This document shows positions 1 through 64,000 of a DNA stretch of 64,000 nt, piece by piece. The position numbers were made by a program, and so were the translations under genes. The notes beneath the pieces are model-generated. The model saw only the letters and a list, made by a program, of their open reading frames with translations, ran no database searches and was not told where the DNA came from. How positions within the stretch are numbered: the stretch's first letter is position 1; each line of letters opens with the position of its first letter. Location of the stretch: the IMG/VR virus record IMGVR_UViG_3300021964_009390, positions 124,001 to 188,000 of that record. One strand, written 5' to 3'.

Positions 1-120
1 AAACGAAATACCTTGTTCAAATGAAATTGGTTCATGTATAACCTCAATAGTAGGGTCTAATCGATAGTCCAGCTGCAACGGAGGCATGACCTGTATACCA
101 TCTATTGTGTTTGATTGCAT
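1..120 (-). CDS. 5' part of a late gene (MQSNTIDGIQVMPPLQLDYRLDP...), runs off the left window edge
   Basis: Open frame from ATG at 120 to the window edge; TAAATA at 127-132 lies 6 nt upstream. Confidence 0.6.
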   Translation of the reverse strand, partial: MQSNTIDGIQVMPPLQLDYRLDPTIEVIHEPISFEQGISF

Positions 121-162
121 TACTATTATTTATCGACACATACACTATTCACTACATGTATA

Positions 163-705
163 TCAGTCTATAACTTGTAATGACATGTTTTGTATAGTCG
201 AGTCCGTAAAAGGGTATTGTCTAGATGTAGAGATTGTATATCCAGCCGGGCCTTGTATTATCAAGTCCACTGACCCCACTTTAGTTGGTACTGGTAATTC
301 AAATGTGATTGTGTTATCATTAAACTCATCCCATTGAGGAACAACCACACCAGTGAATTTAGGGTATTCTGTTTTCAACCGATTGGTGTAGTTTTTTTCA
401 AAATAACCGTATTGTTGTTCATTTATGAACATGTCAGGTACACTAGCACTTAAAAATATATTGTTAGTGTCGTACATTCTGTAACCCCTTACATACACTG
501 TTGGTGTTTCTCCAATCCCGACCACCATTTGCTTGGTTGTGTTACTCAAAGAAAACCATGTTATATCTGGTGCGCCCCGAAAGACATCCCCCCGGTTTCC
601 TGAGCGGCTGCCTAAATTATCTTGTTTCACATTGTCAGCGTATTCGTCTAGGGCTTGTTTATCAATAATTTTTGTACGTAGCGTGTTGTTCGGGTCTTTG
701 TTCAT
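163..705 (-). CDS. hypothetical protein, possible IPT/TIG-like beta-sandwich virion protein
   Basis: 180 aa directly after gp15; C-terminal NDNTITFELP..GSVDLIIQGPAG resembles IPT/TIG strands. Confidence 0.45.
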   Translation of the reverse strand: MNKDPNNTLRTKIIDKQALDEYADNVKQDNLGSRSGNRGDVFRGAPDITWFSLSNTTKQMVVGIGETPTVYVRGYRMYDTNNIFLSASVPDMFINEQQYGYFEKNYTNRLKTEYPKFTGVVVPQWDEFNDNTITFELPVPTKVGSVDLIIQGPAGYTISTSRQYPFTDSTIQNMSLQVID

Positions 706-706
706 G

Positions 707-1471
707 TCATTGCGGATTGTCTGGATTATTATTCAGGTTTTTCCAATCAGTCAAACTACCTCCAGTGATATCATCTAGTGACGAAACATTGACGTAGTTT
801 GTTTGGATGTCAAAAATCGTACCGGTGCCTGTCGATCTAGGTTTAGTAAACAACCAGCCTTTTATCGTGAATCCTGTGTTAGCCGATACTCGGTATGCGG
901 AGCTGGCTTGCAAATCTTTCGGGTAATCCATGTTAATGGTACCATTCCACAGCACTTCCGACCGGATTTCTTGTATTGGTGCATCTGGGTCTAGAAATGG
1001 GTCAACACTTTTACTACCTTGCGGTATTTTCCATGATAATATTATGTACGGGTTCGCATAAGGTGCAAAATTAGTAATTATCTGGTCTAAATCAGACTGA
1101 TATTTTGTCATAATGTCCATCGTAACCTCTATATTCACTGGGTTCACCGGAGGTAATTTATCGAATGCATTACTAGCTTCTCGGTGACTGTATCTTTGGG
1201 GGTATGAGAAACCTTCAATTTTGTTAAAAACTCTACCCGGGTCACGCGCGATACTATTCATGGACACGGCGATCACCGGTAATTGAATATGCTGACTCTT
1301 GTTTATAAGGTCGTGTACAACGCGTTGCTTATGCGCGTAAACATATCTCGGTTCAAAAGATTTTGTAGGTTTTCTATCTTTATTGTATCTCTTTACAATT
1401 GTCTCATCAAAAGCTGATAAAAATTGTGTTATTAAATCTTTTACCTCAAAGTTAAATGTATGATATCTCAC
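707..1471 (-). CDS. gp15: tail sheath stabilizer / tail terminator (T4 gp15-like)
   Basis: YHTFNFEVKDLITQFLSAF...YAHKQR...LPVIAVSMNSIARDPGRVFNK...QIITNFAPY...FTIKGWLF pattern; likely start GTG 1471, 5 nt below TAAATA. Confidence 0.8.
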   Translation of the reverse strand: MRYHTFNFEVKDLITQFLSAFDETIVKRYNKDRKPTKSFEPRYVYAHKQRVVHDLINKSQHIQLPVIAVSMNSIARDPGRVFNKIEGFSYPQRYSHREASNAFDKLPPVNPVNIEVTMDIMTKYQSDLDQIITNFAPYANPYIILSWKIPQGSKSVDPFLDPDAPIQEIRSEVLWNGTINMDYPKDLQASSAYRVSANTGFTIKGWLFTKPRSTGTGTIFDIQTNYVNVSSLDDITGGSLTDWKNLNNNPDNPQ

Positions 1472-1482
1472 ATAATTATTTA

Positions 1483-3087
1483 TCAAACAAACCGTTGTAA
1501 GAACCAACCCGGTAGTTTCTCTTTACATTTAGGTAGTACCCTGGATATCATACCGTCTAGTATGTATGTAGTTGAATAATCATCCTTAGATCTTGTACAT
1601 CTACCACAAGACTGTACTAATATATTTAACATTTTATTCTCATACCAGTCTGGGTCGGCTTCTAAAATGGTCTTAACCCGTTTGTCGTTAAACGGTAGAT
1701 AGGGTAGTTTCACTACAATTTGAAATCTGGCTAGATCGTCTTTTAAATCTACACCATGAGTTAGTGATGGTGACATCAATATTGTTGGTTCGTCAGACTG
1801 TTTATGTATGTTGATTATATCTTCATTTGTAACCCCGGGCTCTCTGTATACGAGCCGGTCACATTGAAGCGTTTCATATATAAATTGTGTTATATGATGT
1901 GAATGTGTATGTATCACACCCTTCTCGTCGCCATGATGAGATACTATCTCATTGATATTATCTACTATTTTAGGTAAAAATTTATCTATTGTATTTCTAC
2001 TCAAAGGGTATTTGCTAGAAACATATATTGGGGATTTCGCCGGAGGGAACTCAGACGGTATTTCTATATATTTATAATCTGTGATACCTAATGACTTTGC
2101 GAAGTTTTTGTGGTCCACGATAGTGGCACTCATCAGTAAAATTTTCTCACCGTTATCAAACAGCTGATTAGTTAAAGTGTCTATATGTAAAGGTGTCAGT
2201 CGTACCGTGGTATTGTTTTTTTCTACTATATATTCACAATTGTAAAAGTTGTCTGTACATAGTCGTACCTTGGCTAATAGTCTGTTGATATATGTATATT
2301 TGGATTGAGTTTTACTAGTCCATTTTGATTTTTTTCTCAATTGCTGTTGCAAATACATACGATGGTCATGTAATAAATTGTTCACATCATCTAACCACGA
2401 GTATACCGCCAATGGTTCACTTGACTTGAGTATAGGTAAAGACACCCCGCACCTTTTCGACACGTCATAATCTATAACACATGTGTTATGAGATACAATA
2501 TCGTCTTCTAGTTCGCTAGCTTCATCACATATTAAATATTGCCTTTGCTTGACATGTCCCGGTAGTTGCATATACATTTTATAATTCGTAACACCGTACT
2601 GACTAGTCAACAGTTTGTTTCTATCGTTATGATATGGACATTTACCAGACTCTCGATGCTGTGACAATATATGTCTTGGTATCACAGCAGATTCTATCTC
2701 AACATCCATGCTCGGGTCAATAGTACTCGTGTAGTTGCTTTTACCTTTAAGTGTGTCACATTCGAACAGCGCCACATACTGGTCTTGTAAAGCTTTGGTT
2801 ATTGTCAATGAAATAGCACCATGTGCTTGATCATGCTCGGTATGTATATATTGACCTGTCTGGTCAACCATAAAAGCTCGGTAAGAATTGATGTCCTCGT
2901 ACTTATATTCATCAATCTCTCGTGAGCTCTTCGCGAGGGTACTAGCGAAAAAACTCTTTCCGGAACCGGTCGGAGCATTCAGTATCACCGTATCATTATT
3001 TTTAAATGCAGCCTCTATCTTGTTTAATGTCTTAGACTGCAATGGGGTAGGCTGGTACCCTACCGGAAAGAAATTTAATATAGACAC
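1483..3087 (-). CDS. DinG/Rad3-like SF2 helicase
   Basis: NAPTGSGKS Walker A, DEASELE, SAT, GVDLKDDLARFQIVVKLPY, QSCGRCTRSKDDYSTTYILDG. Confidence 0.85.
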   Translation of the reverse strand: MSILNFFPVGYQPTPLQSKTLNKIEAAFKNNDTVILNAPTGSGKSFFASTLAKSSREIDEYKYEDINSYRAFMVDQTGQYIHTEHDQAHGAISLTITKALQDQYVALFECDTLKGKSNYTSTIDPSMDVEIESAVIPRHILSQHRESGKCPYHNDRNKLLTSQYGVTNYKMYMQLPGHVKQRQYLICDEASELEDDIVSHNTCVIDYDVSKRCGVSLPILKSSEPLAVYSWLDDVNNLLHDHRMYLQQQLRKKSKWTSKTQSKYTYINRLLAKVRLCTDNFYNCEYIVEKNNTTVRLTPLHIDTLTNQLFDNGEKILLMSATIVDHKNFAKSLGITDYKYIEIPSEFPPAKSPIYVSSKYPLSRNTIDKFLPKIVDNINEIVSHHGDEKGVIHTHSHHITQFIYETLQCDRLVYREPGVTNEDIINIHKQSDEPTILMSPSLTHGVDLKDDLARFQIVVKLPYLPFNDKRVKTILEADPDWYENKMLNILVQSCGRCTRSKDDYSTTYILDGMISRVLPKCKEKLPGWFLQRFV

Positions 3088-3093
3088 ATTGGT

Positions 3094-3122
3094 ATTATAT
3101 TAATATTATACTATACTGTCAA
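3094..3122 (-). promoter_or_regulatory. consensus sigma70 promoter TTGACA-17-TATAAT, 6 nt upstream of GTG 3087
   Basis: Exact consensus hexamers with a 17-bp spacer on the minus strand. Confidence 0.85.
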
Positions 3123-3456
3123 CTTGTAATACAGAATTATATAGTCGATGAGGTTTTTTCACAGGTAAATCATCTATTAATAGCTGTGTATGTATATTTT
3201 CATTACATAATGTTTTTAGTCTATAATCAAATACAATTTGCCGATGATCTGTATCAAAATAGTAATCGTATGGGTATGGAACTTCATATAATTTAGGTAT
3301 GTCATGTTGGTTAGTCACTGTGAATCCTATATAATGGCCTCGCTGCGCAACTAATAACAATTTTCCTTGACGTAGCGTTTTACCATTACATACAAACCTC
3401 ACATCATGTTGTATAAGTTCCATGCATACTTGTTCTATTTTTTCACTCAATAGCAT
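3106..3456 (-). CDS. hypothetical protein
   Basis: 116-aa ORF tightly packed in the operon. Confidence 0.7.
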   Translation of the reverse strand: MLLSEKIEQVCMELIQHDVRFVCNGKTLRQGKLLLVAQRGHYIGFTVTNQHDIPKLYEVPYPYDYYFDTDHRQIVFDYRLKTLCNENIHTQLLIDDLPVKKPHRLYNSVLQVDSIV

Positions 3457-3457
3457 G

Positions 3458-3829
3458 TCAAGAGTTCATGAACTGAATTTTTTGAGATGTATCCATAGGT
3501 AATACATTTTCGTTAAAATATGTCCAAAACGTATCATCTCCCGGATACTGATTGAGTATAGTTGTGCTATCAGCTGGAATCATACGAAATGATTGCATCA
3601 TTATATCCCAGGCTAAACATAAATTTTTCGATCTAGGGTCGTACGGTAATTTGCTACCCCCAGGTAAATAATTTAGCACAGTTCGCCCATTCACACTATT
3701 CAGTACACTCTCGTCCAACGTACACAACATACGTCTAGTGATAGGGGCACCGGGTCTAGATCGGCGACGATTGAATCTAATGTCTACAACATTGTTGTTC
3801 AATATTGAATTTAATGTACCTTGGTTCAC
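3458..3829 (-). CDS. DUF2693/WYL-like SH3-fold protein
   Basis: VVDIRF.RR...TRRMLCTLD...AWDIMMQSFRMIP pattern typical of this T4-like phage family. Confidence 0.6.
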   Translation of the reverse strand: MNQGTLNSILNNNVVDIRFNRRRSRPGAPITRRMLCTLDESVLNSVNGRTVLNYLPGGSKLPYDPRSKNLCLAWDIMMQSFRMIPADSTTILNQYPGDDTFWTYFNENVLPMDTSQKIQFMNS

Positions 3830-4263
3830 TAGCCTTCATCTTCTTTTAATCTATGTAGCTTACCAAATATACGTTGAGCATTGATAAATTGACCTCGACC
3901 AATAGTTTCAAATTTGTTATCGTTTTTTATAACCAGATTACTCACCGGAATTCCCATGTTGTTGGGAAATGTTACATAATCACCTGGTTGAGTGGTTAAT
4001 GCACTTTTACCTTGCATCACCACCCGGCCGACTCTCCAGGCCTTAGGGTTCGCGTTCGCTGGGACTACAATTCCATTCCGGATGATTTCCTCTCCAGTTT
4101 CAAACCTATCTACAAACTCTATCAACACAATATCATCTTCTAAAGATTCTACCGCGTATCCAATTAATGTAGAATCTAGCGAATCTTCATGGGCTTTAGA
4201 TAAATCGATTAAACTCTCAGTAGGTTCAATCGCGTCAATGTTTGCTTTTTGTTGTGTACTCAT
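3829..4263 (-). CDS. GroES-like co-chaperonin (T4 gp31 analogue)
   Basis: DDIVLIE...NGIVVP...GRVVMQG......PGDYVTFP Cpn10 pattern. Confidence 0.7.
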   Translation of the reverse strand: MSTQQKANIDAIEPTESLIDLSKAHEDSLDSTLIGYAVESLEDDIVLIEFVDRFETGEEIIRNGIVVPANANPKAWRVGRVVMQGKSALTTQPGDYVTFPNNMGIPVSNLVIKNDNKFETIGRGQFINAQRIFGKLHRLKEDEG

Positions 4264-4636
4264 ATTTTGATAAATCTATGTTTGCTTGTTTTATATAAAC
4301 ATTTATCTCCCTTGTTGAAATTTCAAGTTTTTTTGCTAACTTGATAATAATGTCCATGTACTCGTCACGTGGTTTATGTTTTTTAATGTAATTAATGCGC
4401 TTGAACCGCTCACGTGGTATAATGTAATGCAATAATTTGTAATGGTCCTGTTTATTTTCAAAAACCTGAAACATTATATTCGCGGTGTTGTTTATTAAAT
4501 TGCATGTCTGTTTGTTCAACATGCTACACCATCTATTTACTAAAAACGGTTGGTAGTCGCTCTGCTGGTCCAGAGTCTTGAGTGATGGTTCTTTTTTAGT
4601 AAATAATATATTTGATAGGTAGTTAAATATGTTCAC
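4235..4636 (-). CDS. gp62: clamp loader small subunit (T4 gp62-like)
   Basis: IFNYLSNILFTKK...YQPFLVNRWCSM...HYKLLHYIIPR...YIKK. Confidence 0.65.
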   Translation of the reverse strand: MNIFNYLSNILFTKKEPSLKTLDQQSDYQPFLVNRWCSMLNKQTCNLINNTANIMFQVFENKQDHYKLLHYIIPRERFKRINYIKKHKPRDEYMDIIIKLAKKLEISTREINVYIKQANIDLSKYEYTTKSKH

Positions 4637-5229
4637 TTAACTATCGTCTTGGTCGTCGCAAGAAACATATCATCATTAATATGGTAAAACATGTCTATTA
4701 TCTCGCGCATGAATTGACCAACCTGCATGTTGTTCAAATTAGTAGAAAATGCATGGTCTGGAGCACGATCACCCGCGGTTATGTTTATTCCGGTATGACC
4801 TAGTGTCACCCCGGATTTTACATATGTTATACTCACACTACATTTACCTTTAGGCTGACTTACACCGTTCTGCTCATGATCTTGATGTACGATCAGATCA
4901 TCACCATCCACCTCAATAGGGGCATTGTTTAAAAAACGTGAGCTCAACACATTAGCAATTTGTGTATTTAACAACCGTTGATACGCTACAGCCCCAAACG
5001 GGTCAGACAAGCACGGTATCTCCCACAAAAAATTTATCGCATCATCACTATATATGAACTCATTTTTCAATATATCTTCTGTATCAATCATACCATCTGC
5101 CTCTACAATCATTGGAGACCGGAAGGCAATAATGTTACCTATAGGTAATGTTTTTTCTCTAAAAAATTTATACGCGAATCTATCATGCAGCAGCGCACCA
5201 TCATAACACTCAATATCATTAATTATCAT
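4633..5229 (-). CDS. DUF366 family protein (lipoate/biotin ligase-like fold)
   Basis: YDG..L...FAY...IIAFRSPM...D.ED...I.SDD..NF..E...AVAYQRL...DGDDL...K.SVSI...HTGINI. Confidence 0.7.
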   Translation of the reverse strand: MIINDIECYDGALLHDRFAYKFFREKTLPIGNIIAFRSPMIVEADGMIDTEDILKNEFIYSDDAINFLWEIPCLSDPFGAVAYQRLLNTQIANVLSSRFLNNAPIEVDGDDLIVHQDHEQNGVSQPKGKCSVSITYVKSGVTLGHTGINITAGDRAPDHAFSTNLNNMQVGQFMREIIDMFYHINDDMFLATTKTIVK

Positions 5230-5236
5230 ACGATAT

Positions 5237-5265
5237 ATTATAGTATATTAAATCGTAGTTTTCAA
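5237..5265 (-). promoter_or_regulatory. sigma70-type promoter TTGAAA-17-TATAAT, 7 nt upstream of ATG 5229
   Basis: Read directly from the sequence. Confidence 0.75.
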
Positions 5266-5271
5266 TTTATT

Positions 5272-6117
5272 TTATTGTGTATCAGTTATATACTTTATTA
5301 CCGGTTGTAAAGAAATCCCTACATGTTCATCGTGTACACCTATATCAAATTTATTAGATAATATATCTATCAATCTCTTCATATGGTGGTTACCAGGGAG
5401 GTTTGGGTTCTTTGATAGGAGTTGCTCGAGAGTGTCTATATCATCAACAGGATAACCGAACCCTGCGCAATTATTTTTTGTTTTACACACTATTTGATCA
5501 TAACTTCTCTCATGGTAATGAACGAGGCATATACTAGTCGTATCGTACGCTACTTCTGATTCATGTACACCGTGTACATGGTGGTTCCCATGGTCAGTTG
5601 TTTTAAATTTATTATATTTATAAAACGTTTTTGCAAATTGATTGTAGCTATTGTGATAACCTCTCGTGGCTTGTCTAGCCGCCCGGTCATAACCACCTGG
5701 TGTTGTTATGTATGACCCTATATAATCTGTTTTGTATATACCTGTATCATTTTTAACATTCAATTGATTTAAATACTCAACAGTCCTATCCGGATGTAGC
5801 GTCTGTGTATTGTAATCATAATAAGTTATAAACTCATCAATGTCTACTGGCCACGCGAATTGGTAATCTTTCCTACCCACATCTCTCAGTATATGATGCA
5901 TGTGAGCTCCCTTGGCTCTATAATCATCACGTGATGTTAAATATATACCATGACTATTTTTGTATTGCTCACACATTTCATATGTACCATCGTCGCTACG
6001 ATTATCTACAATATATATGTTGTTATAACCAAACATGTTACCATGATATATTATCCAGTCCTCAACAATATCAATTTCATTTTTGACCATGGTGGCCAAC
6101 TTTACCAAACTACTCAT
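5272..6117 (-). CDS. glycosyltransferase, GT-A/GT2-like
   Basis: MVKNE..IVEDWI.YH, VDN.SDDGT, DIDEF, HGNH, HYH.RS. Confidence 0.8.
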   Translation of the reverse strand: MSSLVKLATMVKNEIDIVEDWIIYHGNMFGYNNIYIVDNRSDDGTYEMCEQYKNSHGIYLTSRDDYRAKGAHMHHILRDVGRKDYQFAWPVDIDEFITYYDYNTQTLHPDRTVEYLNQLNVKNDTGIYKTDYIGSYITTPGGYDRAARQATRGYHNSYNQFAKTFYKYNKFKTTDHGNHHVHGVHESEVAYDTTSICLVHYHERSYDQIVCKTKNNCAGFGYPVDDIDTLEQLLSKNPNLPGNHHMKRLIDILSNKFDIGVHDEHVGISLQPVIKYITDTQ

Positions 6118-6925
6118 TTAACCATGGGGTGTTAATTTTTACGTCACAACTATCAACCGGTTTATACTCCCATTGATTAATGTTTATTAGTTCGTTGGCA
6201 CGACCTACTCCATCGAATTGCCCACCAGTTATCAAATCATTATTTTGGATCCGCTGTTCAATTAAATTCATGGGTATACCGTGGCCATTAATTATATCCT
6301 CACATCGCGCTCTTTTCCGGTCATACCCGGTGTCGTGATAATGCAGGTACACAATGTCGGTTTGATGCTGTTTATTGTTTGTACTGGTACCGTGATGGTA
6401 TCCTAGATCTACTGTTTTAAAAGTACCGTTCCGGAAAAACTTTTTACACATGCCCGAGTCTGTTAAGTCCCAGTTAAATTTGTTTATTTCATGCACCGGG
6501 TGATCGTAATTTTTTTTCTCCGGTACACTATTCAACCAACCTCTTGTCATGTATATTTCTCCGTCGTCTGGTAGTGTTGCTATATATTTTTTAATTGTAT
6601 CTGAACATGTTACAACTCGGTTGCCCATACCATCCCACATACATATAAATTCATCAGCATCTAACGGTATCGAAATACCTGGTTGTTTGTTGTATTGTGC
6701 TATTTTGTTAGTGATCACATCACCTTTTTCTATAAACACGTCATGGCTGTACACGTTTATACCATAATTTTCTTTATATTCTTGCAATATTTCAAGGGTA
6801 CCGTCTGTAGAATTGTTATCATACACATGTATAGCCCACCATGGTACTATAGACCCGTGATGGTTGAGCCAGTCACGTATTATATGACTTTCATTTTTAA
6901 TATATGCGAATATTCTATTATACAT
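6110..6925 (-). CDS. glycosyltransferase, GT-A/GT2-like (tandem paralogue)
   Basis: IKNE..IIRDWLNHH, YDNNSTDGT, DADEF, GYH, LHYH. Confidence 0.8.
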   Translation of the reverse strand: MYNRIFAYIKNESHIIRDWLNHHGSIVPWWAIHVYDNNSTDGTLEILQEYKENYGINVYSHDVFIEKGDVITNKIAQYNKQPGISIPLDADEFICMWDGMGNRVVTCSDTIKKYIATLPDDGEIYMTRGWLNSVPEKKNYDHPVHEINKFNWDLTDSGMCKKFFRNGTFKTVDLGYHHGTSTNNKQHQTDIVYLHYHDTGYDRKRARCEDIINGHGIPMNLIEQRIQNNDLITGGQFDGVGRANELININQWEYKPVDSCDVKINTPWLNE

Positions 6926-6931
6926 GTTATT

Positions 6932-7603
6932 TTAGTCGATTATTTTTATATGTTCACATGATTTTATATAGAGTTGATCCTTCGGTGGTAGTGAAGATAT
7001 ATCCACCCATGCAAGAGCAATAAACTTACTATCCGGGTATGTAACTTGCTTCAAATACTCAATGTACGCTAATACACCGGATGGGTATGTACCGTACATT
7101 GTATCTACAAGGCTGCTGTAGTATTGTTCATCTATTAAGTTGTATCTTCGAATATCATCTTGTGTCCATATTTTATGAATTATTTTTCTCTTAGTGTATA
7201 GATCATTTGGATATATAACTGTGTTATATGGTCCAATACCGTCGTGCAGCACTCCATCCGGATTTCTCACGTCTACACAATACTGAGCGCATTTGTTGTA
7301 TAGTTTTTGCTTTTTGTCACTCGTGATTACTTGATGTACATTTTCCATACGCTCTAGATGTGGTATGTTTTCAGCTGTTGGATTCACCATTACAATAGGT
7401 GTTTCAAATTGTAACTGACGTATATTAATATTGTTACCGATTTCCCGCTCATTCCACCTAGAAGTCAAAACGCTAGGTACCGGCTTGGTGTTAACTGTAG
7501 CGACTAAATCATCAAAACTAGTGACTGTTTTGGATTTGTTTACAAATTGGTATTCAACTCCATACACACCTGGCAATATCTCTATAGATTTACTCGCAGT
7601 CAT
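6932..7603 (-). CDS. hypothetical protein in glycosylation island
   Basis: ORF coupled to gmd; likely start MTASK at 7603. Confidence 0.6.
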
Positions 7604-8594
7604 TATTGACCATATCAGTAACAAGCTGATCGAAGGACGTTCTAGGTGACCAGTTTAATTGTTCTCTAGCTTTTGTTGAATCACCTAGTAATTCATCAAC
7701 TTCCGCCGGACGAAAATATTTTTCATCGATGTATATCATCCTTCTACCTGTAATGCTGTCATACCCTACCTCATCAACCCCGGAACCTTCCCACATTATA
7801 TTGAACCCCTTGATGGTAAATGCCTTTTCAATAAATTCTCGTACTGTATGATATTCATTAGTTGATAGGACATAGTCATCTGGTGATGGTTGCTGCAGCA
7901 TCAACCACATGCCTTCGACATAATCCTTAGCATGGCCCCAGTCACGCTTACTGTCAATGTTACCCATTACCAGTCTATCAGTTTCGCCTTTCAATATTTT
8001 ATTCAAACCTAAAGTTATTTTCCGTGTCACGAAAGTCTCACCTCTTCTAGGACTCTCATGATTGAACAGTATACCAGTACATGCGTACATACCGTACGAC
8101 TCTCTATAATTTTTCGTAATCCAGTAACCATATAGTTTAGCGCATCCATATGGGGAACGTGGGTAAAATGGTGTAGTTTCACGTTGTGGTACCTCCTGTA
8201 CTAGACCATACAGCTCACTTGTACTAGCTTGGTATATTTTCGTTTTATCAATCATGTTTAGTAACCGGACTGCTTCTAATATTCTTAACGTGCCCAGACC
8301 ATCAACGTCTCCTGTATATTCAGGTACATCAAAACTAACTTTTACATGACTCATAGCGCCTAAGTTGTATATTTCATCCGGTTGAGTTTGTTGCAAGATA
8401 TTTATAATGTTTGTTGAGTCAGTGAGATCACCGTAATGTAAATTTATTTTATCATATATATGATCTACTCTGTGTGTATTTATCAAAGAAGATCTCCGGA
8501 CTAAACCATGTACTTCATAACCTTTGTCTATCAACAACTCTGCTAAATATGAACCGTCTTGACCGGTGATTCCAGTTATTAACGCTTTTTTCAT
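7590..8594 (-). CDS. gmd: GDP-mannose 4,6-dehydratase
   Basis: [63 protein letters not shown]. Confidence 0.97.
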
Positions 8595-8599
8595 TACAC

Positions 8600-9523
8600 T
8601 TATAATCTTAGTTTTGGGTGATTATTGACAAAATATTCGACTGTTTTTTCTATACCAGTCTGTAGACTTGTAAATTTTGTTTCCGGTAACAAGTCCATTA
8701 ACTTGGTATTATTAGCAGTTTTTTTATACTGACCATCACTATAATTTTTGTTAAACACTAACGCATGTTCGTAATCAAATGAACGTGCTATATATGTTGC
8801 TGCCTGTGCAATAGTATGCTCTTCACATGGACTTATTATGATATTCTCTTGATGAATTACGGGAACCAGTTTCATGATTATATCCGCTAAATCGTCTGCA
8901 TGTATAAACTGCCGGAGAGGCTTTCCGGAGCCTCTCACCTCAAACGGTGAATTTGACTGTTTAGCGACGTAACACTTATGAATTAGTGCTGGTAACACAT
9001 GAGCATCTTCTAGATTATAATTGTCATTATCACCATATATATTCGTAGGTATTACACAGTTATAATTGGTACCATATTGTTCGTTATATGCGCGACATTG
9101 TACATCTAACATGCGTTTCGCATATGCATATGCATCATTAGACATATGAGGTTTACCATCATGTAGCATGTTTTCATCAATAGGGTATGTAGTATCGTCC
9201 GGGAATATACAAGTAGATAGTATACCGATAAATTTACCTACCCGGTGGTCATGACATGCTTTGACTATATTAAAATTTATTAGCATGTTGTCTTCGAACA
9301 TATCTACCTTGTAGTTCATGTTTTTGTACAAACCACCTACGTTTGCTGCTAAGTGTATAACGCAATCTGGTTGGGATGTTTTCACATGCTCAGTCAACTG
9401 GTTGAAATCTCTGAGATCACAATCTGTAGACGACATATACTCTATTTGATAATCATACGATATAGCGGTTTTTTTAATCGCATGACCTACGAGCCCAGTA
9501 CCGCCAGTTACTAATATTTTCAC
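8600..9523 (-). CDS. fcl: GDP-L-fucose synthase
   Basis: [54 protein letters not shown]; adjacent to gmd. Confidence 0.93.
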
Positions 9524-9524
9524 G

Positions 9525-10394
9525 TTAATATATATCTAACAAGCTACAACATTCAACGTGTCCGGGATGCGATGTATTATATGTTTGCGTCCTAGCGTTT
9601 TGCATGTGCATGTGCAACGTTTTAATATCAATACATGGATTAAAAATCGGGTGTTGGTAGTGTTTATAAATTTCGCTCAATTTACTATCACATAACAATT
9701 CACCAACATGTATCAATTGCAGCTCACTCGGTATAAGTACCGGGGTTTCAAACCACCATGTGTCTTGTGAATATTTATTTGGTCGTTCATGTTCATGAAA
9801 TATTGATATATCATCTTCCGACACAAACTCCCATCTTGTCAAAGCTAATAACTTGTTTGACAAGTTTATAGCTTTTAACTTATCAATATCATTTGTTAAC
9901 ACAATATCACCATTACTTACACACCACAAACTTTTATCTTTGCAATTGTTGCAATACTCAAATAACGATTGGAAACTAGGTCGCCCTATACATGGTAGTA
10001 CAGTTAGTTTATCATGGGACTCGATCAAATGTTCCGACGGCCCGGTCTGTACATCCCACATTACATGGATATGTTCAACATTAGGGTTTTGTAAGTTTAA
10101 CTGTAATGCTAGTTGATATTCATACATTCTACTAGAGTTAGTATCATGATACATACAGGTTAAGACGTTAACTTTAGAGCTGGTATTTAGTGAATGGTGA
10201 TTATTTAGTATATAATTATTTATTTTTTTATAATCTACATCTGTTAACATAACATGACGGCCTTCAAATCTACCGGTAGTTTGCCAATGACGTTTAGCTG
10301 CGGCTATATTGCTACCAAACGCATGTTGTAAGTCAGGGTATGAATTCAAATAATCTGTATAGTTTACTCTTGAAGGGTGTGGGTATTTTATCAT
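9525..10394 (-). CDS. putative glycosyltransferase with N-terminal YPDL...HW...G..EGR repeat
   Basis: YLNSYPDL..AF......KRHW..TGRFEGR followed by NGDIV, ALTRWE, SQDTW, NPC. Confidence 0.55.
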   Translation of the reverse strand: MIKYPHPSRVNYTDYLNSYPDLQHAFGSNIAAAKRHWQTTGRFEGRHVMLTDVDYKKINNYILNNHHSLNTSSKVNVLTCMYHDTNSSRMYEYQLALQLNLQNPNVEHIHVMWDVQTGPSEHLIESHDKLTVLPCIGRPSFQSLFEYCNNCKDKSLWCVSNGDIVLTNDIDKLKAINLSNKLLALTRWEFVSEDDISIFHEHERPNKYSQDTWWFETPVLIPSELQLIHVGELLCDSKLSEIYKHYQHPIFNPCIDIKTLHMHMQNARTQTYNTSHPGHVECCSLLDIY

Positions 10395-11305
10395 TTAACA
10401 ATTTTTTTTCCATAGTATCGAACTATGTCTCCACGTATATCTTTAGGTATCTTATATACACCTTCCGGAGGTGTTTGTGATTCGGGTGTGACATTAAATA
10501 TACTATATAAACCACTACCTATAGATATCTTATCAACATCTCCAACCACTCTATCGGCTAGTACTGGTGCATTACCACCACAAGCAAATATAACAACATC
10601 ATAATTTTTAACAACACTATTTATTTCCTCCGCTATACGAGATACAGTTTCCATGTGGTTTTTATCTGGTCCAGTGTTACCAAAACATGAGGGGTATTCT
10701 ATATACCCTAGATCCGATATATTATATAGGTTGTTATCTACATAGCTATCGTAACAGGCTTTACCCATGTTGCTTACAATTAATACTCGATTATTACTGA
10801 GAGCGCGTTTACATATTTTCTGTGATTCATCAAACCATGTGTTTATATCGTTTATTATAGGTTCAAAAATCTTAAAGTCTTGTTTTACCATTGGAATAAT
10901 ACCTTTTGACCAATTCCAATTACCTAGATGTGTTGATATATAGCATTTACTATATTCATCGCTGAATTTATCCATATGTTCCTGTAAACCTATACCTTGA
11001 TGTAGTAATAATAAAGAAAAGGTTGAGTTTGCTAGTGCAGTCTTGTAGCTATCCACCCATTGATCTAACACCGGTGAATCAATAATTTTTTCTAGACCAA
11101 TTTCACTCTCTCGGTGGATATCTATTGTACTGTCGTAGAGACCAGCAGTATTGTACAACCACCGGCAAGACCATTTCATATCCTTCCACGGTGAATACAT
11201 ATGCTTTATACTATCAATTTCACCTATAGTCTTTAAATGATGTACATACAATAAGCAGCCTTCGCTACACCCTGCTCTGTAATAACTGTAGTTACTATTG
11301 CGCAT
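10391..11305 (-). CDS. hypothetical glycan-related protein
   Basis: 304 aa; YDVVIFACGG.A..L...ISIGSGL resembles GT-associated domains; TAAATA 6 nt upstream. Confidence 0.5.
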   Translation of the reverse strand: MRNSNYSYYRAGCSEGCLLYVHHLKTIGEIDSIKHMYSPWKDMKWSCRWLYNTAGLYDSTIDIHRESEIGLEKIIDSPVLDQWVDSYKTALANSTFSLLLLHQGIGLQEHMDKFSDEYSKCYISTHLGNWNWSKGIIPMVKQDFKIFEPIINDINTWFDESQKICKRALSNNRVLIVSNMGKACYDSYVDNNLYNISDLGYIEYPSCFGNTGPDKNHMETVSRIAEEINSVVKNYDVVIFACGGNAPVLADRVVGDVDKISIGSGLYSIFNVTPESQTPPEGVYKIPKDIRGDIVRYYGKKIVK

Positions 11306-11335
11306 TATTTCTATTTACTCTAATAGTTAATTTAA

Positions 11336-12256
11336 TCAATCATAACCGATATTATTTCTATATGTAAACTTATCTAGGCTATATTTTAGCGGTTCGAACT
11401 CTGTACCGTGTTCATTATAACTAGTATAATACTCATTAATGATTTTATAGTTATCGGTTATACCGTTCATACATGGTTTGTAACAATTAATGTCAAATTT
11501 AAGTTGATCACGTACTGACTTATACATTATACCTCTCTGTTCTCCGGGGATGTGAGTGTATATATTTTCCGGATAAGAAGTTTTTTCCATACCACAATTA
11601 GATATTTTTACCAATTCACGGTCAACAATATTATTCAATATATAATTGTATATATAATTTGTAGGGTGGTTCACCGAGTAAAATAGTAGCTTATCCACCC
11701 AGTTGTCCCGGATATAATTTGATACATCAATAAAATTTGCATCCGGGTATGTTTCTTTTGCAACCTGTTCTTTATTACTAATTAACTGTATTGTAGTGCT
11801 GATATGGTTTGATAATTCAGCGTTGTCTATATAATCACTATTATCAAACACTTCGTCATAAAACATGTTTACCGGTTTTTTGGACAGATAATATTTTATT
11901 AAATTTAAGTAATGGTAATCGCATGGATTCGTCACTAGGCCACCTAGGTTATTTTTTACATACACTAAATCCGGGAAATATACACCACCAAAAATAGATG
12001 GTATCATTAGTAAAACTGAATCTTTTTTCCGATGTTTACATATATAATCTGTACCTAAATAATTTTTACCTCTGTAATCACTTTTTATTGGTTGAGTTAT
12101 TATTATGTCTGCATCTTTAATAGTGTTCAAAAAGCTTTTTTGAGATATATTAGTTGCATAACATAAAATATTTTCAACTTTGCATTGTGTAAACAACCCG
12201 GAGTGTATTAATTTACTAACTTGGCAATTACCGTATAATAAAACTTTCATGCTCAT
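11336..12256 (-). CDS. WcbI-family polysaccharide biosynthesis protein (putative acetyltransferase)
   Basis: YGNCQ, ADIIITQP, YFPD, LFYSVNHPTN motifs. Confidence 0.75.
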   Translation of the reverse strand: MSMKVLLYGNCQVSKLIHSGLFTQCKVENILCYATNISQKSFLNTIKDADIIITQPIKSDYRGKNYLGTDYICKHRKKDSVLLMIPSIFGGVYFPDLVYVKNNLGGLVTNPCDYHYLNLIKYYLSKKPVNMFYDEVFDNSDYIDNAELSNHISTTIQLISNKEQVAKETYPDANFIDVSNYIRDNWVDKLLFYSVNHPTNYIYNYILNNIVDRELVKISNCGMEKTSYPENIYTHIPGEQRGIMYKSVRDQLKFDINCYKPCMNGITDNYKIINEYYTSYNEHGTEFEPLKYSLDKFTYRNNIGYD

Positions 12257-14868
12257 CTGTTAAATTTATATTGCTTTATTAGAGCTTGTTTCTTACCATT
12301 GTCTGTTTTAGTTCTACCATACGAGTTATCAACTATTCTATAGTATGATAACGGACCTTCCCAAGACTTCGCGATGTTTAAATTTGAATCTATACATCTT
12401 AACCACAAAGCCCAGTCTGCAATACTACCATATTTTTTCTCATCGAAGTAACCGACAATTTCATGTATCTCTCGGCGCCACACCGGGGCAGAGTGGCATG
12501 GGTTACACGTATTATTACTATTGCAGTTCCAGAAGTTTTCAATATGCAAAGGTTGACCTACACTATACTCATTAAACCACATATCGTTGTGTTTTTTCAC
12601 GTGTTCATTATATTTTTTTACGTAACTTTTACCAGCTACAACTGGAGCAAAAGCTATATCTGTTGCCGGTGAATTGGACAGGAAATCTATCATATACCGG
12701 GAAAAATCCGGGTCATGACGATCATCTAGATTGGCATTTGTTATATATAATCCGGTAGATTTTTTAATTCCTAATTCCCAACACTTATAAATACCTGGGT
12801 CTTCCTTTTTAGTGATGTTTATTATCCTTATATTATGGTGATTTTTTTCCAGGTCTGCGATCTTTTTTTGTGTTTTTTTACTATGTGAATCTTTTACACT
12901 CACAATTACCCATTCTAGCTCATCTGGATATTTTGAATTTTGGTTTTTAAAATCCTCACACAGATCATCAAAGTATTCATCTGCTTTATACAACGATGTC
13001 ACCCATGACAACATCACTGATTCAGATTTTTTTTCTAGTTTTTTTAAATCATATAATATTTTCTGGTTGAATGTCTGTTGAGATACGTGGGACTTATCTA
13101 AATTATGTAAATATTTATTAGTCCTTTCAACAAGACTAGTGAACTGATCGCTAGTCAGACTTTCAATATCTTTTACATTATCATAAAACATAGGGTAATC
13201 AATACCTATATACTGTTCGAAGCTCGGATGTCTATTCAACAGTACAGGTGTCTCGCATCTAATGCACTCTAACAACAGATTGCTAGCCGTAACATCGAAT
13301 GCATCCATATACAATATATTCTTTTCAAAAATTTTTATATACTCATCATTTGCTAGGTGTTTGATAAGCTCAACATTATACATGGATGATTTGATGATAT
13401 CTGTAAGGTTGCTGAAGTCTTTTTTGACTAGTAATCGTTTATGTATATTACCCGGTATTTTAATATCGTTAAAAGATTTTAAATTTCGCATCCACCAACC
13501 TATATGATATATTTGTTTATTTTTAGACTGTTTATACTGCTTGATGTCGAATCTAGTTTTTATGTCATCAGTTATAGGGTGATTAACTGAGACGATTTTA
13601 TTTTTAAGGAAAGGAAATTTTTTCAATATATCCGGTCGTGTCAAGTACTTTTTATGATTTCTAGAGACAGTATATATGTACTCAGCTTTTTGCATAAGCC
13701 GGAAATCACAATTTTTATAATATGTATCGTTACTGATTAACTCTGGTAGTGCATGCTGGACTAACAAACCATTAAAATTCCCCGGGGTTGTTTTAACCTG
13801 GTTGCTTAGTTCATCTATACTTTTGGGGGTTGAGCGCTTATATATAGTTTCCCATTGCTCGAAAGGTGGGTTGTGTACAAATGTTATTAATTTTATATCA
13901 TTATCTATAATAGAGTCCATCACCCATCTATTAGTTACCATGTCTCTACCCCATGTAGTAAGTTCTTCTAACCAAGGGTTAAAATATAGTGTATTTTTGT
14001 ACGTAAGTTTATCATATCCTCGATCGATTAACTCCTCATGCAAATGATGCATAGTTCCTTTCCAGCCAAAATAATGGGTACCATACCAAGAGCCTCCATG
14101 TGGTGATAGAATGATATTTTCACCAGTTATTTCCCAATTTTTTTGTATACTTTTTCCTGTATTTATACACACTCTACCCTCATGACGACCATATTTTATA
14201 TAATGTGCATACGCTAGCTGTGGTGTATCAAACCCAGCTGCTGTTACATCTGGATTGTTATACATGTAATATTCTGCATCAAAGCTATTTTTTAGTGTAT
14301 ATTTAATTAAATTCTCACCGGATTCATGTGCATGTACAAGTAGTCGATCATCCGATATATGATGAGATATACCGTTTAATAACCGATATGTTTTACTATC
14401 AAACTCCGGGTTAAGGTTGTAAAAATGCTCTCTAGACATTAATCGGTTTTCCTTCTCACCATACTTATAGTAATGTTGTGCAGCTTTACTAGGTGTATTG
14501 AAACCACCAGATACTATGTCTGGATAAGCGCGTATATAAAAATCTCGATCCAAATTGCCACCCACTAAATCTAAAGCGGATTTTTCTTCATGTGATTTAA
14601 TTAGAAATTGGTCACAAATGATACATTTTTTATACTCACAGTTCAGTAGTGTGTTGATTTGTTGTATTATCGTGTCGTCAATATTACCTGTAACTAGATT
14701 GGTACTATTGTATATTTTATAACTCGGAACTCCGGTAGATGATCTATCGTCATCGCTTGTAAATATTATACAGTCATTGTTGTTCTTTACATACTCAGTA
14801 ACATTAGTTGGAAGATTCTCTATAGAACTGACTCTAAATATTGTTACACCGTTACCATTCTTGGACAT
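12253..14868 (-). CDS. multidomain glycosyltransferase (repeats + GT-B-like + GT2)
   Basis: Two YPD/HY..YG..E.R repeats, middle HNPP..GWWMRN..LECI...P domain, C-terminal ANLDDR/PVWR/ADWALW GT2. Confidence 0.75.
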   Translation of the reverse strand: MSKNGNGVTIFRVSSIENLPTNVTEYVKNNNDCIIFTSDDDRSSTGVPSYKIYNSTNLVTGNIDDTIIQQINTLLNCEYKKCIICDQFLIKSHEEKSALDLVGGNLDRDFYIRAYPDIVSGGFNTPSKAAQHYYKYGEKENRLMSREHFYNLNPEFDSKTYRLLNGISHHISDDRLLVHAHESGENLIKYTLKNSFDAEYYMYNNPDVTAAGFDTPQLAYAHYIKYGRHEGRVCINTGKSIQKNWEITGENIILSPHGGSWYGTHYFGWKGTMHHLHEELIDRGYDKLTYKNTLYFNPWLEELTTWGRDMVTNRWVMDSIIDNDIKLITFVHNPPFEQWETIYKRSTPKSIDELSNQVKTTPGNFNGLLVQHALPELISNDTYYKNCDFRLMQKAEYIYTVSRNHKKYLTRPDILKKFPFLKNKIVSVNHPITDDIKTRFDIKQYKQSKNKQIYHIGWWMRNLKSFNDIKIPGNIHKRLLVKKDFSNLTDIIKSSMYNVELIKHLANDEYIKIFEKNILYMDAFDVTASNLLLECIRCETPVLLNRHPSFEQYIGIDYPMFYDNVKDIESLTSDQFTSLVERTNKYLHNLDKSHVSQQTFNQKILYDLKKLEKKSESVMLSWVTSLYKADEYFDDLCEDFKNQNSKYPDELEWVIVSVKDSHSKKTQKKIADLEKNHHNIRIINITKKEDPGIYKCWELGIKKSTGLYITNANLDDRHDPDFSRYMIDFLSNSPATDIAFAPVVAGKSYVKKYNEHVKKHNDMWFNEYSVGQPLHIENFWNCNSNNTCNPCHSAPVWRREIHEIVGYFDEKKYGSIADWALWLRCIDSNLNIAKSWEGPLSYYRIVDNSYGRTKTDNGKKQALIKQYKFNR

Positions 14869-14896
14869 CTGAATTATTTATTTATGTAGTTGAATA

Positions 14897-15832
14897 TTAC
14901 AACACCCAAAACACACGTTCCCAAGCATGAGACATAGTACCATCAAGCGCAATAGGTTCTGGTTCAAACAATGTTTCAATATCTATATTTTTTAGAAAAT
15001 TAAACAGTCTGTCGCAATACCTATTTGTACACCAGAACATAGTACCGGCATTATACTTAATTCTCATGTTACTAGGTATAGTTAAACCCATCATTTTTGA
15101 TAAATTGTTCATTGAGATATAATTGACACTCCGAGGATTATATTTCTCTATGATACTAAATTTATCTACGGGAAATATGTCATTTTTAGTGTTATTCAGT
15201 ATGTTAGCGTTAAAGCTGTAACTATCTAACAAACTTTTACAGTATTCCTCACGCCACTTTTCATGTAGATATGTTGTTTTTTTACCATGTATCTTACATA
15301 CATGTTTATATTTTATAAATTTTTTGTCTTTCACAAATTGCAAAAAGCTTCTGATATCACGACCATTATTCGGTACAAATTCATGATGCACACCTGTAGA
15401 TGATTCCATATGTTCTTGAATCTGACTCTCGATATCATCACTAGCGGATTTGTCACAAATGTAAAAATATACATCCGCATTCACTTGTTGTCGGTATCGA
15501 TTGATATACGAGCAAATTTCTCTGAGGTACATTGTGTAGTATATATATACAACAATCGCGACATCTGCCTGCACTACAGGAGCATCGCTACGGATTTCAT
15601 CTGTTTTGATATTGATAGGGTATGCACATTGTTGATGCAACGCCAAGAATCTATCTGGTGTTATAAACTCTGGATTACAAAATTGTGATATAAATTTCTT
15701 TTGTGACGTGGTAAGTTTATTATGTTCGACAATATGTACATTTTGTATATTGTGTTTAGATAAACTGTTATATAAATCTACGCAAAATTGTTCATAACTA
15801 TCAACGTAACGTATATAGTTTAACTGTATCAT
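14897..15832 (-). CDS. rhamnan synthesis protein F (RgpF)-like
   Basis: YIYY, NNGRDI, KIHGKK, AGTMFW, DGTMSHAWER. Confidence 0.8.
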   Translation of the reverse strand: MIQLNYIRYVDSYEQFCVDLYNSLSKHNIQNVHIVEHNKLTTSQKKFISQFCNPEFITPDRFLALHQQCAYPINIKTDEIRSDAPVVQADVAIVVYIYYTMYLREICSYINRYRQQVNADVYFYICDKSASDDIESQIQEHMESSTGVHHEFVPNNGRDIRSFLQFVKDKKFIKYKHVCKIHGKKTTYLHEKWREEYCKSLLDSYSFNANILNNTKNDIFPVDKFSIIEKYNPRSVNYISMNNLSKMMGLTIPSNMRIKYNAGTMFWCTNRYCDRLFNFLKNIDIETLFEPEPIALDGTMSHAWERVFWVL

Positions 15833-16617
15833 GCGTTGAGTATGAGTTGTTGTGTGATCCCGGGTAGTGAATCAAACCATGGTTTAAGTTTATAGGTATA
15901 ATCGTATCTCAGGCGGTATTTGGCTTGCTTTGTTTTGGTACGTGTTTGACTTTCCAGATGTATGGCAACTGCCGTATCTAGATACCAATTTTTATACCCG
16001 GTGATAACATATCGCATGTTTAATTGAATATCTTCCCAGCATTCAGTATATGATTCATCAAAACCACCACATTTTGTAAATTTATCACGATCTATCAACA
16101 AACATGCAGCGGTACAACCTACCACGATATCGTTAGAGAGTTGGTTTGTGTTCCCATAACCACGGTGTGTGCATTGTAGCAACCCGGTGGTGTCCACATA
16201 CACATGCTGCCCACCATGCTGTATTTTACCGTCCGGGAAAATTAGTCTACAACCAACAGTAGATATATTGTTGTCTGACACAATTTTTTTGTACATTTGA
16301 TCTACACAATTATTCTGTAAAATTATATCATCGTTACACAACAACACATACGGTTCGTCAATACAGTTGTTGATAACGTAGTTGTTATTACCAGCGAAGT
16401 GGTATTGTTCGAATTCTAAAAATTTGCAGTTTTTAGGTGTTAGCATGTGCTTTAGTGTAGCAATTAGTTGCAGTTTGTGGTCTTGATCGCTTCCGGTGTC
16501 ACATATATAAAATTTAATCTGTACGTCATGAGTGTGTTCCAATACACTAGACACACACTGAGAGACCAGGTCAGGATTGTTCTTGGTTAGAATAACTATT
16601 GCAACTTCTGCTGTCAT
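15829..16617 (-). CDS. GT2 family glycosyltransferase
   Basis: DTGS, FAGNNN, LCNDD, IQHGG, TAACLLI, GGFDE...EDI. Confidence 0.88.
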   Translation of the reverse strand: MTAEVAIVILTKNNPDLVSQCVSSVLEHTHDVQIKFYICDTGSDQDHKLQLIATLKHMLTPKNCKFLEFEQYHFAGNNNYVINNCIDEPYVLLCNDDIILQNNCVDQMYKKIVSDNNISTVGCRLIFPDGKIQHGGQHVYVDTTGLLQCTHRGYGNTNQLSNDIVVGCTAACLLIDRDKFTKCGGFDESYTECWEDIQLNMRYVITGYKNWYLDTAVAIHLESQTRTKTKQAKYRLRYDYTYKLKPWFDSLPGITQQLILNA

Positions 16618-16634
16618 ACATAATTACTTATGTA
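16617..16634. promoter_or_regulatory. near-palindromic bidirectional late-type promoter between divergent GT2 and phoH
   Basis: TACATAA-TTAC-TTATGTA; gives TAATTA (+) 8 nt before ATG 16635 and TAAGTA (-) 7 nt before ATG 16617. Confidence 0.55.
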
Positions 16635-17354
16635 ATGGCAAATAGAAAATCACGACCTCGACCTAACGATATTGGTTCGCTCACATGGGACCTAGATTTT
16701 AAAATTAATTATAATTTCACACCCAACGTTACACACAAAAGTTTTGTGGGTATGATGTTGAAGTCTGATACAAAAATGCTGCTAGTAGACGGACCAGCGG
16801 GTACAGCCAAAACATATCTGGCTACATATGGTGCGTTGTGTTTGTTAAAAAAACATGCGATTGACGAGATCGTGTATATACGCAGCGTGGTAGAAAGTGC
16901 CAGTCAAAAAATGGGTAGCCTTCCAGGAGAAGTCGATGACAAGTTTTTACCATACAGTATGCCTTTGGTAGAAAAATTAGATGAACTGGCCGGGGTCACG
17001 GTACGTAAAGAGTTGATAGGTAGAAATTTTGCACATTGTGTTCCTGTCAACTACGTTCGAGGTCTCACGTTCAACAACAGCTTTGTGATTGTTGACGAGG
17101 CACAAAATCTGACAACCGGGGAACTCACCACCATCTTGACTAGATTTGGTGAAGGTAGTAGATTTGTGATTGTAGGAGATACTAAACAGAGTGACATCAA
17201 CTCCCGGTCTGGTTTTGCTCCTGTCAAAAATTGTTTCGATAATCAAGAGAGTGAGGACCGAGGTATATACACATTCAATTTCAGTGAAGAGGATATCGTG
17301 CGAAGCGACATTTTGAAATTTATAGTCAAACAATTGGACAACATACAAAAATGA
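16635..17354 (+). CDS. phoH: PhoH-like ATPase
   Basis: GPAGTAKT, GSLPG, RGLTF, DEAQN, TRFGE, GD..QSD, DIVRS. Confidence 0.93.
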   Translation: MANRKSRPRPNDIGSLTWDLDFKINYNFTPNVTHKSFVGMMLKSDTKMLLVDGPAGTAKTYLATYGALCLLKKHAIDEIVYIRSVVESASQKMGSLPGEVDDKFLPYSMPLVEKLDELAGVTVRKELIGRNFAHCVPVNYVRGLTFNNSFVIVDEAQNLTTGELTTILTRFGEGSRFVIVGDTKQSDINSRSGFAPVKNCFDNQESEDRGIYTFNFSEEDIVRSDILKFIVKQLDNIQK

Positions 17355-18265
17355 AAATTGTACATATACTAGCCACTCCGTGCGCCGGAGCTCCTAGTAC
17401 ATTGTCAAAATATTTAAACAAACTTCCTGGAGTGACTAGTGAGGTACTCACAACCGAGACGACTGATTTGAATGAATGTCGGAGAAAATTACATACAGAT
17501 CAGAATATACAATACAGATTGAATCGAGCGGATGTGTTACATTGGCATAACATGTATATTGAAAACGATTTACATGCCAAGCAATTGGTCACATTCCACA
17601 GTCCACCAGAAAACAGGATGGTACATGACAGTATCAACATGTTAACTAACAACAACAAAGTCAAGAAAACTGTAGTCAGTCACTACCATACATTGTTAGA
17701 TGCGTATTCTGGTTACACTGGTGTGAGAAACATTGTTGATGTTGATGATAGTTATGTTACACCATGCAATCCCAAGCAGCATGTCTTGTTCGGTATGACA
17801 CCCACACCTGAACAGCCTGGTACAATATGGCAAACAAAAGGTTTCGATAAAACTTTGCTCATGATGAAGCGATTGAAAATGAGAAACAGTCGAGTACACT
17901 TTCGTACATTGACCGATGCAACACGTAGTGATTGTTTAGAGTTCAAATCTAATTGTGATTTGGTGATAGATGAATGCGTCACACCAGGGTTTCATTTGTC
18001 CGGACTAGAGGGATTGGCATTAGGTAAACCTACTGTGTGCTGGATTGACGATCGAGTTTGTGACATGTTAAAACGTTTGACTGGTGCTGAGGATGTACCC
18101 TTTATCAGTGACAGCGTATATTGGTTAGAAGACACGCTATACAGGTTACTGGAGCGTGGAGATGATCATTTGCGTGAGGTAGGGTCAAAGAGCCGGGAAT
18201 GGTTTTGCAAATACTGGAAGACATCAGACATATTGAATCAATATGTGCAGTTATATAATGAATGA
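17351..18265 (+). CDS. GT-B/GT4-like glycosyltransferase
   Basis: DVLHWH, TKG, CDLVIDEC..GFHLSGLEGLALGKP. Confidence 0.7.
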   Translation: MKIVHILATPCAGAPSTLSKYLNKLPGVTSEVLTTETTDLNECRRKLHTDQNIQYRLNRADVLHWHNMYIENDLHAKQLVTFHSPPENRMVHDSINMLTNNNKVKKTVVSHYHTLLDAYSGYTGVRNIVDVDDSYVTPCNPKQHVLFGMTPTPEQPGTIWQTKGFDKTLLMMKRLKMRNSRVHFRTLTDATRSDCLEFKSNCDLVIDECVTPGFHLSGLEGLALGKPTVCWIDDRVCDMLKRLTGAEDVPFISDSVYWLEDTLYRLLERGDDHLREVGSKSREWFCKYWKTSDILNQYVQLYNE

Positions 18266-19982
18266 TACATACAAAATAGCTTGGTTATGTCCGACGCGAT
18301 GTCGAGTACATAGTGTGAAAAAACTTATAAAGTCATTAGAAAGTACATGCTCTGCGACGGAAAATTTTGTTTTATATCTAGGTGTAGATCATGATGATCA
18401 TGAAACATTAGAATATTACAAGCAGTACCATCTGTTGAAAAGTTATGTTCAGCTGATCATCATACCTGATCAAAAATGCTTTCCCGGGCTCCCATGGATA
18501 TGGAATTATATGGTATCCCAAACAACAGAATCGCTCATAGGCATGTGCGGTGATGATTTTGTGTTTGAAACAAACAGATGGGACGAGATGATTGTGAATT
18601 ATTGGAGAACTAATTACGTTGATAATGTAGAATTGGTGCACTTCGATGACTGCCTGCAGCTACGTCATTTATCAGACGAAGATAAAACAAAAAAAGAGAA
18701 TCTTCGGTATGTAGTTGCAACTAATTCAATAGTTCATAGAGACACAGTCAATTTGTTAGATGGTTATTTACCACGATATTTCAAACATCTGTTTTGTGAC
18801 ACATGGTTGACAGATGTGTATAATCTTGCCCAGCGATGCACTTTCATGCACAACTTGAAAATTAAACATGAGCATCATAGTATCACCGGAGATGTGGATG
18901 ACACCACACGGAAATTGAAGCAGCATTGCGAGTGGGGCTCCGCATACTCATTGTTCAATTACAAGCAATCAGAAAGAAATGCGCAGGCTAATATACTAAA
19001 AAAACATATCAAATCGTCTGGTCCTGATATTGTAGATAGTAACAGACATGTGTCTACATCTAAAACTAAAGTGTTTGCTAATGTTATGATACGTGATGAA
19101 GAGGTACTCCTGTCGCATGTAGGTAAGGTATGGAAACATTACCCGATTGACAAGTGGGTATTTTATGATGATCAAAGTAGTGATGATACAGTGAATACAA
19201 TTCATCAAATATTCGGTGATCGGGCCGTGGTGTTGCATGACAAGGACCGGAAGACAGAAGCACATATACGTTACGAGATGATACAGTATAGTCATGACAA
19301 TGGATGCTCTGACGGTGTGGTCGTGTCTATAGATACAGATGAGCTGTTGAGTAAATCCATATTGGATGATTTTGACAATATTATTGACTTATCAACAAAA
19401 TATAATTTACAATTATACCAATACAATTGCGCGGGTGATTTATACTATCAGAGAACAGATACAAACTACAAAACGAATCGGCGAGGTTTCCTGGTGTCAT
19501 TGAAACATGCAAATGTTTATGAGATGTGTAAAAATGCACAGTCAAAAGAGGGTTATCATCTGGCAAGAGTACCTAGCGTGAACTTGAAAAGGTTGCAAGA
19601 TGATAGATACGGTTTCATACATTTACAGTCACTCAACACGACATTTTATTACATCAAGCAGATGTGGTACAAACATTATGATTATGTTGAATCTGAAATG
19701 TCCATTGACCAGGTGAATGAGCGTTATGATCCGGTTGTGAACTGGGGAGAGTTTCTCCCGGAACCAATGCCGGAGAACATAATAGATGAGCATATGATGA
19801 AACATATAACACCAGGTATTTTTGATGATGTGTTGAAGAACAAACCACATTACTTGAAATATATATTATACCACCTAGACTCTCGATTGGTTACATTTGG
19901 TCATGACTTGTTTTTGTCAGATGTGTTGAACCCATCTAATGTAAAACAACTAAAGAGTTCAAAATTACAACACTCTGTATAA
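18258..19982 (+). CDS. two-domain GT2-like glycosyltransferase
   Basis: PTR.R..GDD..WD..FCDTW domain followed by RDEE..YDDQSSDDT..IDTDE domain. Confidence 0.75.
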   Translation: MNDTYKIAWLCPTRCRVHSVKKLIKSLESTCSATENFVLYLGVDHDDHETLEYYKQYHLLKSYVQLIIIPDQKCFPGLPWIWNYMVSQTTESLIGMCGDDFVFETNRWDEMIVNYWRTNYVDNVELVHFDDCLQLRHLSDEDKTKKENLRYVVATNSIVHRDTVNLLDGYLPRYFKHLFCDTWLTDVYNLAQRCTFMHNLKIKHEHHSITGDVDDTTRKLKQHCEWGSAYSLFNYKQSERNAQANILKKHIKSSGPDIVDSNRHVSTSKTKVFANVMIRDEEVLLSHVGKVWKHYPIDKWVFYDDQSSDDTVNTIHQIFGDRAVVLHDKDRKTEAHIRYEMIQYSHDNGCSDGVVVSIDTDELLSKSILDDFDNIIDLSTKYNLQLYQYNCAGDLYYQRTDTNYKTNRRGFLVSLKHANVYEMCKNAQSKEGYHLARVPSVNLKRLQDDRYGFIHLQSLNTTFYYIKQMWYKHYDYVESEMSIDQVNERYDPVVNWGEFLPEPMPENIIDEHMMKHITPGIFDDVLKNKPHYLKYILYHLDSRLVTFGHDLFLSDVLNPSNVKQLKSSKLQHSV

Positions 19983-19990
19983 ATAATAAC

Positions 19991-21049
19991 ATGGCCGAAT
20001 CACGTAACATTAAAGATTTACCACAGAGCGATTCCATCGCCGGTGGAGATTATTTTCTAATTGAGACTACTGGTGGAACACAATTGTTAGATTTTGACAA
20101 TTTTGTTATTGATCAGGACAACACCACATTCGCGGTTGATCTACAAACTAATGTCACGTCTCTATCCACACAAGTGGAAACTTTAACAGCAGCAGTCGAC
20201 TTGACCAACCCGGACAGTCCGATATATCTCGTGAACACATCTTTGAATGACTCGTTGAACTTGTTACAATCAAACTTGTATGGTGCCACGTTTGAAGCCA
20301 CACTGCAAGAGACACGCGCAAATTTAGTCAACGACCCGGTTTCAGACGAGAGTCGAGTACTAGACAACAATATGGAGACGTTGAGTGCCATGATTTTCGA
20401 CAGTGTGTATAGTCAGATAACCGCGGCGATCATACCTTTACGTGGTACTGCAGACATTACCAACCGCGCCAATCTCGTGTACAATGGTGGTACAACTTCC
20501 GCTCCGGAAGCGAATGATGGGGGTTTGTTAGGCGCGGTGCTGGACACTGCTTTGGCTAGTGTGGATGTATTCACGAGACAGCCTCAAGGCACCATAACTG
20601 TAGGTTCACCTAGCGTCACGTTCGCGCTAGAAATCCCGGCTAAATACACGGTGAATGCTGGTAGTTTACAGTTTGCAGTACAGTACAGTGGTGGTACAGA
20701 TGCCAAGACCAGGACTGACAATACACCTTACACAAACCCAGGCTTTTTTGCGGTTACAGATTTTGCCAAAGGGGAATTGAAAGATAATGGAGTCGAGTAC
20801 ACATGGACGATCGCTAGATTTGGTGGTAAGAGCTTTGATGATATGGTGGAATACACGTTAATAACTGACGCATCCGGTAATGCACCAACAATACCTATCG
20901 ATACAAACGGTGATGGTATAGATGATTCCACCGGACCGAATCCGGCGCATGATCCAAACAATGGTGGCCGGCAAATCTCTGTTGACGATAGAGAGTCCTT
21001 CCCATTCACTATAAATGCGCGAGTGGTCGCCGGGATTAGTTCAACTTAG
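19991..21049 (+). CDS. putative virion structural (fibre/baseplate) protein
   Basis: N-terminal IKDLP..SI.GGD.FLIET motif common in fibres; acidic and Thr-rich; DTNGDGIDD Ca-binding-like motif; TATAAATA 5 nt upstream. Confidence 0.55.
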   Translation: MAESRNIKDLPQSDSIAGGDYFLIETTGGTQLLDFDNFVIDQDNTTFAVDLQTNVTSLSTQVETLTAAVDLTNPDSPIYLVNTSLNDSLNLLQSNLYGATFEATLQETRANLVNDPVSDESRVLDNNMETLSAMIFDSVYSQITAAIIPLRGTADITNRANLVYNGGTTSAPEANDGGLLGAVLDTALASVDVFTRQPQGTITVGSPSVTFALEIPAKYTVNAGSLQFAVQYSGGTDAKTRTDNTPYTNPGFFAVTDFAKGELKDNGVEYTWTIARFGGKSFDDMVEYTLITDASGNAPTIPIDTNGDGIDDSTGPNPAHDPNNGGRQISVDDRESFPFTINARVVAGISST

Positions 21050-21261
21050 TTGATATGAAACTTTAAAGCTTTGTTGATTTTCTCTAGCAAGCTTTTCGGT
21101 CGTTGGCCAGATTCCATCAATCTTTTATATTCACTTTTGAACGCGTCAACAAATTCTTGGCTCAGCTCGAAATTCCGGGGGTAGAACTGTCTTCTGGTCA
21201 CTTTTATACTGTTGACATTCTCTTGGTACAGGTCTTGTATATTGTCGTCAAATTGTTTCAT
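21046..21261 (-). CDS. small late protein, CTS-like N-terminus
   Basis: MKQFDDNIQDLYQE; TATAAATA 6 nt upstream. Confidence 0.65.
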   Translation of the reverse strand: MKQFDDNIQDLYQENVNSIKVTRRQFYPRNFELSQEFVDAFKSEYKRLMESGQRPKSLLEKINKALKFHIN

Positions 21262-21280
21262 CTATAGTATTTATATAAAA

Positions 21281-21967
21281 CTACAACTTTCCTCCAGGGA
21301 ACACATCATCTGGCTTGATATTAAATTTAGCTAGTTCTTCCCAGTCTATATCACTATCCCCTTCATCATATGTATCACCATCGTCTGTTACGTACAAGCT
21401 AGCCTGTCGAATCCTCTCTCTAGGTGACCCTGACAGCTGTATCACTGCCGGGCGGTCGTCTGTATGAAAGAACACACTCGAGGGTTGCAGGGATTGGTAC
21501 TCGATCTGCCTCAAAATTCCGTCAACTTCTTGTATGTATCCCGGGTCGGTGTCTCTGGTTCCGTTGCTCTCGATACTAATCGTGTTATCATACGGTATAT
21601 AAAATACTATATCTATAAATTTCATACTCTCTTTCACCAGCGGTATACAACTCTCTATAAACTCTTCATCGATGTCACTCAACTGCTTGTCATATGAATA
21701 CAATGAATATGCTATGTTGTCTATGGGGCACCGGTCAAATATAACATGATCATCTCGTGTGTATTTCATTTGCTGATCCACCATGAAATCTAGAATGGTT
21801 TGTTGTGTCTCTTTGTTAGTCTCTTTGCTGTGATCTAAACCTTTTTCAGTTAAGATGTCTCTATATGATTCTGAGGGTTTATGATACACGCCTTCCCAAT
21901 TTTTTAAAAAATCATTCACAAATGTGCTTTTACCCACACACGCAGTTCCAGTTACAGCTACTCTCAT
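21281..21967 (-). CDS. P-loop nucleotide kinase (AAA_28/NadR-like)
   Basis: VTGTACVGKST, FDRCPIDN.AY, NGTRD. Confidence 0.75.
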   Translation of the reverse strand: MRVAVTGTACVGKSTFVNDFLKNWEGVYHKPSESYRDILTEKGLDHSKETNKETQQTILDFMVDQQMKYTRDDHVIFDRCPIDNIAYSLYSYDKQLSDIDEEFIESCIPLVKESMKFIDIVFYIPYDNTISIESNGTRDTDPGYIQEVDGILRQIEYQSLQPSSVFFHTDDRPAVIQLSGSPRERIRQASLYVTDDGDTYDEGDSDIDWEELAKFNIKPDDVFPGGKL

Positions 21968-21992
21968 AATATATATAATTAACTACAATTGA

Positions 21993-22136
21993 TTATTTTT
22001 CAACTTTAGACTTCAATGTGTATAGTATTTTAACCCCTTTAGGTATCTGTTTTTGAAACCATTTACGTACAGATTCTGATGGTGGTAGGCTCGACACTTT
22101 GATCAACACACTTTTAGGTTGCTCGTTACTTTTCAT
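21993..22136 (-). CDS. small hypothetical protein
   Basis: 47 aa from ATG 22136, overlapping the upstream stop. Confidence 0.45.
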   Translation of the reverse strand: MKSNEQPKSVLIKVSSLPPSESVRKWFQKQIPKGVKILYTLKSKVEK

Positions 22137-22503
22137 ATATGTCTCGATGCGCACGTTGAAATTTGCGCATGATGACCCCGGCCAGTGAGTTGGCTTCATT
22201 TTCTATTGGACTACCATCATCACCACACCCTGGTTTCAGACGACCTTGTTCATGTTGTTTAGCATGTACTAGTTCATGTGCTAAGCTTCTCAATATATCA
22301 ACTAGAGCCCGACCACCGCTCATCACTTTTATTTCCCTAGTCATAGGATTGAAACTCCCGGTCGTCATGTCCTGTTCAGGTCTGTCTACAAAACCTATTT
22401 CGCACGGGGTCTGCAGGTTTAAACTATGTTTACAGTACTTGATGAACCTGTCAAGTGTGTCCTTACCTTCATGTAGAAAAACATAGTTTTTAAAACTGTT
22501 CAT
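22126..22503 (-). CDS. HExxH zinc metallopeptidase-like protein
   Basis: LRSLAHELVHAKQ...IENEAN; start MNSFKNY 8 nt below TAAATA. Confidence 0.7.
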   Translation of the reverse strand: MNSFKNYVFLHEGKDTLDRFIKYCKHSLNLQTPCEIGFVDRPEQDMTTGSFNPMTREIKVMSGGRALVDILRSLAHELVHAKQHEQGRLKPGCGDDGSPIENEANSLAGVIMRKFQRAHRDIYEK

Positions 22504-22510
22504 TGTGTGT

Positions 22511-22816
22511 TTATTTATTCTTGTTAGAGTAGAATACTTCAATAGATTGTGTAGAACCTACAAGACTATCATACAACCAGCTGGTCGCGGAGCATGCTAG
22601 ACCCATGAATACATGGGTAATGTAGTCGTTGTTAACAAAATGGCTCATACCAAAACCGGTCCAAAAGCCTACACACATACTACATGACAACAGCTCATTC
22701 AATAATGTATGGCGCGCCTTCAACCAGTCACGCGGTATTTTTAAAATGCTACCATACACAATGACTGCTGTTGCACCAGTCATCGAGACTAGTTGCAACC
22801 AAAATGGTAAATTCAC
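22511..22816 (-). CDS. DUF1360-like membrane protein
   Basis: Hydrophobic helices, ELLSCSMCVGFW. Confidence 0.6.
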   Translation of the reverse strand: MNLPFWLQLVSMTGATAVIVYGSILKIPRDWLKARHTLLNELLSCSMCVGFWTGFGMSHFVNNDYITHVFMGLACSATSWLYDSLVGSTQSIEVFYSNKNK

Positions 22817-23001
22817 TTGTCTTTCTGGAGATGTTTTAATGCATCTCCAAGCAGTTCCGCTTGTTCAATTTCTAGCTGGACAGTGTTACCATGATCATCT
22901 GTAATACTCACATGTATATCATCATCCAATACAACTTCCGGACACTTGTCTTTACCGCAACATAGCAGCACTCCACGTTCTGTAATTTTTAGCATACTCA
23001 T
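22813..23001 (-). CDS. small Cys-containing protein
   Basis: LLCCGKDKCP; ATG 23001 lies 5 nt below TATAAATA. Confidence 0.55.
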   Translation of the reverse strand: MSMLKITERGVLLCCGKDKCPEVVLDDDIHVSITDDHGNTVQLEIEQAELLGDALKHLQKDK

Positions 23002-23009
23002 GTAATTAT

Positions 23010-23813
23010 TTATACTCCTGTTGTTTGATCCCACGCACTAACATGCAATCTAGTCAATGCCGTATAACCGTATTTTTTACCCATCTCCATACAAAACTGT
23101 GTACGTTCATGATAATCTTCACGTTTGTCTAACCCGGGCATCATCAGCACTCGCTTGGGTTGTATACCGAAAGGTTTGATAAAATCTCTCTCTATTTCTT
23201 CTAAACATGATTCTTCACTTATTACAAACTTGAACCAGTGATTATAGTGCTCCATGATTCTTTCCAATGCGCGTGGTACTATCCGGCGCTTGCTATCCAT
23301 ACCACTGTTAGCTAGTTTTACAGAACAGTTTATTTGATCTAGATGTTCAAATAAATCATCTTCTATATACATGGTACCGTTGGTTTCTATCTCGTTAAAC
23401 AAATATCTACCCTGTGGGCTGTCCTTGATGTCCTGTTCATCATCACCCCATGTAGAATGTTTGTCATAAAACCATTTCAAGAAACCTACGATGGCGCGTT
23501 GGTTTTTGGGTATAGTTGGTTCACCACCAGTCCATATCAAGTTGACTCGACCTTCTTTGATCCAGTCATACACGTTTTGTTCTTTCCACCTATCTACTAG
23601 ATAACTGAAAGGTTTTTCTAGGCCTTTCTTCCACACATACTCTGTGTCACACCACCATGTTGCTTGGCCTGACTTCATCAGGCTACCGTCGACACCTCCG
23701 CACATCAAGTTACATGCTTTGAGTCGTATGAAGTACGCTGGTACACCACTGGTTTGACCTTCACCTTGAACGCTGTAAAAATCTTCTGAAATGTTTAATG
23801 TATCTATTTCCAT
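23010..23813 (-). CDS. queE: 7-carboxy-7-deazaguanine synthase QueE (radical SAM)
   Basis: FYSVQGEG..SG.PA.FIRL..CNL.C...(insert)...WCDT, TGGEP, ETNG, RLHV. Confidence 0.9.
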   Translation of the reverse strand: MEIDTLNISEDFYSVQGEGQTSGVPAYFIRLKACNLMCGGVDGSLMKSGQATWWCDTEYVWKKGLEKPFSYLVDRWKEQNVYDWIKEGRVNLIWTGGEPTIPKNQRAIVGFLKWFYDKHSTWGDDEQDIKDSPQGRYLFNEIETNGTMYIEDDLFEHLDQINCSVKLANSGMDSKRRIVPRALERIMEHYNHWFKFVISEESCLEEIERDFIKPFGIQPKRVLMMPGLDKREDYHERTQFCMEMGKKYGYTALTRLHVSAWDQTTGV

Positions 23814-23817
23814 ATAT

Positions 23818-24525
23818 TTAAAATAACCACGTGTTTTTAGTTTTACCACTATATTTTGGATCCACCCATTTACCCACTGTCTTGTTTTGAGCATCTTTCA
23901 ATTTAGGTGGAGGTGTTTTGAATGGTGGCTTGGTAATTTTTTTAGCATTATCATCCTGTTGTTTGATTTCTTGCGCGACCGATTCTTCAGAAGTCTCAAC
24001 AGACTCGCGAGTCTCTTCATGATGTTCTTGTTCTAGTGTCGATAGGTAACTGTCACTAGAGATATATGTATCTGATGTCTTTTCGCTCCCCGGAAATTCT
24101 TGATATACAGCTGAGTTGTCCTGGTGTTCAAACACCTCTACTTTGACACATCTGCACCTGAGCTTGGTTATCACACCTACATAATTGTCTGCTGCTGAAT
24201 GGCACCATTCAGCGAATTTCTCTATACCCACACCATCCATCACGCGCAAGTCACACACACCGGCTTGGTCTAGTTGCTTGAACACGCTTAATTTAGGATC
24301 ATCACTAGATATACAAGTGGTATGATCAAATTGTTGTTTGAGCAGTGCTTTAAATTCTTTAAAATTACCGAAGTCTACAACCCAGTTGTTTTCGTCTAAA
24401 GTTTCTGCCGCAAACCAGAATTTAGCTTTGAGTTGGTAGCCATGTATGAATCTACAATGGCTAGTGGCTCTTGGTTGTCTAAACGCGCAGCTACCTAGTT
24501 CAATAGTTTTTGTACTGTAATGCAT
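23818..24525 (-). CDS. queD: 6-carboxytetrahydropterin synthase QueD with C-terminal extension
   Basis: SHCRFIHGY, WVVDFG, FDHT, EVFEH..NSA. Confidence 0.88.
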   Translation of the reverse strand: MHYSTKTIELGSCAFRQPRATSHCRFIHGYQLKAKFWFAAETLDENNWVVDFGNFKEFKALLKQQFDHTTCISSDDPKLSVFKQLDQAGVCDLRVMDGVGIEKFAEWCHSAADNYVGVITKLRCRCVKVEVFEHQDNSAVYQEFPGSEKTSDTYISSDSYLSTLEQEHHEETRESVETSEESVAQEIKQQDDNAKKITKPPFKTPPPKLKDAQNKTVGKWVDPKYSGKTKNTWLF

Positions 24526-24531
24526 CTAATA

Positions 24532-24560
24532 ATTATAGATGCCTTTACATGGATATTCAA
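24532..24560 (-). promoter_or_regulatory. sigma70-type promoter TTGAAT-17-TATAAT, 6 nt upstream of queD ATG
   Basis: Read directly from the sequence. Confidence 0.8.
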
Positions 24561-24563
24561 GTG

Positions 24564-25622
24564 TTAATTCCCAGTGAAATGTTTCGGATCAAATTTATAT
24601 CCTCTGTTATTGATGTTCTTACCAACATGACCGACATCATGCGCGATCTTGTCCCACATGTCATCTAGAGAGTCAAAACCATAAAAATCTTTAATTTTGT
24701 TTCGCTCAGCAATAGATTTTTCTACCCCGGTGGTGATTAAACGATTGATAAGCTCTTTAGCTTGATGAACATTTTTGAATGAGTCAAATTCGTACCATCT
24801 CCTATTCAAAGCTTGAGATATGTATGATAACCAGATGTATTTTGGGTCGACCATGGTCATGGTTTCTGCTGGTACCAGCTTGTCTCGCTCCGGTGGTATT
24901 CCGGCTTGACCAGGTTGACGAGTTTTATCATTAGGACCACGTTCTAACATATTTAAAAAATATCTATAATCACCACTACCGCTTGATGCTGACGATTGTG
25001 CAGAACTTACATCAATGTCACCGAAGGGTGTGGGTAGTCTTGTTGTATCAGGGTCTGCCAGAATTTCTAGTATATTTTTTGTTTTCTGTTCCGGACGAGC
25101 AGCAATCTCATTTCTCAATTTAGGAAATATTTTATGCGCGTCAATCATAGACTTTAACGCGGACAAACCTTGCTTTTCCGAATCATCAACATCAGACATG
25201 TAGTCTTTAAATGTACCAGGTTCAGACGATTCAGGCTCCTCAGCTGTTTCCGGTTTCTTAGGTGGTTCTGGTTTCTTGACCGGTTCAGGTTTCTTGACCG
25301 GTTTCTCATCTTTTCCACCTAGTATGTCTCGAATCGGGTGATCGTTAGATACATTCACATTAGTACTACTGATTGGTTTTTTAGGTTTGTAGTTGTCTAC
25401 AGTACCGTCTAGAGGTGCCAATTGTACCGGGAGGTTGGGTATAGTTGAATCCGGTCGTCGGCGAGGTTTTTTAGGTTCATCATCTTGCTCATCCTTGAAA
25501 CCACTTGTAAAATCTTTCCCAGCGGTTTTGATACGATCATAAGCTTTACCTAGCAATTTACCAGCATCTTTAGCAAACCCTTCAGTGTAGTTCTCGTATA
25601 TTGCCTGTTGATCACGGTCCAT
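24564..25622 (-). CDS. hypothetical late protein with Pro/Lys-rich linker
   Basis: 352 aa; MDRDQQAIYENYTE N-terminus; KPEPVK repeats. Confidence 0.7.
   Translation of the reverse strand: MDRDQQAIYENYTEGFAKDAGKLLGKAYDRIKTAGKDFTSGFKDEQDDEPKKPRRRPDSTIPNLPVQLAPLDGTVDNYKPKKPISSTNVNVSNDHPIRDILGGKDEKPVKKPEPVKKPEPPKKPETAEEPESSEPGTFKDYMSDVDDSEKQGLSALKSMIDAHKIFPKLRNEIAARPEQKTKNILEILADPDTTRLPTPFGDIDVSSAQSSASSGSGDYRYFLNMLERGPNDKTRQPGQAGIPPERDKLVPAETMTMVDPKYIWLSYISQALNRRWYEFDSFKNVHQAKELINRLITTGVEKSIAERNKIKDFYGFDSLDDMWDKIAHDVGHVGKNINNRGYKFDPKHFTGN
25264..25305. repeat. imperfect 18-bp coding tandem repeat (KPEPVK)
   Basis: GGTTCTGGTTTCTTGACC GGTTCAGGTTTCTTGACC GGTTTC. Confidence 0.7.
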
Positions 25623-25624
25623 GC

Positions 25625-26143
25625 TTACAGGTCCAGTGGACTTTTAATATTTCTAGGTGGTGGTGTATCATCATCATCGTCATCATCTAGATCTAGTATA
25701 CTTTTTTTACGTTTCGGTTTACTCTCGGATGGTTCATATTTAAACCTATCATCTTTAGATGGACCATCACCCTGTACATCGTATCCAGGGAATGCACTTT
25801 TGTATGAATTCAATATACCAGGATTGACTCTATCACAAAAATCAGAATTCCGAGTTATATATACTCCTTTTTTCATTTGTCTGAACATCCAAAGCAACTC
25901 CTGTGTGGCACATGGACAGCCATCAAGAGCTCTGTGGATAACCTCTCTCTTGACCACATCATCTTCTGTAACTAGCAGTGGACTGGCTAGAATCTCAGAA
26001 CCCATACGCTCCAGTCTCTCTTGAGAGATGTTCATGTCTGGGTCTTCCGGATTGTTCGTCTCCCCGGGTTGTGAGAAGCGGACTTCATTGACATGTTCAG
26101 CACCTTTTACTAGCTGTTTTATTTTACTAAGTTTATCATTCAT
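25625..26143 (-). CDS. hypothetical late protein
   Basis: Likely start MNDKLSK at 26143, below TAAATA at 26155-26160. Confidence 0.65.
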   Translation of the reverse strand: MNDKLSKIKQLVKGAEHVNEVRFSQPGETNNPEDPDMNISQERLERMGSEILASPLLVTEDDVVKREVIHRALDGCPCATQELLWMFRQMKKGVYITRNSDFCDRVNPGILNSYKSAFPGYDVQGDGPSKDDRFKYEPSESKPKRKKSILDLDDDDDDDTPPPRNIKSPLDL

Positions 26144-26153
26144 GGTGTGTATA

Positions 26154-27809
26154 TTATTTAGTTGAACTGGCTGTAGAACCACTGGTACTACCTGCACCTA
26201 AACTAGGAGCTTGCTTTGCCGGTGATACACTACCTGCACCTAAACTCGGTGCTTGCGGCGACGGGGTGGGAACACCTGGTCCTAGATTTGGAGCTTGTTT
26301 GGCCGGTTTGCCCGGTTTTTTCGAACCACCACCTCCTCCACCTCCAGTCACGGGTGAGGGTTGAGTTGTTACAGGGGGTTTCGGAAGCGGTACTCTGCTA
26401 CCTCCATCACTTCCAACTCTGCTACCACCGGGTTTGCGTCCTGGTATTTCAACTGGTGTTTTTGGAAATTGTTCAGTGTCCGGTTCACCTTCAGGGGTAT
26501 TGGTCGGTGGTGGTGCCGGGTCTGCATCTGGTTCGGATTCTACTTCCGGGTCTGCTTCAGCATATTTTATGACAGCCATGGCCACTTCTTTGACTGATCG
26601 TGTATCCATCAAACCACTCTCTCTAGCTGCCAATCCAATGGCACCTAGACCTAGCATGGATACAGCTGATTTGTCTGGTTCAAGATTTAAAATTTTAGCC
26701 ATTACATTGTCGAATTCATCAGGAAACTCTGGTTCAAAAATTATAGGAGGAAAATAGTCTTTTTGAATTTTTCTGTAGATCTTCCAGCGACTAGTGTTGT
26801 CTCCTGGATCCTTTTTGTTCATTATACCATAAACACCTCCTATTTTGACACGACGTTCAATTTGATCTAACAATCTGTATCGTTCTAATAACGCCTTGAT
26901 CGCTGGATGGTTCATCAGTTTGCCTATAGTCAGTCTAAATCCAGGGTCACGCTTCTCATCATCTGTTTGAGCGCCAAACCCGTGTTCACCTTCATGTGAT
27001 TCTGGACTACCTTCTTCTGGTGGTTGCTCTCGCTTCATGCTACCGGGCTTGTATTTCGCTCGTTTTTCACGTTTTTTGTCACGTGACTGTCTCATTTTAC
27101 TCTTCCGGTTTTTTCTGGCTTCCTCTAGATTCTCTTCCGGTTTCAATTTGAAATCGTCTGGGTTGTTAGGGTCTTTATCACCTATGTTGGGTATGATAGT
27201 TTTGACTCGTAATGTTATTGGTCTGGAGTATGCATTGGAGCTGTTGGCTGAGTTTGCAGTACCATACAATACCAACAGTTGATTGTTGGGTATGTCTAGA
27301 TGGTCAAATTCAAAGTAATACGGATCCGCGTTGGCCATGCCAGTGTTAATTTTACCAAACTCACGTATTTTACCTGTCTCGTCCTCGTACTGACCTTGCC
27401 TGACGGGTAACACAGGTGCACCTTGTTTGTATATTTTCTTGAGTGATTTAAAGGTGTTCATACCACGTTGAACGCTTTTCCAGAAACCTTTTTGTTTTGC
27501 AGCGCCATGCACTCCAGTTCCTAGTTGGTCATGATGAGCATCCGGGTCTTTCAATCGGTCAGCAGTACCTGGGTTTTGTCTGTCCATCACCTCATCACTG
27601 GTGGTAGTCAATATGTTACCTTCCGCATCCTGAGGTGCGCGGATTTTTTGATCTCCAGTCTCACCACTAGGTTCTAATTGACCCTTCAGTTTGCTATCTT
27701 CTCTGTCGCTAGATATTTTTTGTTTTGCGTCATTAACTTCATCCTCGTCATAGCCGTATTTGTCTATACCCTCGACAAGATTTTTAATTTTCTTGAAATG
27801 TTTGTTCAT
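26154..27809 (-). CDS. large low-complexity late protein
   Basis: 551 aa; MNKHFKKIKNLVE N-terminus; Pro/Gly-rich tail with QAPSLGAG repeats. Confidence 0.7.
   Translation of the reverse strand: MNKHFKKIKNLVEGIDKYGYDEDEVNDAKQKISSDREDSKLKGQLEPSGETGDQKIRAPQDAEGNILTTTSDEVMDRQNPGTADRLKDPDAHHDQLGTGVHGAAKQKGFWKSVQRGMNTFKSLKKIYKQGAPVLPVRQGQYEDETGKIREFGKINTGMANADPYYFEFDHLDIPNNQLLVLYGTANSANSSNAYSRPITLRVKTIIPNIGDKDPNNPDDFKLKPEENLEEARKNRKSKMRQSRDKKREKRAKYKPGSMKREQPPEEGSPESHEGEHGFGAQTDDEKRDPGFRLTIGKLMNHPAIKALLERYRLLDQIERRVKIGGVYGIMNKKDPGDNTSRWKIYRKIQKDYFPPIIFEPEFPDEFDNVMAKILNLEPDKSAVSMLGLGAIGLAARESGLMDTRSVKEVAMAVIKYAEADPEVESEPDADPAPPPTNTPEGEPDTEQFPKTPVEIPGRKPGGSRVGSDGGSRVPLPKPPVTTQPSPVTGGGGGGGSKKPGKPAKQAPNLGPGVPTPSPQAPSLGAGSVSPAKQAPSLGAGSTSGSTASSTK
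26187..26305. repeat. imperfect coding repeat, about 42-bp unit (PAKQAP.LG.G)
   Basis: CTACCTGCACCTAAACT at 26187 and 26229, with a third degenerate copy. Confidence 0.6.
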
Positions 27810-28219
27810 GACATTAAAAACAGTTTACTGATTTTCTCAAATTCTTCTCGCTCCACACCCCGTTCCTTGAGAAACGCTTCCAAGTGTTGAATGTCTCCAG
27901 CGTTGATTATGTTGTAGTGTGACGCTTCATCACAATCGTCTCTTTTTACATCACTCAAATAGTTCATCACGAATTGCTTGAACATCTCGAATGTACCTCC
28001 GTGAGGTTCCACTTGATCCGGAGACAGTTCGATAGTGTTTTGGTCCATGTCTGGTGCCATCACCATCACACGTAACATTCCTTCGTTCTCTTCTATAATA
28101 TAACCTTCATACGGTAGAGAGTCAGACGGAGATTGATGATCACGTGGATCAGTTTTCATACGAACACGCTTGAGTTGTGTGTTGTTCAACGCGTTCTCTA
28201 CAACATGGTGAAATTTCAT
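27806..28219 (-). CDS. hypothetical late protein
   Basis: MKFHHVVE..; TAAATA 6 nt upstream. Confidence 0.7.
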   Translation of the reverse strand: MKFHHVVENALNNTQLKRVRMKTDPRDHQSPSDSLPYEGYIIEENEGMLRVMVMAPDMDQNTIELSPDQVEPHGGTFEMFKQFVMNYLSDVKRDDCDEASHYNIINAGDIQHLEAFLKERGVEREEFEKISKLFLMS

Positions 28220-28241
28220 TACAATTATTTATGTTTAATAC

Positions 28242-28270
28242 TTGAATATAACTAGGCTTGTGTATATAAT
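28242..28270 (+). promoter_or_regulatory. sigma70-type promoter TTGAAT-17-TATAAT, 6 nt upstream of folE ATG
   Basis: Read directly from the sequence. Confidence 0.8.
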
Positions 28271-28276
28271 CATTGT

Positions 28277-28921
28277 ATGGATTACGTAAAATTACAATAC
28301 GCTAACGGTAATCATCCTAGAACACCAGAAGAGCGAGAGAAAATTATAGATAATGCAGCAAAAGCATATGAAGCATACATGGATGCATTATGTTTTGATT
28401 GGAGATCAGACCCTAACAGCGCTGACACACCCAGACGTGTGGCAAAAGCTTTTGTAAATGATCTTGCGGCTGGTTGTTATACTGAACCCCCTAACATCAC
28501 TACATTTGATAATGTAGATCAATACGATGGTTTAGTATTTCAGGGTAATATAAAGACTAACTCGTTTTGTTCACATCATCATTTACCTTTTATAGGACAG
28601 ACGCATGTAGCTTACATACCAGGTAAAGATGGTAAGGTGATCGGGTTGAGTAAATTGAACAGAATAGTCGAGTGGTTCTCTCGTAGACCACAAGTTCAAG
28701 AAAATTTAACCATGCAGGTACATAAGTATATCAATCAAGTATGCGAAGGTAATAACGGTGTTGCGGTGTTAGTTGAAGCTAACCATACATGTGCTGGACT
28801 GAGAGGTATCAAGCATGATAGTACTATGAAAACAGCTCGTATGAGTGGGGCATTTTTAGATAAAAAGGATATTAATACACGACAAGAATTTTACGACTTT
28901 GTAAGAGATTTAAAACGATGA
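28277..28921 (+). CDS. folE: GTP cyclohydrolase I
   Basis: DTPRRVAKA, SFCSHHHLPF, VIGLSKLNR, RRPQVQE, H.C...RG. Confidence 0.95.
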   Translation: MDYVKLQYANGNHPRTPEEREKIIDNAAKAYEAYMDALCFDWRSDPNSADTPRRVAKAFVNDLAAGCYTEPPNITTFDNVDQYDGLVFQGNIKTNSFCSHHHLPFIGQTHVAYIPGKDGKVIGLSKLNRIVEWFSRRPQVQENLTMQVHKYINQVCEGNNGVAVLVEANHTCAGLRGIKHDSTMKTARMSGAFLDKKDINTRQEFYDFVRDLKR

Positions 28922-29073
28922 AAACTATATTTGATAAAGTTGATACAAAATATTTAGATTGTACATCAGGTACATGTGAGCATGTAGCTCATAATTTTAA
29001 CGGTATACTGTTAGTCACTATTGCATTAGCAATCGTGACTGTAAAAGTATATCAATATTTAAACACCAGATAA
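28918..29073 (+). CDS. 51-aa putative membrane peptide (not in ORF track)
   Basis: ATGA overlap with folE stop; MKTIFDKVDTKYLDCTSGTCEHVAHNFNGILLVTIALAIVTVKVYQYLNTR. Confidence 0.55.
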   Translation: MKTIFDKVDTKYLDCTSGTCEHVAHNFNGILLVTIALAIVTVKVYQYLNTR

Positions 29074-29640
29074 TATACGTTTCACTTGTTCCGGATCTAC
29101 ATGTTCTGGTATATCTGAGACAAACACACTTGGATCGTCAATATTGTTACGTATATTAGATGCGCTGTAAGGTGTTCCGTCAGGCTTGTTTAATATATCA
29201 ACAGCTGTAAGTTGTGGGTCTAATACCTCCACGTTCAATTGTTTAGAATCTGCCCATTTCTTAGCACCAGACCATCTCTTCCAGTCATTGTCTTTCTTAC
29301 TCGCACCAAGTATCACACGTTTACCGTTCAAAGTTTCGAGTGCTAGATACGCAGCTCCTACCGGACTAGGTTGAGGGCTGATCTCTACAGTCACGTTGGG
29401 TAAGTTTGAAACATATAATTCAAATATTTTTTTAGACATTTCTGGAGTTATCACCTGGCCAGTCTTGGTCTTTCTCACACTCTTCTCACTAGGAGCAGAT
29501 ATCAACACCACAACATCATCAGCCATGCCAGAGTAGATGCTCACCATTTGATAATGACCTTTATGCGGTGGTTTGAAGCTTCCAGGTACTAAAGCAATGT
29601 CAGCGCCGGTAGTAACATAATCTTTAAAGCTAGGTATCAT
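29059..29640 (-). CDS. HxGH nucleotidyltransferase (cytidylyltransferase-like)
   Basis: PGSFKPPHKGH and YSASNIR signature. Confidence 0.85.
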   Translation of the reverse strand: MIPSFKDYVTTGADIALVPGSFKPPHKGHYQMVSIYSGMADDVVVLISAPSEKSVRKTKTGQVITPEMSKKIFELYVSNLPNVTVEISPQPSPVGAAYLALETLNGKRVILGASKKDNDWKRWSGAKKWADSKQLNVEVLDPQLTAVDILNKPDGTPYSASNIRNNIDDPSVFVSDIPEHVDPEQVKRILSGV

Positions 29641-30011
29641 TACATGTCTTTATGTAGTGACCAATCAACTGATCCTAGACCTTCGTTACGTATCAAATCA
29701 ATACCGGTCGCACGTACTCCTGGTTTACCTGGGTCCATATCATTTATCAAGAATCTAGGACCTCTCTCGATCTCCATGATCAGTCTATCATACACAATAT
29801 TATTCTCCGCTAGCTCTTTGACTGTATGATCTCTTAAATATTCCGGTCTGGCTGTAGTTAATATTATCATATGACCTAGATCTTTCCAATAATTCATTTT
29901 ATCGACAACTCCAGACAGGACTTTTGGTTTAGATGTCATGTACGTTTCAAACTTACGATACTCAAATAGAGTACCATCAATATCACAAAATATAGTGTTT
30001 TTCTTTTCCAT
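29640..30011 (-). CDS. HAD-family phosphatase (Pnkp-phosphatase-like)
   Basis: FCDIDGTL, LTTARP, IND. Confidence 0.8.
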   Translation of the reverse strand: MEKKNTIFCDIDGTLFEYRKFETYMTSKPKVLSGVVDKMNYWKDLGHMIILTTARPEYLRDHTVKELAENNIVYDRLIMEIERGPRFLINDMDPGKPGVRATGIDLIRNEGLGSVDWSLHKDM

Positions 30012-30014
30012 AAA

Positions 30015-31283
30015 TTACCCAAATTTTTTATTAGGATCAAAATTGGCTTTACTAAACTCTAGTCTATCGACTAATTTCACTGCGTTACCTATATGATCAA
30101 CTGCGACAAAACCTTCCGGTTTAGTGACTTTGAAACTACCGTCTTCTTGCTCTATGAAGCTGTCCATTGCTCTTAAATTTGACAATTTGTTTACAAAGAT
30201 ATTTTTAATCTGCATCAATTTTAAATATAAATCGTACATCATCTGTATATTGGATGTGTTTTGCTCTAGAAAATGAACACCACGTTCCATAGCCTCACGC
30301 TTGCGTGTTTGTCCAGCTTCTGTTTTGAGTTTGTCTATTGCTGCAGTGGTTTTGTTGATATATCGCTCCATGAAACTGTTTGCAAATTTAACAGAATCTG
30401 CTTCGAATTCACCTTGAGTTTTTATCGCGCTGTTTATATGAGCTTTGAGTTCAACTTTTAAATCTGATATATGTTCTGTGTCATTTAAAAATTCAAACAC
30501 ATGTTTTATTTGCCAGAAATGATTCCTACATTCACGTATCTTTTCTGTTATGCTGGCTGACTCTTCTGGTGTCAAGTGTATCTGCCCACTCACATCTTTG
30601 AATGTTGCATCATCAAACCAAACGCTGCTATGCTCTGTGAGTCTGTTGGCTTTGAAACCAAATGTAGCTCCCATGTCATGTATTGTAGGACCACCGGTGT
30701 ACATGGTGTGAAACACAATACCCATGTCTGATTTCAATATTCGTTGGGCGAGCTCCGTGTCAGTTGGTACCGCATAAGAGATTGTGTTAGGTTTGAACAC
30801 TAGATGTTCCTTACCATCGATGGTGGCGCGCCTGATAGAATCTTTTGTATACAGCATGTCTCCTTGTAACACATAACCATCTATGTCGAGATGTTTCAAA
30901 CATTTAAACGCTGTTTTGAGTTTTTTTCTCAACATGCTTTTGTCTTGTTTCGAGTCACCACGCTTCACATCACCATGATTACGATTTATATCCGTGACAC
31001 GTTTGTTCATTTTGGGTATTTTTCCGAATACCGCTTTTGTACCTACGAAAAATCGTCCATCTGCTGGGTCAGTACCACAAAAAATTGCTGGTGCTCCATC
31101 CCATTTTGTTGTTATATCCACCGGATTGGTAGCATGACCTTTGAGTGTATCTAGTAGACCGGTGAACATAGAGAACGCTTGTTCTACACCGTTTTCACCT
31201 AGATTTATCAGTTCATCCTCGATGTGCTCTAGATGAGTGTTTTTACTCTCTACATGTAATACATACTCTTTGAATGTGAACAT
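30015..31283 (-). CDS. DUF6267-like protein with ATP-dependent ligase/capping nucleotidyltransferase motifs
   Basis: NTHLEHIED, KWDG (motif I), GDMLY (III), EGFV (IV), VKLVDR (V). Confidence 0.75.
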   Translation of the reverse strand: MFTFKEYVLHVESKNTHLEHIEDELINLGENGVEQAFSMFTGLLDTLKGHATNPVDITTKWDGAPAIFCGTDPADGRFFVGTKAVFGKIPKMNKRVTDINRNHGDVKRGDSKQDKSMLRKKLKTAFKCLKHLDIDGYVLQGDMLYTKDSIRRATIDGKEHLVFKPNTISYAVPTDTELAQRILKSDMGIVFHTMYTGGPTIHDMGATFGFKANRLTEHSSVWFDDATFKDVSGQIHLTPEESASITEKIRECRNHFWQIKHVFEFLNDTEHISDLKVELKAHINSAIKTQGEFEADSVKFANSFMERYINKTTAAIDKLKTEAGQTRKREAMERGVHFLEQNTSNIQMMYDLYLKLMQIKNIFVNKLSNLRAMDSFIEQEDGSFKVTKPEGFVAVDHIGNAVKLVDRLEFSKANFDPNKKFG

Positions 31284-31291
31284 AACATTAT

Positions 31292-32809
31292 TTATGCTCT
31301 CACACCAATACCAATACCTTTGTTACGTGAATCAACACCGGCATTCTGCACCACAATGTCTGGATTGTTCACAAGTTGCCTGTATACAGACAGCAATTGT
31401 TGACCGGCATCGTTGCTAGGGTCAAATTTGATGTTACTCGCGTTCATTGTAGTTGGGTTCAATACTAGTATTCTATCAAATTTATCAACTGATTGATAGG
31501 AAGTCGCTTGCAAAGCAGCTTGCAAGGTTTGTAATGTGTGTTGACCTAGTGATTTCCCGCGACTCACTTGCTTGCTTATGTTGGTGAGTTGATCTTTAAA
31601 CTCGACTTTGCGAAATATTTTCTCGAGCGCGGAAATTAATGAAGCTACAGAACCCGGGTCCATTTCCTCTGTTCTCATCTCTACAAATATCTCGGCTAGC
31701 TCCCGAGGTGTCATGCCCCAGTCATGATTGAACATGTACTGCGCGCTGTCTTGCCAGTTGTAATCCATACTGTCTGTGCTCAATCCGCTCAGCCTGTCTA
31801 GTCGATTGAATATATAGCTCATGTTTTTTACAAACGTCATTTTAGGTTGTAATGGGACCCCTTCTCCAAGTTTGTCATACCCTATCTGTAAATTGTTTTT
31901 TATTATGTCAATATTGATAGTACGTTTTGCATCTTGTAAGGATTCTAGATTTTTCAACAGCTGCTCGATTGGTCCGTTGAGTTCTAGAGTGTCTTCAGTC
32001 GGATTTTTTAGAAATTTGTTCTTGAACGTGTTTACATTTTTCAATGTCTCTTTCGCTTTAATTGACAGTTCTTTACGTATGATTGGTGTTTCTGCTTGTG
32101 AGAAGTGCTGACCGGTACCTCGGTTCACCAGCGTGTTGATATACTTGCTACCACCATCTCTACCGATGCCTTTGGTGTAATCGCTCTTACCTAGGCGACC
32201 ACCGGCTCCTTTTATCTCCAGTTCCATATCACCAATTCTTAGATCACCTACAGCACCTTTGACTGCGTTAGTGAACATGGTTAGACTAACTTCACCCGGA
32301 CCTACACTCACGGTGTTTATTTTGGGTTGTACTTTGAAGGTGAGTTCCTTGAACAATTGTTTGAAATTTTTAGTCAACTTGTGTGCCAGCGGGTCCACAG
32401 CATCATACAGGCTCCACACACCGGGTTTGTTCACATGTGACTCTAGTTTACCTAAAGAGCTTCCAGGGTTCTTTTTCTTCTCCACAAGCTTGTTCAACAC
32501 TTGTACATCAATGTCATATCCTAGAAATATCTCCAGTACCAACGTGTCGATCTCTGGTATCTCTTCCCATTGACCAAGTCGGAGCAACTGTTTCACTAGA
32601 TTTTCAACCCCACCATCAGCTTTGCTCAACACCAAACGTTTCAATTGCTGATAATAATCATCAGGTATGGCTCCTAGTTGCTCTTGAGTACCACCTTGAG
32701 GTACTCCGATTATTTCCACACTCTCGTTGACAGGTGTACGTGATTCTGCATACACATCTTTCAACGACTTGTATTTAAAAGGTTTCTTCGATGGTGGTAG
32801 ATAGTTCAT
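31292..32809 (-). CDS. PD-(D/E)xK nuclease-like late protein
   Basis: VGPGEVSL...GDLRIGDMELEIKG..GRL restriction-endonuclease-like motif. Confidence 0.55.
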   Translation of the reverse strand: MNYLPPSKKPFKYKSLKDVYAESRTPVNESVEIIGVPQGGTQEQLGAIPDDYYQQLKRLVLSKADGGVENLVKQLLRLGQWEEIPEIDTLVLEIFLGYDIDVQVLNKLVEKKKNPGSSLGKLESHVNKPGVWSLYDAVDPLAHKLTKNFKQLFKELTFKVQPKINTVSVGPGEVSLTMFTNAVKGAVGDLRIGDMELEIKGAGGRLGKSDYTKGIGRDGGSKYINTLVNRGTGQHFSQAETPIIRKELSIKAKETLKNVNTFKNKFLKNPTEDTLELNGPIEQLLKNLESLQDAKRTINIDIIKNNLQIGYDKLGEGVPLQPKMTFVKNMSYIFNRLDRLSGLSTDSMDYNWQDSAQYMFNHDWGMTPRELAEIFVEMRTEEMDPGSVASLISALEKIFRKVEFKDQLTNISKQVSRGKSLGQHTLQTLQAALQATSYQSVDKFDRILVLNPTTMNASNIKFDPSNDAGQQLLSVYRQLVNNPDIVVQNAGVDSRNKGIGIGVRA

Positions 32810-33282
32810 GTGTTTATATTAACATCACTATATTTTTTCATCAACTGTATAAATTTATTCAACATGCCTTTGCGGTTGTTCTCGTTGATTGAATTCATGG
32901 CATCATGCACACTCTCGATACGATCCTCGTTATCACCACGGGTCTGTTGATTGTTGATGATGCTCAAGATGTCCTGTTTGACTTGCTCTGCATTTTCTTG
33001 ATTTATCTCCGGTTGGTCTATCTTGCTCAAGGTGCTCAAGTCAGAATCTTCGATATTTATGACCAGAGCTTTGAGCAACAAGCGTACCAGTGTAACTTCT
33101 GCTGCTGGTGACAGATTGGCTGGTGGGCTAGCGTCTGGTTGTTCCCCAGCGCCTGGCGCTGGACTAGGAGGTGGTGCTCCCGGGGCTGGTGCTGGTGCAG
33201 CAGCTTCCGGTGGTGGTGCGCCTGCTTCTGGTTGCTCACTAATTCCAACTAGTTCGTTGATCAACGAGTTGAAATTTTTCAT
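32806..33282 (-). CDS. hypothetical late protein, Pro/Ala-rich
   Basis: MKNFNSLINE N-terminus. Confidence 0.7.
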   Translation of the reverse strand: MKNFNSLINELVGISEQPEAGAPPPEAAAPAPAPGAPPPSPAPGAGEQPDASPPANLSPAAEVTLVRLLLKALVINIEDSDLSTLSKIDQPEINQENAEQVKQDILSIINNQQTRGDNEDRIESVHDAMNSINENNRKGMLNKFIQLMKKYSDVNINT

Positions 33283-33551
33283 CAAGCTCCCATTTGTTTG
33301 GCTTTGTCTCTGCTGCTTTGAGCAGTAGATTGTGCTTTTTGAGTACGAGCACCGGCAAGTTCTTGACGTGCAGACTGAGCGTCAGTTTCCGCGTCATGAG
33401 CGGTGTCCTCAGCTTTGTCAGTTTGTTGTTTAGCTGCTTGGATCTCTTTCTCTTGATCAGCATTATCTTTCTCAGTCTCGTCTTCTTCCGCCTCGAGGGC
33501 GATGCCAAGTCGGTTGTATTGATCTTCTATGATTTGTTCGAAACGTTTCAT
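33282..33551 (-). CDS. small acidic coiled-coil late protein
   Basis: MKRFEQIIE; TAAATA 5 nt upstream. Confidence 0.7.
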   Translation of the reverse strand: MKRFEQIIEDQYNRLGIALEAEEDETEKDNADQEKEIQAAKQQTDKAEDTAHDAETDAQSARQELAGARTQKAQSTAQSSRDKAKQMGA

Positions 33552-33582
33552 GATATTATTTATGTTATGATGTTGTATTTAT

Positions 33583-34137
33583 CTAGATTAACACTTGTTT
33601 GAGTCGTTGATTGTCGAAGAAATCTCTTGACAACCCGGTCAACCCATGTTTTTCAACATGCTTCTTCATTTTATATAAATTGTATGTTTGATCGTTATGT
33701 ATCTCGCTCAACAACTCGATTGTTTCACCGTCTCTACTGTTCACAAGATTTTTAAACTGGTCAAAATCTACACACGACACGTGATATTTGATACCGATTG
33801 CTGATTTCATGAACTTGAACAGACTGATCATAAATTCACTCAACGGTTGTTTAGTGTAATATTGACTCAATTCAATTTGATTTAATTTAGATCTATCGAT
33901 GTACATGACTGGTCGTTCATGAGATGCTTTAAAAGATAGAATAAAATCACACACACTACTGAATATATGATGCGATGTAGCTACATGAACATCGTTTTGA
34001 AATTTATCCGCGTCGATCGGACTAATACCGTGATCGTACAGCTCATCGACGATGTCAATCGAACGATCCGTACAGAAGTAACTAGTATAATCGATTATAT
34101 TTATATTAAACCGGTCAACGACGGTATTTCTCAGCAT
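33583..34137 (-). CDS. hypothetical protein
   Basis: Likely start MLRNTVV at 34137, below TTGCAA-16-TATAAT (34147-34174). Confidence 0.6.
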   Translation of the reverse strand: MLRNTVVDRFNINIIDYTSYFCTDRSIDIVDELYDHGISPIDADKFQNDVHVATSHHIFSSVCDFILSFKASHERPVMYIDRSKLNQIELSQYYTKQPLSEFMISLFKFMKSAIGIKYHVSCVDFDQFKNLVNSRDGETIELLSEIHNDQTYNLYKMKKHVEKHGLTGLSRDFFDNQRLKQVLI

Positions 34138-34147
34138 GGCTTTTATA

Positions 34148-34648
34148 TTATAACGGATCTTTGCACAGTTGCAATAGTTTTTTTGTATTATTTTTAAAAA
34201 AACTGTGGAACTCACATATAATGTACTTCTCTTTGTATATAAAAAACGAGTCTGGTATGGTGTATTCCTCGAAAAACTCTTGTGAAAACACGACACACGT
34301 ACCACAGTAACTGATTTTGAAAGTCAAAAACCATATTTTGTTTGTGTCTTGTGCTTGTTCAATCCACGAATTGAGTTGCTTGTTGTCCGTGAACAGTTGA
34401 AACCATGAGAATTTCTTGTATGATTTACATTCTATCTTCATACCGAACAGCTCCTCTGGAACTATCAAATCACCCTCGGTGAGTAACTGTTGGGTTTTAG
34501 ATAAACGGTTTAGACGTGACGAATTCTTACCCCCAACAAAAGCACCACTATTAGGTACTCTTTCAAAATTTAATTTAAAATAATCGGAAAGATACTTAGC
34601 AACTTCACGTTCACCTCGATTACCTTTTCCTTTACTTTTACTGGGCAT
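34148..34648 (-). CDS. Holliday junction resolvase, Hjc-like PD-(D/E)xK
   Basis: KGNRGERE, RVPNSGA, GDL, IECK. Confidence 0.8.
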   Translation of the reverse strand: MPSKSKGKGNRGEREVAKYLSDYFKLNFERVPNSGAFVGGKNSSRLNRLSKTQQLLTEGDLIVPEELFGMKIECKSYKKFSWFQLFTDNKQLNSWIEQAQDTNKIWFLTFKISYCGTCVVFSQEFFEEYTIPDSFFIYKEKYIICEFHSFFKNNTKKLLQLCKDPL

Positions 34649-34656
34649 TCATTTAT

Positions 34657-34881
34657 TTACAGTACATTTTTAAGATTTCTACGCAATATGGTCAATTGCT
34701 CCCTTTTAACCTTACGTTTACTACGTTTTTTACGCTTAGTTACAGGTTTAAAACCAATAAAAGTAGGTATTCTCGCATCACCATCAGCATAACCACCACC
34801 AACATCACCAAATACACCCCCTGCACCGGCTACATTATCTTCATTGATAGTTTTAACGAAATAACTTTTAAATAGATTCAT
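34657..34881 (-). CDS. small basic late protein, CTS-like N-terminus
   Basis: MNLFKSYFVKTINE, YADGDARIP, basic tail. Confidence 0.65.
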   Translation of the reverse strand: MNLFKSYFVKTINEDNVAGAGGVFGDVGGGYADGDARIPTFIGFKPVTKRKKRSKRKVKREQLTILRRNLKNVL

Positions 34882-34917
34882 GGATTATGTGTGTAAAGTA
34901 TACTATAATAAGTATTT

Positions 34918-35313
34918 ATGGATGTAATAGAGCAATATATACTAGAACTTGAAAAAGATGTTAAGTTGGACCAGTTCAACATACGGGATTGCCAAATGAA
35001 ACTACCGGCATACAAGCATAAATGGGTAGGTCGTCTGATGAGACACAAGCACGAAGTAGTAAAACTAAACCAAAAGAAACAATCTCTTAAAAAAACAGTC
35101 GTGAACAAGATACAAAGCGCTAGTACATACAAGGTATCAAAACCAGCTGCAGAAAAAGCGGCTAGTACACATGATAGTATAGTGGATATAACCAATAAGA
35201 TAGATGAACTCAACGTAATCATTGAATTTTTAGAAAAATCCGAGCGGATACTGAGCAGCATGACGTTTGATATAAAAAACCTTGTAGAAATCATGAAACT
35301 AGAAACAACATGA
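34918..35313 (+). CDS. uvsY: recombination mediator UvsY
   Basis: LEKD.K.D...HKW...FDIKN.VE..K; precedes uvsW. Confidence 0.75.
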   Translation: MDVIEQYILELEKDVKLDQFNIRDCQMKLPAYKHKWVGRLMRHKHEVVKLNQKKQSLKKTVVNKIQSASTYKVSKPAAEKAASTHDSIVDITNKIDELNVIIEFLEKSERILSSMTFDIKNLVEIMKLETT

Positions 35314-36770
35314 ACAAGTTGGTACAGCTGAGTTGGGATAATACTAAAAATGTTGCTATTATCAAGTGTGATCCAGATCTATTTGGTCACATCAGAGAAC
35401 AATTCAGTATACCGAACAAGCAATACAGATTTCAGCGTCGTTTCTCCCGATACACCCCTAAGAGGTTGTATGCTATCACACCAACTGGTCGCTTTTTACC
35501 TGGAATATTTTATGAAATAAAGAAATTTATAAATGATACATACAACAACATATCATTTGGTTATAGTAATGTGTTTTTAAACAACATAAAACCCCGATAT
35601 TTTATAGATGATCTAGCCAGTTTACGATTAGATTTAAGAGACTATCAACAAAATATAGTAAAAAAATGCCTGCAAATAGGTAGAGGTGTAGTAGTACTAG
35701 CCACTGCCGGTGGTAAAACCCTCACAACAGCATGCTTGGTAGAGTCTATATATAAAAAATGTGAAAAAACTAACGATTTTAAATGTTTAGTGATAGTACC
35801 CACTCTAAATCTAGTACATCAAACACATTCAGATTTTGAAGACTACAATGTATCATTCACAACATGTAAATGGACCGGTGATGAACCGTTAGACCCGACA
35901 TCCAATGTGATTGTAGCCAATGTAGGTATCTTACAAAGCTCAAAAACAGATATTGACTGGATAAAATACATAGATCTATTAGTCGTTGATGAAGTACACA
36001 TGCTAAGAAAAGGTAATAAAATAAACAAACTTGTGTCAAGTATCATAACCCCTAACAAATACGGTCTGACTGGTACTTTACCAGAATGTAAGTTAGATCA
36101 ATGGAATATATACGGCTTGATAGGACCTAAATTATACGAGAAATCGAGCAAAGATTTGAGAGATCAAGAATTTATAGGTAATGTACAGGCACAAGTACTC
36201 AAATTATCTTACAACCAATCACCGGAGCATTGCACCAACCCTAATGATAGATACAGAAAAGAAGTAGAATTTTTAACAAAAAATACATACAGAAATAAAC
36301 TAATTGCACGACTATGTAAGAATTTTAAAAACAATTGTTTAATAATGGTAGATTATATAGAACATGGTCAGTTAATCCATGACAACATAATAGAACAAAA
36401 CCCAGACAAACAAGTATATTATATAAAAGGAGATGTAGAGATTGAAGAGCGAGAGAAGATAAGACAGTTGATGGAACAACATGATGATATAGCTATTGTA
36501 GCAATATCAAAAATATTCTCCACTGGAATCAATATTAAAAATTTACACTATATTGTTTTTGCTGGTGGTGGTAAAGCTAAAATAAAAATAATACAAAGTA
36601 TAGGAAGAGGTTTAAGATTGCATAATGGTAAGAAAGATCTTATAATAGTAGATATTATGGACCAACTAACATATGGGATCAAACATGGGCAAAAAAGACT
36701 CACTTTATATGACGATGAAAAAATCAAATACAACATCAAAACCGTTGAAGAAACGAAAACGAGCGAGTAG
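35310..36770 (+). CDS. uvsW: UvsW DNA/RNA helicase
   Basis: LRDYQ, ATAGGKT, DEVH, GLTGT, FSTGINIKNLH, QSIGRGLR. Confidence 0.92.
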   Translation: MNKLVQLSWDNTKNVAIIKCDPDLFGHIREQFSIPNKQYRFQRRFSRYTPKRLYAITPTGRFLPGIFYEIKKFINDTYNNISFGYSNVFLNNIKPRYFIDDLASLRLDLRDYQQNIVKKCLQIGRGVVVLATAGGKTLTTACLVESIYKKCEKTNDFKCLVIVPTLNLVHQTHSDFEDYNVSFTTCKWTGDEPLDPTSNVIVANVGILQSSKTDIDWIKYIDLLVVDEVHMLRKGNKINKLVSSIITPNKYGLTGTLPECKLDQWNIYGLIGPKLYEKSSKDLRDQEFIGNVQAQVLKLSYNQSPEHCTNPNDRYRKEVEFLTKNTYRNKLIARLCKNFKNNCLIMVDYIEHGQLIHDNIIEQNPDKQVYYIKGDVEIEEREKIRQLMEQHDDIAIVAISKIFSTGINIKNLHYIVFAGGGKAKIKIIQSIGRGLRLHNGKKDLIIVDIMDQLTYGIKHGQKRLTLYDDEKIKYNIKTVEETKTSE

Positions 36771-37188
36771 AAAAGACACAAACACTTACGTAAACCAGAA
36801 AGAGTTTATGGAAGCCCTCCGTGTGTATTACGATACTGATGAAATTAGCACCGAACTCGCTACATACGTTAAGAAAATTGCTGAAGGGCTATCATATGCA
36901 CCAAATTTTATAAATTATACTTATAAAGACGAGATGGTTGGTGACGCTATACTCAAAATGATGCAGGCACTAGAGTATAAAAAATTTGACTTAGAGAACA
37001 GAGACAATCCTTTTGGTTATTTTACAACAATCGCGTTTCATGCTTTTATTAATCGAATTAAAAAAGAAAAAAAGCAACGCGAAACAATTAATGATTACCA
37101 GGAACAAGTGTATCAAGAGTTGATGAATGACGGTTCATCAGCGACAGGTGCGCATGTATACATAGCTGATAGTACAGACGACGAATAA
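36709..37188 (+). CDS. gp55: late transcription sigma factor gp55
   Basis: YVN.KEF, IAEGLS..PNFINYTYKDEMVGDA, NPFGYFTTIAFHAF..RIKKEKK; exact start uncertain (36709 or 36715). Confidence 0.92.
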   Translation: MTMKKSNTTSKPLKKRKRASRKDTNTYVNQKEFMEALRVYYDTDEISTELATYVKKIAEGLSYAPNFINYTYKDEMVGDAILKMMQALEYKKFDLENRDNPFGYFTTIAFHAFINRIKKEKKQRETINDYQEQVYQELMNDGSSATGAHVYIADSTDDE

Positions 37189-37204
37189 TCTTGATTGTAT
37201 ATTG

Positions 37205-38266
37205 ATGAATTTAAACAACTTTCAGTTTAAACATCATGAAGTATGTTGTATATCTGATATCCATATTGGAGTGCATCAGAATAGTCAGATGTGGTTGGAT
37301 ATATGTGATGAATGGGGAGATTGGTTACTAGATGAACTGAAATCTAAAAATATAAAAGATATAATCATATGTGGTGATTTATTTCACTATAGAGATGAGA
37401 TTGCTGTAAACACCATACACCACGTGACGGACTTTTTACATAAGTTTAATGAATTTAATATAATAATGTTGGTGGGTAACCATGATGCATACTACAAGGA
37501 TCGTTCAGATGTTAACAGTATGAGTATATTGTCCGGGTGGAACAATATATGTGTGGTTGATAAGGATATATATGTACATGAGCATGGTTCTAACCGTCTG
37601 GCTTTTGCCCCATGGGGCGTTACCGCGGATCAAATTCCGAACTGTGATATATTGTTCGGTCATTTTGAAATTGAGAACTTTAACTTGTCTCAACACTTTG
37701 TATGTAAGCATGGTATAAAATCGAAAAGTCTTCTGGATAAAACAGATCTAGTGATAACCGGACATTTTCATACCAGAGAACAACGAGAGTATAGGAATGG
37801 GCAAATTGTATATCTAGGTAATCCGTATCAAATGGATTTTGGTGATTCTGGACAGACTAAAGGTTACTATATACTAGATATTAATAATAAAAAGTACAAT
37901 TTCTGTGAAAATAAAATATCCCCTACACATGAAAAAATAACATTAAGCGGTCTAGTAGAGCATGGAGATATTGACAATCATATTATAAATAAAATATCAA
38001 ACAACATAGTACGTTTTGTTGTAGATAAGAACATATCACCTGATGAGATAGAACAGCTGTTAAGAATTTTAAGTTCATACAAGCCATTGATTCTCACTAC
38101 AGATTACAACATAAATTTTGATAGATTTGGTTTATCTGACGAAGATACCGATTTAAGCGGAGTTAGCATAGAATCTGCAATAGATGAATTTGTAAATTTA
38201 TTAGATATAAACAATAAAGAAAAAATAATACAATATACAACAAATTTATACAATCGTTGTAAATGA
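37205..38266 (+). CDS. gp47: recombination endonuclease gp47 (Mre11/SbcD)
   Basis: SDIHIG, GDLF, GNHD, GHFH. Confidence 0.92.
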   Translation: MNLNNFQFKHHEVCCISDIHIGVHQNSQMWLDICDEWGDWLLDELKSKNIKDIIICGDLFHYRDEIAVNTIHHVTDFLHKFNEFNIIMLVGNHDAYYKDRSDVNSMSILSGWNNICVVDKDIYVHEHGSNRLAFAPWGVTADQIPNCDILFGHFEIENFNLSQHFVCKHGIKSKSLLDKTDLVITGHFHTREQREYRNGQIVYLGNPYQMDFGDSGQTKGYYILDINNKKYNFCENKISPTHEKITLSGLVEHGDIDNHIINKISNNIVRFVVDKNISPDEIEQLLRILSSYKPLILTTDYNINFDRFGLSDEDTDLSGVSIESAIDEFVNLLDINNKEKIIQYTTNLYNRCK

Positions 38267-38283
38267 ACTAGATAATATTTGAT

Positions 38284-40122
38284 ATGAAACATATACAGTT
38301 TAGAAAATTATCAATCAAAAATTTTTTATCGGTCGGAGATACACCAGTAGAAATAGACTTCCGGCCAGGTCTGCATATCATAACAGGTATAAATAAAGAC
38401 AAGGTTGACCGCCGCAATGGTGTGGGTAAAAGTACTATCGCCGATGCTTTATATTTTGCACTGTATGGTAGTACATTGAGGGAGTTAAAAAAAGAGTTTA
38501 TATGTAATAATATATCCCCTGGTAGATGTGAAGTATCGTTGTCAATAGAGATACAAGACAAGCAAAAAAGTACAGAATATAGAATAACTAGACTATTAAA
38601 TCCAACCAAGTGTTATATCTACAAGGATGGCGAAGACTGTACTCGAGACACAATATTACATACAACAGACTTTATCAACAACCTCATAAACACTTCTGAG
38701 GATGTGTTTCAAAACTGTATATTAATGACAGTAAACAACACAATACCTTTCATGGCAAAGAAACGCATAGATAAGCGAAAATTTATAGAAGGTATATTAA
38801 ATTTAGAAGTTTTTAGCGGTATGATAACCATGTTGAGAAATGAATATAACGAAAAGCGCCGTGAATTAGAAACTGAATGTACCGTGTTTGATGAAGTTCA
38901 AAACTCTCTTAAAAATTATAATGAACAAAAAAACTTACATGACAATAGCAAGTATGAAAAACTTAAAAAGTATAAGACAAGACAACAGGACAACATAGCA
39001 GAGTTACGAGATATAGAAAGTAAAATTAAAAATACAAAACTGCTAGACTCGACAGAATATATAACTAAATCAGACATTCTAGAAAAAAGGCTAGCGGCAT
39101 GCAAGAGTAAGACATCTAAAATAAACACTGAAATTATAGAGAAAAAAACAAACATCAATATATCATTAAAACAGCTAGAAACTCTGTCTGGTGTGAAATC
39201 AGAACCAATATGTCCTACATGCTTGAGAAAAATAGATCATGACGACATAACACATATTGAACAAGAAAAAATAAATATAAAACAAAACATAAAAACATAT
39301 AAACAAGCGGTAGATGATAGTACATGTGAGTATAATGATTTAATAAACGTAAAAACTGAACTTGAAGACCGGATAGACAAAAATAACGATTCCATATCAC
39401 AAGCTAAACTAGTCGAACAACAACTAGAGAGTTACAACACTCGTAAAGAACAACTGAACAACTGGCAGACTGAGTTGAAACAAGACATACAAGAATTGAA
39501 CAACCAATCCAATCAATTCGATACTTTAATAAAAGATACCGAGTCTAGAATAACTTCAATTAAAGATAACATTAATAATATAAAAGAAAATATAAAAGAT
39601 TTAGATGTTGTGAAGTTTGTTGTATCGGAGGAAGGGGTAAAATCATACATTGTAAAAAAGATATTGCAGTTGTTGAACAATAAACTATCATATTACTTGA
39701 AAAAAATGGATAGTAATTGTGTTTTATTTTTCAATGAGTATTTTGAAGAACAAATCGTAGATGACAAAGGCAAAATATGTAGCTACTTCAATTTTAGTGG
39801 AGCTGAACGAAAAAATATAGATCTCGCATGCTTATTCACATTTATGGATATACGGAGACTGCAAGGAGATGTAGCATTCAACGTGAGTGTATATGACGAA
39901 CTGTTTGATAGTAGCTTGGACGAGAAGGGTGTTGACCTTGTCATACAAATATTAAAAGAGAGACTAGAAAAATATAATGAATGTATGTATGTAATATCTC
40001 ATCGAAAGGAAAGTGTTAATTTCACCACACAAGCCGAAATAAGAGATGGTGATATAATTTTCCTCAAAAAAGAGAACGGTATAACCACGAGGGTACCATT
40101 CACAAGAGACAAGTCTAACTAA
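38284..40122 (+). CDS. gp46: recombination ATPase gp46 (Rad50/SbcC)
   Basis: KNFLSVG, NGVGKST, CPTC hook, FSGAE, DELFDSSLD, ISH. Confidence 0.93.
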   Translation: MKHIQFRKLSIKNFLSVGDTPVEIDFRPGLHIITGINKDKVDRRNGVGKSTIADALYFALYGSTLRELKKEFICNNISPGRCEVSLSIEIQDKQKSTEYRITRLLNPTKCYIYKDGEDCTRDTILHTTDFINNLINTSEDVFQNCILMTVNNTIPFMAKKRIDKRKFIEGILNLEVFSGMITMLRNEYNEKRRELETECTVFDEVQNSLKNYNEQKNLHDNSKYEKLKKYKTRQQDNIAELRDIESKIKNTKLLDSTEYITKSDILEKRLAACKSKTSKINTEIIEKKTNINISLKQLETLSGVKSEPICPTCLRKIDHDDITHIEQEKINIKQNIKTYKQAVDDSTCEYNDLINVKTELEDRIDKNNDSISQAKLVEQQLESYNTRKEQLNNWQTELKQDIQELNNQSNQFDTLIKDTESRITSIKDNINNIKENIKDLDVVKFVVSEEGVKSYIVKKILQLLNNKLSYYLKKMDSNCVLFFNEYFEEQIVDDKGKICSYFNFSGAERKNIDLACLFTFMDIRRLQGDVAFNVSVYDELFDSSLDEKGVDLVIQILKERLEKYNECMYVISHRKESVNFTTQAEIRDGDIIFLKKENGITTRVPFTRDKSN

Positions 40123-40123
40123 A

Positions 40124-41269
40124 ATGTTTGTAAATCCATTAAACCCTACCGGAAACACTTCATTTCAGTTCAACAAACCGGCACCTACCACACCACCAAC
40201 TTCAAAATTACCGGAAAATACACTGCCTAGATTTTTAAATTTCGTTGCTGATTACACCGGATGTGGCCATTGGAGAATGTTGTGGCCGGAACAAATACTG
40301 AACAGTTACAGAATGTGTGTGATGCAAAGCTCTACCATGATGGTGACAGATCCCAAGCATTTTTCTGGTGTGAGAACTGTTAGAGTACAGAGACAAGCGA
40401 GCCCTACACAGGAAAAATACTTAAATTATTTGAAAAATAATCTCGGTATCCGATTGGTATATGATATTGATGATGTATGTTTTGGAGAGGATATTCCACA
40501 TTATAATCCGTTCCGGACTGCTTTTACAGACCCGGTCATAATTGACGGTATCAAACGTATGATGGAACTTTGCGATGAGATGACAGTTACAACTCCAGCT
40601 CTTAAAAAATATTATCAAGACAATACAAATCAAAAAAACATAACAGTTATACCAAATTACCCACCAAGATTCTGGATAGGTAACATGTATAATACCAAGC
40701 AAAGAAGTAAAATTTATGACAAGCATGCGAAAAAACCTAGGATACTTTACGCCGGGAGTAGTTCACATTTTGATATAAAAAATAATAATCAACACATCGA
40801 TGATTTGTCACATGTGAATAGTTATATAATAAAAACACTCAACAAATATCAATGGGTGTTTGTAGGAGGGATCCCATACCAATTGAAATCATACGTGAAC
40901 AGTGGTAAGATTGAGTATCATAAATGGAACCATTTGTATGATTACCCATATGAAATATCTAAATTAGAAATAACTGCATCGATTGTACCTCTACAAGACA
41001 ACCAATTCAATCGCGGTAAAAGTGATATAAAATTTTTAGAATGTGCAGCTTTGGGTATCCCGACTGTGTGTCAAGACATAGGAGTTTACAATAAATGTAA
41101 ACATTTATTCAAGACAGTAGACTGTTTAGATGAACAGCTCAACACATTACTATCTACAAAGAAACATTACATGTCAACATGTGATAGAAATCACGCGCAT
41201 GTGTGTAGTATGTGGTTAGAAAACGAAAACAATAGAAACAAATATTTAAAAATATATCAGGTTGATTAA
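40124..41269 (+). CDS. GT-B glycosyltransferase within the replication module
   Basis: GCGHWR..WP, YDIDD, VIPN, YAGS.SH, PL.DN.FN..KS.IK.LE.AALGIP. Confidence 0.8.
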   Translation: MFVNPLNPTGNTSFQFNKPAPTTPPTSKLPENTLPRFLNFVADYTGCGHWRMLWPEQILNSYRMCVMQSSTMMVTDPKHFSGVRTVRVQRQASPTQEKYLNYLKNNLGIRLVYDIDDVCFGEDIPHYNPFRTAFTDPVIIDGIKRMMELCDEMTVTTPALKKYYQDNTNQKNITVIPNYPPRFWIGNMYNTKQRSKIYDKHAKKPRILYAGSSSHFDIKNNNQHIDDLSHVNSYIIKTLNKYQWVFVGGIPYQLKSYVNSGKIEYHKWNHLYDYPYEISKLEITASIVPLQDNQFNRGKSDIKFLECAALGIPTVCQDIGVYNKCKHLFKTVDCLDEQLNTLLSTKKHYMSTCDRNHAHVCSMWLENENNRNKYLKIYQVD

Positions 41270-41294
41270 CAGATGTGGTAATATAAATAGTAAC

Positions 41295-41513
41295 ATGCCA
41301 ACAACTAAAAAAGCAAAAACTACAAAAACTTCAGCCCCAGACTACAAAATCGTACTTGAAGAAGTGTTAGATCTGAGCTCAGCTCTAGTTAGAGAGATTG
41401 ACAACATTATGGAGTCACAATTACCACCGGCTCAAGTTGGTAAAGTTTTAGGTGATGTGGTTTCCGGATTTCAACAGAGACTAGAAGAATATAAAGTATC
41501 CGCGAAACTATAA
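41295..41513 (+). CDS. small hypothetical late protein
   Basis: ATG 41295 lies 5 nt below TATAAATA. Confidence 0.65.
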   Translation: MPTTKKAKTTKTSAPDYKIVLEEVLDLSSALVREIDNIMESQLPPAQVGKVLGDVVSGFQQRLEEYKVSAKL

Positions 41514-41520
41514 ATTTATA

Positions 41521-41549
41521 TTGATATATTCACATATATACTCTATAAT
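41521..41549 (+). promoter_or_regulatory. sigma70-type promoter TTGATA-17-TATAAT, 6 nt upstream of the polymerase GTG
   Basis: Read directly from the sequence. Confidence 0.8.
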
Positions 41550-41555
41550 TAGAGT

Positions 41556-44162
41556 GTGTATAGGAATATAATTTACGACGCTAAAAACGAAACGTGTAAA
41601 CTCTTCACGTGGGACAACTCTGGAAACCGGGTGTGTTATGACACGAGTTTCAACCCGTATGTGTACTATGAAACTAATGGTAAATCTAACGGTAAGAGCA
41701 TATTCAATACCGCGGTAAAAAAACGATCATTCCGGACACAATACGATCGATACAAATTTGTAAAAGACTGCGGTGTAAAAAGGGTATTTGAAAATATACC
41801 TAGTGAACAACAATTTTTAATAGATCAGTACTGGGAAAAAAACGAATCTCCGGAATTCACAGAAAATCCTTTGAAGGTATTATTTATAGACATTGAAACA
41901 TACAGCCCAGATTCATTTCCAGATGTAGATAACCCCTCTCACCCAATCAATGTAGTAACCATATACGATACATTACAAAATAAATTTTATTCTTGGGGTA
42001 CCAAACAATACGATACTACAGATATTGAAACACCCGGTGGTAGCATTGTTAAAAAAGACATATTATACTATCATTGCAAAACAGAAGTTGAGATGCTACG
42101 TCGCTTCTTGGATTATATAAAAAATGATTACCCGGATATCATAACTGGTTGGAATAGTGAATTATTTGACATACCATACATAATTTCACGAATGGGTCGT
42201 ATCTTGGATGAGAATGAATATAAACAACTGAGCCCTGTAGGTGAAGTGTTCTGCCGTGAGATCGCCGGTCAGTTTGGCAAGAGCCGTTTCCGGTGGTATA
42301 TAAAAGGTGTTTCTAGTTTAGATTACCTAGATATATACAAGAAATTCAGCATGGGTCTCCGGGAGAATTACAAACTCGACACCATTGCACAGTTCGAACT
42401 AGGTGATAAAAAAATAGACTATGGCGGTATGAATCTAGCTCAATTAGCAGATGAAAATTGGAAAACATTCGTAGACTACAACATACAAGACGTAAACCTA
42501 CTTGTCCGGATGGAAGAGAAGTTGCAGTACCTTAAACTGCTGAGAATGTTGGCGTATGTGGGACTATCACCACTAGAAAGCGCCATGGGGACATTAACTG
42601 TAATCACAGGTGCATCCGTCATACAAGCACGTAAAGACGGCTATGTAATACCAACATTTATAAAAGAAAACACAAAAGATGGTAAATACGAAGGAGCGTA
42701 TGTAGGAGAACCAGAGCGTGGTTTTCAACAAGACATTGTAAGTTTTGATGCTAACAGTCTATATCCTAGTACCATGATAACACTGAATTTGTCACCGGAA
42801 ACTAAAATAGGTTCTGTTGTAGAGAAAACCCCGGATCATATAACAGTGAAGCATGTGAACGGTAAGTTATTCAATTTATCACACGATAAATTCTTAAAAT
42901 TCATCAAAAAAGAAAAAATAGCTATAACAAAAGCTAAAGCACTGTTTAGCCAAAAAACAAAAGGCATCATACCTAAAATTGTAGACAAGCTGTATGCGCA
43001 ACGTGTTGAGTTCAAAAAGGAATTGGATAGAACACGCCGTGAGTTATCAAAACTTGATCCCGAAACATCAGAATATCAAAACAAAAAAAATGAATCTGAA
43101 ACTTGGTGGGTAAAACAATATACAGTAAAAATATTGATCAACAGTATATACGGTTACTTCGGTAACAAATATGCACCTATGGGAGACAGTGACATCGCGC
43201 GAAGCATAACATTAACTGGCCAAGCTGTTATCAAGCAATCAAATAAAATACTGTATGATTATATAAAACAAATGACAGGTAATGACAACTTACGTGTTGA
43301 AGATGTAGTCAAATATAATGATACGGACTCAAGCTACATTAGTATAAAATGTATAAATGACAGCAAATCTCTTGAGCTGTGTGAATCCGGTAAAGTTGCT
43401 GATCATACATATAAAATAGTACAAGACATTGAGGATCATTTGAACGTGGAGATTACTAAATGGGCTCAACGTAATTTAAATAGTCACGATCCCCGGTTCG
43501 TTTTCAAACGAGAGTGTATAGCAGATGTAGGTATGTTTCTAGAAAAAAAGAGATATGTTCTACATGTGTTAGATGATGAAGGTATACCTGTTGATAAGTT
43601 CAAGTACACCGGTGTAGAGGTAGTGAGAACCACCATACCCGAACCTGTGAAGCCGTATATTAAGAAAATAATCGAAACAATGCTCACCACTCGAAACCTA
43701 GGTGAAACCAACAAGCTGTTGCATGAAACATACGATATATTCAAGAGTTTGGAAGTAGAAGACATCGCTTTCGCGATGGGTTGTAAGGAATATGATAAAT
43801 ATGCCAGTAGATGTGATGAGTTTAACACGTGCAAAGGTATGCCGATCCATGTGAAAGCTAGTTATATACACAACAAAATCTTAGAAAAATTAAATATTGA
43901 GAACAAATATGAATCTATCGGTAATGGTGACAAGGTGAGATACTTGTATGTACAACAACCGAACAGATACGGGGTGAATGCCATAGGTTACAAGTACTAT
44001 TATCCGGATGAATTCAAAGAAATATTCAAAGTGGATCGAGAATTAATGTTTGACAAGATTGTATATAGTATCATCGAAAGATTTTACGATTGTGTGAAAT
44101 GGAAAGCAAAAAAACCTGGCATGGCAGTACAGACTGATTTATTTGAACTGTTCTCTACATGA
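41556..44162 (+). CDS. gp43: family B DNA polymerase (gp43)
   Basis: DIET exonuclease, GWN..FD, SFDANSLYPS, KILINSIYG, YNDTDS, KKRY. Confidence 0.97.
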   Translation: MYRNIIYDAKNETCKLFTWDNSGNRVCYDTSFNPYVYYETNGKSNGKSIFNTAVKKRSFRTQYDRYKFVKDCGVKRVFENIPSEQQFLIDQYWEKNESPEFTENPLKVLFIDIETYSPDSFPDVDNPSHPINVVTIYDTLQNKFYSWGTKQYDTTDIETPGGSIVKKDILYYHCKTEVEMLRRFLDYIKNDYPDIITGWNSELFDIPYIISRMGRILDENEYKQLSPVGEVFCREIAGQFGKSRFRWYIKGVSSLDYLDIYKKFSMGLRENYKLDTIAQFELGDKKIDYGGMNLAQLADENWKTFVDYNIQDVNLLVRMEEKLQYLKLLRMLAYVGLSPLESAMGTLTVITGASVIQARKDGYVIPTFIKENTKDGKYEGAYVGEPERGFQQDIVSFDANSLYPSTMITLNLSPETKIGSVVEKTPDHITVKHVNGKLFNLSHDKFLKFIKKEKIAITKAKALFSQKTKGIIPKIVDKLYAQRVEFKKELDRTRRELSKLDPETSEYQNKKNESETWWVKQYTVKILINSIYGYFGNKYAPMGDSDIARSITLTGQAVIKQSNKILYDYIKQMTGNDNLRVEDVVKYNDTDSSYISIKCINDSKSLELCESGKVADHTYKIVQDIEDHLNVEITKWAQRNLNSHDPRFVFKRECIADVGMFLEKKRYVLHVLDDEGIPVDKFKYTGVEVVRTTIPEPVKPYIKKIIETMLTTRNLGETNKLLHETYDIFKSLEVEDIAFAMGCKEYDKYASRCDEFNTCKGMPIHVKASYIHNKILEKLNIENKYESIGNGDKVRYLYVQQPNRYGVNAIGYKYYYPDEFKEIFKVDRELMFDKIVYSIIERFYDCVKWKAKKPGMAVQTDLFELFST

Positions 44163-44224
44163 ACAAATTGTAAAAATATTGAATATATGTGGATTTTTGT
44201 CATATAATATTATATCATATATAC

Positions 44225-44656
44225 ATGAGCTTAAATTTAAGAGTAATCGTTGACGCCGCCGGCAGAACCATCATTGGAGAACATGATAATGAAACAGATC
44301 AGTCTATTTCATTGAAAAATCCCGCGACTTTGTTTATACAACCTAATCAACAAACTGGACAACTAGCAGTACAGTTGATACCTTTCTTTTTTAGAGAGTT
44401 TGTTGAAGAAGAGAAACGACCAGAAGGAGTCAGCTGGACATTCGACAAATCCTCGCTCGCAACTTCAGAGCAGTTCGGTTTAGACAACAGATTGTTGGAC
44501 CAATACGAAAAAATGATGACCAAAGAAGCCAATACAAACCCACCACCTATTGAAGATACTGAAGCTTTCGGCCCAGCTGCCGGAAAAGCAAAAGAAGTGA
44601 AATTGTTTGATGAAACTGCCGAAAAAGCAGAAACAGTTGAGCCAGTAGATGGGTAA
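44225..44656 (+). CDS. hypothetical protein (possible Sm-like beta fold)
   Basis: Start MSLNL at 44225, 6 nt below TGGATT-17-TATCAT. Confidence 0.65.
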   Translation: MSLNLRVIVDAAGRTIIGEHDNETDQSISLKNPATLFIQPNQQTGQLAVQLIPFFFREFVEEEKRPEGVSWTFDKSSLATSEQFGLDNRLLDQYEKMMTKEANTNPPPIEDTEAFGPAAGKAKEVKLFDETAEKAETVEPVDG

Positions 44657-45713
44657 AAAATCAGACATTAGCGCTGATGCTCTCAAAGCATTAGATAGTA
44701 TAGATAAAATGAACCCGTTAGCCGGGTTTTTAACTGAGAGTACGTTGAGTAATGTCAATGACTGGCACGATACCGGCTGTCTTGTGCTAAACAGCATAAT
44801 TAGTGGTAGTTTGTACAAAGGTGTACCAAAAGGTAGAGTTACTGGTTTCGCCGGTCCGAGTATGGCAGGTAAGACATACATAATCAATAAGATATTAGCT
44901 GGAGCTCAACGCGAAGGTATGATTCCAGTGATTTTTGACACAGAAGCTGCAGTAGATGAAAATAGTGTACGTGGAGTTGGTTTAGACCCGGAAAAAGTTA
45001 AATATGTCCCAGTGCAAACTGTAGAAGAGACCCGTAACCAAATTGTAAAATTTTTAGATCATATCATTGAAAATAAACAACAAGGTAAATTTATCATAAG
45101 TATTGATAGTTTAGGTAACCTCGCTAGTCAAAAAGAGATGGAAGACATCACCAAGGACAAAACCGCGGTAGATATGGGCACACGAGCCAAAGGGCTCAAG
45201 AGCATGATGAGGACTCTCACATTCAAAGCAGCAGAAGCTGACACTACCATATTGTTCAGTAATCATACTTATGATGATCCGGCTGCTATGTTTCCATCTC
45301 TAGTAAAAAACCAAGCCGGTGGTAAAGGACCAGTGTATCTCGCCAGTGTGTTGGTGCAATTGGCCAAGAAAGATGAGCGTCATGACAAAAATAACGAGTC
45401 TGATCAAATGATCGCAGAGGCTAAAACATATAGTGGTACCACGTTACGTGCTCTGACTGTCAAAAACCGGTTTGTACCACCGTTTCTTGAGGCGGAAATG
45501 TATTTAAACTTTAAAACTGGGTTAGATAAATACTCCGGACTGTTAAACATTGCAGTAAATCATGGTGCAATTGTACAAACCGGTAGTACATACCAATTAC
45601 CTGATGGTACCAAGCTAGGTTATTACAAGCAGTGGAGAGATAATGACGAAATATGGGACAAGGTTCTTCCCGTCATTGAAGAAAAACTAAAAGAAGATTA
45701 TCAGTACAATTAG
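44649..45713 (+). CDS. uvsX: RecA-like recombinase UvsX
   Basis: GPSMAGKT, FDTE, IDSLG, DMG.RAK, NH.Y, KNRF. Confidence 0.93.
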   Translation: MGKKSDISADALKALDSIDKMNPLAGFLTESTLSNVNDWHDTGCLVLNSIISGSLYKGVPKGRVTGFAGPSMAGKTYIINKILAGAQREGMIPVIFDTEAAVDENSVRGVGLDPEKVKYVPVQTVEETRNQIVKFLDHIIENKQQGKFIISIDSLGNLASQKEMEDITKDKTAVDMGTRAKGLKSMMRTLTFKAAEADTTILFSNHTYDDPAAMFPSLVKNQAGGKGPVYLASVLVQLAKKDERHDKNNESDQMIAEAKTYSGTTLRALTVKNRFVPPFLEAEMYLNFKTGLDKYSGLLNIAVNHGAIVQTGSTYQLPDGTKLGYYKQWRDNDEIWDKVLPVIEEKLKEDYQYN

Positions 45714-47101
45714 TTGATAGGTCTGTTAGCCCATCCGGGTCTCCATAGTATATCTTCTTTGATAGTAGGAGCACCGGCCATTTTCCATGACGGTGTAGCG
45801 TCTGGTATCCCATCCCCATTAACATCCCAGTTCATTTGAGGCTGTGCTGGTTGAGCAGGTGCTGTAGCACCGGGTTGAGCAGGTTGTGTAGCAGCATCTC
45901 CGCCACCACCAGCTCCACTCATCATTGAAGATACTTTGCTGATACCATCACCTAGAGCACCTAAACCAACACCTACAGCCCCACCGGTATGTCCTCGAGA
46001 TAAAACATCCTTGTCTGTAGCCGTTTGTTTCAAAGCTTCCATTGGCTCTAGACCTTGAGCTCTAAGCTCTTTATATTTTTGAAAACCAGCTAAACCACCA
46101 GCAGCAGCAAAACCTGCCCCGTACCGGGCAATAATCATAGGTAAAGCAGCTCCCATCGCCAAGCTAGCTGCCCCTAATATACCGACAGCAGCTGTTTTAG
46201 TTAAGTTGGGATTTTCCTTAACCCATCCCATAATTTTCTTCATCATGCCTTGCTTTTCACCACCGGCCGCGGCTGGTTGCTCTTCTTTGTTACCAAAAAT
46301 TCTATCATGCCCCATCCGGTATTTTTCACTACTATCACCAGCTTGCTGCGAACCGTCTATTTTTTGGTTCTCATTATCATCATACTGTTGAAGCTCTGCA
46401 TCAGTAGGATTATTCGGGTCTAATTGCCCCGCAGGCATCGGTTTGTTTGCCACATCCGGTGCTTGCGTCTGTTGTGCTTGTGCCTGTTGATCATTATAAC
46501 CTTGTTTGAAACCACCTGCAGCATCTTTCGCGCCAGTGGCAATAGCTTGTCCAGCTTTTTTAGCTCCTTTACCAATTGCTGTACCAACTTTTCCGAGACC
46601 TTTGGCAATGTTACCGAGTAACCCTTCATTATGTAAATATAAAATATGCTCGCGAATCATCTCCTTGTATTCATCTACTCCCTCGTTGACTGTTTGCGGT
46701 TCCGGTGAATTAGCTATTTGATTCTCTACCTGACCAGCCCCCTCTTCATCTAGCGCTTGATCTAACGCTTGGGGCCCTTCTTGAGCTGCTGTTGTGACTT
46801 TGACCAAAGTATCTGGATCATTTGCCTTCAACCATTCTATAGCCTTCTGTATAACTGGTTGTAACATCTTATCGTTAACTGTTTGAGCGATGTTTTGCAC
46901 TCCGGTTTTAGCTGCTCCTACAGCTTTACCGGCCAGATTACCCAAGGTTCCCATGAGACCCTCTTCTATTAAAATTTGTTCCACCAGTTGTGCTGTCAAT
47001 TCAGTATCATACTGGTAACCCTCAGCAAAAATGCGTCTGACACGCTGTGTCCTGGCACGTCTCTCAAAACTTTCGAAAATTAAATGATTGTCTCTGTTCA
47101 T
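45710..47101 (-). CDS. Gly/Ala-rich late protein with amphipathic and hydrophobic helices (candidate ejected internal protein)
   Basis: 463 aa against the flow of the replication genes; TAAATA 9 nt upstream; repeated (I/V/L)xEG sites. Confidence 0.7.
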   Translation of the reverse strand: MNRDNHLIFESFERRARTQRVRRIFAEGYQYDTELTAQLVEQILIEEGLMGTLGNLAGKAVGAAKTGVQNIAQTVNDKMLQPVIQKAIEWLKANDPDTLVKVTTAAQEGPQALDQALDEEGAGQVENQIANSPEPQTVNEGVDEYKEMIREHILYLHNEGLLGNIAKGLGKVGTAIGKGAKKAGQAIATGAKDAAGGFKQGYNDQQAQAQQTQAPDVANKPMPAGQLDPNNPTDAELQQYDDNENQKIDGSQQAGDSSEKYRMGHDRIFGNKEEQPAAAGGEKQGMMKKIMGWVKENPNLTKTAAVGILGAASLAMGAALPMIIARYGAGFAAAGGLAGFQKYKELRAQGLEPMEALKQTATDKDVLSRGHTGGAVGVGLGALGDGISKVSSMMSGAGGGGDAATQPAQPGATAPAQPAQPQMNWDVNGDGIPDATPSWKMAGAPTIKEDILWRPGWANRPIN

Positions 47102-47104
47102 AGC

Positions 47105-47133
47105 TTGAATTATTTATGTTAGTATACTATAAT
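47105..47133 (+). promoter_or_regulatory. sigma70-type promoter TTGAAT-17-TATAAT, 5 nt upstream of queC; spacer contains the minus-strand TAAATA
   Basis: Read directly from the sequence. Confidence 0.8.
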
Positions 47134-47138
47134 TATGT

Positions 47139-47849
47139 ATGAAAAAATGCATAATCCCGGTCAGCGGTGGTATAGACTCATCAACCATACTGTATTATAC
47201 ACACAAATCACGCAAGGATTTTGATGAAATACATACAGTCACTTTTGATTATGGTCAGAGGCATAGCAAAGAGATTGAACATGCCGAATTGATAACCAAA
47301 AATGTCAGCACCAGTCACAAAGTTTTAGATGTAACATTTTTAAAAAACATTATAACGTCTAGCTCATTGACCAATGATAGTATAGATGTAGCAAAAACTG
47401 CAGATGTACTAGGTGACCCACAAACCGTCAATTATGTACCTAACAGAAACATGATCTTACTATCCATTTGTACTGGTTATGCGGAGAGTATCGGAGCCAG
47501 CGTTGTGTACCATGGCGCCGCACAAGTTGATAGTGAGGCTGGTTATTGGGATGGTACTCAAGAGTTTATTAGTTGCATGAACCTAGTGAACAGTTTGAAC
47601 AGACGAGATCGGGTGACTATTGAAGCACCTCTGTTACAAATGTCAAAACAACAAATAATTAAACTAGGTGTAGATAGTGATTTGGATTTCAGTAAAACGT
47701 GGACCTGTTATGAAGGTGGTACTAAAGCATGTGGTAGATGCACCGCATGCAGTAGCAGAATCAAAGGATTCGTAGATAATAAATTAATTGACCCAGTGGA
47801 GTATGAAATAGATATACCATGGGACAAATACAACTGCGAGAGACTGTAA
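47139..47849 (+). CDS. queC: 7-cyano-7-deazaguanine synthase QueC
   Basis: SGGIDS, FDYGQRH, YVPNRN, TWTCY...CGRCTAC..R. Confidence 0.95.
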   Translation: MKKCIIPVSGGIDSSTILYYTHKSRKDFDEIHTVTFDYGQRHSKEIEHAELITKNVSTSHKVLDVTFLKNIITSSSLTNDSIDVAKTADVLGDPQTVNYVPNRNMILLSICTGYAESIGASVVYHGAAQVDSEAGYWDGTQEFISCMNLVNSLNRRDRVTIEAPLLQMSKQQIIKLGVDSDLDFSKTWTCYEGGTKACGRCTACSSRIKGFVDNKLIDPVEYEIDIPWDKYNCERL

Positions 47850-47850
47850 T

Positions 47851-48522
47851 ATGTGTGGTGTATACGGTTCTACTTGTTACAATAGATTTAAAGATCTATA
47901 CAAATTAAACACAACAAGGGGCAATTTCGCAAACGGTCATGTTTTTGTGAGTGATTCTCAAGATGGTCGATCTCTACATATATCAAAATCTCCCGGGACT
48001 AAAAAATATACTGATGTAATAGATGAGAATATTAAAATACACTTAGGTCATACACAATCCCCGACCGGTAGTGTAAGAGACTATCATCCATCTACAACAC
48101 ACCCATTCGAGAGCAGAAATTGGATCGTTGGTCATAATGGTGTCATTAATAATTTTGAAAAACTAAAACAACAGTATGCACCACATAGCAAATGCAATGT
48201 TGACACGAGTATAATACCCTATTTACTAGAGATGTATATAGCTACCCGACATACTGAGCAAGAAATAACAAATATCGTGAAAAGAGTGTTAGACATGATA
48301 AATGGTACGTACGGGTTGTTTATTTTTAATAAAAAATACAACCTCTTGTATGTAGCTAGATCTGGAAGCACTCTGTTTTATGACCCTAAGGATGGTAGTT
48401 TCAGCTCTACACAGCATGGTAACATGGTGGATCTACCAGAACATACACTGTTTAAAGTCAACGGTAACATATATGAACGAGTAGCTAGTCTATCTAATAA
48501 CTCATCATTTTTAATATTATAA
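47851..48522 (+). CDS. class II (Ntn) glutamine amidotransferase
   Basis: N-terminal MCGVYG nucleophile Cys, RG, HPF, HNGVINN, DT. Confidence 0.85.
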   Translation: MCGVYGSTCYNRFKDLYKLNTTRGNFANGHVFVSDSQDGRSLHISKSPGTKKYTDVIDENIKIHLGHTQSPTGSVRDYHPSTTHPFESRNWIVGHNGVINNFEKLKQQYAPHSKCNVDTSIIPYLLEMYIATRHTEQEITNIVKRVLDMINGTYGLFIFNKKYNLLYVARSGSTLFYDPKDGSFSSTQHGNMVDLPEHTLFKVNGNIYERVASLSNNSSFLIL

Positions 48523-49226
48523 TGAAAAATAAAAAAATTGAACTTAAACCTATACTCATTGTGAGCTGTACTCAAAATGAATCATGGAAAGATACAAGAT
48601 TAGGATCATGTAAAGCCAGCTTGGAAAACCAAGCTAAATTCAAGTTTGTAACAAACAATAAACAAGGACTACCTAAATGTTATAATAAATTTTTAACAAA
48701 AAAAATAGCAGAAAAACATGATATAATTGTATTTTGTCATGATGATTTATATATAGATGATTTAAAATTGCGAGGAAAATTATACAAATCGCTATACGCC
48801 GACAAATATGATATTGTCGGCCTCGCCGGTGCTAGTACATGCAAAATAGAACATGGTAAACCTACCCTGTGGCATTTGATGAGCGAGCGAGATACATGGA
48901 GCGGTACTGTTTTCCACCCGCGTGGTGTTGATACAAATCAAGTGATGTCTACAACGTTCGGACCAACTCCATCTAGATGTCTCGTGTTAGATGGTGTGTT
49001 TCTTGCAGTGAACATACACCGTGCCCGGGAGAAAAAATGGAAATTTAATGATACATTTGACTTTCATCATTATGACATAGCTAGCTGTATTGATGCAAAT
49101 ACCAAGCAATTGAAACTCGGTACATGTATGATACACGCTATTCACGACTCTCCCGGCTTACACTCTATAGAAGACCCAGACTGGCTGTCTAGCCAGGACA
49201 AATTTTTAAAGTTGTATGGTGAGTAA
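48522..49226 (+). CDS. GT-A glycosyltransferase-like protein
   Basis: YN, FCHDD, GLAGA, LDGVF.A, FHHYD...C. Confidence 0.75.
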   Translation: MKNKKIELKPILIVSCTQNESWKDTRLGSCKASLENQAKFKFVTNNKQGLPKCYNKFLTKKIAEKHDIIVFCHDDLYIDDLKLRGKLYKSLYADKYDIVGLAGASTCKIEHGKPTLWHLMSERDTWSGTVFHPRGVDTNQVMSTTFGPTPSRCLVLDGVFLAVNIHRAREKKWKFNDTFDFHHYDIASCIDANTKQLKLGTCMIHAIHDSPGLHSIEDPDWLSSQDKFLKLYGE

Positions 49227-49240
49227 CAATACCTTATAAT
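49212..49240 (+). promoter_or_regulatory. sigma70-type promoter TTGTAT-17-TATAAT, 6 nt upstream of the helicase ATG
   Basis: Read directly from the sequence. Confidence 0.75.
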
Positions 49241-49246
49241 ACTCAC

Positions 49247-50569
49247 ATGATAGGTATAGACGAGCAGTTATTTGAGCACGTGCTCATATACAACTGTATG
49301 ACAGATGAAAGGTATCTAGCTAGTGTGATAGATTATCTCAAACCGGAGCATATCAAAGACTCTAACATTAAGCAGACATACAATTTGTTAGTAGACTTTT
49401 ACAATGATCACAGTGAGTTACCAAGCTCTACAGAAATTAAAACACGTTGTGATAATGACGATTTAAAAGCCGCAGTCCGGATCACTGTGAGTTACATCAA
49501 GAATATCGATAAAAACTATAATAAAGATGAATTGTATAAAAACACAGAACAGTTCATTAAGGAACGTGCAGTGTATAGTACCTTGATGGAGGTTGTAGAT
49601 CAAGGCTCTTCCGGGAGTTTAGAGCCGGCAGATCTATTAACTAAATTTGAATCTGCATGTAACATTAATTTGAATGTTGATGTAGGTGTAAATTATTTTG
49701 AAGATATCGACCGGCATGTAGACGATATAAATAGAGAAGAGAAGTACGTGAGTACCGGTTGGCAATGGCTTGATAAAAAACTCAATGGGGGTTTTGTAGA
49801 AACTGGCCGGGCATTGTATGTTTTCGCTGGAGAGACTAATGTAGGTAAAAGTATATTGCTAGGTAATATAGCTACTAACTTATGTAAGCAGGGTAAAAAT
49901 GTGTTGTTAGTTTCATTAGAAATGTCAGAGATGCTATACTCTAAGAGGTTGAGCTCAAACATAGCACAGGTACCTATAAATGAGACTCATTTAAGTGTAG
50001 AATATTTGAAAGAATCTATTAAAAATTTTAAGAACACTCACAAAGATTGTTCTTTGATCGTCAAAGAGTTTCCTCCTAGTACCGTGACACCTCAACAACT
50101 AACAGCATATATTAATAAGTTATGCCAAACAGTGATGCGCCCAGACGCAATAGTACTAGATTATATCAACCTGTTGAAAGGTCCACCTGGTACAAACAGT
50201 TATGAACAAATTAAAAAGGTAACTGAGAATGTAAGAGCCATGTCATATAAATTTGAATGCCCGGTCATCACCGCAACTCAGTTAAACCGTTCTGGTTACA
50301 ACGAGACTGACCCGGGATTGGATACAGTCGGAGAAAGTTATGGTATGGGAGCAACAGCAGATTGTGTGGTGAGTATATGGCAGCGAGATGAAGATGCTGA
50401 ATTGAATGTAATCAATTTAGGTATGATGAAAAACCGGTTCGGTCCTAACTTCGGTACATGTGCGATGGATATAGACTATGGTACTTTGACAGTCACAGAA
50501 CAAGAAAACGTGAACGAAACAGAACAGATGAATGAAACTATCGGTACCCTATCTATATTGAGCAATTAA
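49247..50569 (+). CDS. gp41: replicative DnaB-like helicase gp41
   Basis: GETNVGKS, SLEM, VKEFP, DYINL, TATQLNR, ESYG..ATAD, KNRFG. Confidence 0.95.
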   Translation: MIGIDEQLFEHVLIYNCMTDERYLASVIDYLKPEHIKDSNIKQTYNLLVDFYNDHSELPSSTEIKTRCDNDDLKAAVRITVSYIKNIDKNYNKDELYKNTEQFIKERAVYSTLMEVVDQGSSGSLEPADLLTKFESACNINLNVDVGVNYFEDIDRHVDDINREEKYVSTGWQWLDKKLNGGFVETGRALYVFAGETNVGKSILLGNIATNLCKQGKNVLLVSLEMSEMLYSKRLSSNIAQVPINETHLSVEYLKESIKNFKNTHKDCSLIVKEFPPSTVTPQQLTAYINKLCQTVMRPDAIVLDYINLLKGPPGTNSYEQIKKVTENVRAMSYKFECPVITATQLNRSGYNETDPGLDTVGESYGMGATADCVVSIWQRDEDAELNVINLGMMKNRFGPNFGTCAMDIDYGTLTVTEQENVNETEQMNETIGTLSILSN

Positions 50570-50654
50570 TTTAAAACTAACAACCATTAAACAGACATCT
50601 GAAACAAAAGCAAAAGATTTAATAAATACACTAAAGAATGATTACAAATAACAA

Positions 50655-51311
50655 ATGAACCTGTATAGATTAGCAGATTTTATTAGATATAACATGCAAG
50701 AGGGTCTAGGTTTTAAAGGTAGTATTGCAGAAGAATACTTAAAACGTAATACAAAATACAAAAATGAAGGTGATGTAAACTTTGAACTGTTGAGAAGTAT
50801 TGTGAATAGTAGAAAAAAACCTCCGGAACAAGACACTGTATCAATACATGCTAGATTAGGCGATATACTAAGTCCTCGGAATGCCAATTATATCTCAATG
50901 AACAATCTACCATCGTTCCCAGACATTATATTAAAACATAATTTACATAAAAAATATAAAAACTGTTCTATATATTATGGTAATCATAAAATAGGAACAC
51001 CAGGTGTAGCAAACGTTGATAAATCAAAGACCATTTTAAATAACATTGTGACTAATCTAAGCAATATGGGTCTAGATACAAAAATTATATCAAATTCTGC
51101 TGATGAAGATTTTATATCTTTATCAACATGTCTCTGCTACATTTCCGGTATCAGAGGTTTCGGATGGTTGTCTGCTTCAATAAACCCAAACACAGTTTAT
51201 TGGGATAATCACAACATACCAAATTTTTCGTGGGAAAGATACCCTGAACAACAAATAAAAAAATCTCTAATGAAGGGATATAATTACCACCTATCAATTA
51301 AAACAACATAG
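50655..51311 (+). CDS. putative fucosyltransferase-like (GT11-type motif) protein
   Basis: SIHARLGD (HxRxGD) and ADEDF..LS.....GFGW. Confidence 0.5.
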   Translation: MNLYRLADFIRYNMQEGLGFKGSIAEEYLKRNTKYKNEGDVNFELLRSIVNSRKKPPEQDTVSIHARLGDILSPRNANYISMNNLPSFPDIILKHNLHKKYKNCSIYYGNHKIGTPGVANVDKSKTILNNIVTNLSNMGLDTKIISNSADEDFISLSTCLCYISGIRGFGWLSASINPNTVYWDNHNIPNFSWERYPEQQIKKSLMKGYNYHLSIKTT

Positions 51312-52201
51312 TGAAGAACATTGTATTTACAGATGCAGATTTAGACGGTAGCATGAGCTACATGTTACTAAACTGGTGCGCGAACAATAAGCTACCGTAC
51401 AAAGTAACCACTGTTACTAAATTTCATGATGATTATACTGCATGGTCTAGAAAAAATGACCCAACTACATATAACAAGATTATAATTCTGGACCTAGACG
51501 TGAGTCAGCACTCTTTGGTTTTAGTAGATCAACCAAACGTGACCATTGTAGATCATCACCTGACCCATGTTGCAAACAAAGACAAATATAAACAGGCCCG
51601 AACATACATCCAAGAGTACCCTAGCTGCGCTAAATTGATATACAAATTGTACAAGCACACTCTAGATGATAAAATGAGCAATCATATGAAAAAATTGTTG
51701 TTACTTGTTGACGACTATGACAGCTGGACACATCAATACCCGCATAGTAAAAAATTAAATTATGTATTCTGGAATTACCAAGGAGATCGGTTAGAGAAAT
51801 TCATGAAAGATTTTGGAACCGGGTTCAAGGGATTTACTCCCGCACATGGAAAGACCATAGAGTTTTACGAAAAAAAATTGCAAAAAGTGACCAGTAACCT
51901 GGTATATCACCATGCGGATGTGAGTATACAAAAACAAAAATGTAAATGTATATGCACCTTCGCTAACAGTCTTATAAGTGATATTGGTAATCATTTAATT
52001 GATGATAAAGGCGCTGACATAGGATTTGTTGTAAATCCTGATTCAAACAGAGTAAGTATACGTAAGAATAAAAATTGCAGTGTCGATGTAGGTAAATTGG
52101 CTAAACTATTAATAGATGGAGGTGGTCATGACGCAGCAGCAGGGGGTGTATGTACAGAGACTTTTTTACAATTCAGCAAAAAGTTTCAACCAGTAGAATA
52201 A
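51311..52201 (+). CDS. DHH/DHHA1 phosphoesterase
   Basis: DADLDG, LD, DHH, GGGHDAAAG. Confidence 0.88.
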   Translation: MKNIVFTDADLDGSMSYMLLNWCANNKLPYKVTTVTKFHDDYTAWSRKNDPTTYNKIIILDLDVSQHSLVLVDQPNVTIVDHHLTHVANKDKYKQARTYIQEYPSCAKLIYKLYKHTLDDKMSNHMKKLLLLVDDYDSWTHQYPHSKKLNYVFWNYQGDRLEKFMKDFGTGFKGFTPAHGKTIEFYEKKLQKVTSNLVYHHADVSIQKQKCKCICTFANSLISDIGNHLIDDKGADIGFVVNPDSNRVSIRKNKNCSVDVGKLAKLLIDGGGHDAAAGGVCTETFLQFSKKFQPVE

Positions 52202-52497
52202 TGAACATGTATAGAGACAGTACAGTCGATCCGGTGCAGTCTCTGTATGATAAGGATTTAGAACATACATTTTATAGTTTTTGCAGTTTTGTATGTATGT
52301 CAACAAACAAAAAACAAAACATAGCTAATATATTTTTATATGTATTGGAGAATCAAGAAATTTTAAACCTATACATGGAACTAGGAGACCACTCAACAAA
52401 GTATGACGCCATCCGGAGTTTTTTAACTATTGAACCATCTTTACAAAAAAGCAAATATATAAAAAGATATATAAACAAAAACGTTGAAACAAATTAA
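52201..52497 (+). CDS. hypothetical protein
   Basis: ORF coupled to the DHH stop. Confidence 0.6.
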   Translation: MNMYRDSTVDPVQSLYDKDLEHTFYSFCSFVCMSTNKKQNIANIFLYVLENQEILNLYMELGDHSTKYDAIRSFLTIEPSLQKSKYIKRYINKNVETN

Positions 52498-52512
52498 ACA
52501 ATATACTATAAT
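52484..52512 (+). promoter_or_regulatory. sigma70-type promoter TTGAAA-17-TATAAT, 14 nt upstream of the gp32 ATG
   Basis: Read directly from the sequence. Confidence 0.75.
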
Positions 52513-52526
52513 AAGAAAATAAAATT

Positions 52527-53414
52527 ATGAGCACATTCACAACAAGCATGTTCGATTCTATCAAAGAATCACTTTCGAAAGCACCATCATCCGGATTCAA
52601 GGATGTTTTAAGATTCAAACCAGGTACCTCGTGTGAGTTGAGGCTGTTACCTAATGTAAAAAAACCTCAAAATACATTTTACCATTACTACACATATGGC
52701 TGGGAAAGCTTCGCAACTGGTCAATATATAAATGTGGTGTCACCGCAAACTGTAGGAGAACGATGCCCAGTATCAGAGGCACGTTATCAACTCCGGCAAC
52801 GAGGCGGTGCTGAAGAGCAAGAAAAATCCAGCAAGGTTTTGAGGAGAGAGCAATGGCTAGTCAACACATATGTTATAAGTCACAATGAAGAACCAGAAAA
52901 CAATGACAGTGTAAAAATCTTAAGATACGGTAAACAATTACACAAGATTATAACTGATGCAATTGAAGGAGAAGATGCAGACCAATTTGGTGCTAAAGTA
53001 TTTGATCTGTCTGATGAAGGGTGTACTTTTCGAGTAAAATGCGACAAACAAGGTGATTTTCCAACATATGTCGCTAGTAAATTTTTGATTCCTGGATCAA
53101 TCGCCGGACTGGCCCCAGCAGATCATGAAAAAATATATGAACAGGTACATGAACTTGACGATGTGTTTCCTATAAAATCGTATGATGAAATACAAGAAAT
53201 TGTAGATGAACATTTGTACTGCCGGAGTACAACTTCAGTCACTGTAGCGACAGAGTCAGTGTCAAAAACAACAAGTGATACAGACACTGACCTTGATGAA
53301 GATGTCCCTATGGACTTTCCGGAAAAAGAGACACCGAAACAGTCTAAAAAGAAAGAACCGGAAGTTGATATAGACATACCAGATGATTTGTTAGAAGGTT
53401 TGGATGATCTGTAA
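52527..53414 (+). CDS. gp32: single-stranded DNA-binding protein gp32
   Basis: RLLP, CPV, N.YV, KILRYGKQL..II, FD...G.TF, Y.S.F; acidic tail DDLLEGLDDL. Confidence 0.85.
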   Translation: MSTFTTSMFDSIKESLSKAPSSGFKDVLRFKPGTSCELRLLPNVKKPQNTFYHYYTYGWESFATGQYINVVSPQTVGERCPVSEARYQLRQRGGAEEQEKSSKVLRREQWLVNTYVISHNEEPENNDSVKILRYGKQLHKIITDAIEGEDADQFGAKVFDLSDEGCTFRVKCDKQGDFPTYVASKFLIPGSIAGLAPADHEKIYEQVHELDDVFPIKSYDEIQEIVDEHLYCRSTTSVTVATESVSKTTSDTDTDLDEDVPMDFPEKETPKQSKKKEPEVDIDIPDDLLEGLDDL

Positions 53415-54073
53415 TGGCTGAAAAAACTGATAAAAAACCACCGGTAGAATCTACACCACCGGAACCTAAGCTCCATCCAGAACCACCACCAGTAGGAGCT
53501 GCAGAGCAAAACGGGTACCGGAAAGCGAGGGAAAATATATCTACTCCAGAAGATGTACAGTTAATTGAAAATTTTATCGGTACAATTTATGGAGATGCAA
53601 AACGTATTGACAAAGCTAACATAGGTAGTAATCAGTTTACACAAGGTTTAAAGTTTGATGCTAAAAAACAAATTTTAGATGTACGTAACACAGTAAGTAC
53701 TTCACCAAATCAAGCAAACCCACCCACCATGCCAAGCAATTCTACACCACCACCTGTACAACCACAGCAAGCAATGCCCTTACCACTAGTCCCGGGTCAA
53801 CAAATAGATTTCCCACCACAGCAATCTGTAGCATCTCCTGGTGACTCTTTGATACTCAAACACGAAATCGATCAGATCAAAGAACAAGTGAAAGAGATAA
53901 AAAAATTGTACGACGAATTTTTCAAATTGAAAGTGGTCAAAGGTAAATGGGTTATAAAAACTAAAGAAAAAGAACAAACCGCGCCCAGTGTAGCCAAAGC
54001 GTGGAACATTATAAATAAACTGTTGCGTAACAAAACAACCGATATTAATATAGTTTATACAGAAAATGAATAA
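53414..54073 (+). CDS. hypothetical Pro/Gln-rich protein
   Basis: 219-aa coupled ORF. Confidence 0.65.
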   Translation: MAEKTDKKPPVESTPPEPKLHPEPPPVGAAEQNGYRKARENISTPEDVQLIENFIGTIYGDAKRIDKANIGSNQFTQGLKFDAKKQILDVRNTVSTSPNQANPPTMPSNSTPPPVQPQQAMPLPLVPGQQIDFPPQQSVASPGDSLILKHEIDQIKEQVKEIKKLYDEFFKLKVVKGKWVIKTKEKEQTAPSVAKAWNIINKLLRNKTTDINIVYTENE

Positions 54074-54797
54074 ACTATTAATTGACGATACATCGTGTTT
54101 TGTAAACACGTTTTTGTCATCTATAACTAAAGTAACTGAAGATTGTATTTTAGATATAACAGATGACAAATTCACATGCTTGAGCGCCACATCTGACGGT
54201 ACGCTAGTACAACTAGTTGAGATGCATAATGACAATAAATTCATACAGACATGCAACATTCCAGATATAAAGAGATTACATAAAATATTGGGGTGTGTAC
54301 CACAGGAATTACCAACTGAACTCAAAGTCACACAAAACAGTATATCGTACAGTTCATCCGCCACTAGATTTAAATTTTATCTACTAGAGGATGGAATATT
54401 ATCCACCCCTGCTGTAAGTGTAGAAAAAATAAAAAAACTAGAATATGATATAGAATTTACTGTACCATATGACAAATTGACAGAGCTAGTCAAAGGTAGT
54501 ACATTTTCAAACGAAACTGAAAAGATGTACATATACACTGACGAGAACAATTCTGTGTATGGGGAGTTGACCGATCGAGAAAAGCCTAATGTAGACAGCT
54601 TTGCAGTACAATTACATCAAGGAATAGACAACTCCATATCCCCATTACCATTTAATTTTGAAAACATTCGAATATTGAGCAGCTCTAGATGTAATGAATA
54701 TAAATTTTCAATAAACTCTCAATTAGGTGTAGTGAAAGTGGATATATCACGTAACAAGTGCTATATATCTTATATAATTTCAACACTATTAAAGTAA
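54066..54797 (+). CDS. gp45: sliding clamp gp45-like
   Basis: 243 aa, two-domain beta-rich pattern, replication-module position. Confidence 0.6.
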   Translation: MNKLLIDDTSCFVNTFLSSITKVTEDCILDITDDKFTCLSATSDGTLVQLVEMHNDNKFIQTCNIPDIKRLHKILGCVPQELPTELKVTQNSISYSSSATRFKFYLLEDGILSTPAVSVEKIKKLEYDIEFTVPYDKLTELVKGSTFSNETEKMYIYTDENNSVYGELTDREKPNVDSFAVQLHQGIDNSISPLPFNFENIRILSSSRCNEYKFSINSQLGVVKVDISRNKCYISYIISTLLK

Positions 54798-54800
54798 GCG

Positions 54801-55160
54801 ATGAAAGTAAGAAACAATTTGTACACCCCTAGTTATTTCATGAAACGTATGAAAGACAATGGTTATGGTATATGGAAAGTGTTTGACAAATACGGTCCAC
54901 ACGACAGCAGATACTGGACCATGTTGATCGACCCTGGAGGGTTCTCGGTATGGGTCACATGTTATTTTAATAAAGAGGAGTTGAATGATGTGTATTTTGA
55001 ACTGGACGATGGTGGTAACCGAATACCTAAAAAATTGCTGATAAAAACCGCTAGTATTGAAACAATAATATCCAATTTAATGAAATTTGGTATAGATAAT
55101 GAGACAAAGTTTGATTCTTCTATTATGGATATAAATAATCTCAATGACGCGAGAAAATAA
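54801..55160 (+). CDS. hypothetical protein
   Basis: 119-aa ORF. Confidence 0.65.
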   Translation: MKVRNNLYTPSYFMKRMKDNGYGIWKVFDKYGPHDSRYWTMLIDPGGFSVWVTCYFNKEELNDVYFELDDGGNRIPKKLLIKTASIETIISNLMKFGIDNETKFDSSIMDINNLNDARK

Positions 55161-55482
55161 CAGAGGAGATGACAAAAAAAAGAGTACCCAACCGGACAAA
55201 TCTGAAGAGTTATCTAAACAGTTTGACGACGCGTTGACCAATTTTTTAAAAAACCAAGCTAAAACCAAAAACAAATCTCTAAAAAATTACAAATCATTAG
55301 AAAATTTATTAAACCAATATTTAAACAGTTTCATATTGATAGGGTACACACAAGACACTAGACAGTTTATAAGTTTAGTGAACGCTAAAAATGAGCAACA
55401 TGCTGATTCGTTAAGTACCGCATTGAATAAATTTATTGTAAAAAACGCGCAAATTAAAAATATACCACCCGATATATACTGA
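55144..55482 (+). CDS. hypothetical late protein
   Basis: TATAAATA 6 nt upstream. Confidence 0.65.
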   Translation: MTRENNRGDDKKKSTQPDKSEELSKQFDDALTNFLKNQAKTKNKSLKNYKSLENLLNQYLNSFILIGYTQDTRQFISLVNAKNEQHADSLSTALNKFIVKNAQIKNIPPDIY

Positions 55483-56456
55483 TGAAAAAAATTGCAATCT
55501 TCGGTCAAGGCTATGTAGGTACACAGCTAGAAGAATCCGCTCCACAACATGGTGCTCGAGCTTCTCATAATGATCTTGAAAATGTGTATGAAATAAAAAC
55601 ATATACTAAAAAAGAACACAAATACCACAAAGCTGAAAAATTTATAAAAATTTTAAACCAATTCAAACCGGATTATGTAATCAATGCATGTGGATACACG
55701 GGTCGACCTAATGTAGATGCATGCGAAACCGACAAGCAAAATTGCTGGAACCTTAATGTGAATTTACCGGTAACTATGTCTACTATATGCAGAACATATG
55801 ATATACCCTTCATACACATAAGTAGCGGTTGTGTATATACAGGATACGATAAACATTATACAGAAGAAGATCCCCCTAATTTTGGCATGGGCTCTACAGT
55901 AAGTAGTTGGTATAGTAAAACAAAGCATGCTGCAGAAATGCAGTTACAAGACGCTTATGTGTTTCGTATCCGCATGCCATTCTGTAACAATAACCATGAG
56001 AGGAATTTCCTCAACAAAGTATTGAAATATGACCGGTTGATTGAATATAAGAATTCCATGACCTCTATTCCAGACTTCATGCGTTTTGTATGGAGATTTA
56101 TTCACAGAATGGAGCTACAAAACACAGTAGACCTGCAACAATTACCCGGTGAAATGACTCCAGGTATTTACAACGTCTGCAACCCGGGAGCTATATCCAT
56201 AAGCGATGTAGTTGAACTATTTAAACAGAACGGGATATCTAACTGCAACTGGTCATTTGTTGATATGGAATCTCTATCGTTAAAAGCGAATCGTTCCAAC
56301 TGCTTATTAGATTGTTCTAAAATAGACAGACTGGGACTAGGATTACCTCCCGCGATTGATAGCTTAACGACATGTGTACAAGAGCTTTGCAAAAAATTAT
56401 TATGGAAAACCGGATTGCAAGGACCTAAAACTGGTTTGGAGTGGCAAATAAGGTAA
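55482..56456 (+). CDS. NDP-4-keto-6-deoxyglucose epimerase/reductase (RmlD / NRS-ER-like)
   Basis: G.GYVG, GYTGRPNVDACE, SSGCVY, YSKTK, RIRMP, NSMT, RSNC.LD. Confidence 0.8.
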   Translation: MKKIAIFGQGYVGTQLEESAPQHGARASHNDLENVYEIKTYTKKEHKYHKAEKFIKILNQFKPDYVINACGYTGRPNVDACETDKQNCWNLNVNLPVTMSTICRTYDIPFIHISSGCVYTGYDKHYTEEDPPNFGMGSTVSSWYSKTKHAAEMQLQDAYVFRIRMPFCNNNHERNFLNKVLKYDRLIEYKNSMTSIPDFMRFVWRFIHRMELQNTVDLQQLPGEMTPGIYNVCNPGAISISDVVELFKQNGISNCNWSFVDMESLSLKANRSNCLLDCSKIDRLGLGLPPAIDSLTTCVQELCKKLLWKTGLQGPKTGLEWQIR

Positions 56457-56701
56457 AAATTCACCCCGGTCAGCTGTATGCCGTAACCGCAGGTGACTAT
56501 TTTGGTTGTAATATAGTGTGTATCAACGTACACAATAATAGTGTCATGTTTTTGGAGTTAAACGAGATGAAAAACATGGATATAGACAAGTCAGATGTAA
56601 CATCTGGAGTGGCTCACGGTGTTTTAGAGTTGCTAGATACACTACCAGACGATATAATGGATACATGTATAAAGCAATATGAAAAAAACACTAATAATTG
56701 A
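56441..56701 (+). CDS. hypothetical protein
   Basis: 86-aa coupled ORF. Confidence 0.55.
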   Translation: MANKVKIHPGQLYAVTAGDYFGCNIVCINVHNNSVMFLELNEMKNMDIDKSDVTSGVAHGVLELLDTLPDDIMDTCIKQYEKNTNN

Positions 56702-57590
56702 CAGTAATAATTTACTTTACAGAATATTTTACATGAACCGGGCCCGAGGTACCGATGTAAACACCTTGCTTGTGTTTCTACGATGCTTGAAATCATATGT
56801 TGATTTAATTGATGGTGCAGACAATATCATCGCAGTGTGGGACAGCCGGTTATGTCGAGGTGAACCAAACTTTCGCCGCGTTTCCAAGCAAGCTGATTAC
56901 AAAGGGAACCGAAACCATGACGGTCTAGAAGAAGCTCATGCATATGATGAGCAGATACAGCAATGTGTAGAGGCGTTGGGTGGAATCAACATGTTTCCTA
57001 GACGTATGGAAGCCGACGATGTTATAGCGTGGATAGCTCATAACAATCCGGACGAAAAAATTACTATTGTGTCCGTAGACCAGGACATGTACCAACTCAT
57101 AACAGACAATGTGTCAGTGTATACACCAATTAAAAAAGTTATTGTGAACAATAACAATTTTGAACAAATCACCGGTGTTACGAAAGATAATTTTATAAAA
57201 TATAAGGCACTCATAGGAGACAAATCTGACAACATCCCTGGTGTCCCTAGAGTGGGTAAAAAAACCGCGCAAAAATTGATAACAGAAGGTATTGAAAACA
57301 AGCTATCTGAAGAGAATTTAAAGATATATCATAAAAATATAGAGTTGATGGATCTCGCGCATGGTTACACAGTACATGATCACGAAATTGAAAGCTATCA
57401 AGAACAATTTTCACATATAAATGACAACCACCCGGATAAAACTAAATTCAAACAATTATGCATACATAACGCGGTGTATGCGATATCTAACGACATTGAC
57501 AATTGGTTTTCAACATTCTCTACACCACAAAACAATGTACCAAACGTCGTGAGCATGATCAATAGCTTGAATCTACATAAAAATACATAA
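56679..57590 (+). CDS. rnh: RNase H / 5'-3' exonuclease (T4 rnh-like)
   Basis: IDSNN, YKGNR, EADD, S.DQD..QL, GDKSDNIPGV..VG.KTA. Confidence 0.9.
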   Translation: MKKTLIIDSNNLLYRIFYMNRARGTDVNTLLVFLRCLKSYVDLIDGADNIIAVWDSRLCRGEPNFRRVSKQADYKGNRNHDGLEEAHAYDEQIQQCVEALGGINMFPRRMEADDVIAWIAHNNPDEKITIVSVDQDMYQLITDNVSVYTPIKKVIVNNNNFEQITGVTKDNFIKYKALIGDKSDNIPGVPRVGKKTAQKLITEGIENKLSEENLKIYHKNIELMDLAHGYTVHDHEIESYQEQFSHINDNHPDKTKFKQLCIHNAVYAISNDIDNWFSTFSTPQNNVPNVVSMINSLNLHKNT

Positions 57591-57600
57591 ATAACTTTAC

Positions 57601-57798
57601 ATGAGCGACGAAATAAAATATACTGACAGGGTAGAACCTCGAATGATCGCGTCACCGTATGATGGTAACACTGTGAAACCAAAATTGATCACTAAAGTGA
57701 TGAATGGTTATCAAATTACAGAAGCCCATTGGCATTGCCCGACTACTGGTAGATTCATTCAAAAAGGCACTGTTGAGATTAAAAAAATAAAAAAATAA
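57601..57798 (+). CDS. small late protein
   Basis: 65 aa; TAAATA 7 nt upstream. Confidence 0.65.
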   Translation: MSDEIKYTDRVEPRMIASPYDGNTVKPKLITKVMNGYQITEAHWHCPTTGRFIQKGTVEIKKIKK

Positions 57799-57806
57799 TT
57801 GTAGTG

Positions 57807-57835
57807 TTGCCAGGTAATATGTTGTAAGCTATAAT
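57807..57835 (+). promoter_or_regulatory. sigma70-type promoter TTGCCA-17-TATAAT, 6 nt upstream of the primase ATG
   Basis: Read directly from the sequence. Confidence 0.8.
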
Positions 57836-57841
57836 TCAACT

Positions 57842-58891
57842 ATGTTGAGTTTGTCTGATCAGTATGTTGTAGAGAAGTTTTGCCAATATGGTGGCTATCC
57901 ATCATTCAACAAACGATCAAACGCATGGATGGCTGGGTGCCCTATGTGTAGGGAAGGGAAGAGCTGGGGTAAGAAGCGGAGGTTGTACTACAAAATTGAC
58001 AAAAACTATTTATTTTGTTTCAATTGCGGGTGGAAAGGAGGGACAATCGAGTTTATAAAACATGTGACTGGTATGTCATTCAATGAGATAATGAATGAAA
58101 ACAACAACTATGATACGTCTGATGTTGTAGAAGTAGATTCAAAGAAACCATCTATCACCACCCCTAGCGAGACACTACCAGCTGATTCAATAAATTTATT
58201 CGACGATTCACAAACCAGCTGGTGGCTATCACAGCGGTCTGAAGATAGTAAAGTCATCCACGATTGTATAGATTATATAAAGACGCGAAAACTAAATGTG
58301 GCCATAAACAAACCAATGTCAATATGGGTCAGCTTGAGCGATTATACACATAAAAACAGACTGACATTGCCGTTCTATTCAACAGATGGAAAAATTATAT
58401 TCTATCAAACCAGAGCCATGTATAAAGATGAATCCAAGCCCAAGTATTTGAGTAAATCCGGAAGCGAAAAGAGTATTTTTAATATAAACAATATCGTGTC
58501 AGATGTTGACAACATATATTTATTTGAAGGACCAATAGATAGCTGTTTTGTCAAAAATGGTGTAGCAGTTGCCGGTGTTACAAATGGCCCGAGCCAAGAT
58601 TTGAACAGCTTGCAGCAGCAACAATTGAACGATTATAGATTGTATGGTAAAACTTGGGTGCTAGATTCACAATGGTTGGATGACACCAGTTTGCATAAGA
58701 CAAAAATGTTAGCAGATCAAGGTGAGCATGTGTTCATATGGCCTGAATCTATTGGTAGATCGTATAAGGATTTAAATGATTTGTGTACGAACAAAAATTT
58801 ACCAGGTATAGGTCACAAATTTGTAGACAGACACACCTACACGGGTATGAAAGCCAAGCTGATGCTCAAGACGATCAGCTCTAGTCGTTAG
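57842..58891 (+). CDS. gp61: DNA primase gp61
   Basis: CPMC...CFNCG Zn finger, KY, EGPIDS, KDLND. Confidence 0.92.
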   Translation: MLSLSDQYVVEKFCQYGGYPSFNKRSNAWMAGCPMCREGKSWGKKRRLYYKIDKNYLFCFNCGWKGGTIEFIKHVTGMSFNEIMNENNNYDTSDVVEVDSKKPSITTPSETLPADSINLFDDSQTSWWLSQRSEDSKVIHDCIDYIKTRKLNVAINKPMSIWVSLSDYTHKNRLTLPFYSTDGKIIFYQTRAMYKDESKPKYLSKSGSEKSIFNINNIVSDVDNIYLFEGPIDSCFVKNGVAVAGVTNGPSQDLNSLQQQQLNDYRLYGKTWVLDSQWLDDTSLHKTKMLADQGEHVFIWPESIGRSYKDLNDLCTNKNLPGIGHKFVDRHTYTGMKAKLMLKTISSSR

Positions 58892-59303
58892 AAATTAAAT
58901 AGCTTTTGAGACTCTCTGATAAGCTTCTCAAATCTTGAGCGATTCTACCAATTTTCTTAGTTTCACTCCGGGCAATATCGTCAAATATGGTGTCACATGG
59001 AGCATTGTTTATTTGAGAGTTGAGAGAACTCTCACCTAATCCGTTCAAATAATCTATAAATTCTTCAATCTTAACAACCCATCCTTCGATTTGACCAGCG
59101 TATTCAGCGTTTTGTTGTTTTTGCAACTCCTCCGCAGGGTTACCTCCAGGACTTGCCATCGGCGCGCCTTCAGGTGCCGGCTCTACATCTAACATCGATG
59201 GGTCCGTACCAGGGTCCATTTGATTTTGTGCTGCATCTGCATCAGTCAATTCTTCCTGTTCTGTAACTAATGTTGTAAAAAATCGGTCAGTAAATGTTTT
59301 CAT
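58881..59303 (-). CDS. acidic late protein, CTS-like N-terminus
   Basis: MKTFTDRFFTTLVTE; TATAAATA 9 nt upstream. Confidence 0.7.
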   Translation of the reverse strand: MKTFTDRFFTTLVTEQEELTDADAAQNQMDPGTDPSMLDVEPAPEGAPMASPGGNPAEELQKQQNAEYAGQIEGWVVKIEEFIDYLNGLGESSLNSQINNAPCDTIFDDIARSETKKIGRIAQDLRSLSESLKSYLISND

Positions 59304-59312
59304 ATTGATAAT

Positions 59313-59334
59313 TATTTATACTCCGATATAAATA
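59313..59334. promoter_or_regulatory. back-to-back late-type TATAAATA promoters
   Basis: TAAATA at 59313-18 (-) and 59329-34 (+), 9 and 7 nt before the divergent ATGs. Confidence 0.7.
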
Positions 59335-59341
59335 TAAACAG

Positions 59342-59737
59342 ATGAAACATTCAAAAAATAACGATCAACAAGAAAAACAAACACTTTTCGAAGATTTAGT
59401 ACAACAAGCAAACCAATATCAGGCCGGTGCTCATCCGATGGGGCGAGTACCAGGTAGTAAAAAATTGACCGTTCTTGATTTGTTGAGAGTGAACGACGAA
59501 GATGATGACAAAGCACCGCAAATATTACCATTCCAAATGAACACATTTGTAGAGGCTCTTGGTGATGTGTATGTACAACTAGTGGAAGTACAGAAAATGG
59601 TGGCTAGTGCATATAAATCGAGTGTTGTTAAGGACACAAACAAAATAAAAAATACACTCGTCACAATTAATAAAAACATACAGAAACAAAAACAAATGGT
59701 CAAAGAATGTGGTAAATTAATAGATAAAATAAATTAA
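59342..59737 (+). CDS. hypothetical late protein
   Basis: 131 aa, coiled-coil C-terminus. Confidence 0.65.
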   Translation: MKHSKNNDQQEKQTLFEDLVQQANQYQAGAHPMGRVPGSKKLTVLDLLRVNDEDDDKAPQILPFQMNTFVEALGDVYVQLVEVQKMVASAYKSSVVKDTNKIKNTLVTINKNIQKQKQMVKECGKLIDKIN

Positions 59738-59772
59738 GTTGCCACATTCGAGTATATATTTAAATATATTAT

Positions 59773-60222
59773 ATGCTTGATATATTAAAATCTTTGATGA
59801 TAGTGTGTATTGTGTCATCTGCAATTGCATCTGTGTGCAATATGGTGTACGGTATATCACCGTACGGTGTGTTTGTCATAGCTACAATAATACAATTTGC
59901 TTCTAGCTGGTTCATGTCTACATACTTTACATACAAGGATAAACTGGCGAACACTCAGAGACAAACCGCATTGATTTCTCAAATTGAGTCTGAAGCTACA
60001 GAAGCTCCTTGCGCTTACTGTGGTACAGTCAACTTAATACCCATCGCGCCAGACGGGGACAATGATTTCAAATGCATCGGATGCGGGGAGACTAACGGTG
60101 TTTATGTAAATGTAACCGTGGCTCAAAAGTCAGTACCTCTGGATTCCCCCAGTTATTCTGTATCCAATTTCGACTCACATTTGGAAACCGCCAAAAGATC
60201 GATACAAAACAGTGACTCATGA
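59773..60222 (+). CDS. membrane protein with Zn ribbon
   Basis: Two N-terminal TM helices, CAYC...CIGC; TAAATA 6 nt upstream. Confidence 0.65.
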   Translation: MLDILKSLMIVCIVSSAIASVCNMVYGISPYGVFVIATIIQFASSWFMSTYFTYKDKLANTQRQTALISQIESEATEAPCAYCGTVNLIPIAPDGDNDFKCIGCGETNGVYVNVTVAQKSVPLDSPSYSVSNFDSHLETAKRSIQNSDS

Positions 60223-60611
60223 AAAATATTGAAGCTGATGGAAAATCTAGTAGCAAGTTTCCACCCGTCGGTGAGAAACATAAAGTAACTACCACCCGAG
60301 ATATACAAAATATAAACAATAATTTCTGGAATGAACAAAGTGTAGATTTACATTTGTGTTACAAAAAAGGTACAGCATATGCCAACAACAGTAACAAAAA
60401 ATCATCCATCAATTTAATTACAGAGTTGCTAGAATTGTTGAAACATCAATATAAGGAATCTACAACACAACCGGATATAATAGACATTATTTTTAATAAC
60501 ATAAAAAACGACATGACTATATTGGAAAAAATCACCGACGATGTTGACAAAAATTGTATATTGGCTACAATACAAGGATACACTTTGGGGTGTTTAAAAA
60601 AATATGAATAA
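60219..60611 (+). CDS. hypothetical protein
   Basis: Coupled ORF. Confidence 0.6.
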   Translation: MKNIEADGKSSSKFPPVGEKHKVTTTRDIQNINNNFWNEQSVDLHLCYKKGTAYANNSNKKSSINLITELLELLKHQYKESTTQPDIIDIIFNNIKNDMTILEKITDDVDKNCILATIQGYTLGCLKKYE

Positions 60612-60867
60612 AGAAAATTACGGAGACACGTTTGAATTAAAAAATGGTGAAGAAGTTGAAATGAACCAAGATGAAGTGGCGAGATGGTGTTGTTTGATAG
60701 AGGCTATAGATGTGGTGAGCAAGAAAGGAACGCAAGTAGGGATGGACATGACTAAATCCTCATGGATAAAGCCAATAGCTTTTCAGAAATACATAGACGA
60801 GAGAATGGATACTATGGTAGAAGAGATACAACGAGATAAAGATAATCACCAAATAAATATTTACTGA
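60604..60867 (+). CDS. hypothetical protein
   Basis: Coupled ORF. Confidence 0.6.
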   Translation: MNKENYGDTFELKNGEEVEMNQDEVARWCCLIEAIDVVSKKGTQVGMDMTKSSWIKPIAFQKYIDERMDTMVEEIQRDKDNHQINIY

Positions 60868-61226
60868 TGTTATACATAGTAGGTACACAAGTAGACACTA
60901 GAAATACACAACAACCAACTGGTCAGCTAGTGAACCGGAATGCGCGTCGAAAGGTGACGTGGCTTCCACCAGACGATATCTGGGAACTAGCCTCAATCCG
61001 CCGGTCTAGAGAAACAAACGATGTAGAGTATAGCTTCATGTCATGGAAAACAAAAGAATTCAAAACAGTACCATTCCCGGACTGTGGAGCTGCTGATCAG
61101 GCAATTGCATCCGCACGTAACGAGCAAATTGTTGATGACGATGATAGGTCCAAGGTGGATATGGAAGAGAAGACTAGTCACTTAAATGATATTCTCAACC
61201 CAAAACCAAAACAAAGAGGTCAATAG
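60867..61226 (+). CDS. hypothetical protein
   Basis: Coupled ORF; TAAATA 7 nt upstream. Confidence 0.6.
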   Translation: MLYIVGTQVDTRNTQQPTGQLVNRNARRKVTWLPPDDIWELASIRRSRETNDVEYSFMSWKTKEFKTVPFPDCGAADQAIASARNEQIVDDDDRSKVDMEEKTSHLNDILNPKPKQRGQ

Positions 61227-62008
61227 TAATCACCATATACTGCATCCCCTCCCCCGTAATCACCGTAGTCAAATATATCATTAGATGTAATTGTAGACCA
61301 AGTGTCTGTGTTTTGTAGATACGGATCATATATACTATCTTCAGTCACTTGTGTACTACCACCCTCCGGAGTGATATTATTCTCGAAACTAAAATCGAAA
61401 CGTTTGGCTTTCAATAACCATATGTAATGCCCCATCAACGGGTTAATCTTTTGAATGTCTTGATCTAACCGTTCTGTTATTTCATATACACTACCATCTC
61501 GAGGAAACACTCGATCATTACCATATTCCGACAATCGAAAAATATCTCCGGATTTAGGCTCAATAACACCTTGCTTCGCGTCACCAGTACCACCCATATT
61601 AGAATAAAACGTGTCTATGTGTATATATGCAGTTACTTCATCATCACTATTGATACCAAACTGACTCAACGTTAGAGCATTTTCATTCAACTCTATATAC
61701 ATAATCATTTTAATCGGGTCACCAAATGTTTGGTCTGAATCCTCACCGTACAATGGATCGTAATTGCCTAGATCATCACTAGCGGATTGATATAAAATTT
61801 CAGTACCATACATGCAAATCTGCTCTTTAAACCATTTGCTATAATTACCACGTTCATTGGCTGTGTTATTTTTATCTAGAAACCTGGCGCAACCGTTGTT
61901 AAATTTAAACACATTGTCTAAGGGAACCACTCCGGAACCTATGTCTATACAGTCCGGTTTTTTGGTTACAAACGGTTTGGGACAAAATTCATCTGGGTAG
62001 TTGCTCAT
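61220..62008 (-). CDS. gp14: neck protein (T4 gp14-like)
   Basis: EQI.MYG...Y...DPLYGED...F......MYI...LSQFGI...DE......P..GD...YEI. Confidence 0.7.
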   Translation of the reverse strand: MSNYPDEFCPKPFVTKKPDCIDIGSGVVPLDNVFKFNNGCARFLDKNNTANERGNYSKWFKEQICMYGTEILYQSASDDLGNYDPLYGEDSDQTFGDPIKMIMYIELNENALTLSQFGINSDDEVTAYIHIDTFYSNMGGTGDAKQGVIEPKSGDIFRLSEYGNDRVFPRDGSVYEITERLDQDIQKINPLMGHYIWLLKAKRFDFSFENNITPEGGSTQVTEDSIYDPYLQNTDTWSTITSNDIFDYGDYGGGDAVYGDYY

Positions 62009-62358
62009 GCTCGCTGCAATACAAAATTATTAATGGTATCGTCCCAGTACATACGTATACCAGTTTTACCTAACATGCGTGGAGATTTTGTAGTGATGTT
62101 TCTGATATTATACTTGTTCTGGATGTATTTTAGGTCTTGTTCACCTACCGGTATTTTTTCAAAAGAATCTGAGTTTCTGAGCCGCTCGATTTTAGGGTTC
62201 AATGTAGGATCCACGCGATCTCTATCCGGCACTAGATTTTGACTACCTTGCCGCCATGGAGTGGCACCCATCCGCGCCGACTGTTGTCGGGTGGTGGTTT
62301 TACCAACAACCTGCTTCGCAGTGTTGAAATACGTTTCGAATAATGTGTCAAACTTCAC
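62005..62358 (-). CDS. small late protein, CTS-like N-terminus
   Basis: MKFDTLFE; TAAATA 7 nt upstream of GTG. Confidence 0.65.
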   Translation of the reverse strand: MKFDTLFETYFNTAKQVVGKTTTRQQSARMGATPWRQGSQNLVPDRDRVDPTLNPKIERLRNSDSFEKIPVGEQDLKYIQNKYNIRNITTKSPRMLGKTGIRMYWDDTINNFVLQRA

Positions 62359-62372
62359 TTACTATTATTTAA

Positions 62373-64000
62373 TTACAATTGTTTCCATCCCTGAGATTCT
62401 AAATCAAATAGTTCAGAATCCATGCCAGTGGCTTGTCCAAACACCATAGGACTAGCGTCTACATGCTCACCAGTACGTTGATTGGAGTATAGTCCGATCG
62501 GATTTACAAACTCCTTCACCCCATAGTCTAACTCTCGCAAAACTAAGGGACGTTCATTATCATCATATTGTTCAATTTCAAAATATTTCTCAACAACTGT
62601 GTTCTCCAGAACAATCAATGCCCATAAAAAACTCATCACTCGGTCATCATAATAATTACCTTCTCGCGCTTTCCATGTACCGTTAGGATATCTCACAAAA
62701 TTTTTCAATTCATGGACCAAAGCTTTGTCATACACACTGATACATTTCAACTGGGTGAGCCAGTATCTCATGTTCACAACACCCTTGTACTTGGTGTTGG
62801 TATGCGCGACAACACCTAGTCTCTCAACAGTACGTCCTTTGATTGTTGGTGCAAAACTAACTATGTTCCTGTACCCCATCTCATTTGTTAGGTTGTCTAC
62901 CACTTGAGCCCCGCAATTGTTTCTCTCTATAGCAACCAACGGGCTGCCCCAGTGTTGCAATATTTCATACAATTTTTTAGTGAAAAGGTAAGGACTGATT
63001 TCATTACTATGATATGTAGCCACTTGTTTGATGTTGCTCAAATGTGTGATGTCTAATATTTGTACACAGCTCGCATCTAGATTGACCCCTTCACTAACAT
63101 CCACACCGACAGCATATATTTTGTCTTGTGATGGTTCTTCCCATAGAAGATACTTACCATCATCAAAAATATACTCTGGATCATGACACGTGTTTTTCAT
63201 CAACTCATGCAACTCGTCATCGATAGTGCTCTCCCCGGTCTGTAGAAATTGACATCCGAATTCTTGGTCAAATGCCTCTTGACTACCCATGTTCCGGATT
63301 TGTTCTAGTTTCCATGCATCGTCTCTCCCCGGTACTTCCCACCAATCCACCCGTCCATGCGCCCATCCGTTAGTATTGTTGATCGCACCAGTGTAGAGTT
63401 TATGAAACAAATTTTCAGTACCGTTAGGTGTACTACTTATAAAAATTTTACTCTTCTTGAAACTACTAATGATCGGATACACACTCTTCCAAAACTCATC
63501 AACTAGATGGTTATCAATAAAAGCTAGCTCGTCCAATATCAACACATTACAGCTCTGACCTCTTGCAGCGGTACCTGTGGTGGTACTGATACCAATAGTG
63601 GTACCATTACCCAGCGCCATGCTGGTTTTCCCATATTCTGTCACCCCTGGTTTCAACCAGTTGGGTAACTCTTCATAAGCCATCCGAACCCGCTTGAATA
63701 TTTCAATAGCGGTACCTTCTTTGTTCGCAACTATGAGTATGCGTTGATCATCATTAAAACATGCGTTCCAAAGTGCATACACTGTCATGAGTGTAGTTTT
63801 ACCAACTTGTCGACTAGCTAACAATATAAAAAACCTATCGTCTCTCATTTTCCGGAGTATACCTCGCTGATATTTGTGCAAAGTTATTGGATGCCGGCCT
63901 TTCTCGCTTATTATGTAGAAAAAATTCTCTGCAAAGTGCAATATATTCTTCTTACATTTCTTCATATGATACATCATCTCTGATGTCCATTCAAACTCCG
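62373..64000 (-). CDS. gp17: terminase large subunit gp17 (5' end beyond the window)
   Basis: SRQVGKTT, ANK, LDELAF, SSTPNG, QEFGC.F, GVDVSEG, DDRVM; frame open to the window edge. Confidence 0.95.
   Translation of the reverse strand, partial: EFEWTSEMMYHMKKCKKNILHFAENFFYIISEKGRHPITLHKYQRGILRKMRDDRFFILLASRQVGKTTLMTVYALWNACFNDDQRILIVANKEGTAIEIFKRVRMAYEELPNWLKPGVTEYGKTSMALGNGTTIGISTTTGTAARGQSCNVLILDELAFIDNHLVDEFWKSVYPIISSFKKSKIFISSTPNGTENLFHKLYTGAINNTNGWAHGRVDWWEVPGRDDAWKLEQIRNMGSQEAFDQEFGCQFLQTGESTIDDELHELMKNTCHDPEYIFDDGKYLLWEEPSQDKIYAVGVDVSEGVNLDASCVQILDITHLSNIKQVATYHSNEISPYLFTKKLYEILQHWGSPLVAIERNNCGAQVVDNLTNEMGYRNIVSFAPTIKGRTVERLGVVAHTNTKYKGVVNMRYWLTQLKCISVYDKALVHELKNFVRYPNGTWKAREGNYYDDRVMSFLWALIVLENTVVEKYFEIEQYDDNERPLVLRELDYGVKEFVNPIGLYSNQRTGEHVDASPMVFGQATGMDSELFDLESQGWKQL

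What the first reader, a model, noticed from the sequence alone, without database searches (positions are those of the whole stretch)
120..62371. Apparently leaderless transcriptome: both promoter classes fire at the start codon
Seen: sigma70-like -35/-10 pairs with 17-bp spacers end 5-8 nt before the starts at 3087, 5229, 24525, 28277, 34918, 41556, 44225, 47139, 49247 and 57842. TAAATA (core of the T4 late TATAAATA) lies 5-9 nt before the starts at 120, 1471, 11305, 14868, 19991, 21261, 22503, 23001, 28219, 31283, 33551, 34648, 41295, 47101, 55144, 57601, 59303, 59342, 59773, 60867 and 62358. No AGGAG-type Shine-Dalgarno is visible before these starts, and most other genes are coupled by overlapping or near-adjacent stop/start codons. 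Known: transcription starts about 6-8 nt below a -10 element, whereas T4 uses leadered SD mRNAs. Inference: the TSS falls at or within a few nt of the AUG/GUG, so both early and late programs would use leaderless mRNA plus translational coupling. This constrains the host and might let the phage disable SD-dependent host translation. The motifs also sort genes into early (replication, deazaguanine) and late (virion, glycan, cargo) classes.
Basis: partly seen in the sequence, partly recalled or inferred. Interest (0 to 1): 0.78.

Follow-up and report, generated by a model that had tools for sequence, protein, structure and literature searches.

The report
Promoters abutting start codons, marine phage
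In this uncultured 222-kb marine T4-like phage, about 40% of genes have a promoter ending 5-7 bases before the start codon, so their mRNAs probably have no leader and no ribosome-binding site; this design was known from Thermus phage phiYS40 but was not found reported for T4-type phages.

Summary
All 10 sigma70-type and all 21 TAAATA-type sites sit 5-9 nt before ATG/GTG. TTG-N20-TATAAT-N6-RTG occurs 7 times against 0.09 expected. 16 of 43 ATAAATA sites lie 5-9 nt before a gene start, against 0 of 29 in T4. Shine-Dalgarno (SD) pairing is below background in the window (5% of genes; T4 57%, HTVC008M 51% with the same pipeline). The geometry is kept in IMG/VR relatives down to 35-50% protein identity and in 65 kb of the same genome outside the window. 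The box-to-start spacing equals the known box-to-TSS spacing of sigma70 and T4 gp55 promoters, and a gp55 homologue is encoded. The best reading is therefore leaderless mRNAs for first genes, plus SD-free stop/start coupling for downstream genes. No RNA data could be found, so transcription start sites are inferred.

Outside the window the same genome has clear SD-led genes: tail sheath, tail tube and a cassette of small early genes. The transcriptome is therefore mixed, the host ribosome uses SD, and "disabling SD translation" is contradicted. The host remains unknown. This is a new variant of a known kind (phiYS40, Deinococcus/Actinobacteria "-10 next to ORF").

The parts
3085..3122 (-). sigma70-type promoter TTGACA-N17-TATAAT-N6-GTG; DinG/Rad3-like helicase
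   Evidence: Pfam
5227..5265 (-). TTGAAA-N17-TATAAT-N7-ATG; DUF366 protein
24523..24560 (-). TTGAAT-N17-TATAAT-N6-ATG; QueD, then QueE coupled at 23813
28242..28279 (+). TTGAAT-N17-TATAAT-N6-ATG; GTP cyclohydrolase I (FolE)
34135..34174 (-). TTGCAA-N16-TATAAT-N9-ATG; 184-aa ORF. Conserved in L006.
34881..34920 (+). TGGATT-N17-TATAAT-N8-ATG; UvsY, followed by coupled UvsW, gp55, gp47 and gp46
36673..37188 (+). gp55 homologue (late promoter recognition protein). The start is uncertain, 36673 or 36715.
   Evidence: 40% identity to HTVC008M late sigma factor; weak Sigma70_r2 hit
41521..41558 (+). TTGATA-N17-TATAAT-N6-GTG; DNA polymerase gp43. The geometry is kept in nearly all of the 22 relatives.
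44190..44227 (+). TGGATT-N17-TATCAT-N6-ATG; 143-aa ORF upstream of UvsX. Weak hexamers, but conserved in relatives.
47105..47141 (+). TTGAAT-N17-TATAAT-N5-ATG; QueC, then an amidotransferase. It lies 37 nt from the divergent late start at 47101.
49212..49249 (+). TTGTAT-N17-TATAAT-N6-ATG; gp41 helicase
52484..52529 (+). TTGAAA-N17-TATAAT-N14-ATG; gp32. This is the exception, with a short A-rich leader. Its distance varies from 6 to 27 nt in relatives.
56630..56682 (+). TTGCTA-N17-TATAAT-N6-ATG opening a 5-codon mini-ORF. Its TGA overlaps the ATG (56679) of the 5'-3' exonuclease gene.
57807..57844 (+). TTGCCA-N17-TATAAT-N6-ATG; gp61 primase
118..134 (-). late box GATAAATA-N6-ATG; 1384-aa protein running off the window
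1469..1484 (-). late box GATAAATA-N5-GTG; gp15-like tail sheath stabiliser. JGI's gene call uses the same start.
11303..11319 (-). late box AGTAAATA-N6-ATG; glycan-cluster operon
14866..14882 (-). late box AATAAATA-N6-ATG; 871-aa GT2 glycosyltransferase
19978..19993 (+). late box TATAAATA-N5-ATG. The TAA inside the box is the stop codon of the upstream gene.
21259..21275 (-). late box TATAAATA-N6-ATG
22501..22519 (-). late box AATAAATA-N8-ATG
22999..23014 (-). late box TATAAATA-N5-ATG
28217..28233 (-). late box CATAAATA-N6-ATG; operon containing the 551-aa high-codon-bias protein. It lies 57 nt from the divergent early start at 28277.
31281..31296 (-). late box CATAAATA-N5-ATG; DUF6267 protein
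33549..33564 (-). late box CATAAATA-N5-ATG; 89-aa protein. Conserved in L006.
34646..34661 (-). late box TGTAAATA-N5-ATG; RusA-like resolvase. The box is kept at 4-6 nt in six relatives.
41282..41297 (+). late box TATAAATA-N5-ATG
47099..47118 (-). late box CATAAATA-N9-ATG; 463-aa high-codon-bias protein. The distance is 5 nt in the orthologues of L008 and L022.
55130..55146 (+). late box TATAAATA-N6-ATG
57586..57603 (+). late box CATAAATA-N7-ATG
59301..59344 (.). two back-to-back late boxes (TATAAATA on each strand) filling the 38-nt gap between divergent starts 59303(-) and 59342(+)
59759..59775 (+). late box TTTAAATA-N6-ATG
60852..60869 (+). late box AATAAATA-N7-ATG
62356..62373 (-). late box ATTAAATA-N7-GTG; operon containing the gp14-like head-closure protein
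16615..16637 (.). divergent starts 16617(-) and 16635(+) only 17 nt apart. The gap holds one-mismatch late boxes (ATAAGTA and ATAATTA) 7-8 nt from each ATG.
   Evidence: read directly

Best explanation
The window belongs to an uncultured estuarine/marine jumbo phage (contig of 222 kb). It has T4-type replication, recombination, packaging and tail genes. Its core genes are organised in very compact units with three features.

1. The first gene of each unit has its promoter directly against the start codon. The promoter is either a host sigma70-type promoter (TTGnnn-N17-TATAAT, then about 6 nt) or a T4-type late promoter (nATAAATA, then 5-7 nt) read by the phage's gp55 homologue.
2. These box-to-start distances equal the normal distance from the box to the transcription start. 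The mRNA would therefore begin at, or 0-3 nt before, the A or G of AUG/GUG. It would be leaderless, with no Shine-Dalgarno (SD) site, and would be initiated through its 5'-terminal start codon.
3. Downstream genes in each unit lack SD and start within -8 to +10 nt of the preceding stop (ATGA, TAATG and similar). They would be translated by termination-reinitiation.

A minority of genes in the same genome use ordinary leaders with SD: tail sheath, tail tube and a cassette of small early genes. The system is therefore mixed.

Shown: the geometry, its statistics, its conservation, the absence of SD, the functional sorting of the two promoter classes, and the presence of gp55. Inferred: the transcription start sites, leaderless initiation and reinitiation.
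For: Geometry and chance:
- The exact early pattern occurs 7 times against 0.09 expected.
- The distance histogram peaks at 6 nt for sigma70-type sites and at 5-7 nt for ATAAATA. T4 has 0 of 29 ATAAATA sites at 4-9 nt and 15 at 10-60 nt.
- Spacing matches known biology. The sigma70 -10 hexamer occupies -12 to -7 (my knowledge). The T4 late box starts at -13 and lies about one helical turn upstream of the TSS (PMC2988020).
- GeneMarkS-2 treats a Pribnow box 6-8 nt from starts as the signature of leaderless transcription (PMC6028130). The same arrangement was tested experimentally in Deinococcus (PMC12340547).

SD and start codons:
- SD pairing is depleted. 5% of window genes pass the threshold, against 14% of internal controls, 57% in T4 and 51% in HTVC008M.
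- None of the 11 early-type sites and 1 of the 21 late-type sites has SD-like pairing.
- Start codons at promoter-adjacent genes are 28 ATG, 4 GTG and 0 TTG. This fits a purine +1 and 5'-AUG/GUG initiation.

Conservation and replication:
- In 22 relatives the DNA polymerase upstream region keeps TTGAC-N17-TATAAT-N6-ATG/GTG, while the spacer sequence diverges and GTG and ATG interchange. Similar conservation holds for UvsY, QueC, orf44225, RusA and orf47101.
- In the independent part of the same genome, 32 of 78 genes (41%) are of this type. Controls give 1 of 54 in T4, 2 of 65 in HTVC008M and 0 of 20 in Syn9. Relatives give 11-42%.

Other support:
- Divergent starts lie only 17-57 nt apart, which leaves no room for leaders.
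- JGI and ENA gene calls independently use the same starts.
- A gp55 homologue is encoded.
- Early-type boxes precede replication and deazaguanine genes. Late-type boxes precede gp15-, gp14-, baseplate- and tube-like genes.
Against: - No transcript 5' end was seen. No RNA run was listed, and the metagenome scan found only a sister DNA contig.
- The loosely defined sigma70 consensus is at background frequency.
- Five of the 21 late boxes contain the stop codon of the upstream gene, so part of the motif there could be junction sequence.
- Some sites have d=8-9, which would leave a 3-4-nt leader.
- The gp55 homologue is distant from T4's, so its box-to-TSS distance could differ by a base or two.
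- SD-led genes elsewhere in the genome show that leaderless initiation is not forced on the phage.
- Folding energy of the first 36 nt does not distinguish promoter-adjacent genes from coupled genes.
Confidence: 0.75

Rival explanations
1. The A/T-rich boxes are not promoters at these positions. Instead they are SD-independent translation enhancers (S1-type A/U-rich ribosome landing sites) inside long polycistronic mRNAs that start far upstream.
For: - The window has no SD, so some other initiation signal is needed.
- Several late boxes lie inside operons, only 7-10 nt after the previous stop.
- The loose promoter consensus is not enriched.
Against: - The early class carries a -35 element at a fixed 17-bp spacing, which an RNA element would not need (7 found against 0.09 expected).
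- Two different boxes sort with replication genes and virion genes.
- The late box equals the T4 gp55 box, and gp55 is encoded.
- The 37 coupled genes lack the box, so it is not a general ribosome site.
- Divergent pairs 17-57 nt apart have no upstream transcript to sit in.
Confidence: 0.1
2. The promoters are real, but the adjacent ATG/GTG are not the true starts. Translation would begin further downstream, so the first part of the annotated ORF serves as a leader.
For: - Start codons were chosen by ORF logic only.
- Six of the promoter-adjacent starts are not the longest-ORF start.
Against: - The DNA polymerase N-terminus (MYRN) is conserved from the first codon in relatives, with ATG and GTG interchanging at that position.
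- JGI and ENA callers pick the same starts.
- No SD is found further in.
- The sharp 5-7-nt peak would be unexplained.
Confidence: 0.07
3. The pattern is a compositional artefact: AT-rich junctions plus TAA stop codons in a 98%-coding genome.
For: - TAAATA-N5-7-RTG is only 2-fold over shuffles in raw count.
- Five late boxes include the upstream stop.
Against: - Eighteen of the 23 matches are at gene starts.
- Sixteen of the 21 late boxes are independent of any stop codon.
- T4 and HTVC008M have similar GC content and show 0-3%.
- The geometry is conserved across diverged relatives.
Confidence: 0.02

Closest known systems
Thermus thermophilus phage phiYS40 (leaderless middle/late mRNAs)
   Same: A large lytic myovirus that makes most middle/late transcripts without a leader and relies on the host to translate them (review PMC3594737).
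   Different: - phiYS40 infects a host phylum where leaderless genes are the norm, and it is not T4-like.
- In phiYS40 the leaderless class is middle/late. Here both the sigma70-type (early) and gp55-type (late) classes are built this way.
- phiYS40's start sites were mapped. Here they are inferred.
- The reported IF2-up/IF3-down shift could not be examined.
Bacterial '-10 box adjacent to ORF' genes (Deinococcus-Thermus, Actinobacteria; GeneMarkS-2 group C)
   Same: A Pribnow box ends 6-8 nt before AUG/GUG, there is no SD, and a -35 is optional (PMC12340547, PMC6028130, PMC4007540).
   Different: - In group C genomes, genes internal to operons use SD sites. In this window they use SD-free stop/start coupling instead.
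- A second, phage-specific promoter class is used in the same way.
T4 late promoters (TATAAATA, gp55/gp33/gp45)
   Same: - The same box: 7 of 21 sites are exact, and the rest vary at the first one or two positions.
- No -35 conservation.
- Either strand is used.
- They precede virion genes.
- A gp55 homologue is present.
   Different: In T4 the box lies 10-60 nt before the start and the leader carries SD (control). Here the box lies 5-7 nt before the start.
Kyanoviridae (cyanomyoviruses, Pelagibacter phage HTVC008M)
   Same: They are the nearest cultured relatives: DNA polymerase is about 31% identical and DUF6267 37% identical. Gene order gp55-gp47-gp46 is shared. They are marine.
   Different: HTVC008M has SD on 51-54% of genes, and only 2 of 65 are promoter-adjacent. 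Syn9 has 0 of 20.
Lambda cI mRNA from PRM
   Same: A classic leaderless phage mRNA that starts at the AUG (my knowledge; cited in PMC12340547).
   Different: It is a single regulatory gene, not a genome-wide design.

Membership tests
Leaderless (5'-AUG) bacterial genes | -10 element ending about 6-8 nt upstream of the start codon | tested here: met
   The distance histogram peaks at 6 nt. The exact pattern occurs 7 times against 0.09 expected.
Leaderless (5'-AUG) bacterial genes | Primary transcript 5' end at, or within about 5 nt of, the start codon | not testable with these tools
   No RNA run was listed. The metagenome scan gave only a DNA contig.
Leaderless (5'-AUG) bacterial genes | No SD before the start; start codon AUG or GUG | tested here: met
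   0 of 11 early-type and 1 of 21 late-type sites have SD-like pairing. Start codons are 28 ATG, 4 GTG and 0 TTG.
Leaderless (5'-AUG) bacterial genes | Translation actually initiated on the 5'-terminal codon | not testable with these tools
   This needs a reporter assay, ribosome profiling or N-terminal proteomics.
T4-type late transcription | 8-bp TATAAATA box at the -10 position without a -35 element | tested here: met
   All 21 window sites have TAAATA; 7 are TATAAATA and 5 CATAAATA. There is no information content upstream of the box.
T4-type late transcription | Phage-encoded gp55 | tested here: met
   Window 36673-37188 is 40% identical to the annotated late sigma factor of HTVC008M. There is a weak Sigma70_r2 hit.
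T4-type late transcription | gp33 co-activator and gp45 sliding clamp | tested here: inconclusive
   A gp44-like clamp loader was seen at L113:12482-13408. No gp45 or gp33 was recognised among the proteins scanned. About 78 kb of the genome was not read.
T4-type late transcription | Boxes precede virion genes | tested here: met
   They precede gp15-like, gp14-like, T4_baseplate, gp25-like and tail-tube-like genes.
sigma70 (housekeeping) promoters | TTGACA-like -35, spacer of 17 +/- 1 bp, TATAAT-like -10 | tested here: met
   The -35 is weak at 34918 and 44225.
T4-like phages (Straboviridae/Kyanoviridae sensu lato) | Core set gp43, gp41, gp61, gp32, gp46/47, UvsW/X/Y, gp55, gp17, gp14, gp15, sheath, tube, baseplate | tested here: met
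   Identity to cultured members is only about 25-40%, so this is a separate, uncultured lineage.
phiYS40-like translational takeover | Shift of host IF2/IF3 levels favouring leaderless mRNA | not testable with these tools
   The host is unknown. No translation-factor gene was seen in the roughly 144 kb read.

The most novel reading that the evidence does not exclude
A whole uncultured clade of marine jumbo T4-type phages runs its core early and late genes through 5'-AUG (leaderless) initiation plus SD-free reinitiation. Its gp55-type late promoters would have been moved so that +1 falls on the start codon. If so, either an abundant marine host lineage has unusually leaderless-proficient ribosomes, or the phage carries a factor that biases initiation toward 5'-terminal start codons. 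In either case SD leaders would be kept only for a few very abundant proteins.
Probability: 0.2. Interest if true: 0.8.

Novelty: new variant of a known kind. Interest (0 to 1): 0.6.

Why it matters
- T4-type phages are the textbook case of leadered, SD-driven and translationally regulated mRNAs. A sister lineage that places both host-type and gp55-type promoters directly on the start codon would show that this gene-expression design is evolvable within the superfamily.
- It would extend phage leaderless expression from thermophile phages to abundant marine viruses.
- It affects gene calling. Start choice should use the promoter box, as GeneMarkS-2 does for group C genomes.
- It gives a sequence-only way to define early and late regulons in uncultured phages.
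- It gives a testable constraint on the unknown host: canonical sigma70 promoter recognition, a functional anti-SD, and efficient leaderless initiation.

Tried and rejected
- RNA evidence. The look-up of sequencing runs with kind rna listed none. With kind any it listed only DNA runs from estuary and marine samples. Read laying was therefore not used. An exact-match scan of metagenome contigs with a 30-mer just inside the 28219 operon found only a sister DNA contig.
- Host.
  - A genome-contig scan with the GDP-mannose dehydratase gave 62-70% hits across many phyla and was uninformative.
  - Atlas searches of two ORFs from GC-rich islands gave only chance-level hits.
  - No tRNA was found in 129 kb. 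Two were found further left. The tRNA-Met(CAT) has a G1:C72 pair and lacks the three G:C pairs next to the anticodon loop, so it is not an initiator.
  - A Bacteroidota host was considered because of the lack of SD. It was rejected because the early promoters are canonical TTGACA/TATAAT rather than TTTG/TAnnTTTG (my knowledge) and because SD-led genes exist.
- Rfam found no family in the window, so no riboswitch leaders.
- The loose sigma70 scan is not enriched.
- 5'-end folding energy does not separate the gene classes.
- The phiYS40 primary paper (PMC1885378) is not held, so a review was cited instead.

Full report
**What the window is.**
- The 64-kb window is part of IMG/VR contig IMGVR_UViG_3300021964_009390, also known as JGI Ga0222719_10000014 (222,461 bp), from an estuary metagenome. 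Near-identical contigs of 228.7 and 230.0 kb exist in other samples.
- GC content is 37% and the window is 98% coding.
- It encodes T4-type core proteins: gp43 DNA polymerase, gp41, gp61, gp32, gp46/gp47, UvsW/X/Y, a gp55 homologue, TerL, and gp14- and gp15-like proteins. It also encodes a 7-deazaguanine set (FolE, QueD, QueE, QueC and an amidotransferase) and glycan genes.
- The DNA polymerase is only about 31% identical to any cultured phage, with cyanomyoviruses closest. This is an uncultured lineage. Twenty-two related loci at 45-86% polymerase identity were fetched from IMG/VR.

**Checking the observation.**
- All ten sigma70-type sites have a 17-bp spacer and a -10 hexamer ending 5-8 nt before ATG/GTG, and seven of them end at exactly 6 nt.
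- Two have a weak -35 (TGGATT at 34918 and 44225), and 44225 has TATCAT.
- All 21 TAAATA sites are 5-9 nt before the start. Seven are the exact T4 box TATAAATA and five are CATAAATA.
- I found further sites: 34137 (d=9), gp32 at 52527 (d=14), and 56630-56667. At 56630-56667 a perfect promoter abuts a 5-codon mini-ORF whose TGA overlaps the ATG of the 5'-3' exonuclease gene.

**Is it more than chance?**
- TTG-N20-TATAAT-N6-RTG occurs 7 times against 0.09 +/- 0.29 in 100 dinucleotide shuffles.
- TAAATA-N5-7-RTG occurs 23 times against 11.5 +/- 3.8, and 18 of the 23 are called gene starts.
- Starting from the motif rather than the gene, 16 of 43 ATAAATA sites have a gene start 5-9 nt downstream (counts of 6, 4 and 3 at d = 5, 6 and 7), and only 6 have one at 10-60 nt.
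- Eight of 12 TTG-N20-TATAAT sites have a start at 5-7 nt.
- Against a uniform spread over 0-60 nt, p is 3e-12 for the late class and 1e-6 for the early class.
- Letter permutations of the late motif give 8% against 37%.
- A loosely defined sigma70 consensus is not enriched at all (76 found, 79.7 expected). The signal is positional, and that is the point of the finding.

**Controls.**
- The same scripts were run on 50 kb each of T4, Pelagibacter phage HTVC008M and cyanophage Syn9.
- T4 has 0 of 29 ATAAATA sites at 4-9 nt and 15 at 10-60 nt (Fisher test against the window, 6e-6).
- With a rule that assigns each gene to promoter-adjacent, SD, coupled-only or none, the promoter-adjacent share is 1 of 54 in T4, 2 of 65 in HTVC008M and 0 of 20 in Syn9. 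In the window it is 29 of 82.

**Shine-Dalgarno (SD).**
- I measured duplex energy of positions -20 to -2 against the anti-SD sequence.
- 5% of window genes reach -4.4 kcal/mol or lower (mean -0.80). Internal in-frame start-like codons give 14% (mean -2.01). T4 gives 57% and HTVC008M 51%.
- By class, SD-like pairing occurs at 0 of 11 early sites, 1 of 21 late sites and 3 of 37 coupled genes.
- Thirty-seven starts lie -8 to +10 nt from the upstream stop, mostly as ATGA, TAATG or gaps of 1-6 nt. Their upstream regions are A-rich with no motif.

**Independent replication.**
- Using look-up of encoding contigs I read the same genome outside the window and merged 128.8 kb.
- In the 78 genes outside the window, 32 (41%) are promoter-adjacent (11 early-type, 21 late-type). 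They include T4_baseplate, gp25-like and tail-tube-like genes.
For example, the gp15-like protein of 254 aa starts at GTG 1471.
- In relatives the share is 11-42%.
- Orthologue by orthologue, the DNA polymerase upstream region keeps TTGAC-N17-TATAAT-N6-(A/G)TG in nearly all of the 22 relatives, while the spacer letters differ and GTG and ATG interchange in front of a conserved MYRN N-terminus.
- UvsY, QueC, orf44225, RusA and orf47101 behave the same way.
- gp41 has its own promoter only in the closest relative examined (L004) and is otherwise coupled to the preceding gene.
- gp32 is the exception, with an A-rich leader of variable length.

**How it most likely works.**
- A sigma70 -10 hexamer occupies -12 to -7 (my knowledge), so six bases after it comes +1.
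- The T4 late box begins at -13 and sits one helical turn upstream of the start (PMC2988020), so five bases after it comes +1.
- The observed modes of 6 and 5-7 nt therefore put +1 on the A or G of the start codon, or one to two bases before it.
- A gp55 homologue is encoded.
- The boxes sort by function as T4 biology predicts.
- Divergent starts only 17, 36, 37, 38 and 57 nt apart (16617/16635, 34881/34918, 47101/47139, 59303/59342, 28219/28277) leave no room for leaders.
- A -10 box 6-8 nt from the start is the accepted genomic signature of leaderless transcription (PMC6028130). It has been validated experimentally in Deinococcus (PMC12340547; PMC4007540).
- I conclude, with about 0.75 confidence, that these first genes are made from leaderless or near-leaderless mRNAs, and that downstream genes are translated by SD-free termination-reinitiation. 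The start sites, the initiation mode and the reinitiation are inferences.

- Outside the window the same genome has unmistakable SD leaders:
  - tail sheath (CTAAATA, 3 nt, AGGAAGG, 10 nt, ATG);
  - tail tube (CTAAATA, 4 nt, AGGAG, 9 nt, ATG);
  - a late gene with AGGAGG;
  - small early genes with AAGGAGG or AAAGGAAA;
  - six early genes sharing a leader of about 25 nt (ATAATCAGA-AAC-AAAGGA) behind a TACAAT/CATAAT -10.
- About 11% of the 160 genes are classed as SD-led.
- The host ribosome therefore uses SD, and major late proteins depend on it. The idea that the phage could switch off SD-dependent translation is contradicted, and "leaderless transcriptome" applies to the core genes, not to everything.

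**Host.**
- Canonical -35/-10 promoters and working SD argue against Bacteroidota (the promoter consensus for that phylum is from my knowledge).
- HTVC008M's SD usage argues against a simple SAR11-like pattern.
- Nothing positively identifies the host.

**Comparison with what is known.**
- The nearest precedent is Thermus phage phiYS40. Its middle and late mRNAs are mostly leaderless, and it is reported to raise IF2 and lower IF3 (PMC3594737).
- Other phages with start-site maps differ. phiKZ has no leaderless transcript (PMC8244752). AR9 has 26-491-nt UTRs (PMC5312081).
- Full-text searches for leaderless together with cyanophage, T4-like or late promoter found no report of this design in T4-type or marine phages. 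That is an absence within this library only.
- I rate it a new variant of a known kind: the same principle as phiYS40 and group C bacteria, but applied to gp55-type late promoters as well as sigma70-type ones, combined with SD-free coupling, and found in an uncultured marine jumbo-phage clade.

Noticed in passing
L115:3600-9700 (same genome, contig about 80.8-86.9 kb): Six small early genes (starts 3693, 4443, 7157, 7455, 9618, 11683) share a conserved leader of about 25 nt, ATAATCAGA-AAC-AAAGGA, behind a GTTGCAG-N17-TACAAT/TATCAT promoter. This is a leadered cassette, carrying the AAAGGA SD in four of the six, that contrasts with the leaderless core genes.
   Followed up: partly
L114:2900-4131: Four small genes have promoters with an extended, nearly identical upstream element, AAAAGTTGTCC(A/T)TT, then N17-TATAAT-like-N6-ATG. 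Genes led by AAGGAGG or AAAGGAAA sites are interleaved with them.
   Followed up: partly
L109:2184-5583 (equivalent to about 3-6 kb beyond the window's right end): The tail sheath and one tail tube gene use the variant late box CTAAATA, followed by a leader of about 17 nt that begins at an AGGAAGG or AGGAG SD. A second tube-like gene (L109:5638-6213) is of the leaderless type (TATAAATA-N5-ATG).
   Followed up: partly
window 56630-56682: A perfect early promoter abuts a 5-codon mini-ORF (MYKAI). Its TGA overlaps the ATG of the 5'-3' exonuclease gene. This may be a leaderless upstream ORF used to deliver ribosomes by reinitiation.
   Followed up: partly
window 52484-52529 and orthologues in L004, L007, L008, L016, L022, L023: gp32 is the one replication gene that keeps an A-rich leader. 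The distance from -10 to ATG is 14 nt in the window and 6-27 nt in relatives. This recalls T4 gp32 autoregulation on its own leader.
   Followed up: partly
window 19978-19985, 22512-22519, 23007-23014, 31289-31296, 57586-57593: The TAA inside the late box doubles as the stop codon of the upstream gene, so promoter, stop and start are packed into about 16 nt.
   Followed up: yes
L114:1-2500 and 4500-6500: There are islands of 50-55% GC inside a 37% GC genome. They hold small ORFs without recognisable relatives, which may be recently acquired DNA.
   Followed up: partly
L115:1707-1782 and 3109-3184: tRNA-Met(CAT) and tRNA-Thr(TGT) genes. The Met tRNA has a G1:C72 pair, so it is an elongator or Ile2 type, not an initiator.
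   Followed up: yes
L114:6567-13756: A cluster of four sulfotransferase-domain genes, an APS kinase and a Glyco_transf_90 gene suggests synthesis of a sulfated glycan. It sits next to the window's GDP-mannose dehydratase, epimerase and glycosyltransferase genes (window 5272-19982).
   Followed up: no
L114:1905-2123: A 72-aa protein with only a Sigma70 region 4 domain. It could be a transcription modulator.
   Followed up: no
window 23010-24525, 28277-28921, 47139-48522: The 7-deazaguanine pathway genes (QueD, QueE, FolE, QueC and a glutamine amidotransferase) are split over three separate early-promoter units. No transglycosylase was identified among the proteins scanned.
   Followed up: no
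window 16615-16637: Divergent genes start 17 nt apart. The gap is an imperfect inverted repeat (ACATAA...TTATGT) that carries a one-mismatch late box for each direction.
   Followed up: partly

What the first reader, a model, noticed from the sequence alone, without database searches (positions are those of the whole stretch)
246..44007. CCGG over-represented about 4-5 fold in an AT-rich phage
Seen: hand counts give 14 CCGG in 1-3000 (246, 592, 822, 962, 1147, 1237, 1276, 1509, 1835, 1855, 2040, 2559, 2960, 2966) and about 15 in the 2.6-kb polymerase gene. About 3 per 3 kb are expected at roughly 36% GC, and I saw no GGCC in 1-3000. Known: phages normally deplete palindromic restriction targets, and enrichment is associated with motifs that are actively modified (GATC with Dam). 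Inference: CCGG is a selected modification site (methylation, or sequence-specific deazaguanine or glycosyl modification) used as a self-mark, possibly paired with a phage nuclease that cuts unmodified DNA.
Basis: partly seen in the sequence, partly recalled or inferred. Interest (0 to 1): 0.68.

Follow-up and report, generated by a model that had tools for sequence, protein, structure and literature searches.

The report
CCGG excess in a guanine-modifying phage
An uncultured marine T4-like phage carries three to four times more copies of the restriction-type word CCGG than chance or codon usage allows, and it encodes the full enzyme set known to replace every guanine in phage DNA, but nothing ties that chemistry to CCGG and the cause of the excess is still unknown.

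Summary
CCGG occurs 278 times in the window, against 67±7.5 in dinucleotide-preserving shuffles, and 1016 times in the 222-kb genome, against 330 expected. It is the most over-represented tetranucleotide.

The excess survives the controls:
- Synonymous-codon shuffling: 972 against 546, z 26.
- Dicodon shuffling: 972 against 731, z 20.
- It is present in all three reading frames and in non-coding DNA (2.7x).
- It is purely a 4-mer effect.

- The phage has no DNA methyltransferase of the four main Pfam families.
- It does encode a complete 7-deazaguanine set: FolE, QueD, QueE, QueC, QueF, DpdA3 and DpdN. The genes and their order match Flavobacterium phage immuto, in which all dG is replaced by fdPreQ1. 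That is a global modification, not a CCGG-specific one.
- Other DpdA3 phages show no CCGG excess (immuto 1.1x, CP220 0.4x).
- Among marine relatives the ratio runs from 0.11x to 5x.
- Sites are randomly spaced, poorly conserved in position, and change at the neutral rate between strains. Gains roughly equal losses.
- Likely hosts (Verrucomicrobiota) do not share the bias.

Best reading: a weak, genome-wide, lineage-specific pressure at the DNA level (selection-like, 2Ns about 1.5-1.8 per site) for a high density of CCGG. The protein that reads or drives this is unidentified.

The parts
1..64000 (.). 278 CCGG sites scattered over the whole window. This is part of 1016 sites in the 222-kb genome.
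   Evidence: 278 against 67 +/- 7.5 in dinucleotide shuffles. Spacing is exponential (CV 1.17, KS p 0.2).
41556..44162 (+). It holds 15 CCGG against 2.8 expected from its composition.
23010..23813 (-). QueE-like radical-SAM 7-carboxy-7-deazaguanine synthase.
   Evidence: phrog_2076 at 4.7e-42. Gene call.
23818..24525 (-). [quoted passage not shown]
   Evidence: PF01242 on the called gene.
28277..28921 (+). FolE, GTP cyclohydrolase I.
   Evidence: PF01227. phmmer 3e-36 to nt-1 FolE.
47139..47849 (+). QueC, 7-cyano-7-deazaguanine synthase.
   Evidence: PF06508 at 2.4e-59. 36-39% identity to QueC of KVP40-like Vibrio phages.
47851..48522 (+). Class-II glutamine amidotransferase immediately after QueC (a split Gat/QueC pair).
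   Evidence: PF13522 at 2.3e-8. Homologous to the ORF after QueC in phage nt-1. Conserved in relatives with and without the CCGG excess.
34148..34648 (-). PD-(D/E)xK nuclease next to uvsY and a UvsW-like helicase. Considered as the CCGG-reading nuclease, but it is present in all relatives regardless of CCGG content.
   Evidence: PF24608 at 1.4e-23. Homologues in G001-G004.
59342..59737 (+). 131-aa ORF of unknown function, found only in CCGG-rich relatives (G005, G001, G002) and not in the CCGG-normal contigs G003 and G004. A weak lead only.
55144..55482 (+). 112-aa ORF of unknown function. It has clear homologues in CCGG-rich relatives, only a 46-residue partial match in G004 and none in G003. 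A weak lead only.

Best explanation
Shown:
- CCGG is kept at about 4.5 sites per kb by a force acting on the DNA word itself. Synonymous choices that complete CCGG are taken 3-5 times more often than in other contexts, in every frame, and the excess also holds in non-coding DNA.
- The force is specific to a lineage of uncultured marine T4-like phages.
- It is not inherited from the likely hosts.
- It does not preserve individual sites.

Shown by homology:
- The phage carries DpdA3, DpdN, QueF and FolE/QueD/QueE/QueC.
- This is the same set and cluster order as Flavobacterium phage immuto, whose DNA has every dG replaced by 7-(formylamino)methyl-7-deazaguanine (fdPreQ1).

Inferred:
- All guanines of this phage are modified, not only those in CCGG. 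The usual cost of a restriction-type palindrome is therefore lifted.
- On top of that, a weak selection-like pressure favours a high density of CCGG. The odds ratios of 4-6 per opportunity correspond to 2Ns of about 1.5-1.8.
- CCGG would then be the recognition word of an unidentified phage or host protein. It would be a reader of the site rather than the writer of the modification, for example a restriction-modification-type enzyme. Such enzymes evidently act in this phage-host arena, because a relative and some Verrucomicrobiota strongly avoid the same word.
- Sites come and go at synonymous positions while the density is held at equilibrium.
For: Real and at DNA level.

Context-dependent codon choice:
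- NCC before GG is used 25-46% of the time, against 3-15% before GA or GT.
- Arg CGG after a C-ending codon is 26%, against 6-8% otherwise.
- Pro CCG before G is 36%, against 12-14% before A or C.

Lineage specificity:
- Relatives with polymerase identity of 77% or more have 3.5-5.2x.
- The 58% group has 1.7-3.9x, with a second-order Markov ratio of 1.6-2.1.
- The 45-54% groups have about 1x.
- DpdA3-bearing marine contigs run from 0.11x to 3.85x, most at 1.4-2.5x.

Not host mimicry:
- The phage's DUF1501 gene is closest to marine Opitutia/Puniceicoccaceae (58% identity).
- 64 verrucomicrobial and planctomycete loci have a second-order Markov ratio of 0.53-1.29 and strongly depleted CTAG.
- A phage Hc1 histone-like gene also points to a PVC-group host (the Planctomycetota-Verrucomicrobiota-Chlamydiota group).

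Density rather than sites:
- Spacing is exponential.
- Shared occupancy of conserved dipeptide opportunities has an odds ratio of 1.98 with G005 and 1.16 with G001, against 5-10 for control words.
- In a strain 4.8% diverged over 12.3 kb, 47 sites are kept, 15 are private to this genome and 14 are private to the variant. 15 changed sites were seen against 16.6 expected at neutral class-specific rates.

Global guanine modification:
- DpdA3 is 44% identical to the immuto and CP220 proteins, with 60+ invariant columns.
- DpdN is 44% identical, E 9e-55.
- QueF and the cluster order match immuto.
- The chemistry of immuto, CP220 and phiST is taken from PMC10516641.

Selection-like rather than simple mutation bias:
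- The gain in C before GG comes at the expense of A and G (transversion partners), not of T.
- The transition precursors CTGG and CCAG are not depleted.
Against: - No CCGG-reading protein was identified.
- The benefit of a high site density is unknown.
- The loss rate of sites between strains is not visibly below neutral (z -0.5). That is what pure mutation bias predicts, although the power is low with 62 sites.
- CTAG, CATG and CGCG are also elevated against the codon null (1.72, 1.40, 1.28), and palindromes in general are slightly elevated. CCGG may therefore be the extreme of a broader process.
- Global modification is inferred from gene content only.
- Some guanine-containing palindromes (GGCGCC, GACGTC, CTTAAG) are still strongly depleted. 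That is unexpected if every G were fully protective.
- The host assignment rests on one auxiliary gene and one histone-like gene.
Confidence: 0.38

Rival explanations
1. Context-dependent mutation or repair bias. This could be a polymerase, nucleotide-pool or mismatch-correction process, including biased gene conversion in the heteroduplex-rich replication of T4-like phages. It would create CCGG faster than other words, with no function for the sites themselves.
For: - Sites are randomly spaced and poorly conserved in position.
- Gains roughly equal losses, and sites change at the neutral rate between strains.
- The excess is uniform over genes, frames and non-coding DNA.
- Palindromes as a class are mildly elevated.
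- An altered dGTP pool is plausible, because a MazZ-like dGTP diphosphohydrolase and a P-loop kinase sit in the DpdA3 cluster.
Against: - There is no Vsr-type endonuclease.
- The T-containing precursors CTGG and CCAG are not depleted, and CTAG is enriched. This is the opposite of a VSP-type skew.
- The C gained before GG replaces A and G, which would need context-specific transversions.
- Other DpdA3 phages with the same chemistry lack the bias.
- No known mechanism targets exactly this 4-mer.
Confidence: 0.27
2. One reading: CCGG is itself the target of a sequence-specific modification. This could be a motif-specific DpdA, an undetected methyltransferase, or a glycosyl transfer. It would serve as a self-mark, possibly with a phage nuclease that cuts unmarked DNA.
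For: - A 4-bp palindrome is the typical target of type II enzymes.
- The phage has deazaguanine genes.
- Some DpdA1 enzymes are motif-specific: GA and GGC in CAjan, GA in iggy (titles and abstracts of PMC7544227 and PMC10484667).
- The genome has many unassigned ORFs, many glycosyl- and sulfotransferases and two restriction-fold nucleases.
Against: - No DNA methyltransferase family is found in a CheckV-complete genome.
- The only SAM methyltransferase lies in a sugar gene cluster.
- DpdA3 is the subfamily that gives complete replacement of G (PMC10516641).
- Immuto and CP220 show no CCGG excess.
- A self-mark model does not by itself predict enrichment.
- Sites are not conserved.
Confidence: 0.13
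3. Compositional by-product: codon usage, codon-pair or dinucleotide bias, amino-acid order, or drift towards the host's oligonucleotide signature.
For: - Part of the raw 3-4x is compositional. CCG and CGG trinucleotides are 1.29x, and the second-order Markov model reduces the ratio to 1.8-1.9.
- CCGG-compatible dipeptides are about 1.3x over-represented, but nearly as much so in CCGG-normal relatives.
Against: - Z-scores of 20-28 remain after synonymous and dicodon shuffles.
- The excess is in all frames and in non-coding DNA.
- Candidate host genomes have second-order Markov ratios of 0.53-1.29.
- Relatives with similar GC and proteins have about 1x.
Confidence: 0.04
4. Mere relaxation: guanine modification makes restriction irrelevant, so CCGG drifts up from a formerly avoided state.
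For: The predicted fdPreQ1 DNA should resist enzymes with G in their site (PMC10516641).
Against: - Relaxation gives observed/expected of about 1, as in immuto (1.10). It does not give 3-4x, or 1.8x over the codon null.
Confidence: 0.02

Closest known systems
[quoted passage not shown]
   Same: - Same gene set.
- Same local order: DpdA3, formyltransferase DpdN, P-loop kinase, QueF.
- DpdA3 and DpdN are each 44% identical.
   Different: - Immuto is not T4-like (it has a family A polymerase).
- It infects a Flavobacterium.
- It has normal CCGG (1.10x over 22 kb).
- Modification of this phage's own DNA is untested.
Campylobacter phage CP220 (T4-like, DpdA3, 100% dADG)
   Same: - T4-like myovirus.
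- DpdA3 homologue at 44% identity, next to a P-loop kinase and a phosphohydrolase.
   Different: - CCGG is depleted (0.42x).
- It has no QueF or DpdN.
- It carries a different final base.
Subcluster B3 mycobacteriophages: GATC and GGATCC four-fold over-represented genome-wide (PMC4841201)
   Same: A restriction-type palindrome enriched about 4x, genome-wide, in one subclade only, and unexplained.
   Different: - Different word and different host.
- No link to deazaguanine: the queuosine gene block is described as specific to subcluster B2 (PMC11772480).
Motif-specific DpdA1 modification in CAjan (GA, GGC) and iggy (GA)
   Different: - Different DpdA subfamily.
- Partial (16-32%) rather than complete replacement.
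- The tools held no report of target-motif enrichment in those phages.
VSP-repair skew in E. coli (CCWGG-related words up, CTAG down); from my own knowledge, not checked here
   Same: A repair enzyme tied to a methylation site shifts oligonucleotide frequencies genome-wide without any function for the sites.
   Different: - No Vsr gene here.
- CTAG is enriched.
- The T-precursors are not depleted.
Restriction-site avoidance in phages
   Same: It concerns the same class of word. It is seen in this group too: relative L156 has CCGG at 0.11x, and this genome has CTTAAG at 8 against 73 and TTAA at 0.56x.
   Different: The sign is opposite for CCGG in this lineage.

Membership tests
Target of a type II-like DNA methyltransferase (HpaII/MspI-type CCGG methylation) | A DNA methyltransferase gene (C5, N4/N6 beta, Dam-type alpha, gamma) in the phage. 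| tested here: not met
   PF00145, PF01555, PF02086 and PF02384 give no match at E<=1 in the complete genome. The only Methyltransf_24 protein sits among sugar genes.
Target of a type II-like DNA methyltransferase (HpaII/MspI-type CCGG methylation) | A modified base present at CCGG in virion DNA. | not testable with these tools
   All public runs holding the phage are kept as contigs only.
7-deazaguanine DNA modification, DpdA3/DpdN (fdPreQ1) type | A DpdA3-subfamily transglycosylase. | tested here: met
   The protein at genome 8810-9730 is 44% identical to immuto 'DNA guanine transglycosylase' (2e-57) and to the CP220 homologue. There are 60+ invariant columns.
7-deazaguanine DNA modification, DpdA3/DpdN (fdPreQ1) type | A complete preQ1 pathway: FolE, QueD, QueE, QueC, QueF. 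| tested here: met
7-deazaguanine DNA modification, DpdA3/DpdN (fdPreQ1) type | A DpdN formyltransferase encoded beside the pathway. | tested here: met
   The protein at genome 9727-10272 is 44% identical to immuto DpdN (YP_010114479), E 9e-55, and lies adjacent to DpdA3.
7-deazaguanine DNA modification, DpdA3/DpdN (fdPreQ1) type | dG actually replaced in virion DNA. | not testable with these tools
   Needs LC-MS or native sequencing.
Motif-specific deazaguanine insertion (as with DpdA1 of CAjan and iggy) | A transglycosylase of a subfamily with shown motif specificity, and only partial replacement of G. | tested here: not met
   The only DpdA found is DpdA3, which is reported to modify completely. 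No Pfam TGT match exists elsewhere in the genome.
Compositional artefact (codon, dinucleotide, host signature) | The excess disappears under codon- and dinucleotide-preserving nulls, or matches the host. | tested here: not met
VSP-type repair-driven skew | A Vsr endonuclease, with depletion of the T:G precursor words. | tested here: not met
   There is no PF03852 match. CTGG is 1.12, CCAG 0.97 and CTAG 1.72 against the codon null.
Lineage-specific palindrome over-representation (the B3 mycobacteriophage GATC type) | A several-fold, genome-wide excess of one short palindrome confined to a subclade. | tested here: met
   Compared with PMC4841201.

The most novel reading that the evidence does not exclude
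CCGG carrying four bulky fdPreQ1 groups is a functional self-mark or decoy whose density is under selection. One possibility is a site that a phage protein reads to tell its own DNA from host DNA. Another is a non-cleavable sponge for the CCGG restriction-modification enzymes that appear common in Verrucomicrobiota: it would titrate the host methyltransferase or nuclease and turn the host system against its own chromosome. This would be the first case of a phage selected to accumulate, rather than avoid, a restriction site because hypermodification has inverted the site's cost.
Probability: 0.1. Interest if true: 0.85.

Novelty: new variant of a known kind. Interest (0 to 1): 0.58.

Why it matters
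Phages are expected to lose restriction-type palindromes. Here one is held at three to four times its expected frequency, in a clade whose members range from strong avoidance to five-fold excess. Gene content predicts that the DNA of this clade has no ordinary guanine at all.

If the excess is selected, it points to an unknown reader of hypermodified DNA, or to a new counter-defence logic. If it is mutational, it reveals a context-specific mutational signature linked to a modified-nucleotide lifestyle.

In either case the word frequency is a cheap marker for finding such phages in metagenomes. This genome also extends the DpdA3/DpdN (fdPreQ1-type) system to large T4-like phages that probably infect marine Verrucomicrobiota.

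Tried and rejected
1. Looked for a DpdA among the unassigned ORFs around the window's que genes (352 aa at 24564-25622, 551 aa at 26154-27809, 463 aa at 45710-47101, 234 aa at 48522-49226). Nothing came from Pfam, PHROGs, one word-based homologue search or two ESM Atlas look-ups. The real DpdA3 lies outside the window.

2. Compared with the presumed DpdA2 of Vibrio phage nt-1 (the 464-aa ORF390 between FolE and QueC). No homologue is present here.

3. Host mimicry: rejected.

4. Vsr-type repair: rejected.

5. Association of the excess with a particular gene:
   - QueC and the amidotransferase, the PD-(D/E)xK nuclease and the TnsA-like nuclease occur in relatives with little or no CCGG excess as well as in CCGG-rich ones.
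   - DpdN shows no relation to the ratio.
   - The 463-aa ORF is absent from the CCGG-rich contig G005.

6. DpdA3 could not be scored in the CCGG-normal contigs G003 and G004. They are fragments that end at QueF, so its absence there means nothing.

7. Periodicity, clustering and longer motifs: none found.

8. Effect on protein sequence: CCGG-compatible dipeptides are only marginally more frequent than in CCGG-normal relatives.

9. Read-level evidence: all 14 runs are kept as contigs, so no modification or allele-frequency signal was available. One run gave a 4% diverged strain, of which only 40 of 213 differences were listed.

10. Two look-ups returned the window's own contig, because the 'variant' proteins differed only in the first letter (a GTG start).

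11. The link between the B3 mycobacteriophage GATC excess and deazaguanine genes was checked and is not supported.

12. The large representative-protein search, structure prediction and complex prediction were not used, because no claim rested on them.

Full report
**What the window is.**
- The window is bases 124,001-188,000 of a 222,461-bp IMG/VR virus record.
- CheckV rates the record 100% complete.
- The same sequence was assembled independently from JGI, ENA and Logan data.
- It is a distant T4-like myovirus. Its gp43-type polymerase is only about 31% identical to those of cyanophages.
- It has gp23, gp32, UvsX, UvsY, a sheath and a large terminase.
- The genome is 39.3% GC; the window is 37.2% GC.

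**The observation.**
- The window holds 278 CCGG, against 77 from base composition, 67.0 +/- 7.5 from dinucleotide-preserving shuffles (none of 100 reached 278) and 149 from a second-order Markov model (z 14.7).
- The genome holds 1016 against 330. CCGG ranks first of 256 tetranucleotides and is evenly spread.
- GGCC, which has the same composition, is at 0.56-0.72.

These were run on 279 ORFs.
- Shuffling synonymous codons within each gene gives 546 +/- 16, against 972 observed (z 26).
- A dicodon shuffle that keeps protein, codon usage and all dinucleotides gives 731 +/- 12 (z 20).
- Shuffling codon order gives 412.
- All three frames carry the excess, and non-coding DNA has 44 against 16.3.
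- Against the synonymous null, CCGG is again first of 256 words (1.78, z 28).
- Flanks show no preference, and CCGG-containing 5-mers sit at their third-order Markov expectation. The word is exactly four bases.
- Codon choice shows the force directly:
  - TCC, ACC, GCC and CCC are used 25-46% of the time before a Gly codon, but 3-15% before GA or GT.
  - Arg CGG is 26% after a C-ending codon, against 6-8% otherwise.
  - Pro CCG is 36% before G, against 12-14% before A or C.
- These odds ratios of about 4-6 correspond to a selection-like coefficient 2Ns of about 1.5-1.8 per opportunity. This figure is my own calculation.

**What modification genes exist.**
- No C5, N4/N6, Dam-type or gamma-class DNA methyltransferase is found.
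- No thymidylate-synthase-like hydroxymethylase, no Pfam-detectable TGT and no Vsr is found.
- The window does hold FolE, QueD, QueE, QueC and a glutamine amidotransferase.
- Outside the window, next to the capsid genes, lies a compact cluster (genome coordinates):
  - A 306-aa protein at 8810-9730. It is 44% identical to the 'DNA guanine transglycosylase' of Flavobacterium phage immuto and to its CP220 homologue, which places it in DpdA3.
  - A formyltransferase at 9727-10272, 44% identical to immuto DpdN (E 9e-55).
  - A MazZ-like dGTP diphosphohydrolase at 10597-11064.
  - A P-loop kinase at 11080-11637.
  - QueF at 11621-12535.
- Immuto has the same order: DpdA, DpdN, kinase, QueF.
- According to Cui et al. 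2023 (PMC10516641):
  - Immuto DNA has lost its dG peak and carries fdPreQ1.
  - It resists enzymes whose sites contain G.
  - DpdA3 is the subfamily that modifies completely (CP220, phiST, immuto).
- By homology, this phage is therefore predicted to replace all guanines, not those of one motif.

**Does that chemistry explain CCGG?** Not by itself.
- Immuto has CCGG at 1.10x and CP220 at 0.42x. The DpdA2 phage nt-1 has 0.07x.
- Among relatives found through the polymerase, the ratios are:

| Polymerase identity to this phage | CCGG ratio |
|---|---|
| 77% or more | 3.5-5.2x |
| about 58% | 1.7-3.9x (second-order Markov ratio 1.6-2.1) |
| 45-54% | about 1x |

- Most of the relatives at about 1x (the 49-54% identity group, including G003 and G004) still keep QueC and the amidotransferase.
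- Seventeen marine contigs that carry a DpdA3 51-86% identical to this one range from 0.11x to 3.85x, most at 1.4-2.5x.
- The word is therefore a fast-evolving trait in this phage group, and it is pushed in both directions.

**Is it the host's signature?**
- The phage's DUF1501 gene is closest to marine Verrucomicrobiota (Opitutia/Puniceicoccaceae MAGs, up to 58% identity).
- The phage also encodes PSCyt2/PSD1 proteins, at least seven sulfotransferases and an Hc1 histone-H1-like protein. All of these point to a PVC-group host.
- Sixty-four verrucomicrobial and planctomycete loci have CCGG second-order Markov ratios of 0.53-1.29 and strongly depleted CTAG. The phage bias is not copied from such hosts.
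- Some of these bacteria (Rubritalea, Prosthecobacter) avoid CCGG three-fold. That suggests CCGG-specific restriction systems are active in the phylum.

**Sites or density?**
- Spacing is indistinguishable from random (CV 1.17, KS p 0.2) and has no periodicity beyond codon phase.
- In codon alignments with relatives, joint occupancy of conserved CCGG opportunities is close to independence. The odds ratio is 1.98 with G005 and 1.16 with G001, whereas control words give 5-10.
- The fraction of opportunities used stays at about 0.2 in G000, G005 and G001. It is 0.10 in G002 and 0.05 in G003.
- A strain 4.8% diverged was recovered from a 2023 run (12.3 kb).
  - It keeps 47 sites. 15 are private to this genome and 14 to the variant.
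  - 15 changed sites compare with 16.6 expected from class-specific neutral rates.
  - G/C four-fold sites change twice as fast as A/T ones, so CCGG is held against an AT-biased flux.
- Individual sites are therefore close to neutral, and what is maintained is their number.

**Mechanism.**
- A word-specific, strand-symmetric, frame-independent, lineage-specific pressure calls for a sequence-specific protein or process.
- I favour weak selection for site density, acting through an unidentified reader. The reasons are:
  - The C gained before GG displaces A and G rather than T.
  - The transition precursors are not depleted.
  - No Vsr-like function exists.
  - The same word is clearly 'seen' by restriction-type systems in this arena.
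- Global guanine modification would remove the normal cost of the site. All of this is inference.
- A context-specific mutational or conversion bias remains a serious rival. Loss of sites is not measurably slower than neutral, and CTAG, CATG and CGCG (1.72, 1.40 and 1.28 against the codon null) and palindromes in general are also elevated.
- CTAG, however, is not enriched in non-coding DNA (0.69). CCGG is the only word enriched everywhere.

**Comparison with what is known.**
- The modification system is a new member of the DpdA3/DpdN class.
- The enrichment has one published analogue that I could find: the unexplained four-fold GATC/GGATCC excess of subcluster B3 mycobacteriophages (PMC4841201). 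That excess is not linked to deazaguanine genes.
- The tools held no report of CCGG enrichment, or of target-word enrichment in deazaguanine phages.

**Limits.**
- Gene calls outside the window are my own greedy ORF calls.
- About 150 ORFs remain unassigned, and for the genome outside the window only ORFs of 120 aa or more at 1-120 kb were scanned against Pfam, mostly in pooled batches that listed 25 families each. The 188-222 kb tail region and six boundary-spanning genes were not scanned. A novel enzyme could be hidden among them.
- Relatives are genome fragments.
- The host is inferred.
- Modification was not observed.

**Verdict.** The cause of the excess is unresolved, and a selection-like density pressure is the best current reading.

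Noticed in passing
whole window and genome (e.g. counts): TAAG/CTTA is the most depleted tetranucleotide (0.31x), on both strands. TTAA is 0.56x and CTTAAG occurs 8 times against 73 expected. GACGTC, GGCGCC and AGGCCT are also 0.26-0.36x. The pattern is shared by the closest relatives (G005, G001, L142-144, L157). It looks like restriction avoidance persisting beside the CCGG excess.
   Followed up: partly
coding regions genome-wide: CTAG (1.72x), CATG (1.40x) and CGCG (1.28x) are also elevated against the synonymous-codon null. All four CNNG palindromes therefore lead the list, and 4- and 6-bp palindromes as a class are mildly over-represented (p 0.006 and 7e-5). CTAG is not enriched in non-coding DNA (0.69x).
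   Followed up: partly
outside window: G000:C1:8810-12535 (L030:8810-12535): The cluster DpdA3, DpdN, a small ORF, a MazZ-like dGTP diphosphohydrolase (PF18909, 7.5e-22), a P-loop kinase and QueF. CP220 has an HD phosphohydrolase, DpdA3 and a 'thymidylate kinase'. Immuto has a hydrolase, DpdA, DpdN and a kinase. This recurrent nucleotide hydrolase plus kinase beside DpdA3 hints that complete replacement may involve the nucleotide pool and not only post-replicative exchange.
   Followed up: partly
outside window: G000:C1:32277-32660 (+) (L031:12277-12660): A phage-encoded tmRNA gene (ARAGORN; Rfam RF00023, 90 bits, E 2.7e-35). Also tRNA-Met at 78905-78980 and tRNA-Thr at 80307-80382.
   Followed up: yes
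outside window: G000:C1:23854-24033 (+) (L031:3854-4033): A 59-aa histone H1-like Hc1 protein (PF07432, 1e-13), a family typical of Chlamydiae and their PVC relatives. Homologues are present in the CCGG-rich relatives G001 and G002.
   Followed up: partly
outside window: G000:C1:14893-19690, 40000-62000 and 70000-98000; window 5000-16600: An unusually large auxiliary gene load:
- a PrkA, DUF444 and SpoVR trio;
- DUF1501 and a PSCyt2/PSD1 protein (closest to marine Opitutia);
- at least seven sulfotransferases;
- many glycosyltransferases, sugar epimerases/dehydratases, an N-formyltransferase, WbqC and UvdE;
- ClpB-like and Hsp20 proteins.
   Followed up: partly
outside window: G000:C1:88981-91857: The longest CCGG-free stretch (2.9 kb) has ordinary GC (0.385) and only small ORFs. 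It may be a recently acquired segment that has not yet taken on the genome's bias.
   Followed up: no
L156 (IMGVR_UViG_3300017780_008441); L069, L071 (Rubritalea): A marine phage contig with DpdA3 (51% identity), DpdN, the kinase and QueF has CCGG at 0.11x (4 against 35.5). Rubritalea loci have 0.33x. The same word is strongly avoided elsewhere in this phage-host group.
   Followed up: partly
window 4633-5229 (-): A DUF366 protein (PF04017, 5.6e-21), conserved at 53-66% identity in all relatives examined. Its function is unknown, and the family is mostly archaeal.
   Followed up: no
window 1-6000, run X6, and locus L161: Strains of this phage about 4-5% diverged occur in marine metagenomes of 2023-2025, while near-identical copies occur in estuary and marine samples of 2018. 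Substitutions are 80% transitions, and G/C four-fold sites change twice as fast as A/T ones.
   Followed up: partly

What the first reader, a model, noticed from the sequence alone, without database searches (positions are those of the whole stretch)
5272..19982. Roughly 15-kb late-expressed glycan assembly island: candidate virion glycosylation system
Seen: about 8 glycosyltransferase-like genes, RgpF-like, WcbI-like, gmd and fcl. Outlying genes include a rhamnose-pathway reductase (55482) and an HxRxGD fucosyltransferase-like gene (50655). The only promoters I found in the island are late-type (11312, 14875, 16621-30), and it ends next to a fibre-like gene (19991). Known: Gmd plus Fcl make GDP-fucose; RgpF and WcbI act in rhamnan and capsule synthesis. 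Inference: late timing points to a fucose/rhamnose, possibly acetylated, glycan on the virion, or to late host-surface remodelling, rather than DNA modification.
Basis: partly seen in the sequence, partly recalled or inferred. Interest (0 to 1): 0.72.

Follow-up and report, generated by a model that had tools for sequence, protein, structure and literature searches.

The report
Late-promoter glycan-building island in marine phage
An uncultured T4-like marine phage carries a conserved 15-kb block of sugar-building genes that makes GDP-fucose, encodes nine glycosyltransferases and sits behind late-type promoters; this kind of cluster is known from large cyanophages, but what the sugar is attached to (virus particle or host surface) remains untested.

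Summary
Window 5272-19982 carries 14 genes:
- Gmd, which scores above the NCBIfam equivalog cut-off.
- A GDP-L-fucose synthase with its catalytic residues in place.
- A WcbI-like protein.
- Nine glycosyltransferase-like genes, with at least 10 GT domains.
- One protein of unknown function.
- PhoH, which has no link to glycans.

The window lies in a complete 222-kb T4-like myovirus with no psbA and a capsid protein at most 34% identical to any isolate. The island is syntenic next to phoH in six related metagenomic contigs.

The three "late" sites exist. One is a perfect NATAAATA. One is a recurrent variant. One is a variant conserved in relatives. The phage encodes gp55 and gp45, and the same motif precedes the terminase and structural genes. 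Timing remains inferred.

No polytopic membrane glycan machinery was found in the genome. Elsewhere the genome holds a two-enzyme NDP-rhamnose route, a GT10 fucosyltransferase, about eight more GT-like genes, ten sulfotransferases and an APS-kinase-like gene.

The kind is known (P-SSM2 and S-SCSM1 "LPS" clusters), and this is a new variant. I favour cytoplasmic glycosylation of a phage protein (about 0.4) over host-surface remodelling (about 0.3). DNA modification is unlikely.

The parts
5272..6117 (-). GT-A glycosyltransferase (Glyco_tranf_2_4)
   Evidence: PF13704 E 9e-14, 52 bits against a cut-off of 27.5. Paralog of 6110-6925.
6110..6925 (-). GT-A glycosyltransferase (Glyco_tranf_2_4)
   Evidence: PF13704 E 6e-12. 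40-41% identical homologs in L015 and L017.
6932..7624 (-). Unknown 230-aa protein. The likely true start is the ATG at 7603.
   Evidence: No Pfam, PHROG or NCBIfam hit. Weakly conserved in relatives, 36% over 99 aa.
7590..8594 (-). GDP-mannose 4,6-dehydratase (Gmd)
   Evidence: PF16363 E 9e-148. TIGR01472 equivalog at 547.7 bits against a cut-off of 415. 80% identical in relatives. 68-72% identical to cyanophage Gmd.
8600..9523 (-). GDP-L-fucose synthase (Fcl/GMER type)
   Evidence: Full-length match to human GDP-L-fucose synthase 4e5y, E 1e-83, with STC, YxxxK and the epimerisation His aligned. NCBIfam Fcl gives 217 bits, below the equivalog cut-off of 500.
9525..10394 (-). GT-A-fold protein with an N-terminal HWxxxGxxEGR motif; lineage-specific
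   Evidence: AF2 pLDDT 90.6. Foldseek probability 1.0 to heparosan synthase, ppGalNAc-T, B4GalT1 and KfiA. 24 homologs, all metagenomic.
10391..11305 (-). GT-D-like glycosyltransferase candidate
   Evidence: PF22882 at 26.4 bits, cut-off 27. NF040628 E 2e-5. 47-59% identical in relatives.
11312..11319 (-). Late-type promoter variant AGTAAATA, 6 nt before the ATG at 11305
   Evidence: Sequence read. The GTAAATA class is seen 4 times at start-proximal positions against 0.11 expected.
11336..12256 (-). WcbI-like protein (possible glycan-modifying enzyme)
   Evidence: PF18588 E 1.5e-23, 84 bits against a cut-off of 29.2. Only a weak direct hit to the WcbI structure 4bqn, E 0.01.
12253..14868 (-). 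871-aa bifunctional glycosyltransferase: N-terminal repeats, a GT-B domain (about 250-615) and a GT2 domain (621-754)
   Evidence: PF00535 at residues 621-754. Atlas structure and feature hits to GT4/WsaF-type GT-B for 250-615. Only 16 homologs, none in isolated phages.
14875..14886 (-). Perfect late-type promoter CATAAATAAATA, with AATAAATA ending 6 nt before the ATG at 14868
   Evidence: Sequence read. Motif statistics.
14897..15832 (-). RgpF-like glycosyltransferase (C-terminal half of the RgpF model only)
   Evidence: PF05045 E 2e-22, model positions 267-494 of 503. Homologs head the island in L017 and L022.
15829..16617 (-). GT2 glycosyltransferase, first gene of the minus-strand operon
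   Evidence: PF00535 E 2e-10. 53-57% identical in L015, L016 and L018.
16625..16632 (-). Late-type variant CATAAGTA, 7 nt before the ATG at 16617, within the 17-nt divergent gap to phoH
   Evidence: Sequence read. ATAAGTAATTAT is conserved at the same place in L015 and L021.
16635..17354 (+). PhoH-like ATPase (not a glycan gene); conserved neighbour of the island
   Evidence: PF02562 E 4e-48. A conserved TTGCAA box lies upstream in relatives.
17351..18265 (+). GT-B (GT1/GT4-type) glycosyltransferase
   Evidence: Atlas feature score 0.99 and structure TM 0.85 to GT1/GT4 clusters.
18243..19982 (+). 579-aa protein: N-terminal GT domain, C-terminal half unassigned
   Evidence: phrog_14945 glycosyltransferase E 5e-15 for residues 11-239. 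No Pfam or PDB hit.
19978..19985 (+). Perfect late promoter TATAAATA, 5 nt before the ATG at 19991
   Evidence: A perfect motif is also present in L015 and L017.
19991..21049 (+). 352-aa fibre-like candidate virion protein
   Evidence: AF2 model shows an N-terminal hairpin, about 110 residues of long helices and a confident C-terminal beta-sandwich. Only weak fibre or structural look-alikes and no PDB match. 37 homologs, all in this lineage and always beside the island.
36673..37188 (+). gp55-like late sigma factor (reads the late promoters)
   Evidence: tblastn with T4 gp55 gives 35% identity over 113 aa, E 1e-11.
54066..54797 (+). gp45-like sliding clamp (co-activator of T4-type late transcription)
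   Evidence: phrog_223 E 3e-7.
55482..56456 (+). NDP-4-keto-6-deoxyglucose 3,5-epimerase/4-reductase type SDR (L-rhamnose route), directly behind a gene with a perfect late motif
   Evidence: PDB 4qqr (3,5-epimerase/4-reductase) E 2e-28 and 7jid (UDP-L-rhamnose synthase) E 4.5e-22. RmlD equivalog only 67 bits against a cut-off of 224. Late motif at 55144.

Best explanation
The island is a lineage-conserved, cytoplasmic glycan-assembly module of an uncultured, deep-branching T4-like marine or estuarine myovirus.

**Proposed mechanism**
1. Gmd and Fcl turn host GDP-mannose into GDP-L-fucose.
2. Nine soluble glycosyltransferase-like proteins (at least 10 GT domains) and a WcbI-like modifying enzyme build a fucose-containing hetero-oligosaccharide or polysaccharide.
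3. Other clusters of the same genome probably feed into it: an NDP-glucose 4,6-dehydratase with a bifunctional epimerase/reductase (L-rhamnose), a GT10 fucosyltransferase, ten sulfotransferases and an APS-kinase-like gene.
4. The island is transcribed from T4-type late promoters (NATAAATA and variants) read by the phage's gp55 with gp45. The promoters lie so close to the start codons that the mRNAs would be nearly leaderless.
5. The complete genome and the related islands hold no polytopic membrane protein that could start, flip, polymerise, export or ligate a glycan. The core GTs stay conserved while the decorating genes vary between relatives. I therefore think the most likely acceptor is a phage-encoded protein glycosylated in the cytoplasm late in infection. 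That would be a virion component such as the adjacent fibre-like protein.

**Shown:** gene identities, the fucose route, the motifs, gp55 and gp45, synteny, and the absence of membrane parts.

**Inferred:** late timing (about 0.65) and the virion acceptor (about 0.4).
For: **Gene identities:**

**Synteny and conservation next to phoH:** L015-L018, L021 and L022.

**Late motif**
- 28 of 43 perfect ATAAATA sites within 30 nt of a start lie 5-7 nt before it.
- The background rate is 0.19% per site.
- The motif precedes the terminase large subunit, the 1384-aa protein and many genes in the structural module.

**Late transcription factors:** a gp55 homolog and gp45. NATAAATA with g55, g33 and g45 is the accepted late system of T4-like marine phages (PMC2984593).

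**Recurrence in relatives:** late motifs sit at the island head, at RgpF and at the fibre-like gene.

**Flanking genes:** strong sigma-70-like boxes occur only at the flanking genes, the helicase (12 of 12) and DUF366 (11 of 12).

**Other late glycan genes:** the APS-kinase-like gene and the 94-101 kb sulfotransferase cluster also carry perfect late motifs.

**No membrane machinery**
- No hydrophobic segment occurs in any island protein.
- The whole genome has one multi-TM ORF (plus a hydrophobic repeat ORF in the terminal tandem repeat), and it is a coiled-coil repeat protein.
- No ORF with two or more hydrophobic segments lies in the related islands; the one in L022 (98 aa) lies outside its GT genes.

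**Lineage restriction:** the big GT, 9525 and the fibre-like protein have only lineage-restricted homologs, so they were not recently captured from a host locus.
Against: - No transcript data exist. Four metatranscriptomes that hold part of the capsid gene gave no contig on 11001-17000.
- The motif also precedes non-structural genes, so it does not prove exclusively late expression.
- Two of the three island sites are one-mismatch variants.
- Family names (RgpF, WcbI, GT25, WbqC, GT10) come from cell-surface polysaccharide pathways, and many such GTs are peripheral proteins without TM helices.
- The second glycan cluster has a sigma-70-like promoter (genome 38315).
- The fibre-like assignment has no significant fold match.
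- The complex prediction gave no answer.
- Nothing here shows any glycan on any virion protein.
Confidence: 0.4

Rival explanations
1. Host-surface remodelling. The soluble phage GTs extend host undecaprenyl-linked or lipid A-core intermediates, and the host's own initiation, flipping or ABC export and ligation machinery displays the new fucosylated (and sulfated) LPS, capsule or EPS. Possible purposes are to stop progeny or competing phages adsorbing to infected cells and debris, or to deter grazers. This is the standard reading of cyanophage 'LPS' clusters.
For: - P-SSM2 has an analogous 12-kb cluster of gmd, epimerases and GT2/GT1/GT11/GT6/GT25 genes.
- The literature interprets such clusters as cell-surface modification (PMC2984593; PMC9602691; PMC12801897).
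- The family names RgpF, WcbI, GT25 and WbqC come from surface polysaccharide pathways.
- Peripheral GTs need no TM helix.
Against: - The phage supplies none of the membrane steps.
- Late expression leaves little time for export and would not serve superinfection exclusion.
- The core GTs are conserved across relatives only 36-48% identical in the neighbouring gene. Those relatives probably infect different hosts with different acceptors.
- The GTs have no close bacterial homologs.
- The P-SSM2 cluster lacks late motifs and has sigma-70-like boxes, so its regulation differs.
Confidence: 0.3
2. The start-proximal ATAAATA elements are not late promoters. They would be AT-rich translation-initiation or mRNA-stability elements, or promoters used throughout infection. 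In that case the island is expressed with the surrounding replication genes (early or middle) and its timing says nothing about its target.
For: - The motif also precedes non-structural genes: 17 perfect cases outside the structural and early modules.
- The total genomic count of NATAAATA (119) is near what base composition predicts.
- The island is embedded in the replication module.
- No transcription start site data exist.
Against: - The spacing peak at 5-7 nt fits a -10-type element with a transcription start at the ATG. The sigma-70-like TATAAT boxes show the same spacing.
- gp55 and gp45 are present.
- The motif precedes the terminase and structural genes.
- It is rarer in the early-like 66-103 kb region, 4 of 75 genes.
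Confidence: 0.2
3. DNA hypermodification. The glycosyltransferases decorate modified bases in phage DNA with a complex glycan, as T4 alpha/beta-glucosyltransferases and recently described phage DNA glycan systems do.
For: - The island sits among replication and DNA-modification genes: QueC, QueE, FolE and a GATase for 7-deazaguanine.
- A separate GT lies between gp46 and gp43, where T4 has a-gt.
Against: - DNA GTs act with replication from early or middle promoters, whereas the island shows late-type motifs.
- The scale (nine GT-like genes, GDP-fucose, a WcbI-like protein, and sulfotransferases in relatives) fits a heteroglycan on a protein or lipid.
- The 7-deazaguanine route already accounts for a DNA modification.
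Confidence: 0.05

Closest known systems
'LPS' / cell-wall synthesis and modification clusters of large T4-like cyanophages (P-SSM2 PSSM2_257-271; S-SCSM1; S-SCSM2R)
   Same: All are T4-like marine myoviruses over 200 kb. They carry several clusters with Gmd, a GDP-fucose synthase or epimerases, fucosyltransferases and many GT2/GT1/GT25 genes. None has Wzx/Wzy-type parts, and the function is untested.
   Different: - This phage has no psbA, and its capsid is at most 34% identical to any isolate.
- The GTs are not orthologous. The 871-aa GT has no tblastn hit in 50,697 phage records, and the RgpF-like gene has one weak hit.
- The island sits at a fixed locus beside phoH across the lineage.
- It carries late-type motifs, whereas the P-SSM2 cluster shows sigma-70-like boxes and no ATAAATA at gene heads.
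- This genome adds ten sulfotransferases and about 17 GT-like genes. The 13 GTs of S-SCSM2R were reported as possibly the highest number in a marine phage.
Chlorovirus PBCV-1 capsid glycosylation machinery (virus-encoded GMD, GMER and cytoplasmic multidomain GTs such as A064R); my own knowledge
   Same: Both have a virus-encoded GDP-fucose route and soluble, partly multidomain GTs. Both lack host-type membrane machinery and show a conserved core with variable decorations among relatives. Fucose and rhamnose are the likely sugars.
   Different: PBCV-1 is a eukaryotic virus, and its glycan on the Vp54 capsid protein has been shown chemically. Here no glycan has been observed. No sequence orthology was tested beyond shared families.
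Mimivirus UDP-L-rhamnose pathway (R141 dehydratase and L780 synthase) and fibril glycosylation
   Same: Window 55482 matches PDB 7jid, titled 'UDP-L-rhamnose synthase' (L780 by my recollection), at E 4.5e-22. The genome's dehydratase matches PDB 6vlo, titled 'putative dTDP-D-glucose 4,6-dehydratase' (R141 by my recollection), at E 5e-61. It is a two-enzyme route without RmlA or RmlC.
   Different: The dehydratase is closer to bacterial RmlB (E 1e-101). The nucleotide carrier (UDP or dTDP) is unknown. These genes lie outside the island.
Mycobacteriophage virion glycosylation (Freeman et al. 2023, cited in PMC12619734 and PMC12801897)
   Same: Phage-encoded GTs act in the cytoplasm on the capsid and tail-tube subunits. 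This is the only phage case where virion glycans are demonstrated.
   Different: Those systems use one to a few GTs next to structural genes in siphoviruses of Actinobacteria. Here there are nine GT-like genes and sugar-nucleotide synthesis in a T4-like phage, and glycosylation is not shown.
Streptococcal Rgp rhamnan and Burkholderia Wcb capsule pathways
   Same: Domain-level matches to RgpF (C-terminal half) and WcbI.
   Different: There is no RgpA-E, no ABC transporter, no RmlA or RmlC, and no other wcb genes. The resemblance is at the level of single domains only.

Membership tests
De novo GDP-L-fucose pathway (Gmd + Fcl) | Gmd scoring as a TIGR01472 equivalog | tested here: met
   547.7 bits against a cut-off of 415, over the full length.
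De novo GDP-L-fucose pathway (Gmd + Fcl) | Fcl with the SDR Ser/Tyr/Lys triad plus the Cys and His epimerisation residues | tested here: met
   STC, YAYAK and the HVLP His align with human GDP-L-fucose synthase, E 1e-83 over the full length.
De novo GDP-L-fucose pathway (Gmd + Fcl) | Fcl above the NCBIfam equivalog cut-off | tested here: not met
   NF047922 gives 217 bits against a cut-off of 500. The protein is a divergent member, closer to eukaryote-type enzymes.
T4-type late transcription unit | Phage encodes the gp55 late sigma factor and the gp45 clamp | tested here: met
   gp55 homolog at 36673-37188. gp45-like gene at 54066-54797. gp33 was not identified.
T4-type late transcription unit | (N/T)ATAAATA -10 element upstream of the genes | tested here: met
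   Perfect at 14875-14886 and 19978-19985. One-mismatch variants lie at 11312-11319 and 16625-16632, and the latter is conserved in relatives.
T4-type late transcription unit | Transcripts appear only after DNA replication starts | not testable with these tools
   No host or time course is available. The metatranscriptome contigs gave nothing.
Wzx/Wzy- or ABC-transporter-dependent O-antigen/capsule locus | Initiating phosphoglycosyltransferase, flippase or ABC transporter, polymerase, and ligase (polytopic membrane proteins) | tested here: not met
   No hydrophobic segment occurs in island proteins. The only multi-TM ORF in the 222-kb genome outside its terminal repeat is a coiled-coil repeat protein. 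No ORF with two or more hydrophobic segments lies in the related islands; the one in L022 (98 aa) lies outside its GT genes. The test used a hydropathy scan, not family HMMs.
Rgp rhamnan synthesis system | Full-length RgpF together with dTDP-rhamnose genes RmlA-D | tested here: not met
   Only RgpF model positions 267-494 of 503 are matched. PF00483 and PF00908 are absent from the genome.
Cyanophage 'LPS'/CWSM gene cluster | Cluster of sugar-nucleotide enzymes and several GTs in a T4-like marine myovirus | tested here: met
   T4 core genes, the island content and the comparison with P-SSM2.
Cyanophage 'LPS'/CWSM gene cluster | The phage is a cyanophage (psbA and close T4-like cyanophage core genes) | tested here: not met
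   No PF00124 match. The capsid protein is at most 34% identical to cyanophage gp23.
Virus-encoded virion glycosylation system (chlorovirus, mimivirus, mycobacteriophage type) | Soluble virus-encoded GTs with their own sugar-nucleotide supply and no membrane export parts | tested here: met
Virus-encoded virion glycosylation system (chlorovirus, mimivirus, mycobacteriophage type) | Glycan demonstrated on a virion protein | not testable with these tools
   This needs virions. The complex prediction of two GTs with the fibre-like protein gave no answer.
Phage DNA glycosylation (T4 a-gt/b-gt type) | Hydroxymethyl-pyrimidine synthesis plus a DNA glucosyltransferase expressed with replication | not tested
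   No search for a dCMP/dUMP hydroxymethylase was run. The island GT families and late motifs do not fit. The separate GT at 40124-41269 was not examined further.

The most novel reading that the evidence does not exclude
This uncultured T4-like phage lineage may build a virus-encoded, sulfated fucose- and rhamnose-containing glycan coat on its own virion proteins late in infection. That would be a bacteriophage counterpart of chlorovirus and mimivirus capsid glycosylation. The variable decorating genes (sulfotransferases, GT61, fucose genes) would diversify the virion surface between relatives.
Probability: 0.3. Interest if true: 0.85.

Novelty: new variant of a known kind. Interest (0 to 1): 0.55.

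Why it matters
Large marine T4-like phages have been known since 2005 to carry 'LPS' gene clusters, and nobody has shown what they do.

This lineage offers a cleaner test case for four reasons:
- The island is fixed beside phoH.
- It appears to be under late promoters.
- It brings its own GDP-fucose supply. The genome adds a rhamnose route, an APS-kinase-like gene and ten sulfotransferases.
- It lacks every membrane step of surface-polysaccharide assembly.

If the glycan sits on the virion, tailed phages of the ocean would join giant viruses in glycosylating their particles with their own enzymes. That would affect adsorption, stickiness to marine particles, grazing and decay.

If the glycan sits on the host, it would be a rare case of late, phage-directed synthesis of a sulfated, fucosylated surface polymer.

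Either result would settle a long-standing annotation guess.

Tried and rejected
**Searches and predictions that gave nothing useful**
- DNA searches against 50,697 phage records. The near search found nothing, and the distant search found only short hits to HTVC008M and cyanophages.
- tblastn of the 871-aa GT and of the RgpF-like protein. The first gave no hit and the second one weak hit.
- Laying contigs of four metatranscriptomes that hold 38-48% of the capsid-gene words on 11001-17000. Nothing mapped, which is uninformative.
- Foldseek of the fibre-like model against PDB gave no significant match. Against viral models it gave only weak, fibre-enriched hits.
- Complex prediction of the GT-B and GT-A proteins with the fibre-like protein gave no answer.
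- Genome-collection scans with the 55482 protein and with Fcl found nothing, or a single 32% match.
- Rfam on 3000-23000 found nothing.
- PDB sequence searches with the N-terminal 240 residues of the big GT, with the 579-aa protein and with 50655 found nothing.

**Scans at chance level**
- The generic sigma-70 scan of the region gave 111 hits against 94.5 +/- 10.6 expected.
- The terminator scan gave 13 hits against 10 expected.
- Only the position-constrained analysis was informative.

**Readings I rejected**
- A classical dTDP-rhamnose pathway, because RmlA and RmlC are absent.
- A fucosyltransferase call for 50655, because it has the motif but no family support.
- The 442-aa multi-TM ORF as a polysaccharide polymerase or flippase. 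It is a coiled-coil repeat membrane protein.
- Host assignment as a cyanophage, because there is no psbA.

Full report
**What the window is.** The 64-kb window is bases 124001-188000 of a 222,461-bp viral record rated complete.
- It is a T4-like myovirus. It has a gp23-type major head protein, DNA polymerase gp43, gp46/gp47, UvsX, gp41-like helicase, gp32, primase, gp44, gp45, a baseplate hub and a T4-type terminase.
- It has no psbA.
- Its capsid protein is at most 34% identical to that of any of 50,697 deposited phages.
- It has no near DNA match.
- The same DNA occurs in estuary and marine metagenomes.
- It is therefore an uncultured, deep-branching T4-like lineage with an unknown host.

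Minus strand, read from 16617 down to 5272:

| Coordinates | Gene |
|---|---|
| 15829-16617 | GT2 |
| 14897-15832 | RgpF-like protein; matches only model positions 267-494 of 503 |
| 12253-14868 | 871-aa protein: repeats, a GT-B domain of GT4/WsaF type, and a GT2 domain |
| 11336-12256 | WcbI-like protein |
| 10391-11305 | GT-D-like protein, just under the Pfam cut-off |
| 9525-10394 | lineage-specific protein; a confident AF2 model shows a GT-A fold |
| 8600-9523 | Fcl |
| 7590-8594 | Gmd |
| 6932-7624 | unknown 230-aa protein |
| 6110-6925, 5272-6117 | two GT2_4 proteins |

Plus strand:

| Coordinates | Gene |
|---|---|
| 16635-17354 | PhoH |
| 17351-18265 | GT-B |
| 18243-19982 | 579-aa protein with an N-terminal GT domain |

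- Gmd passes the NCBIfam equivalog cut-off.
- Fcl falls below its cut-off, but it aligns end to end with human GDP-L-fucose synthase (E 1e-83) with every catalytic residue in place.
- A phage-encoded GDP-mannose to GDP-L-fucose route is therefore well supported.
- The count comes to nine GT-like genes with at least ten GT domains.

**Conservation.** The island is not a one-off acquisition.
- Four IMG/VR contigs and two further metagenomic contigs carry the same arrangement.
- The shared order is: fibre-like gene, GT(s), phoH, then the divergent GT2/RgpF, the big GT, the GT-D-like gene and the sugar-nucleotide genes.
- Scaffold genes are 40-63% identical, and Gmd and Fcl are 72-81% identical.
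- The periphery varies. Some relatives carry two to four sulfotransferases and a GT61 inside the island in place of some genes here.
- The big GT, the 9525 protein and the fibre-like protein have only a few dozen homologs among 5.8 billion clusters. All are metagenomic, and none has a source-given name beyond 'hypothetical protein'.

**Promoters.** I treated the motif claim as a separate question.
- *Spacing.* Perfect ATAAATA sits 5, 6 or 7 nt before the start codon in 17, 6 and 5 genes. That accounts for 28 of the 43 perfect sites found within 30 nt of a start.
- *Background.* A random genomic site shows the motif 3-9 nt upstream only 0.19% of the time.
- *Genes it precedes.* It precedes the terminase large subunit, a 1384-aa protein next to the baseplate hub, and many genes of the structural module.
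- *Transcription factors.* The phage encodes a gp55 late sigma homolog at 36673-37188 (35% identity to T4 gp55, E 1e-11) and a gp45 clamp. NATAAATA read by gp55, gp33 and gp45 is the accepted late system of T4-like marine phages (PMC2984593).
- *Second promoter class.* TTGACA-17-TATAAT, also 5-7 nt before the start, precedes the helicase, DUF366, FolE, the DNA polymerase, QueC, the gp41-like gene and the primase.
- *Inside the island.* The site at 14875-14886 is perfect. The site at 11312-11319 is GTAAATA, a first-position variant class seen 4 times against 0.11 expected. The site at 16625-16632 is ATAAGTA. This variant is unique in the genome, but it is conserved as ATAAGTAATTAT in the tiny phoH-GT2 gap of two relatives only 53-57% identical in protein.
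- *In relatives.* RgpF, which heads the operon in some of them, carries a perfect AATAAATA in two. The fibre-like gene carries a perfect motif in three genomes.
- *Sigma-70-type sites.* No sigma-70-like site scoring 10 or more of 12 sits at any island gene head, while both flanking replication genes have one.
- *Comparison with P-SSM2.* In its analogous cluster I found no ATAAATA at gene heads, and sigma-70-like boxes instead.

I conclude that late, gp55-dependent transcription is the best reading (about 0.65). It remains an inference for two reasons. The motif also precedes non-structural genes, and no transcript data could be obtained. Contigs of four metatranscriptomes that hold part of the capsid gene did not cover the island.

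**The wider glycan programme.** The island is only part of what the genome invests in glycans.
- *Rhamnose route.* Window 55482-56456 is most like bifunctional 3,5-epimerase/4-reductases (PDB 4qqr '3,5-epimerase/4-reductase' at 2e-28, PDB 7jid 'UDP-L-rhamnose synthase' at 4.5e-22). It follows a gene with a perfect late motif. An NDP-glucose 4,6-dehydratase lies at genome 53415-54614. With RmlA and RmlC absent, this is a two-enzyme L-rhamnose route.
- *Second cluster, genome 35.9-43.3 kb.* It holds a GT10 fucosyltransferase, GT25, a GT47-like gene, WbqC, a PIG-L deacetylase, an ATP-grasp protein, DUF6492 and two sulfotransferases.
- *Third cluster, genome 93.4-98.2 kb.* It holds four sulfotransferases, a GT90 and a paralog of the 9525 GT-A.
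- *Sulfation.* In all, ten Sulfotransfer_2 matches pass the Pfam cut-off, against none in 14 control genomes. An ORF with an APS-kinase-like N-terminus lies behind a perfect late motif.
- *Further GT-like genes.* A DUF5672 protein lies beside a sulfotransferase, and a GT lies between gp46 and gp43.
- *Total.* About 17 GT-like genes. The 13 of S-SCSM2R were described as possibly the highest number in a marine phage (PMC12801897).

**What is missing.**
- No island protein has a hydrophobic segment.
- Outside its terminal tandem repeat, the whole genome has one ORF with several such segments. It is a coiled-coil protein with EKIVEVEKPVEV repeats, not a flippase, polymerase or phosphoglycosyltransferase.
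- The related loci contain no polytopic membrane protein in the island; the single ORF with two hydrophobic segments (98 aa, in L022) lies outside its GT genes.
- Every membrane step of surface-polysaccharide assembly would therefore have to come from the host.

**Mechanism.** The steps I regard as shown are these:
- GDP-L-fucose synthesis.
- A battery of soluble GTs.
- Late-type promoter elements with the matching sigma factor.
- Conserved linkage to a late-promoter gene at 19991-21049. Its model has an N-terminal hairpin, about 110 residues of long helices and a confident C-terminal beta-sandwich.

The acceptor is inferred. I favour a phage-encoded protein glycosylated in the cytoplasm (about 0.4) for four reasons:
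- The likely late timing.
- The absence of membrane parts.
- The conservation of core GTs across relatives that probably infect different hosts.
- The lineage-restricted nature of those GTs.

The standard alternative is extension of host lipid-linked intermediates to remodel LPS or EPS. It remains well alive (about 0.3). Peripheral GTs need no TM helix, and the family names come from such pathways. DNA glycosylation is unlikely (about 0.05).

The fibre-like call itself is weak. There is no PDB fold match, only low-scoring fibre or structural look-alikes among viral models. A complex prediction gave no answer.

**Comparison and novelty.**
- The kind is known. P-SSM2 has 24 'LPS' genes in two clusters, one of which contains gmd, epimerases and GT2/GT1/GT11/GT6/GT25. 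S-SCSM1 has Gmd, a fucose synthase and fucosyltransferases.
- This island differs in lineage, in having non-orthologous GTs, in its fixed position, in its apparent late regulation and in its link to sulfation. I rate it a new variant of a known kind.
- It works most like the virus-encoded glycosylation systems of chloroviruses and mimiviruses. Membership in that class cannot be claimed without seeing the glycan.

**Verdict.**
- Interest is moderate (0.55). It would rise sharply if virion glycans, especially sulfated ones, were demonstrated.

Noticed in passing
Genome outside the window (G000:C1 33692-34483, 41166-42393, 64986-66197, 93429-98199, 111868-112569; loci L027-L034): Ten Sulfotransfer_2 genes pass the Pfam cut-off in one phage genome, against none in 14 control bacterial and archaeal genomes. 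Relatives carry such genes inside the phoH-adjacent island. This suggests a sulfated glycan. One full-text search turned up no phage described this way.
   Followed up: partly
G000:C1 99860-100732 (L026:1483-2355): A 290-aa ORF whose first 90 or so residues resemble APS kinase (PF01583 at 51.8 bits; PDB APS kinases at 4e-8). It sits behind a perfect TATAAATA late motif. No ATP sulfurylase was found. It may supply PAPS for the sulfotransferases.
   Followed up: partly
Whole genome; examples at window 3087, 5229, 14868, 19991, 41556: Both promoter classes end 5-7 nt before the start codon: sigma-70-like TTGACA-17-TATAAT and late NATAAATA. Many mRNAs would therefore be leaderless or nearly so. 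Few genes show a Shine-Dalgarno sequence, and the capsid gene is one that does. This is unusual for a T4-like phage and may hint at the host.
   Followed up: partly
window 4633-5229, 23010-23894, 28277-28921, 47139-47849, 47851-48522: A 7-deazaguanine (preQ0/ADG-type) DNA-modification gene set: QueE-like radical SAM, FolE GTP cyclohydrolase, QueC and a glutamine amidotransferase. DUF366 lies nearby, and relatives also show a PTPS/QueD. I did not identify a DpdA-type transglycosylase.
   Followed up: no
window 40124-41269: A 381-aa glycosyltransferase (phrog_7162, E 7e-28) lies between gp46 and DNA polymerase gp43. T4 carries its DNA alpha-glucosyltransferase in the same region, beside genes 47/46. 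It is a candidate DNA- or protein-modifying GT, separate from the island.
   Followed up: no
G000:C1 32277-32660 (L006:2277-2660): A phage-encoded tmRNA (Rfam RF00023 at 90 bits; ARAGORN tag peptide ending ...PALLAA). Two tRNAs (Met, Thr) lie at about 78.9 and 80.3 kb.
   Followed up: partly
L023 (NCBI assembly contig, 93 kb) and L024: The nearest non-lineage homologs of the 871-aa GT lie in contigs with large multidomain genes on both strands: a 1360-aa GT, a faint WcbI hit, an RmlD-like SDR, DUF5672, and an SDR fused to a 2OG-Fe(II) oxygenase. Atlas neighbours of the GT-B domain are clusters rich in Nucleocytoviricota. This may be a glycan toolkit shared between large phages and giant viruses. 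I did not verify the nature of these contigs.
   Followed up: partly
G000:C1 1-130 and 222027-222461: Short tandem repeats lie at both ends of the record: a unit of about 24 nt (gtgcggaactaacactgacgagct) at the start and agttgttgtcgaa repeats at the end. They could be assembly-end artefacts or terminal repeats. The record is classed linear but complete.
   Followed up: no
G000:C1 5766-8228 and 51894-52907: An 820-aa AAA+ ATP-dependent protease-like gene (phrog_4871, E 5e-244) lies on the opposite strand right after the capsid gene. A UvdE UV-endonuclease gene is also present.
   Followed up: no
It has no hit in Pfam, NCBIfam, PHROGs or PDB. The fucosyltransferase idea is unsupported but not excluded. 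The genome's clear fucosyltransferase is the GT10 gene at G000:C1 40252-41157.
   Followed up: yes
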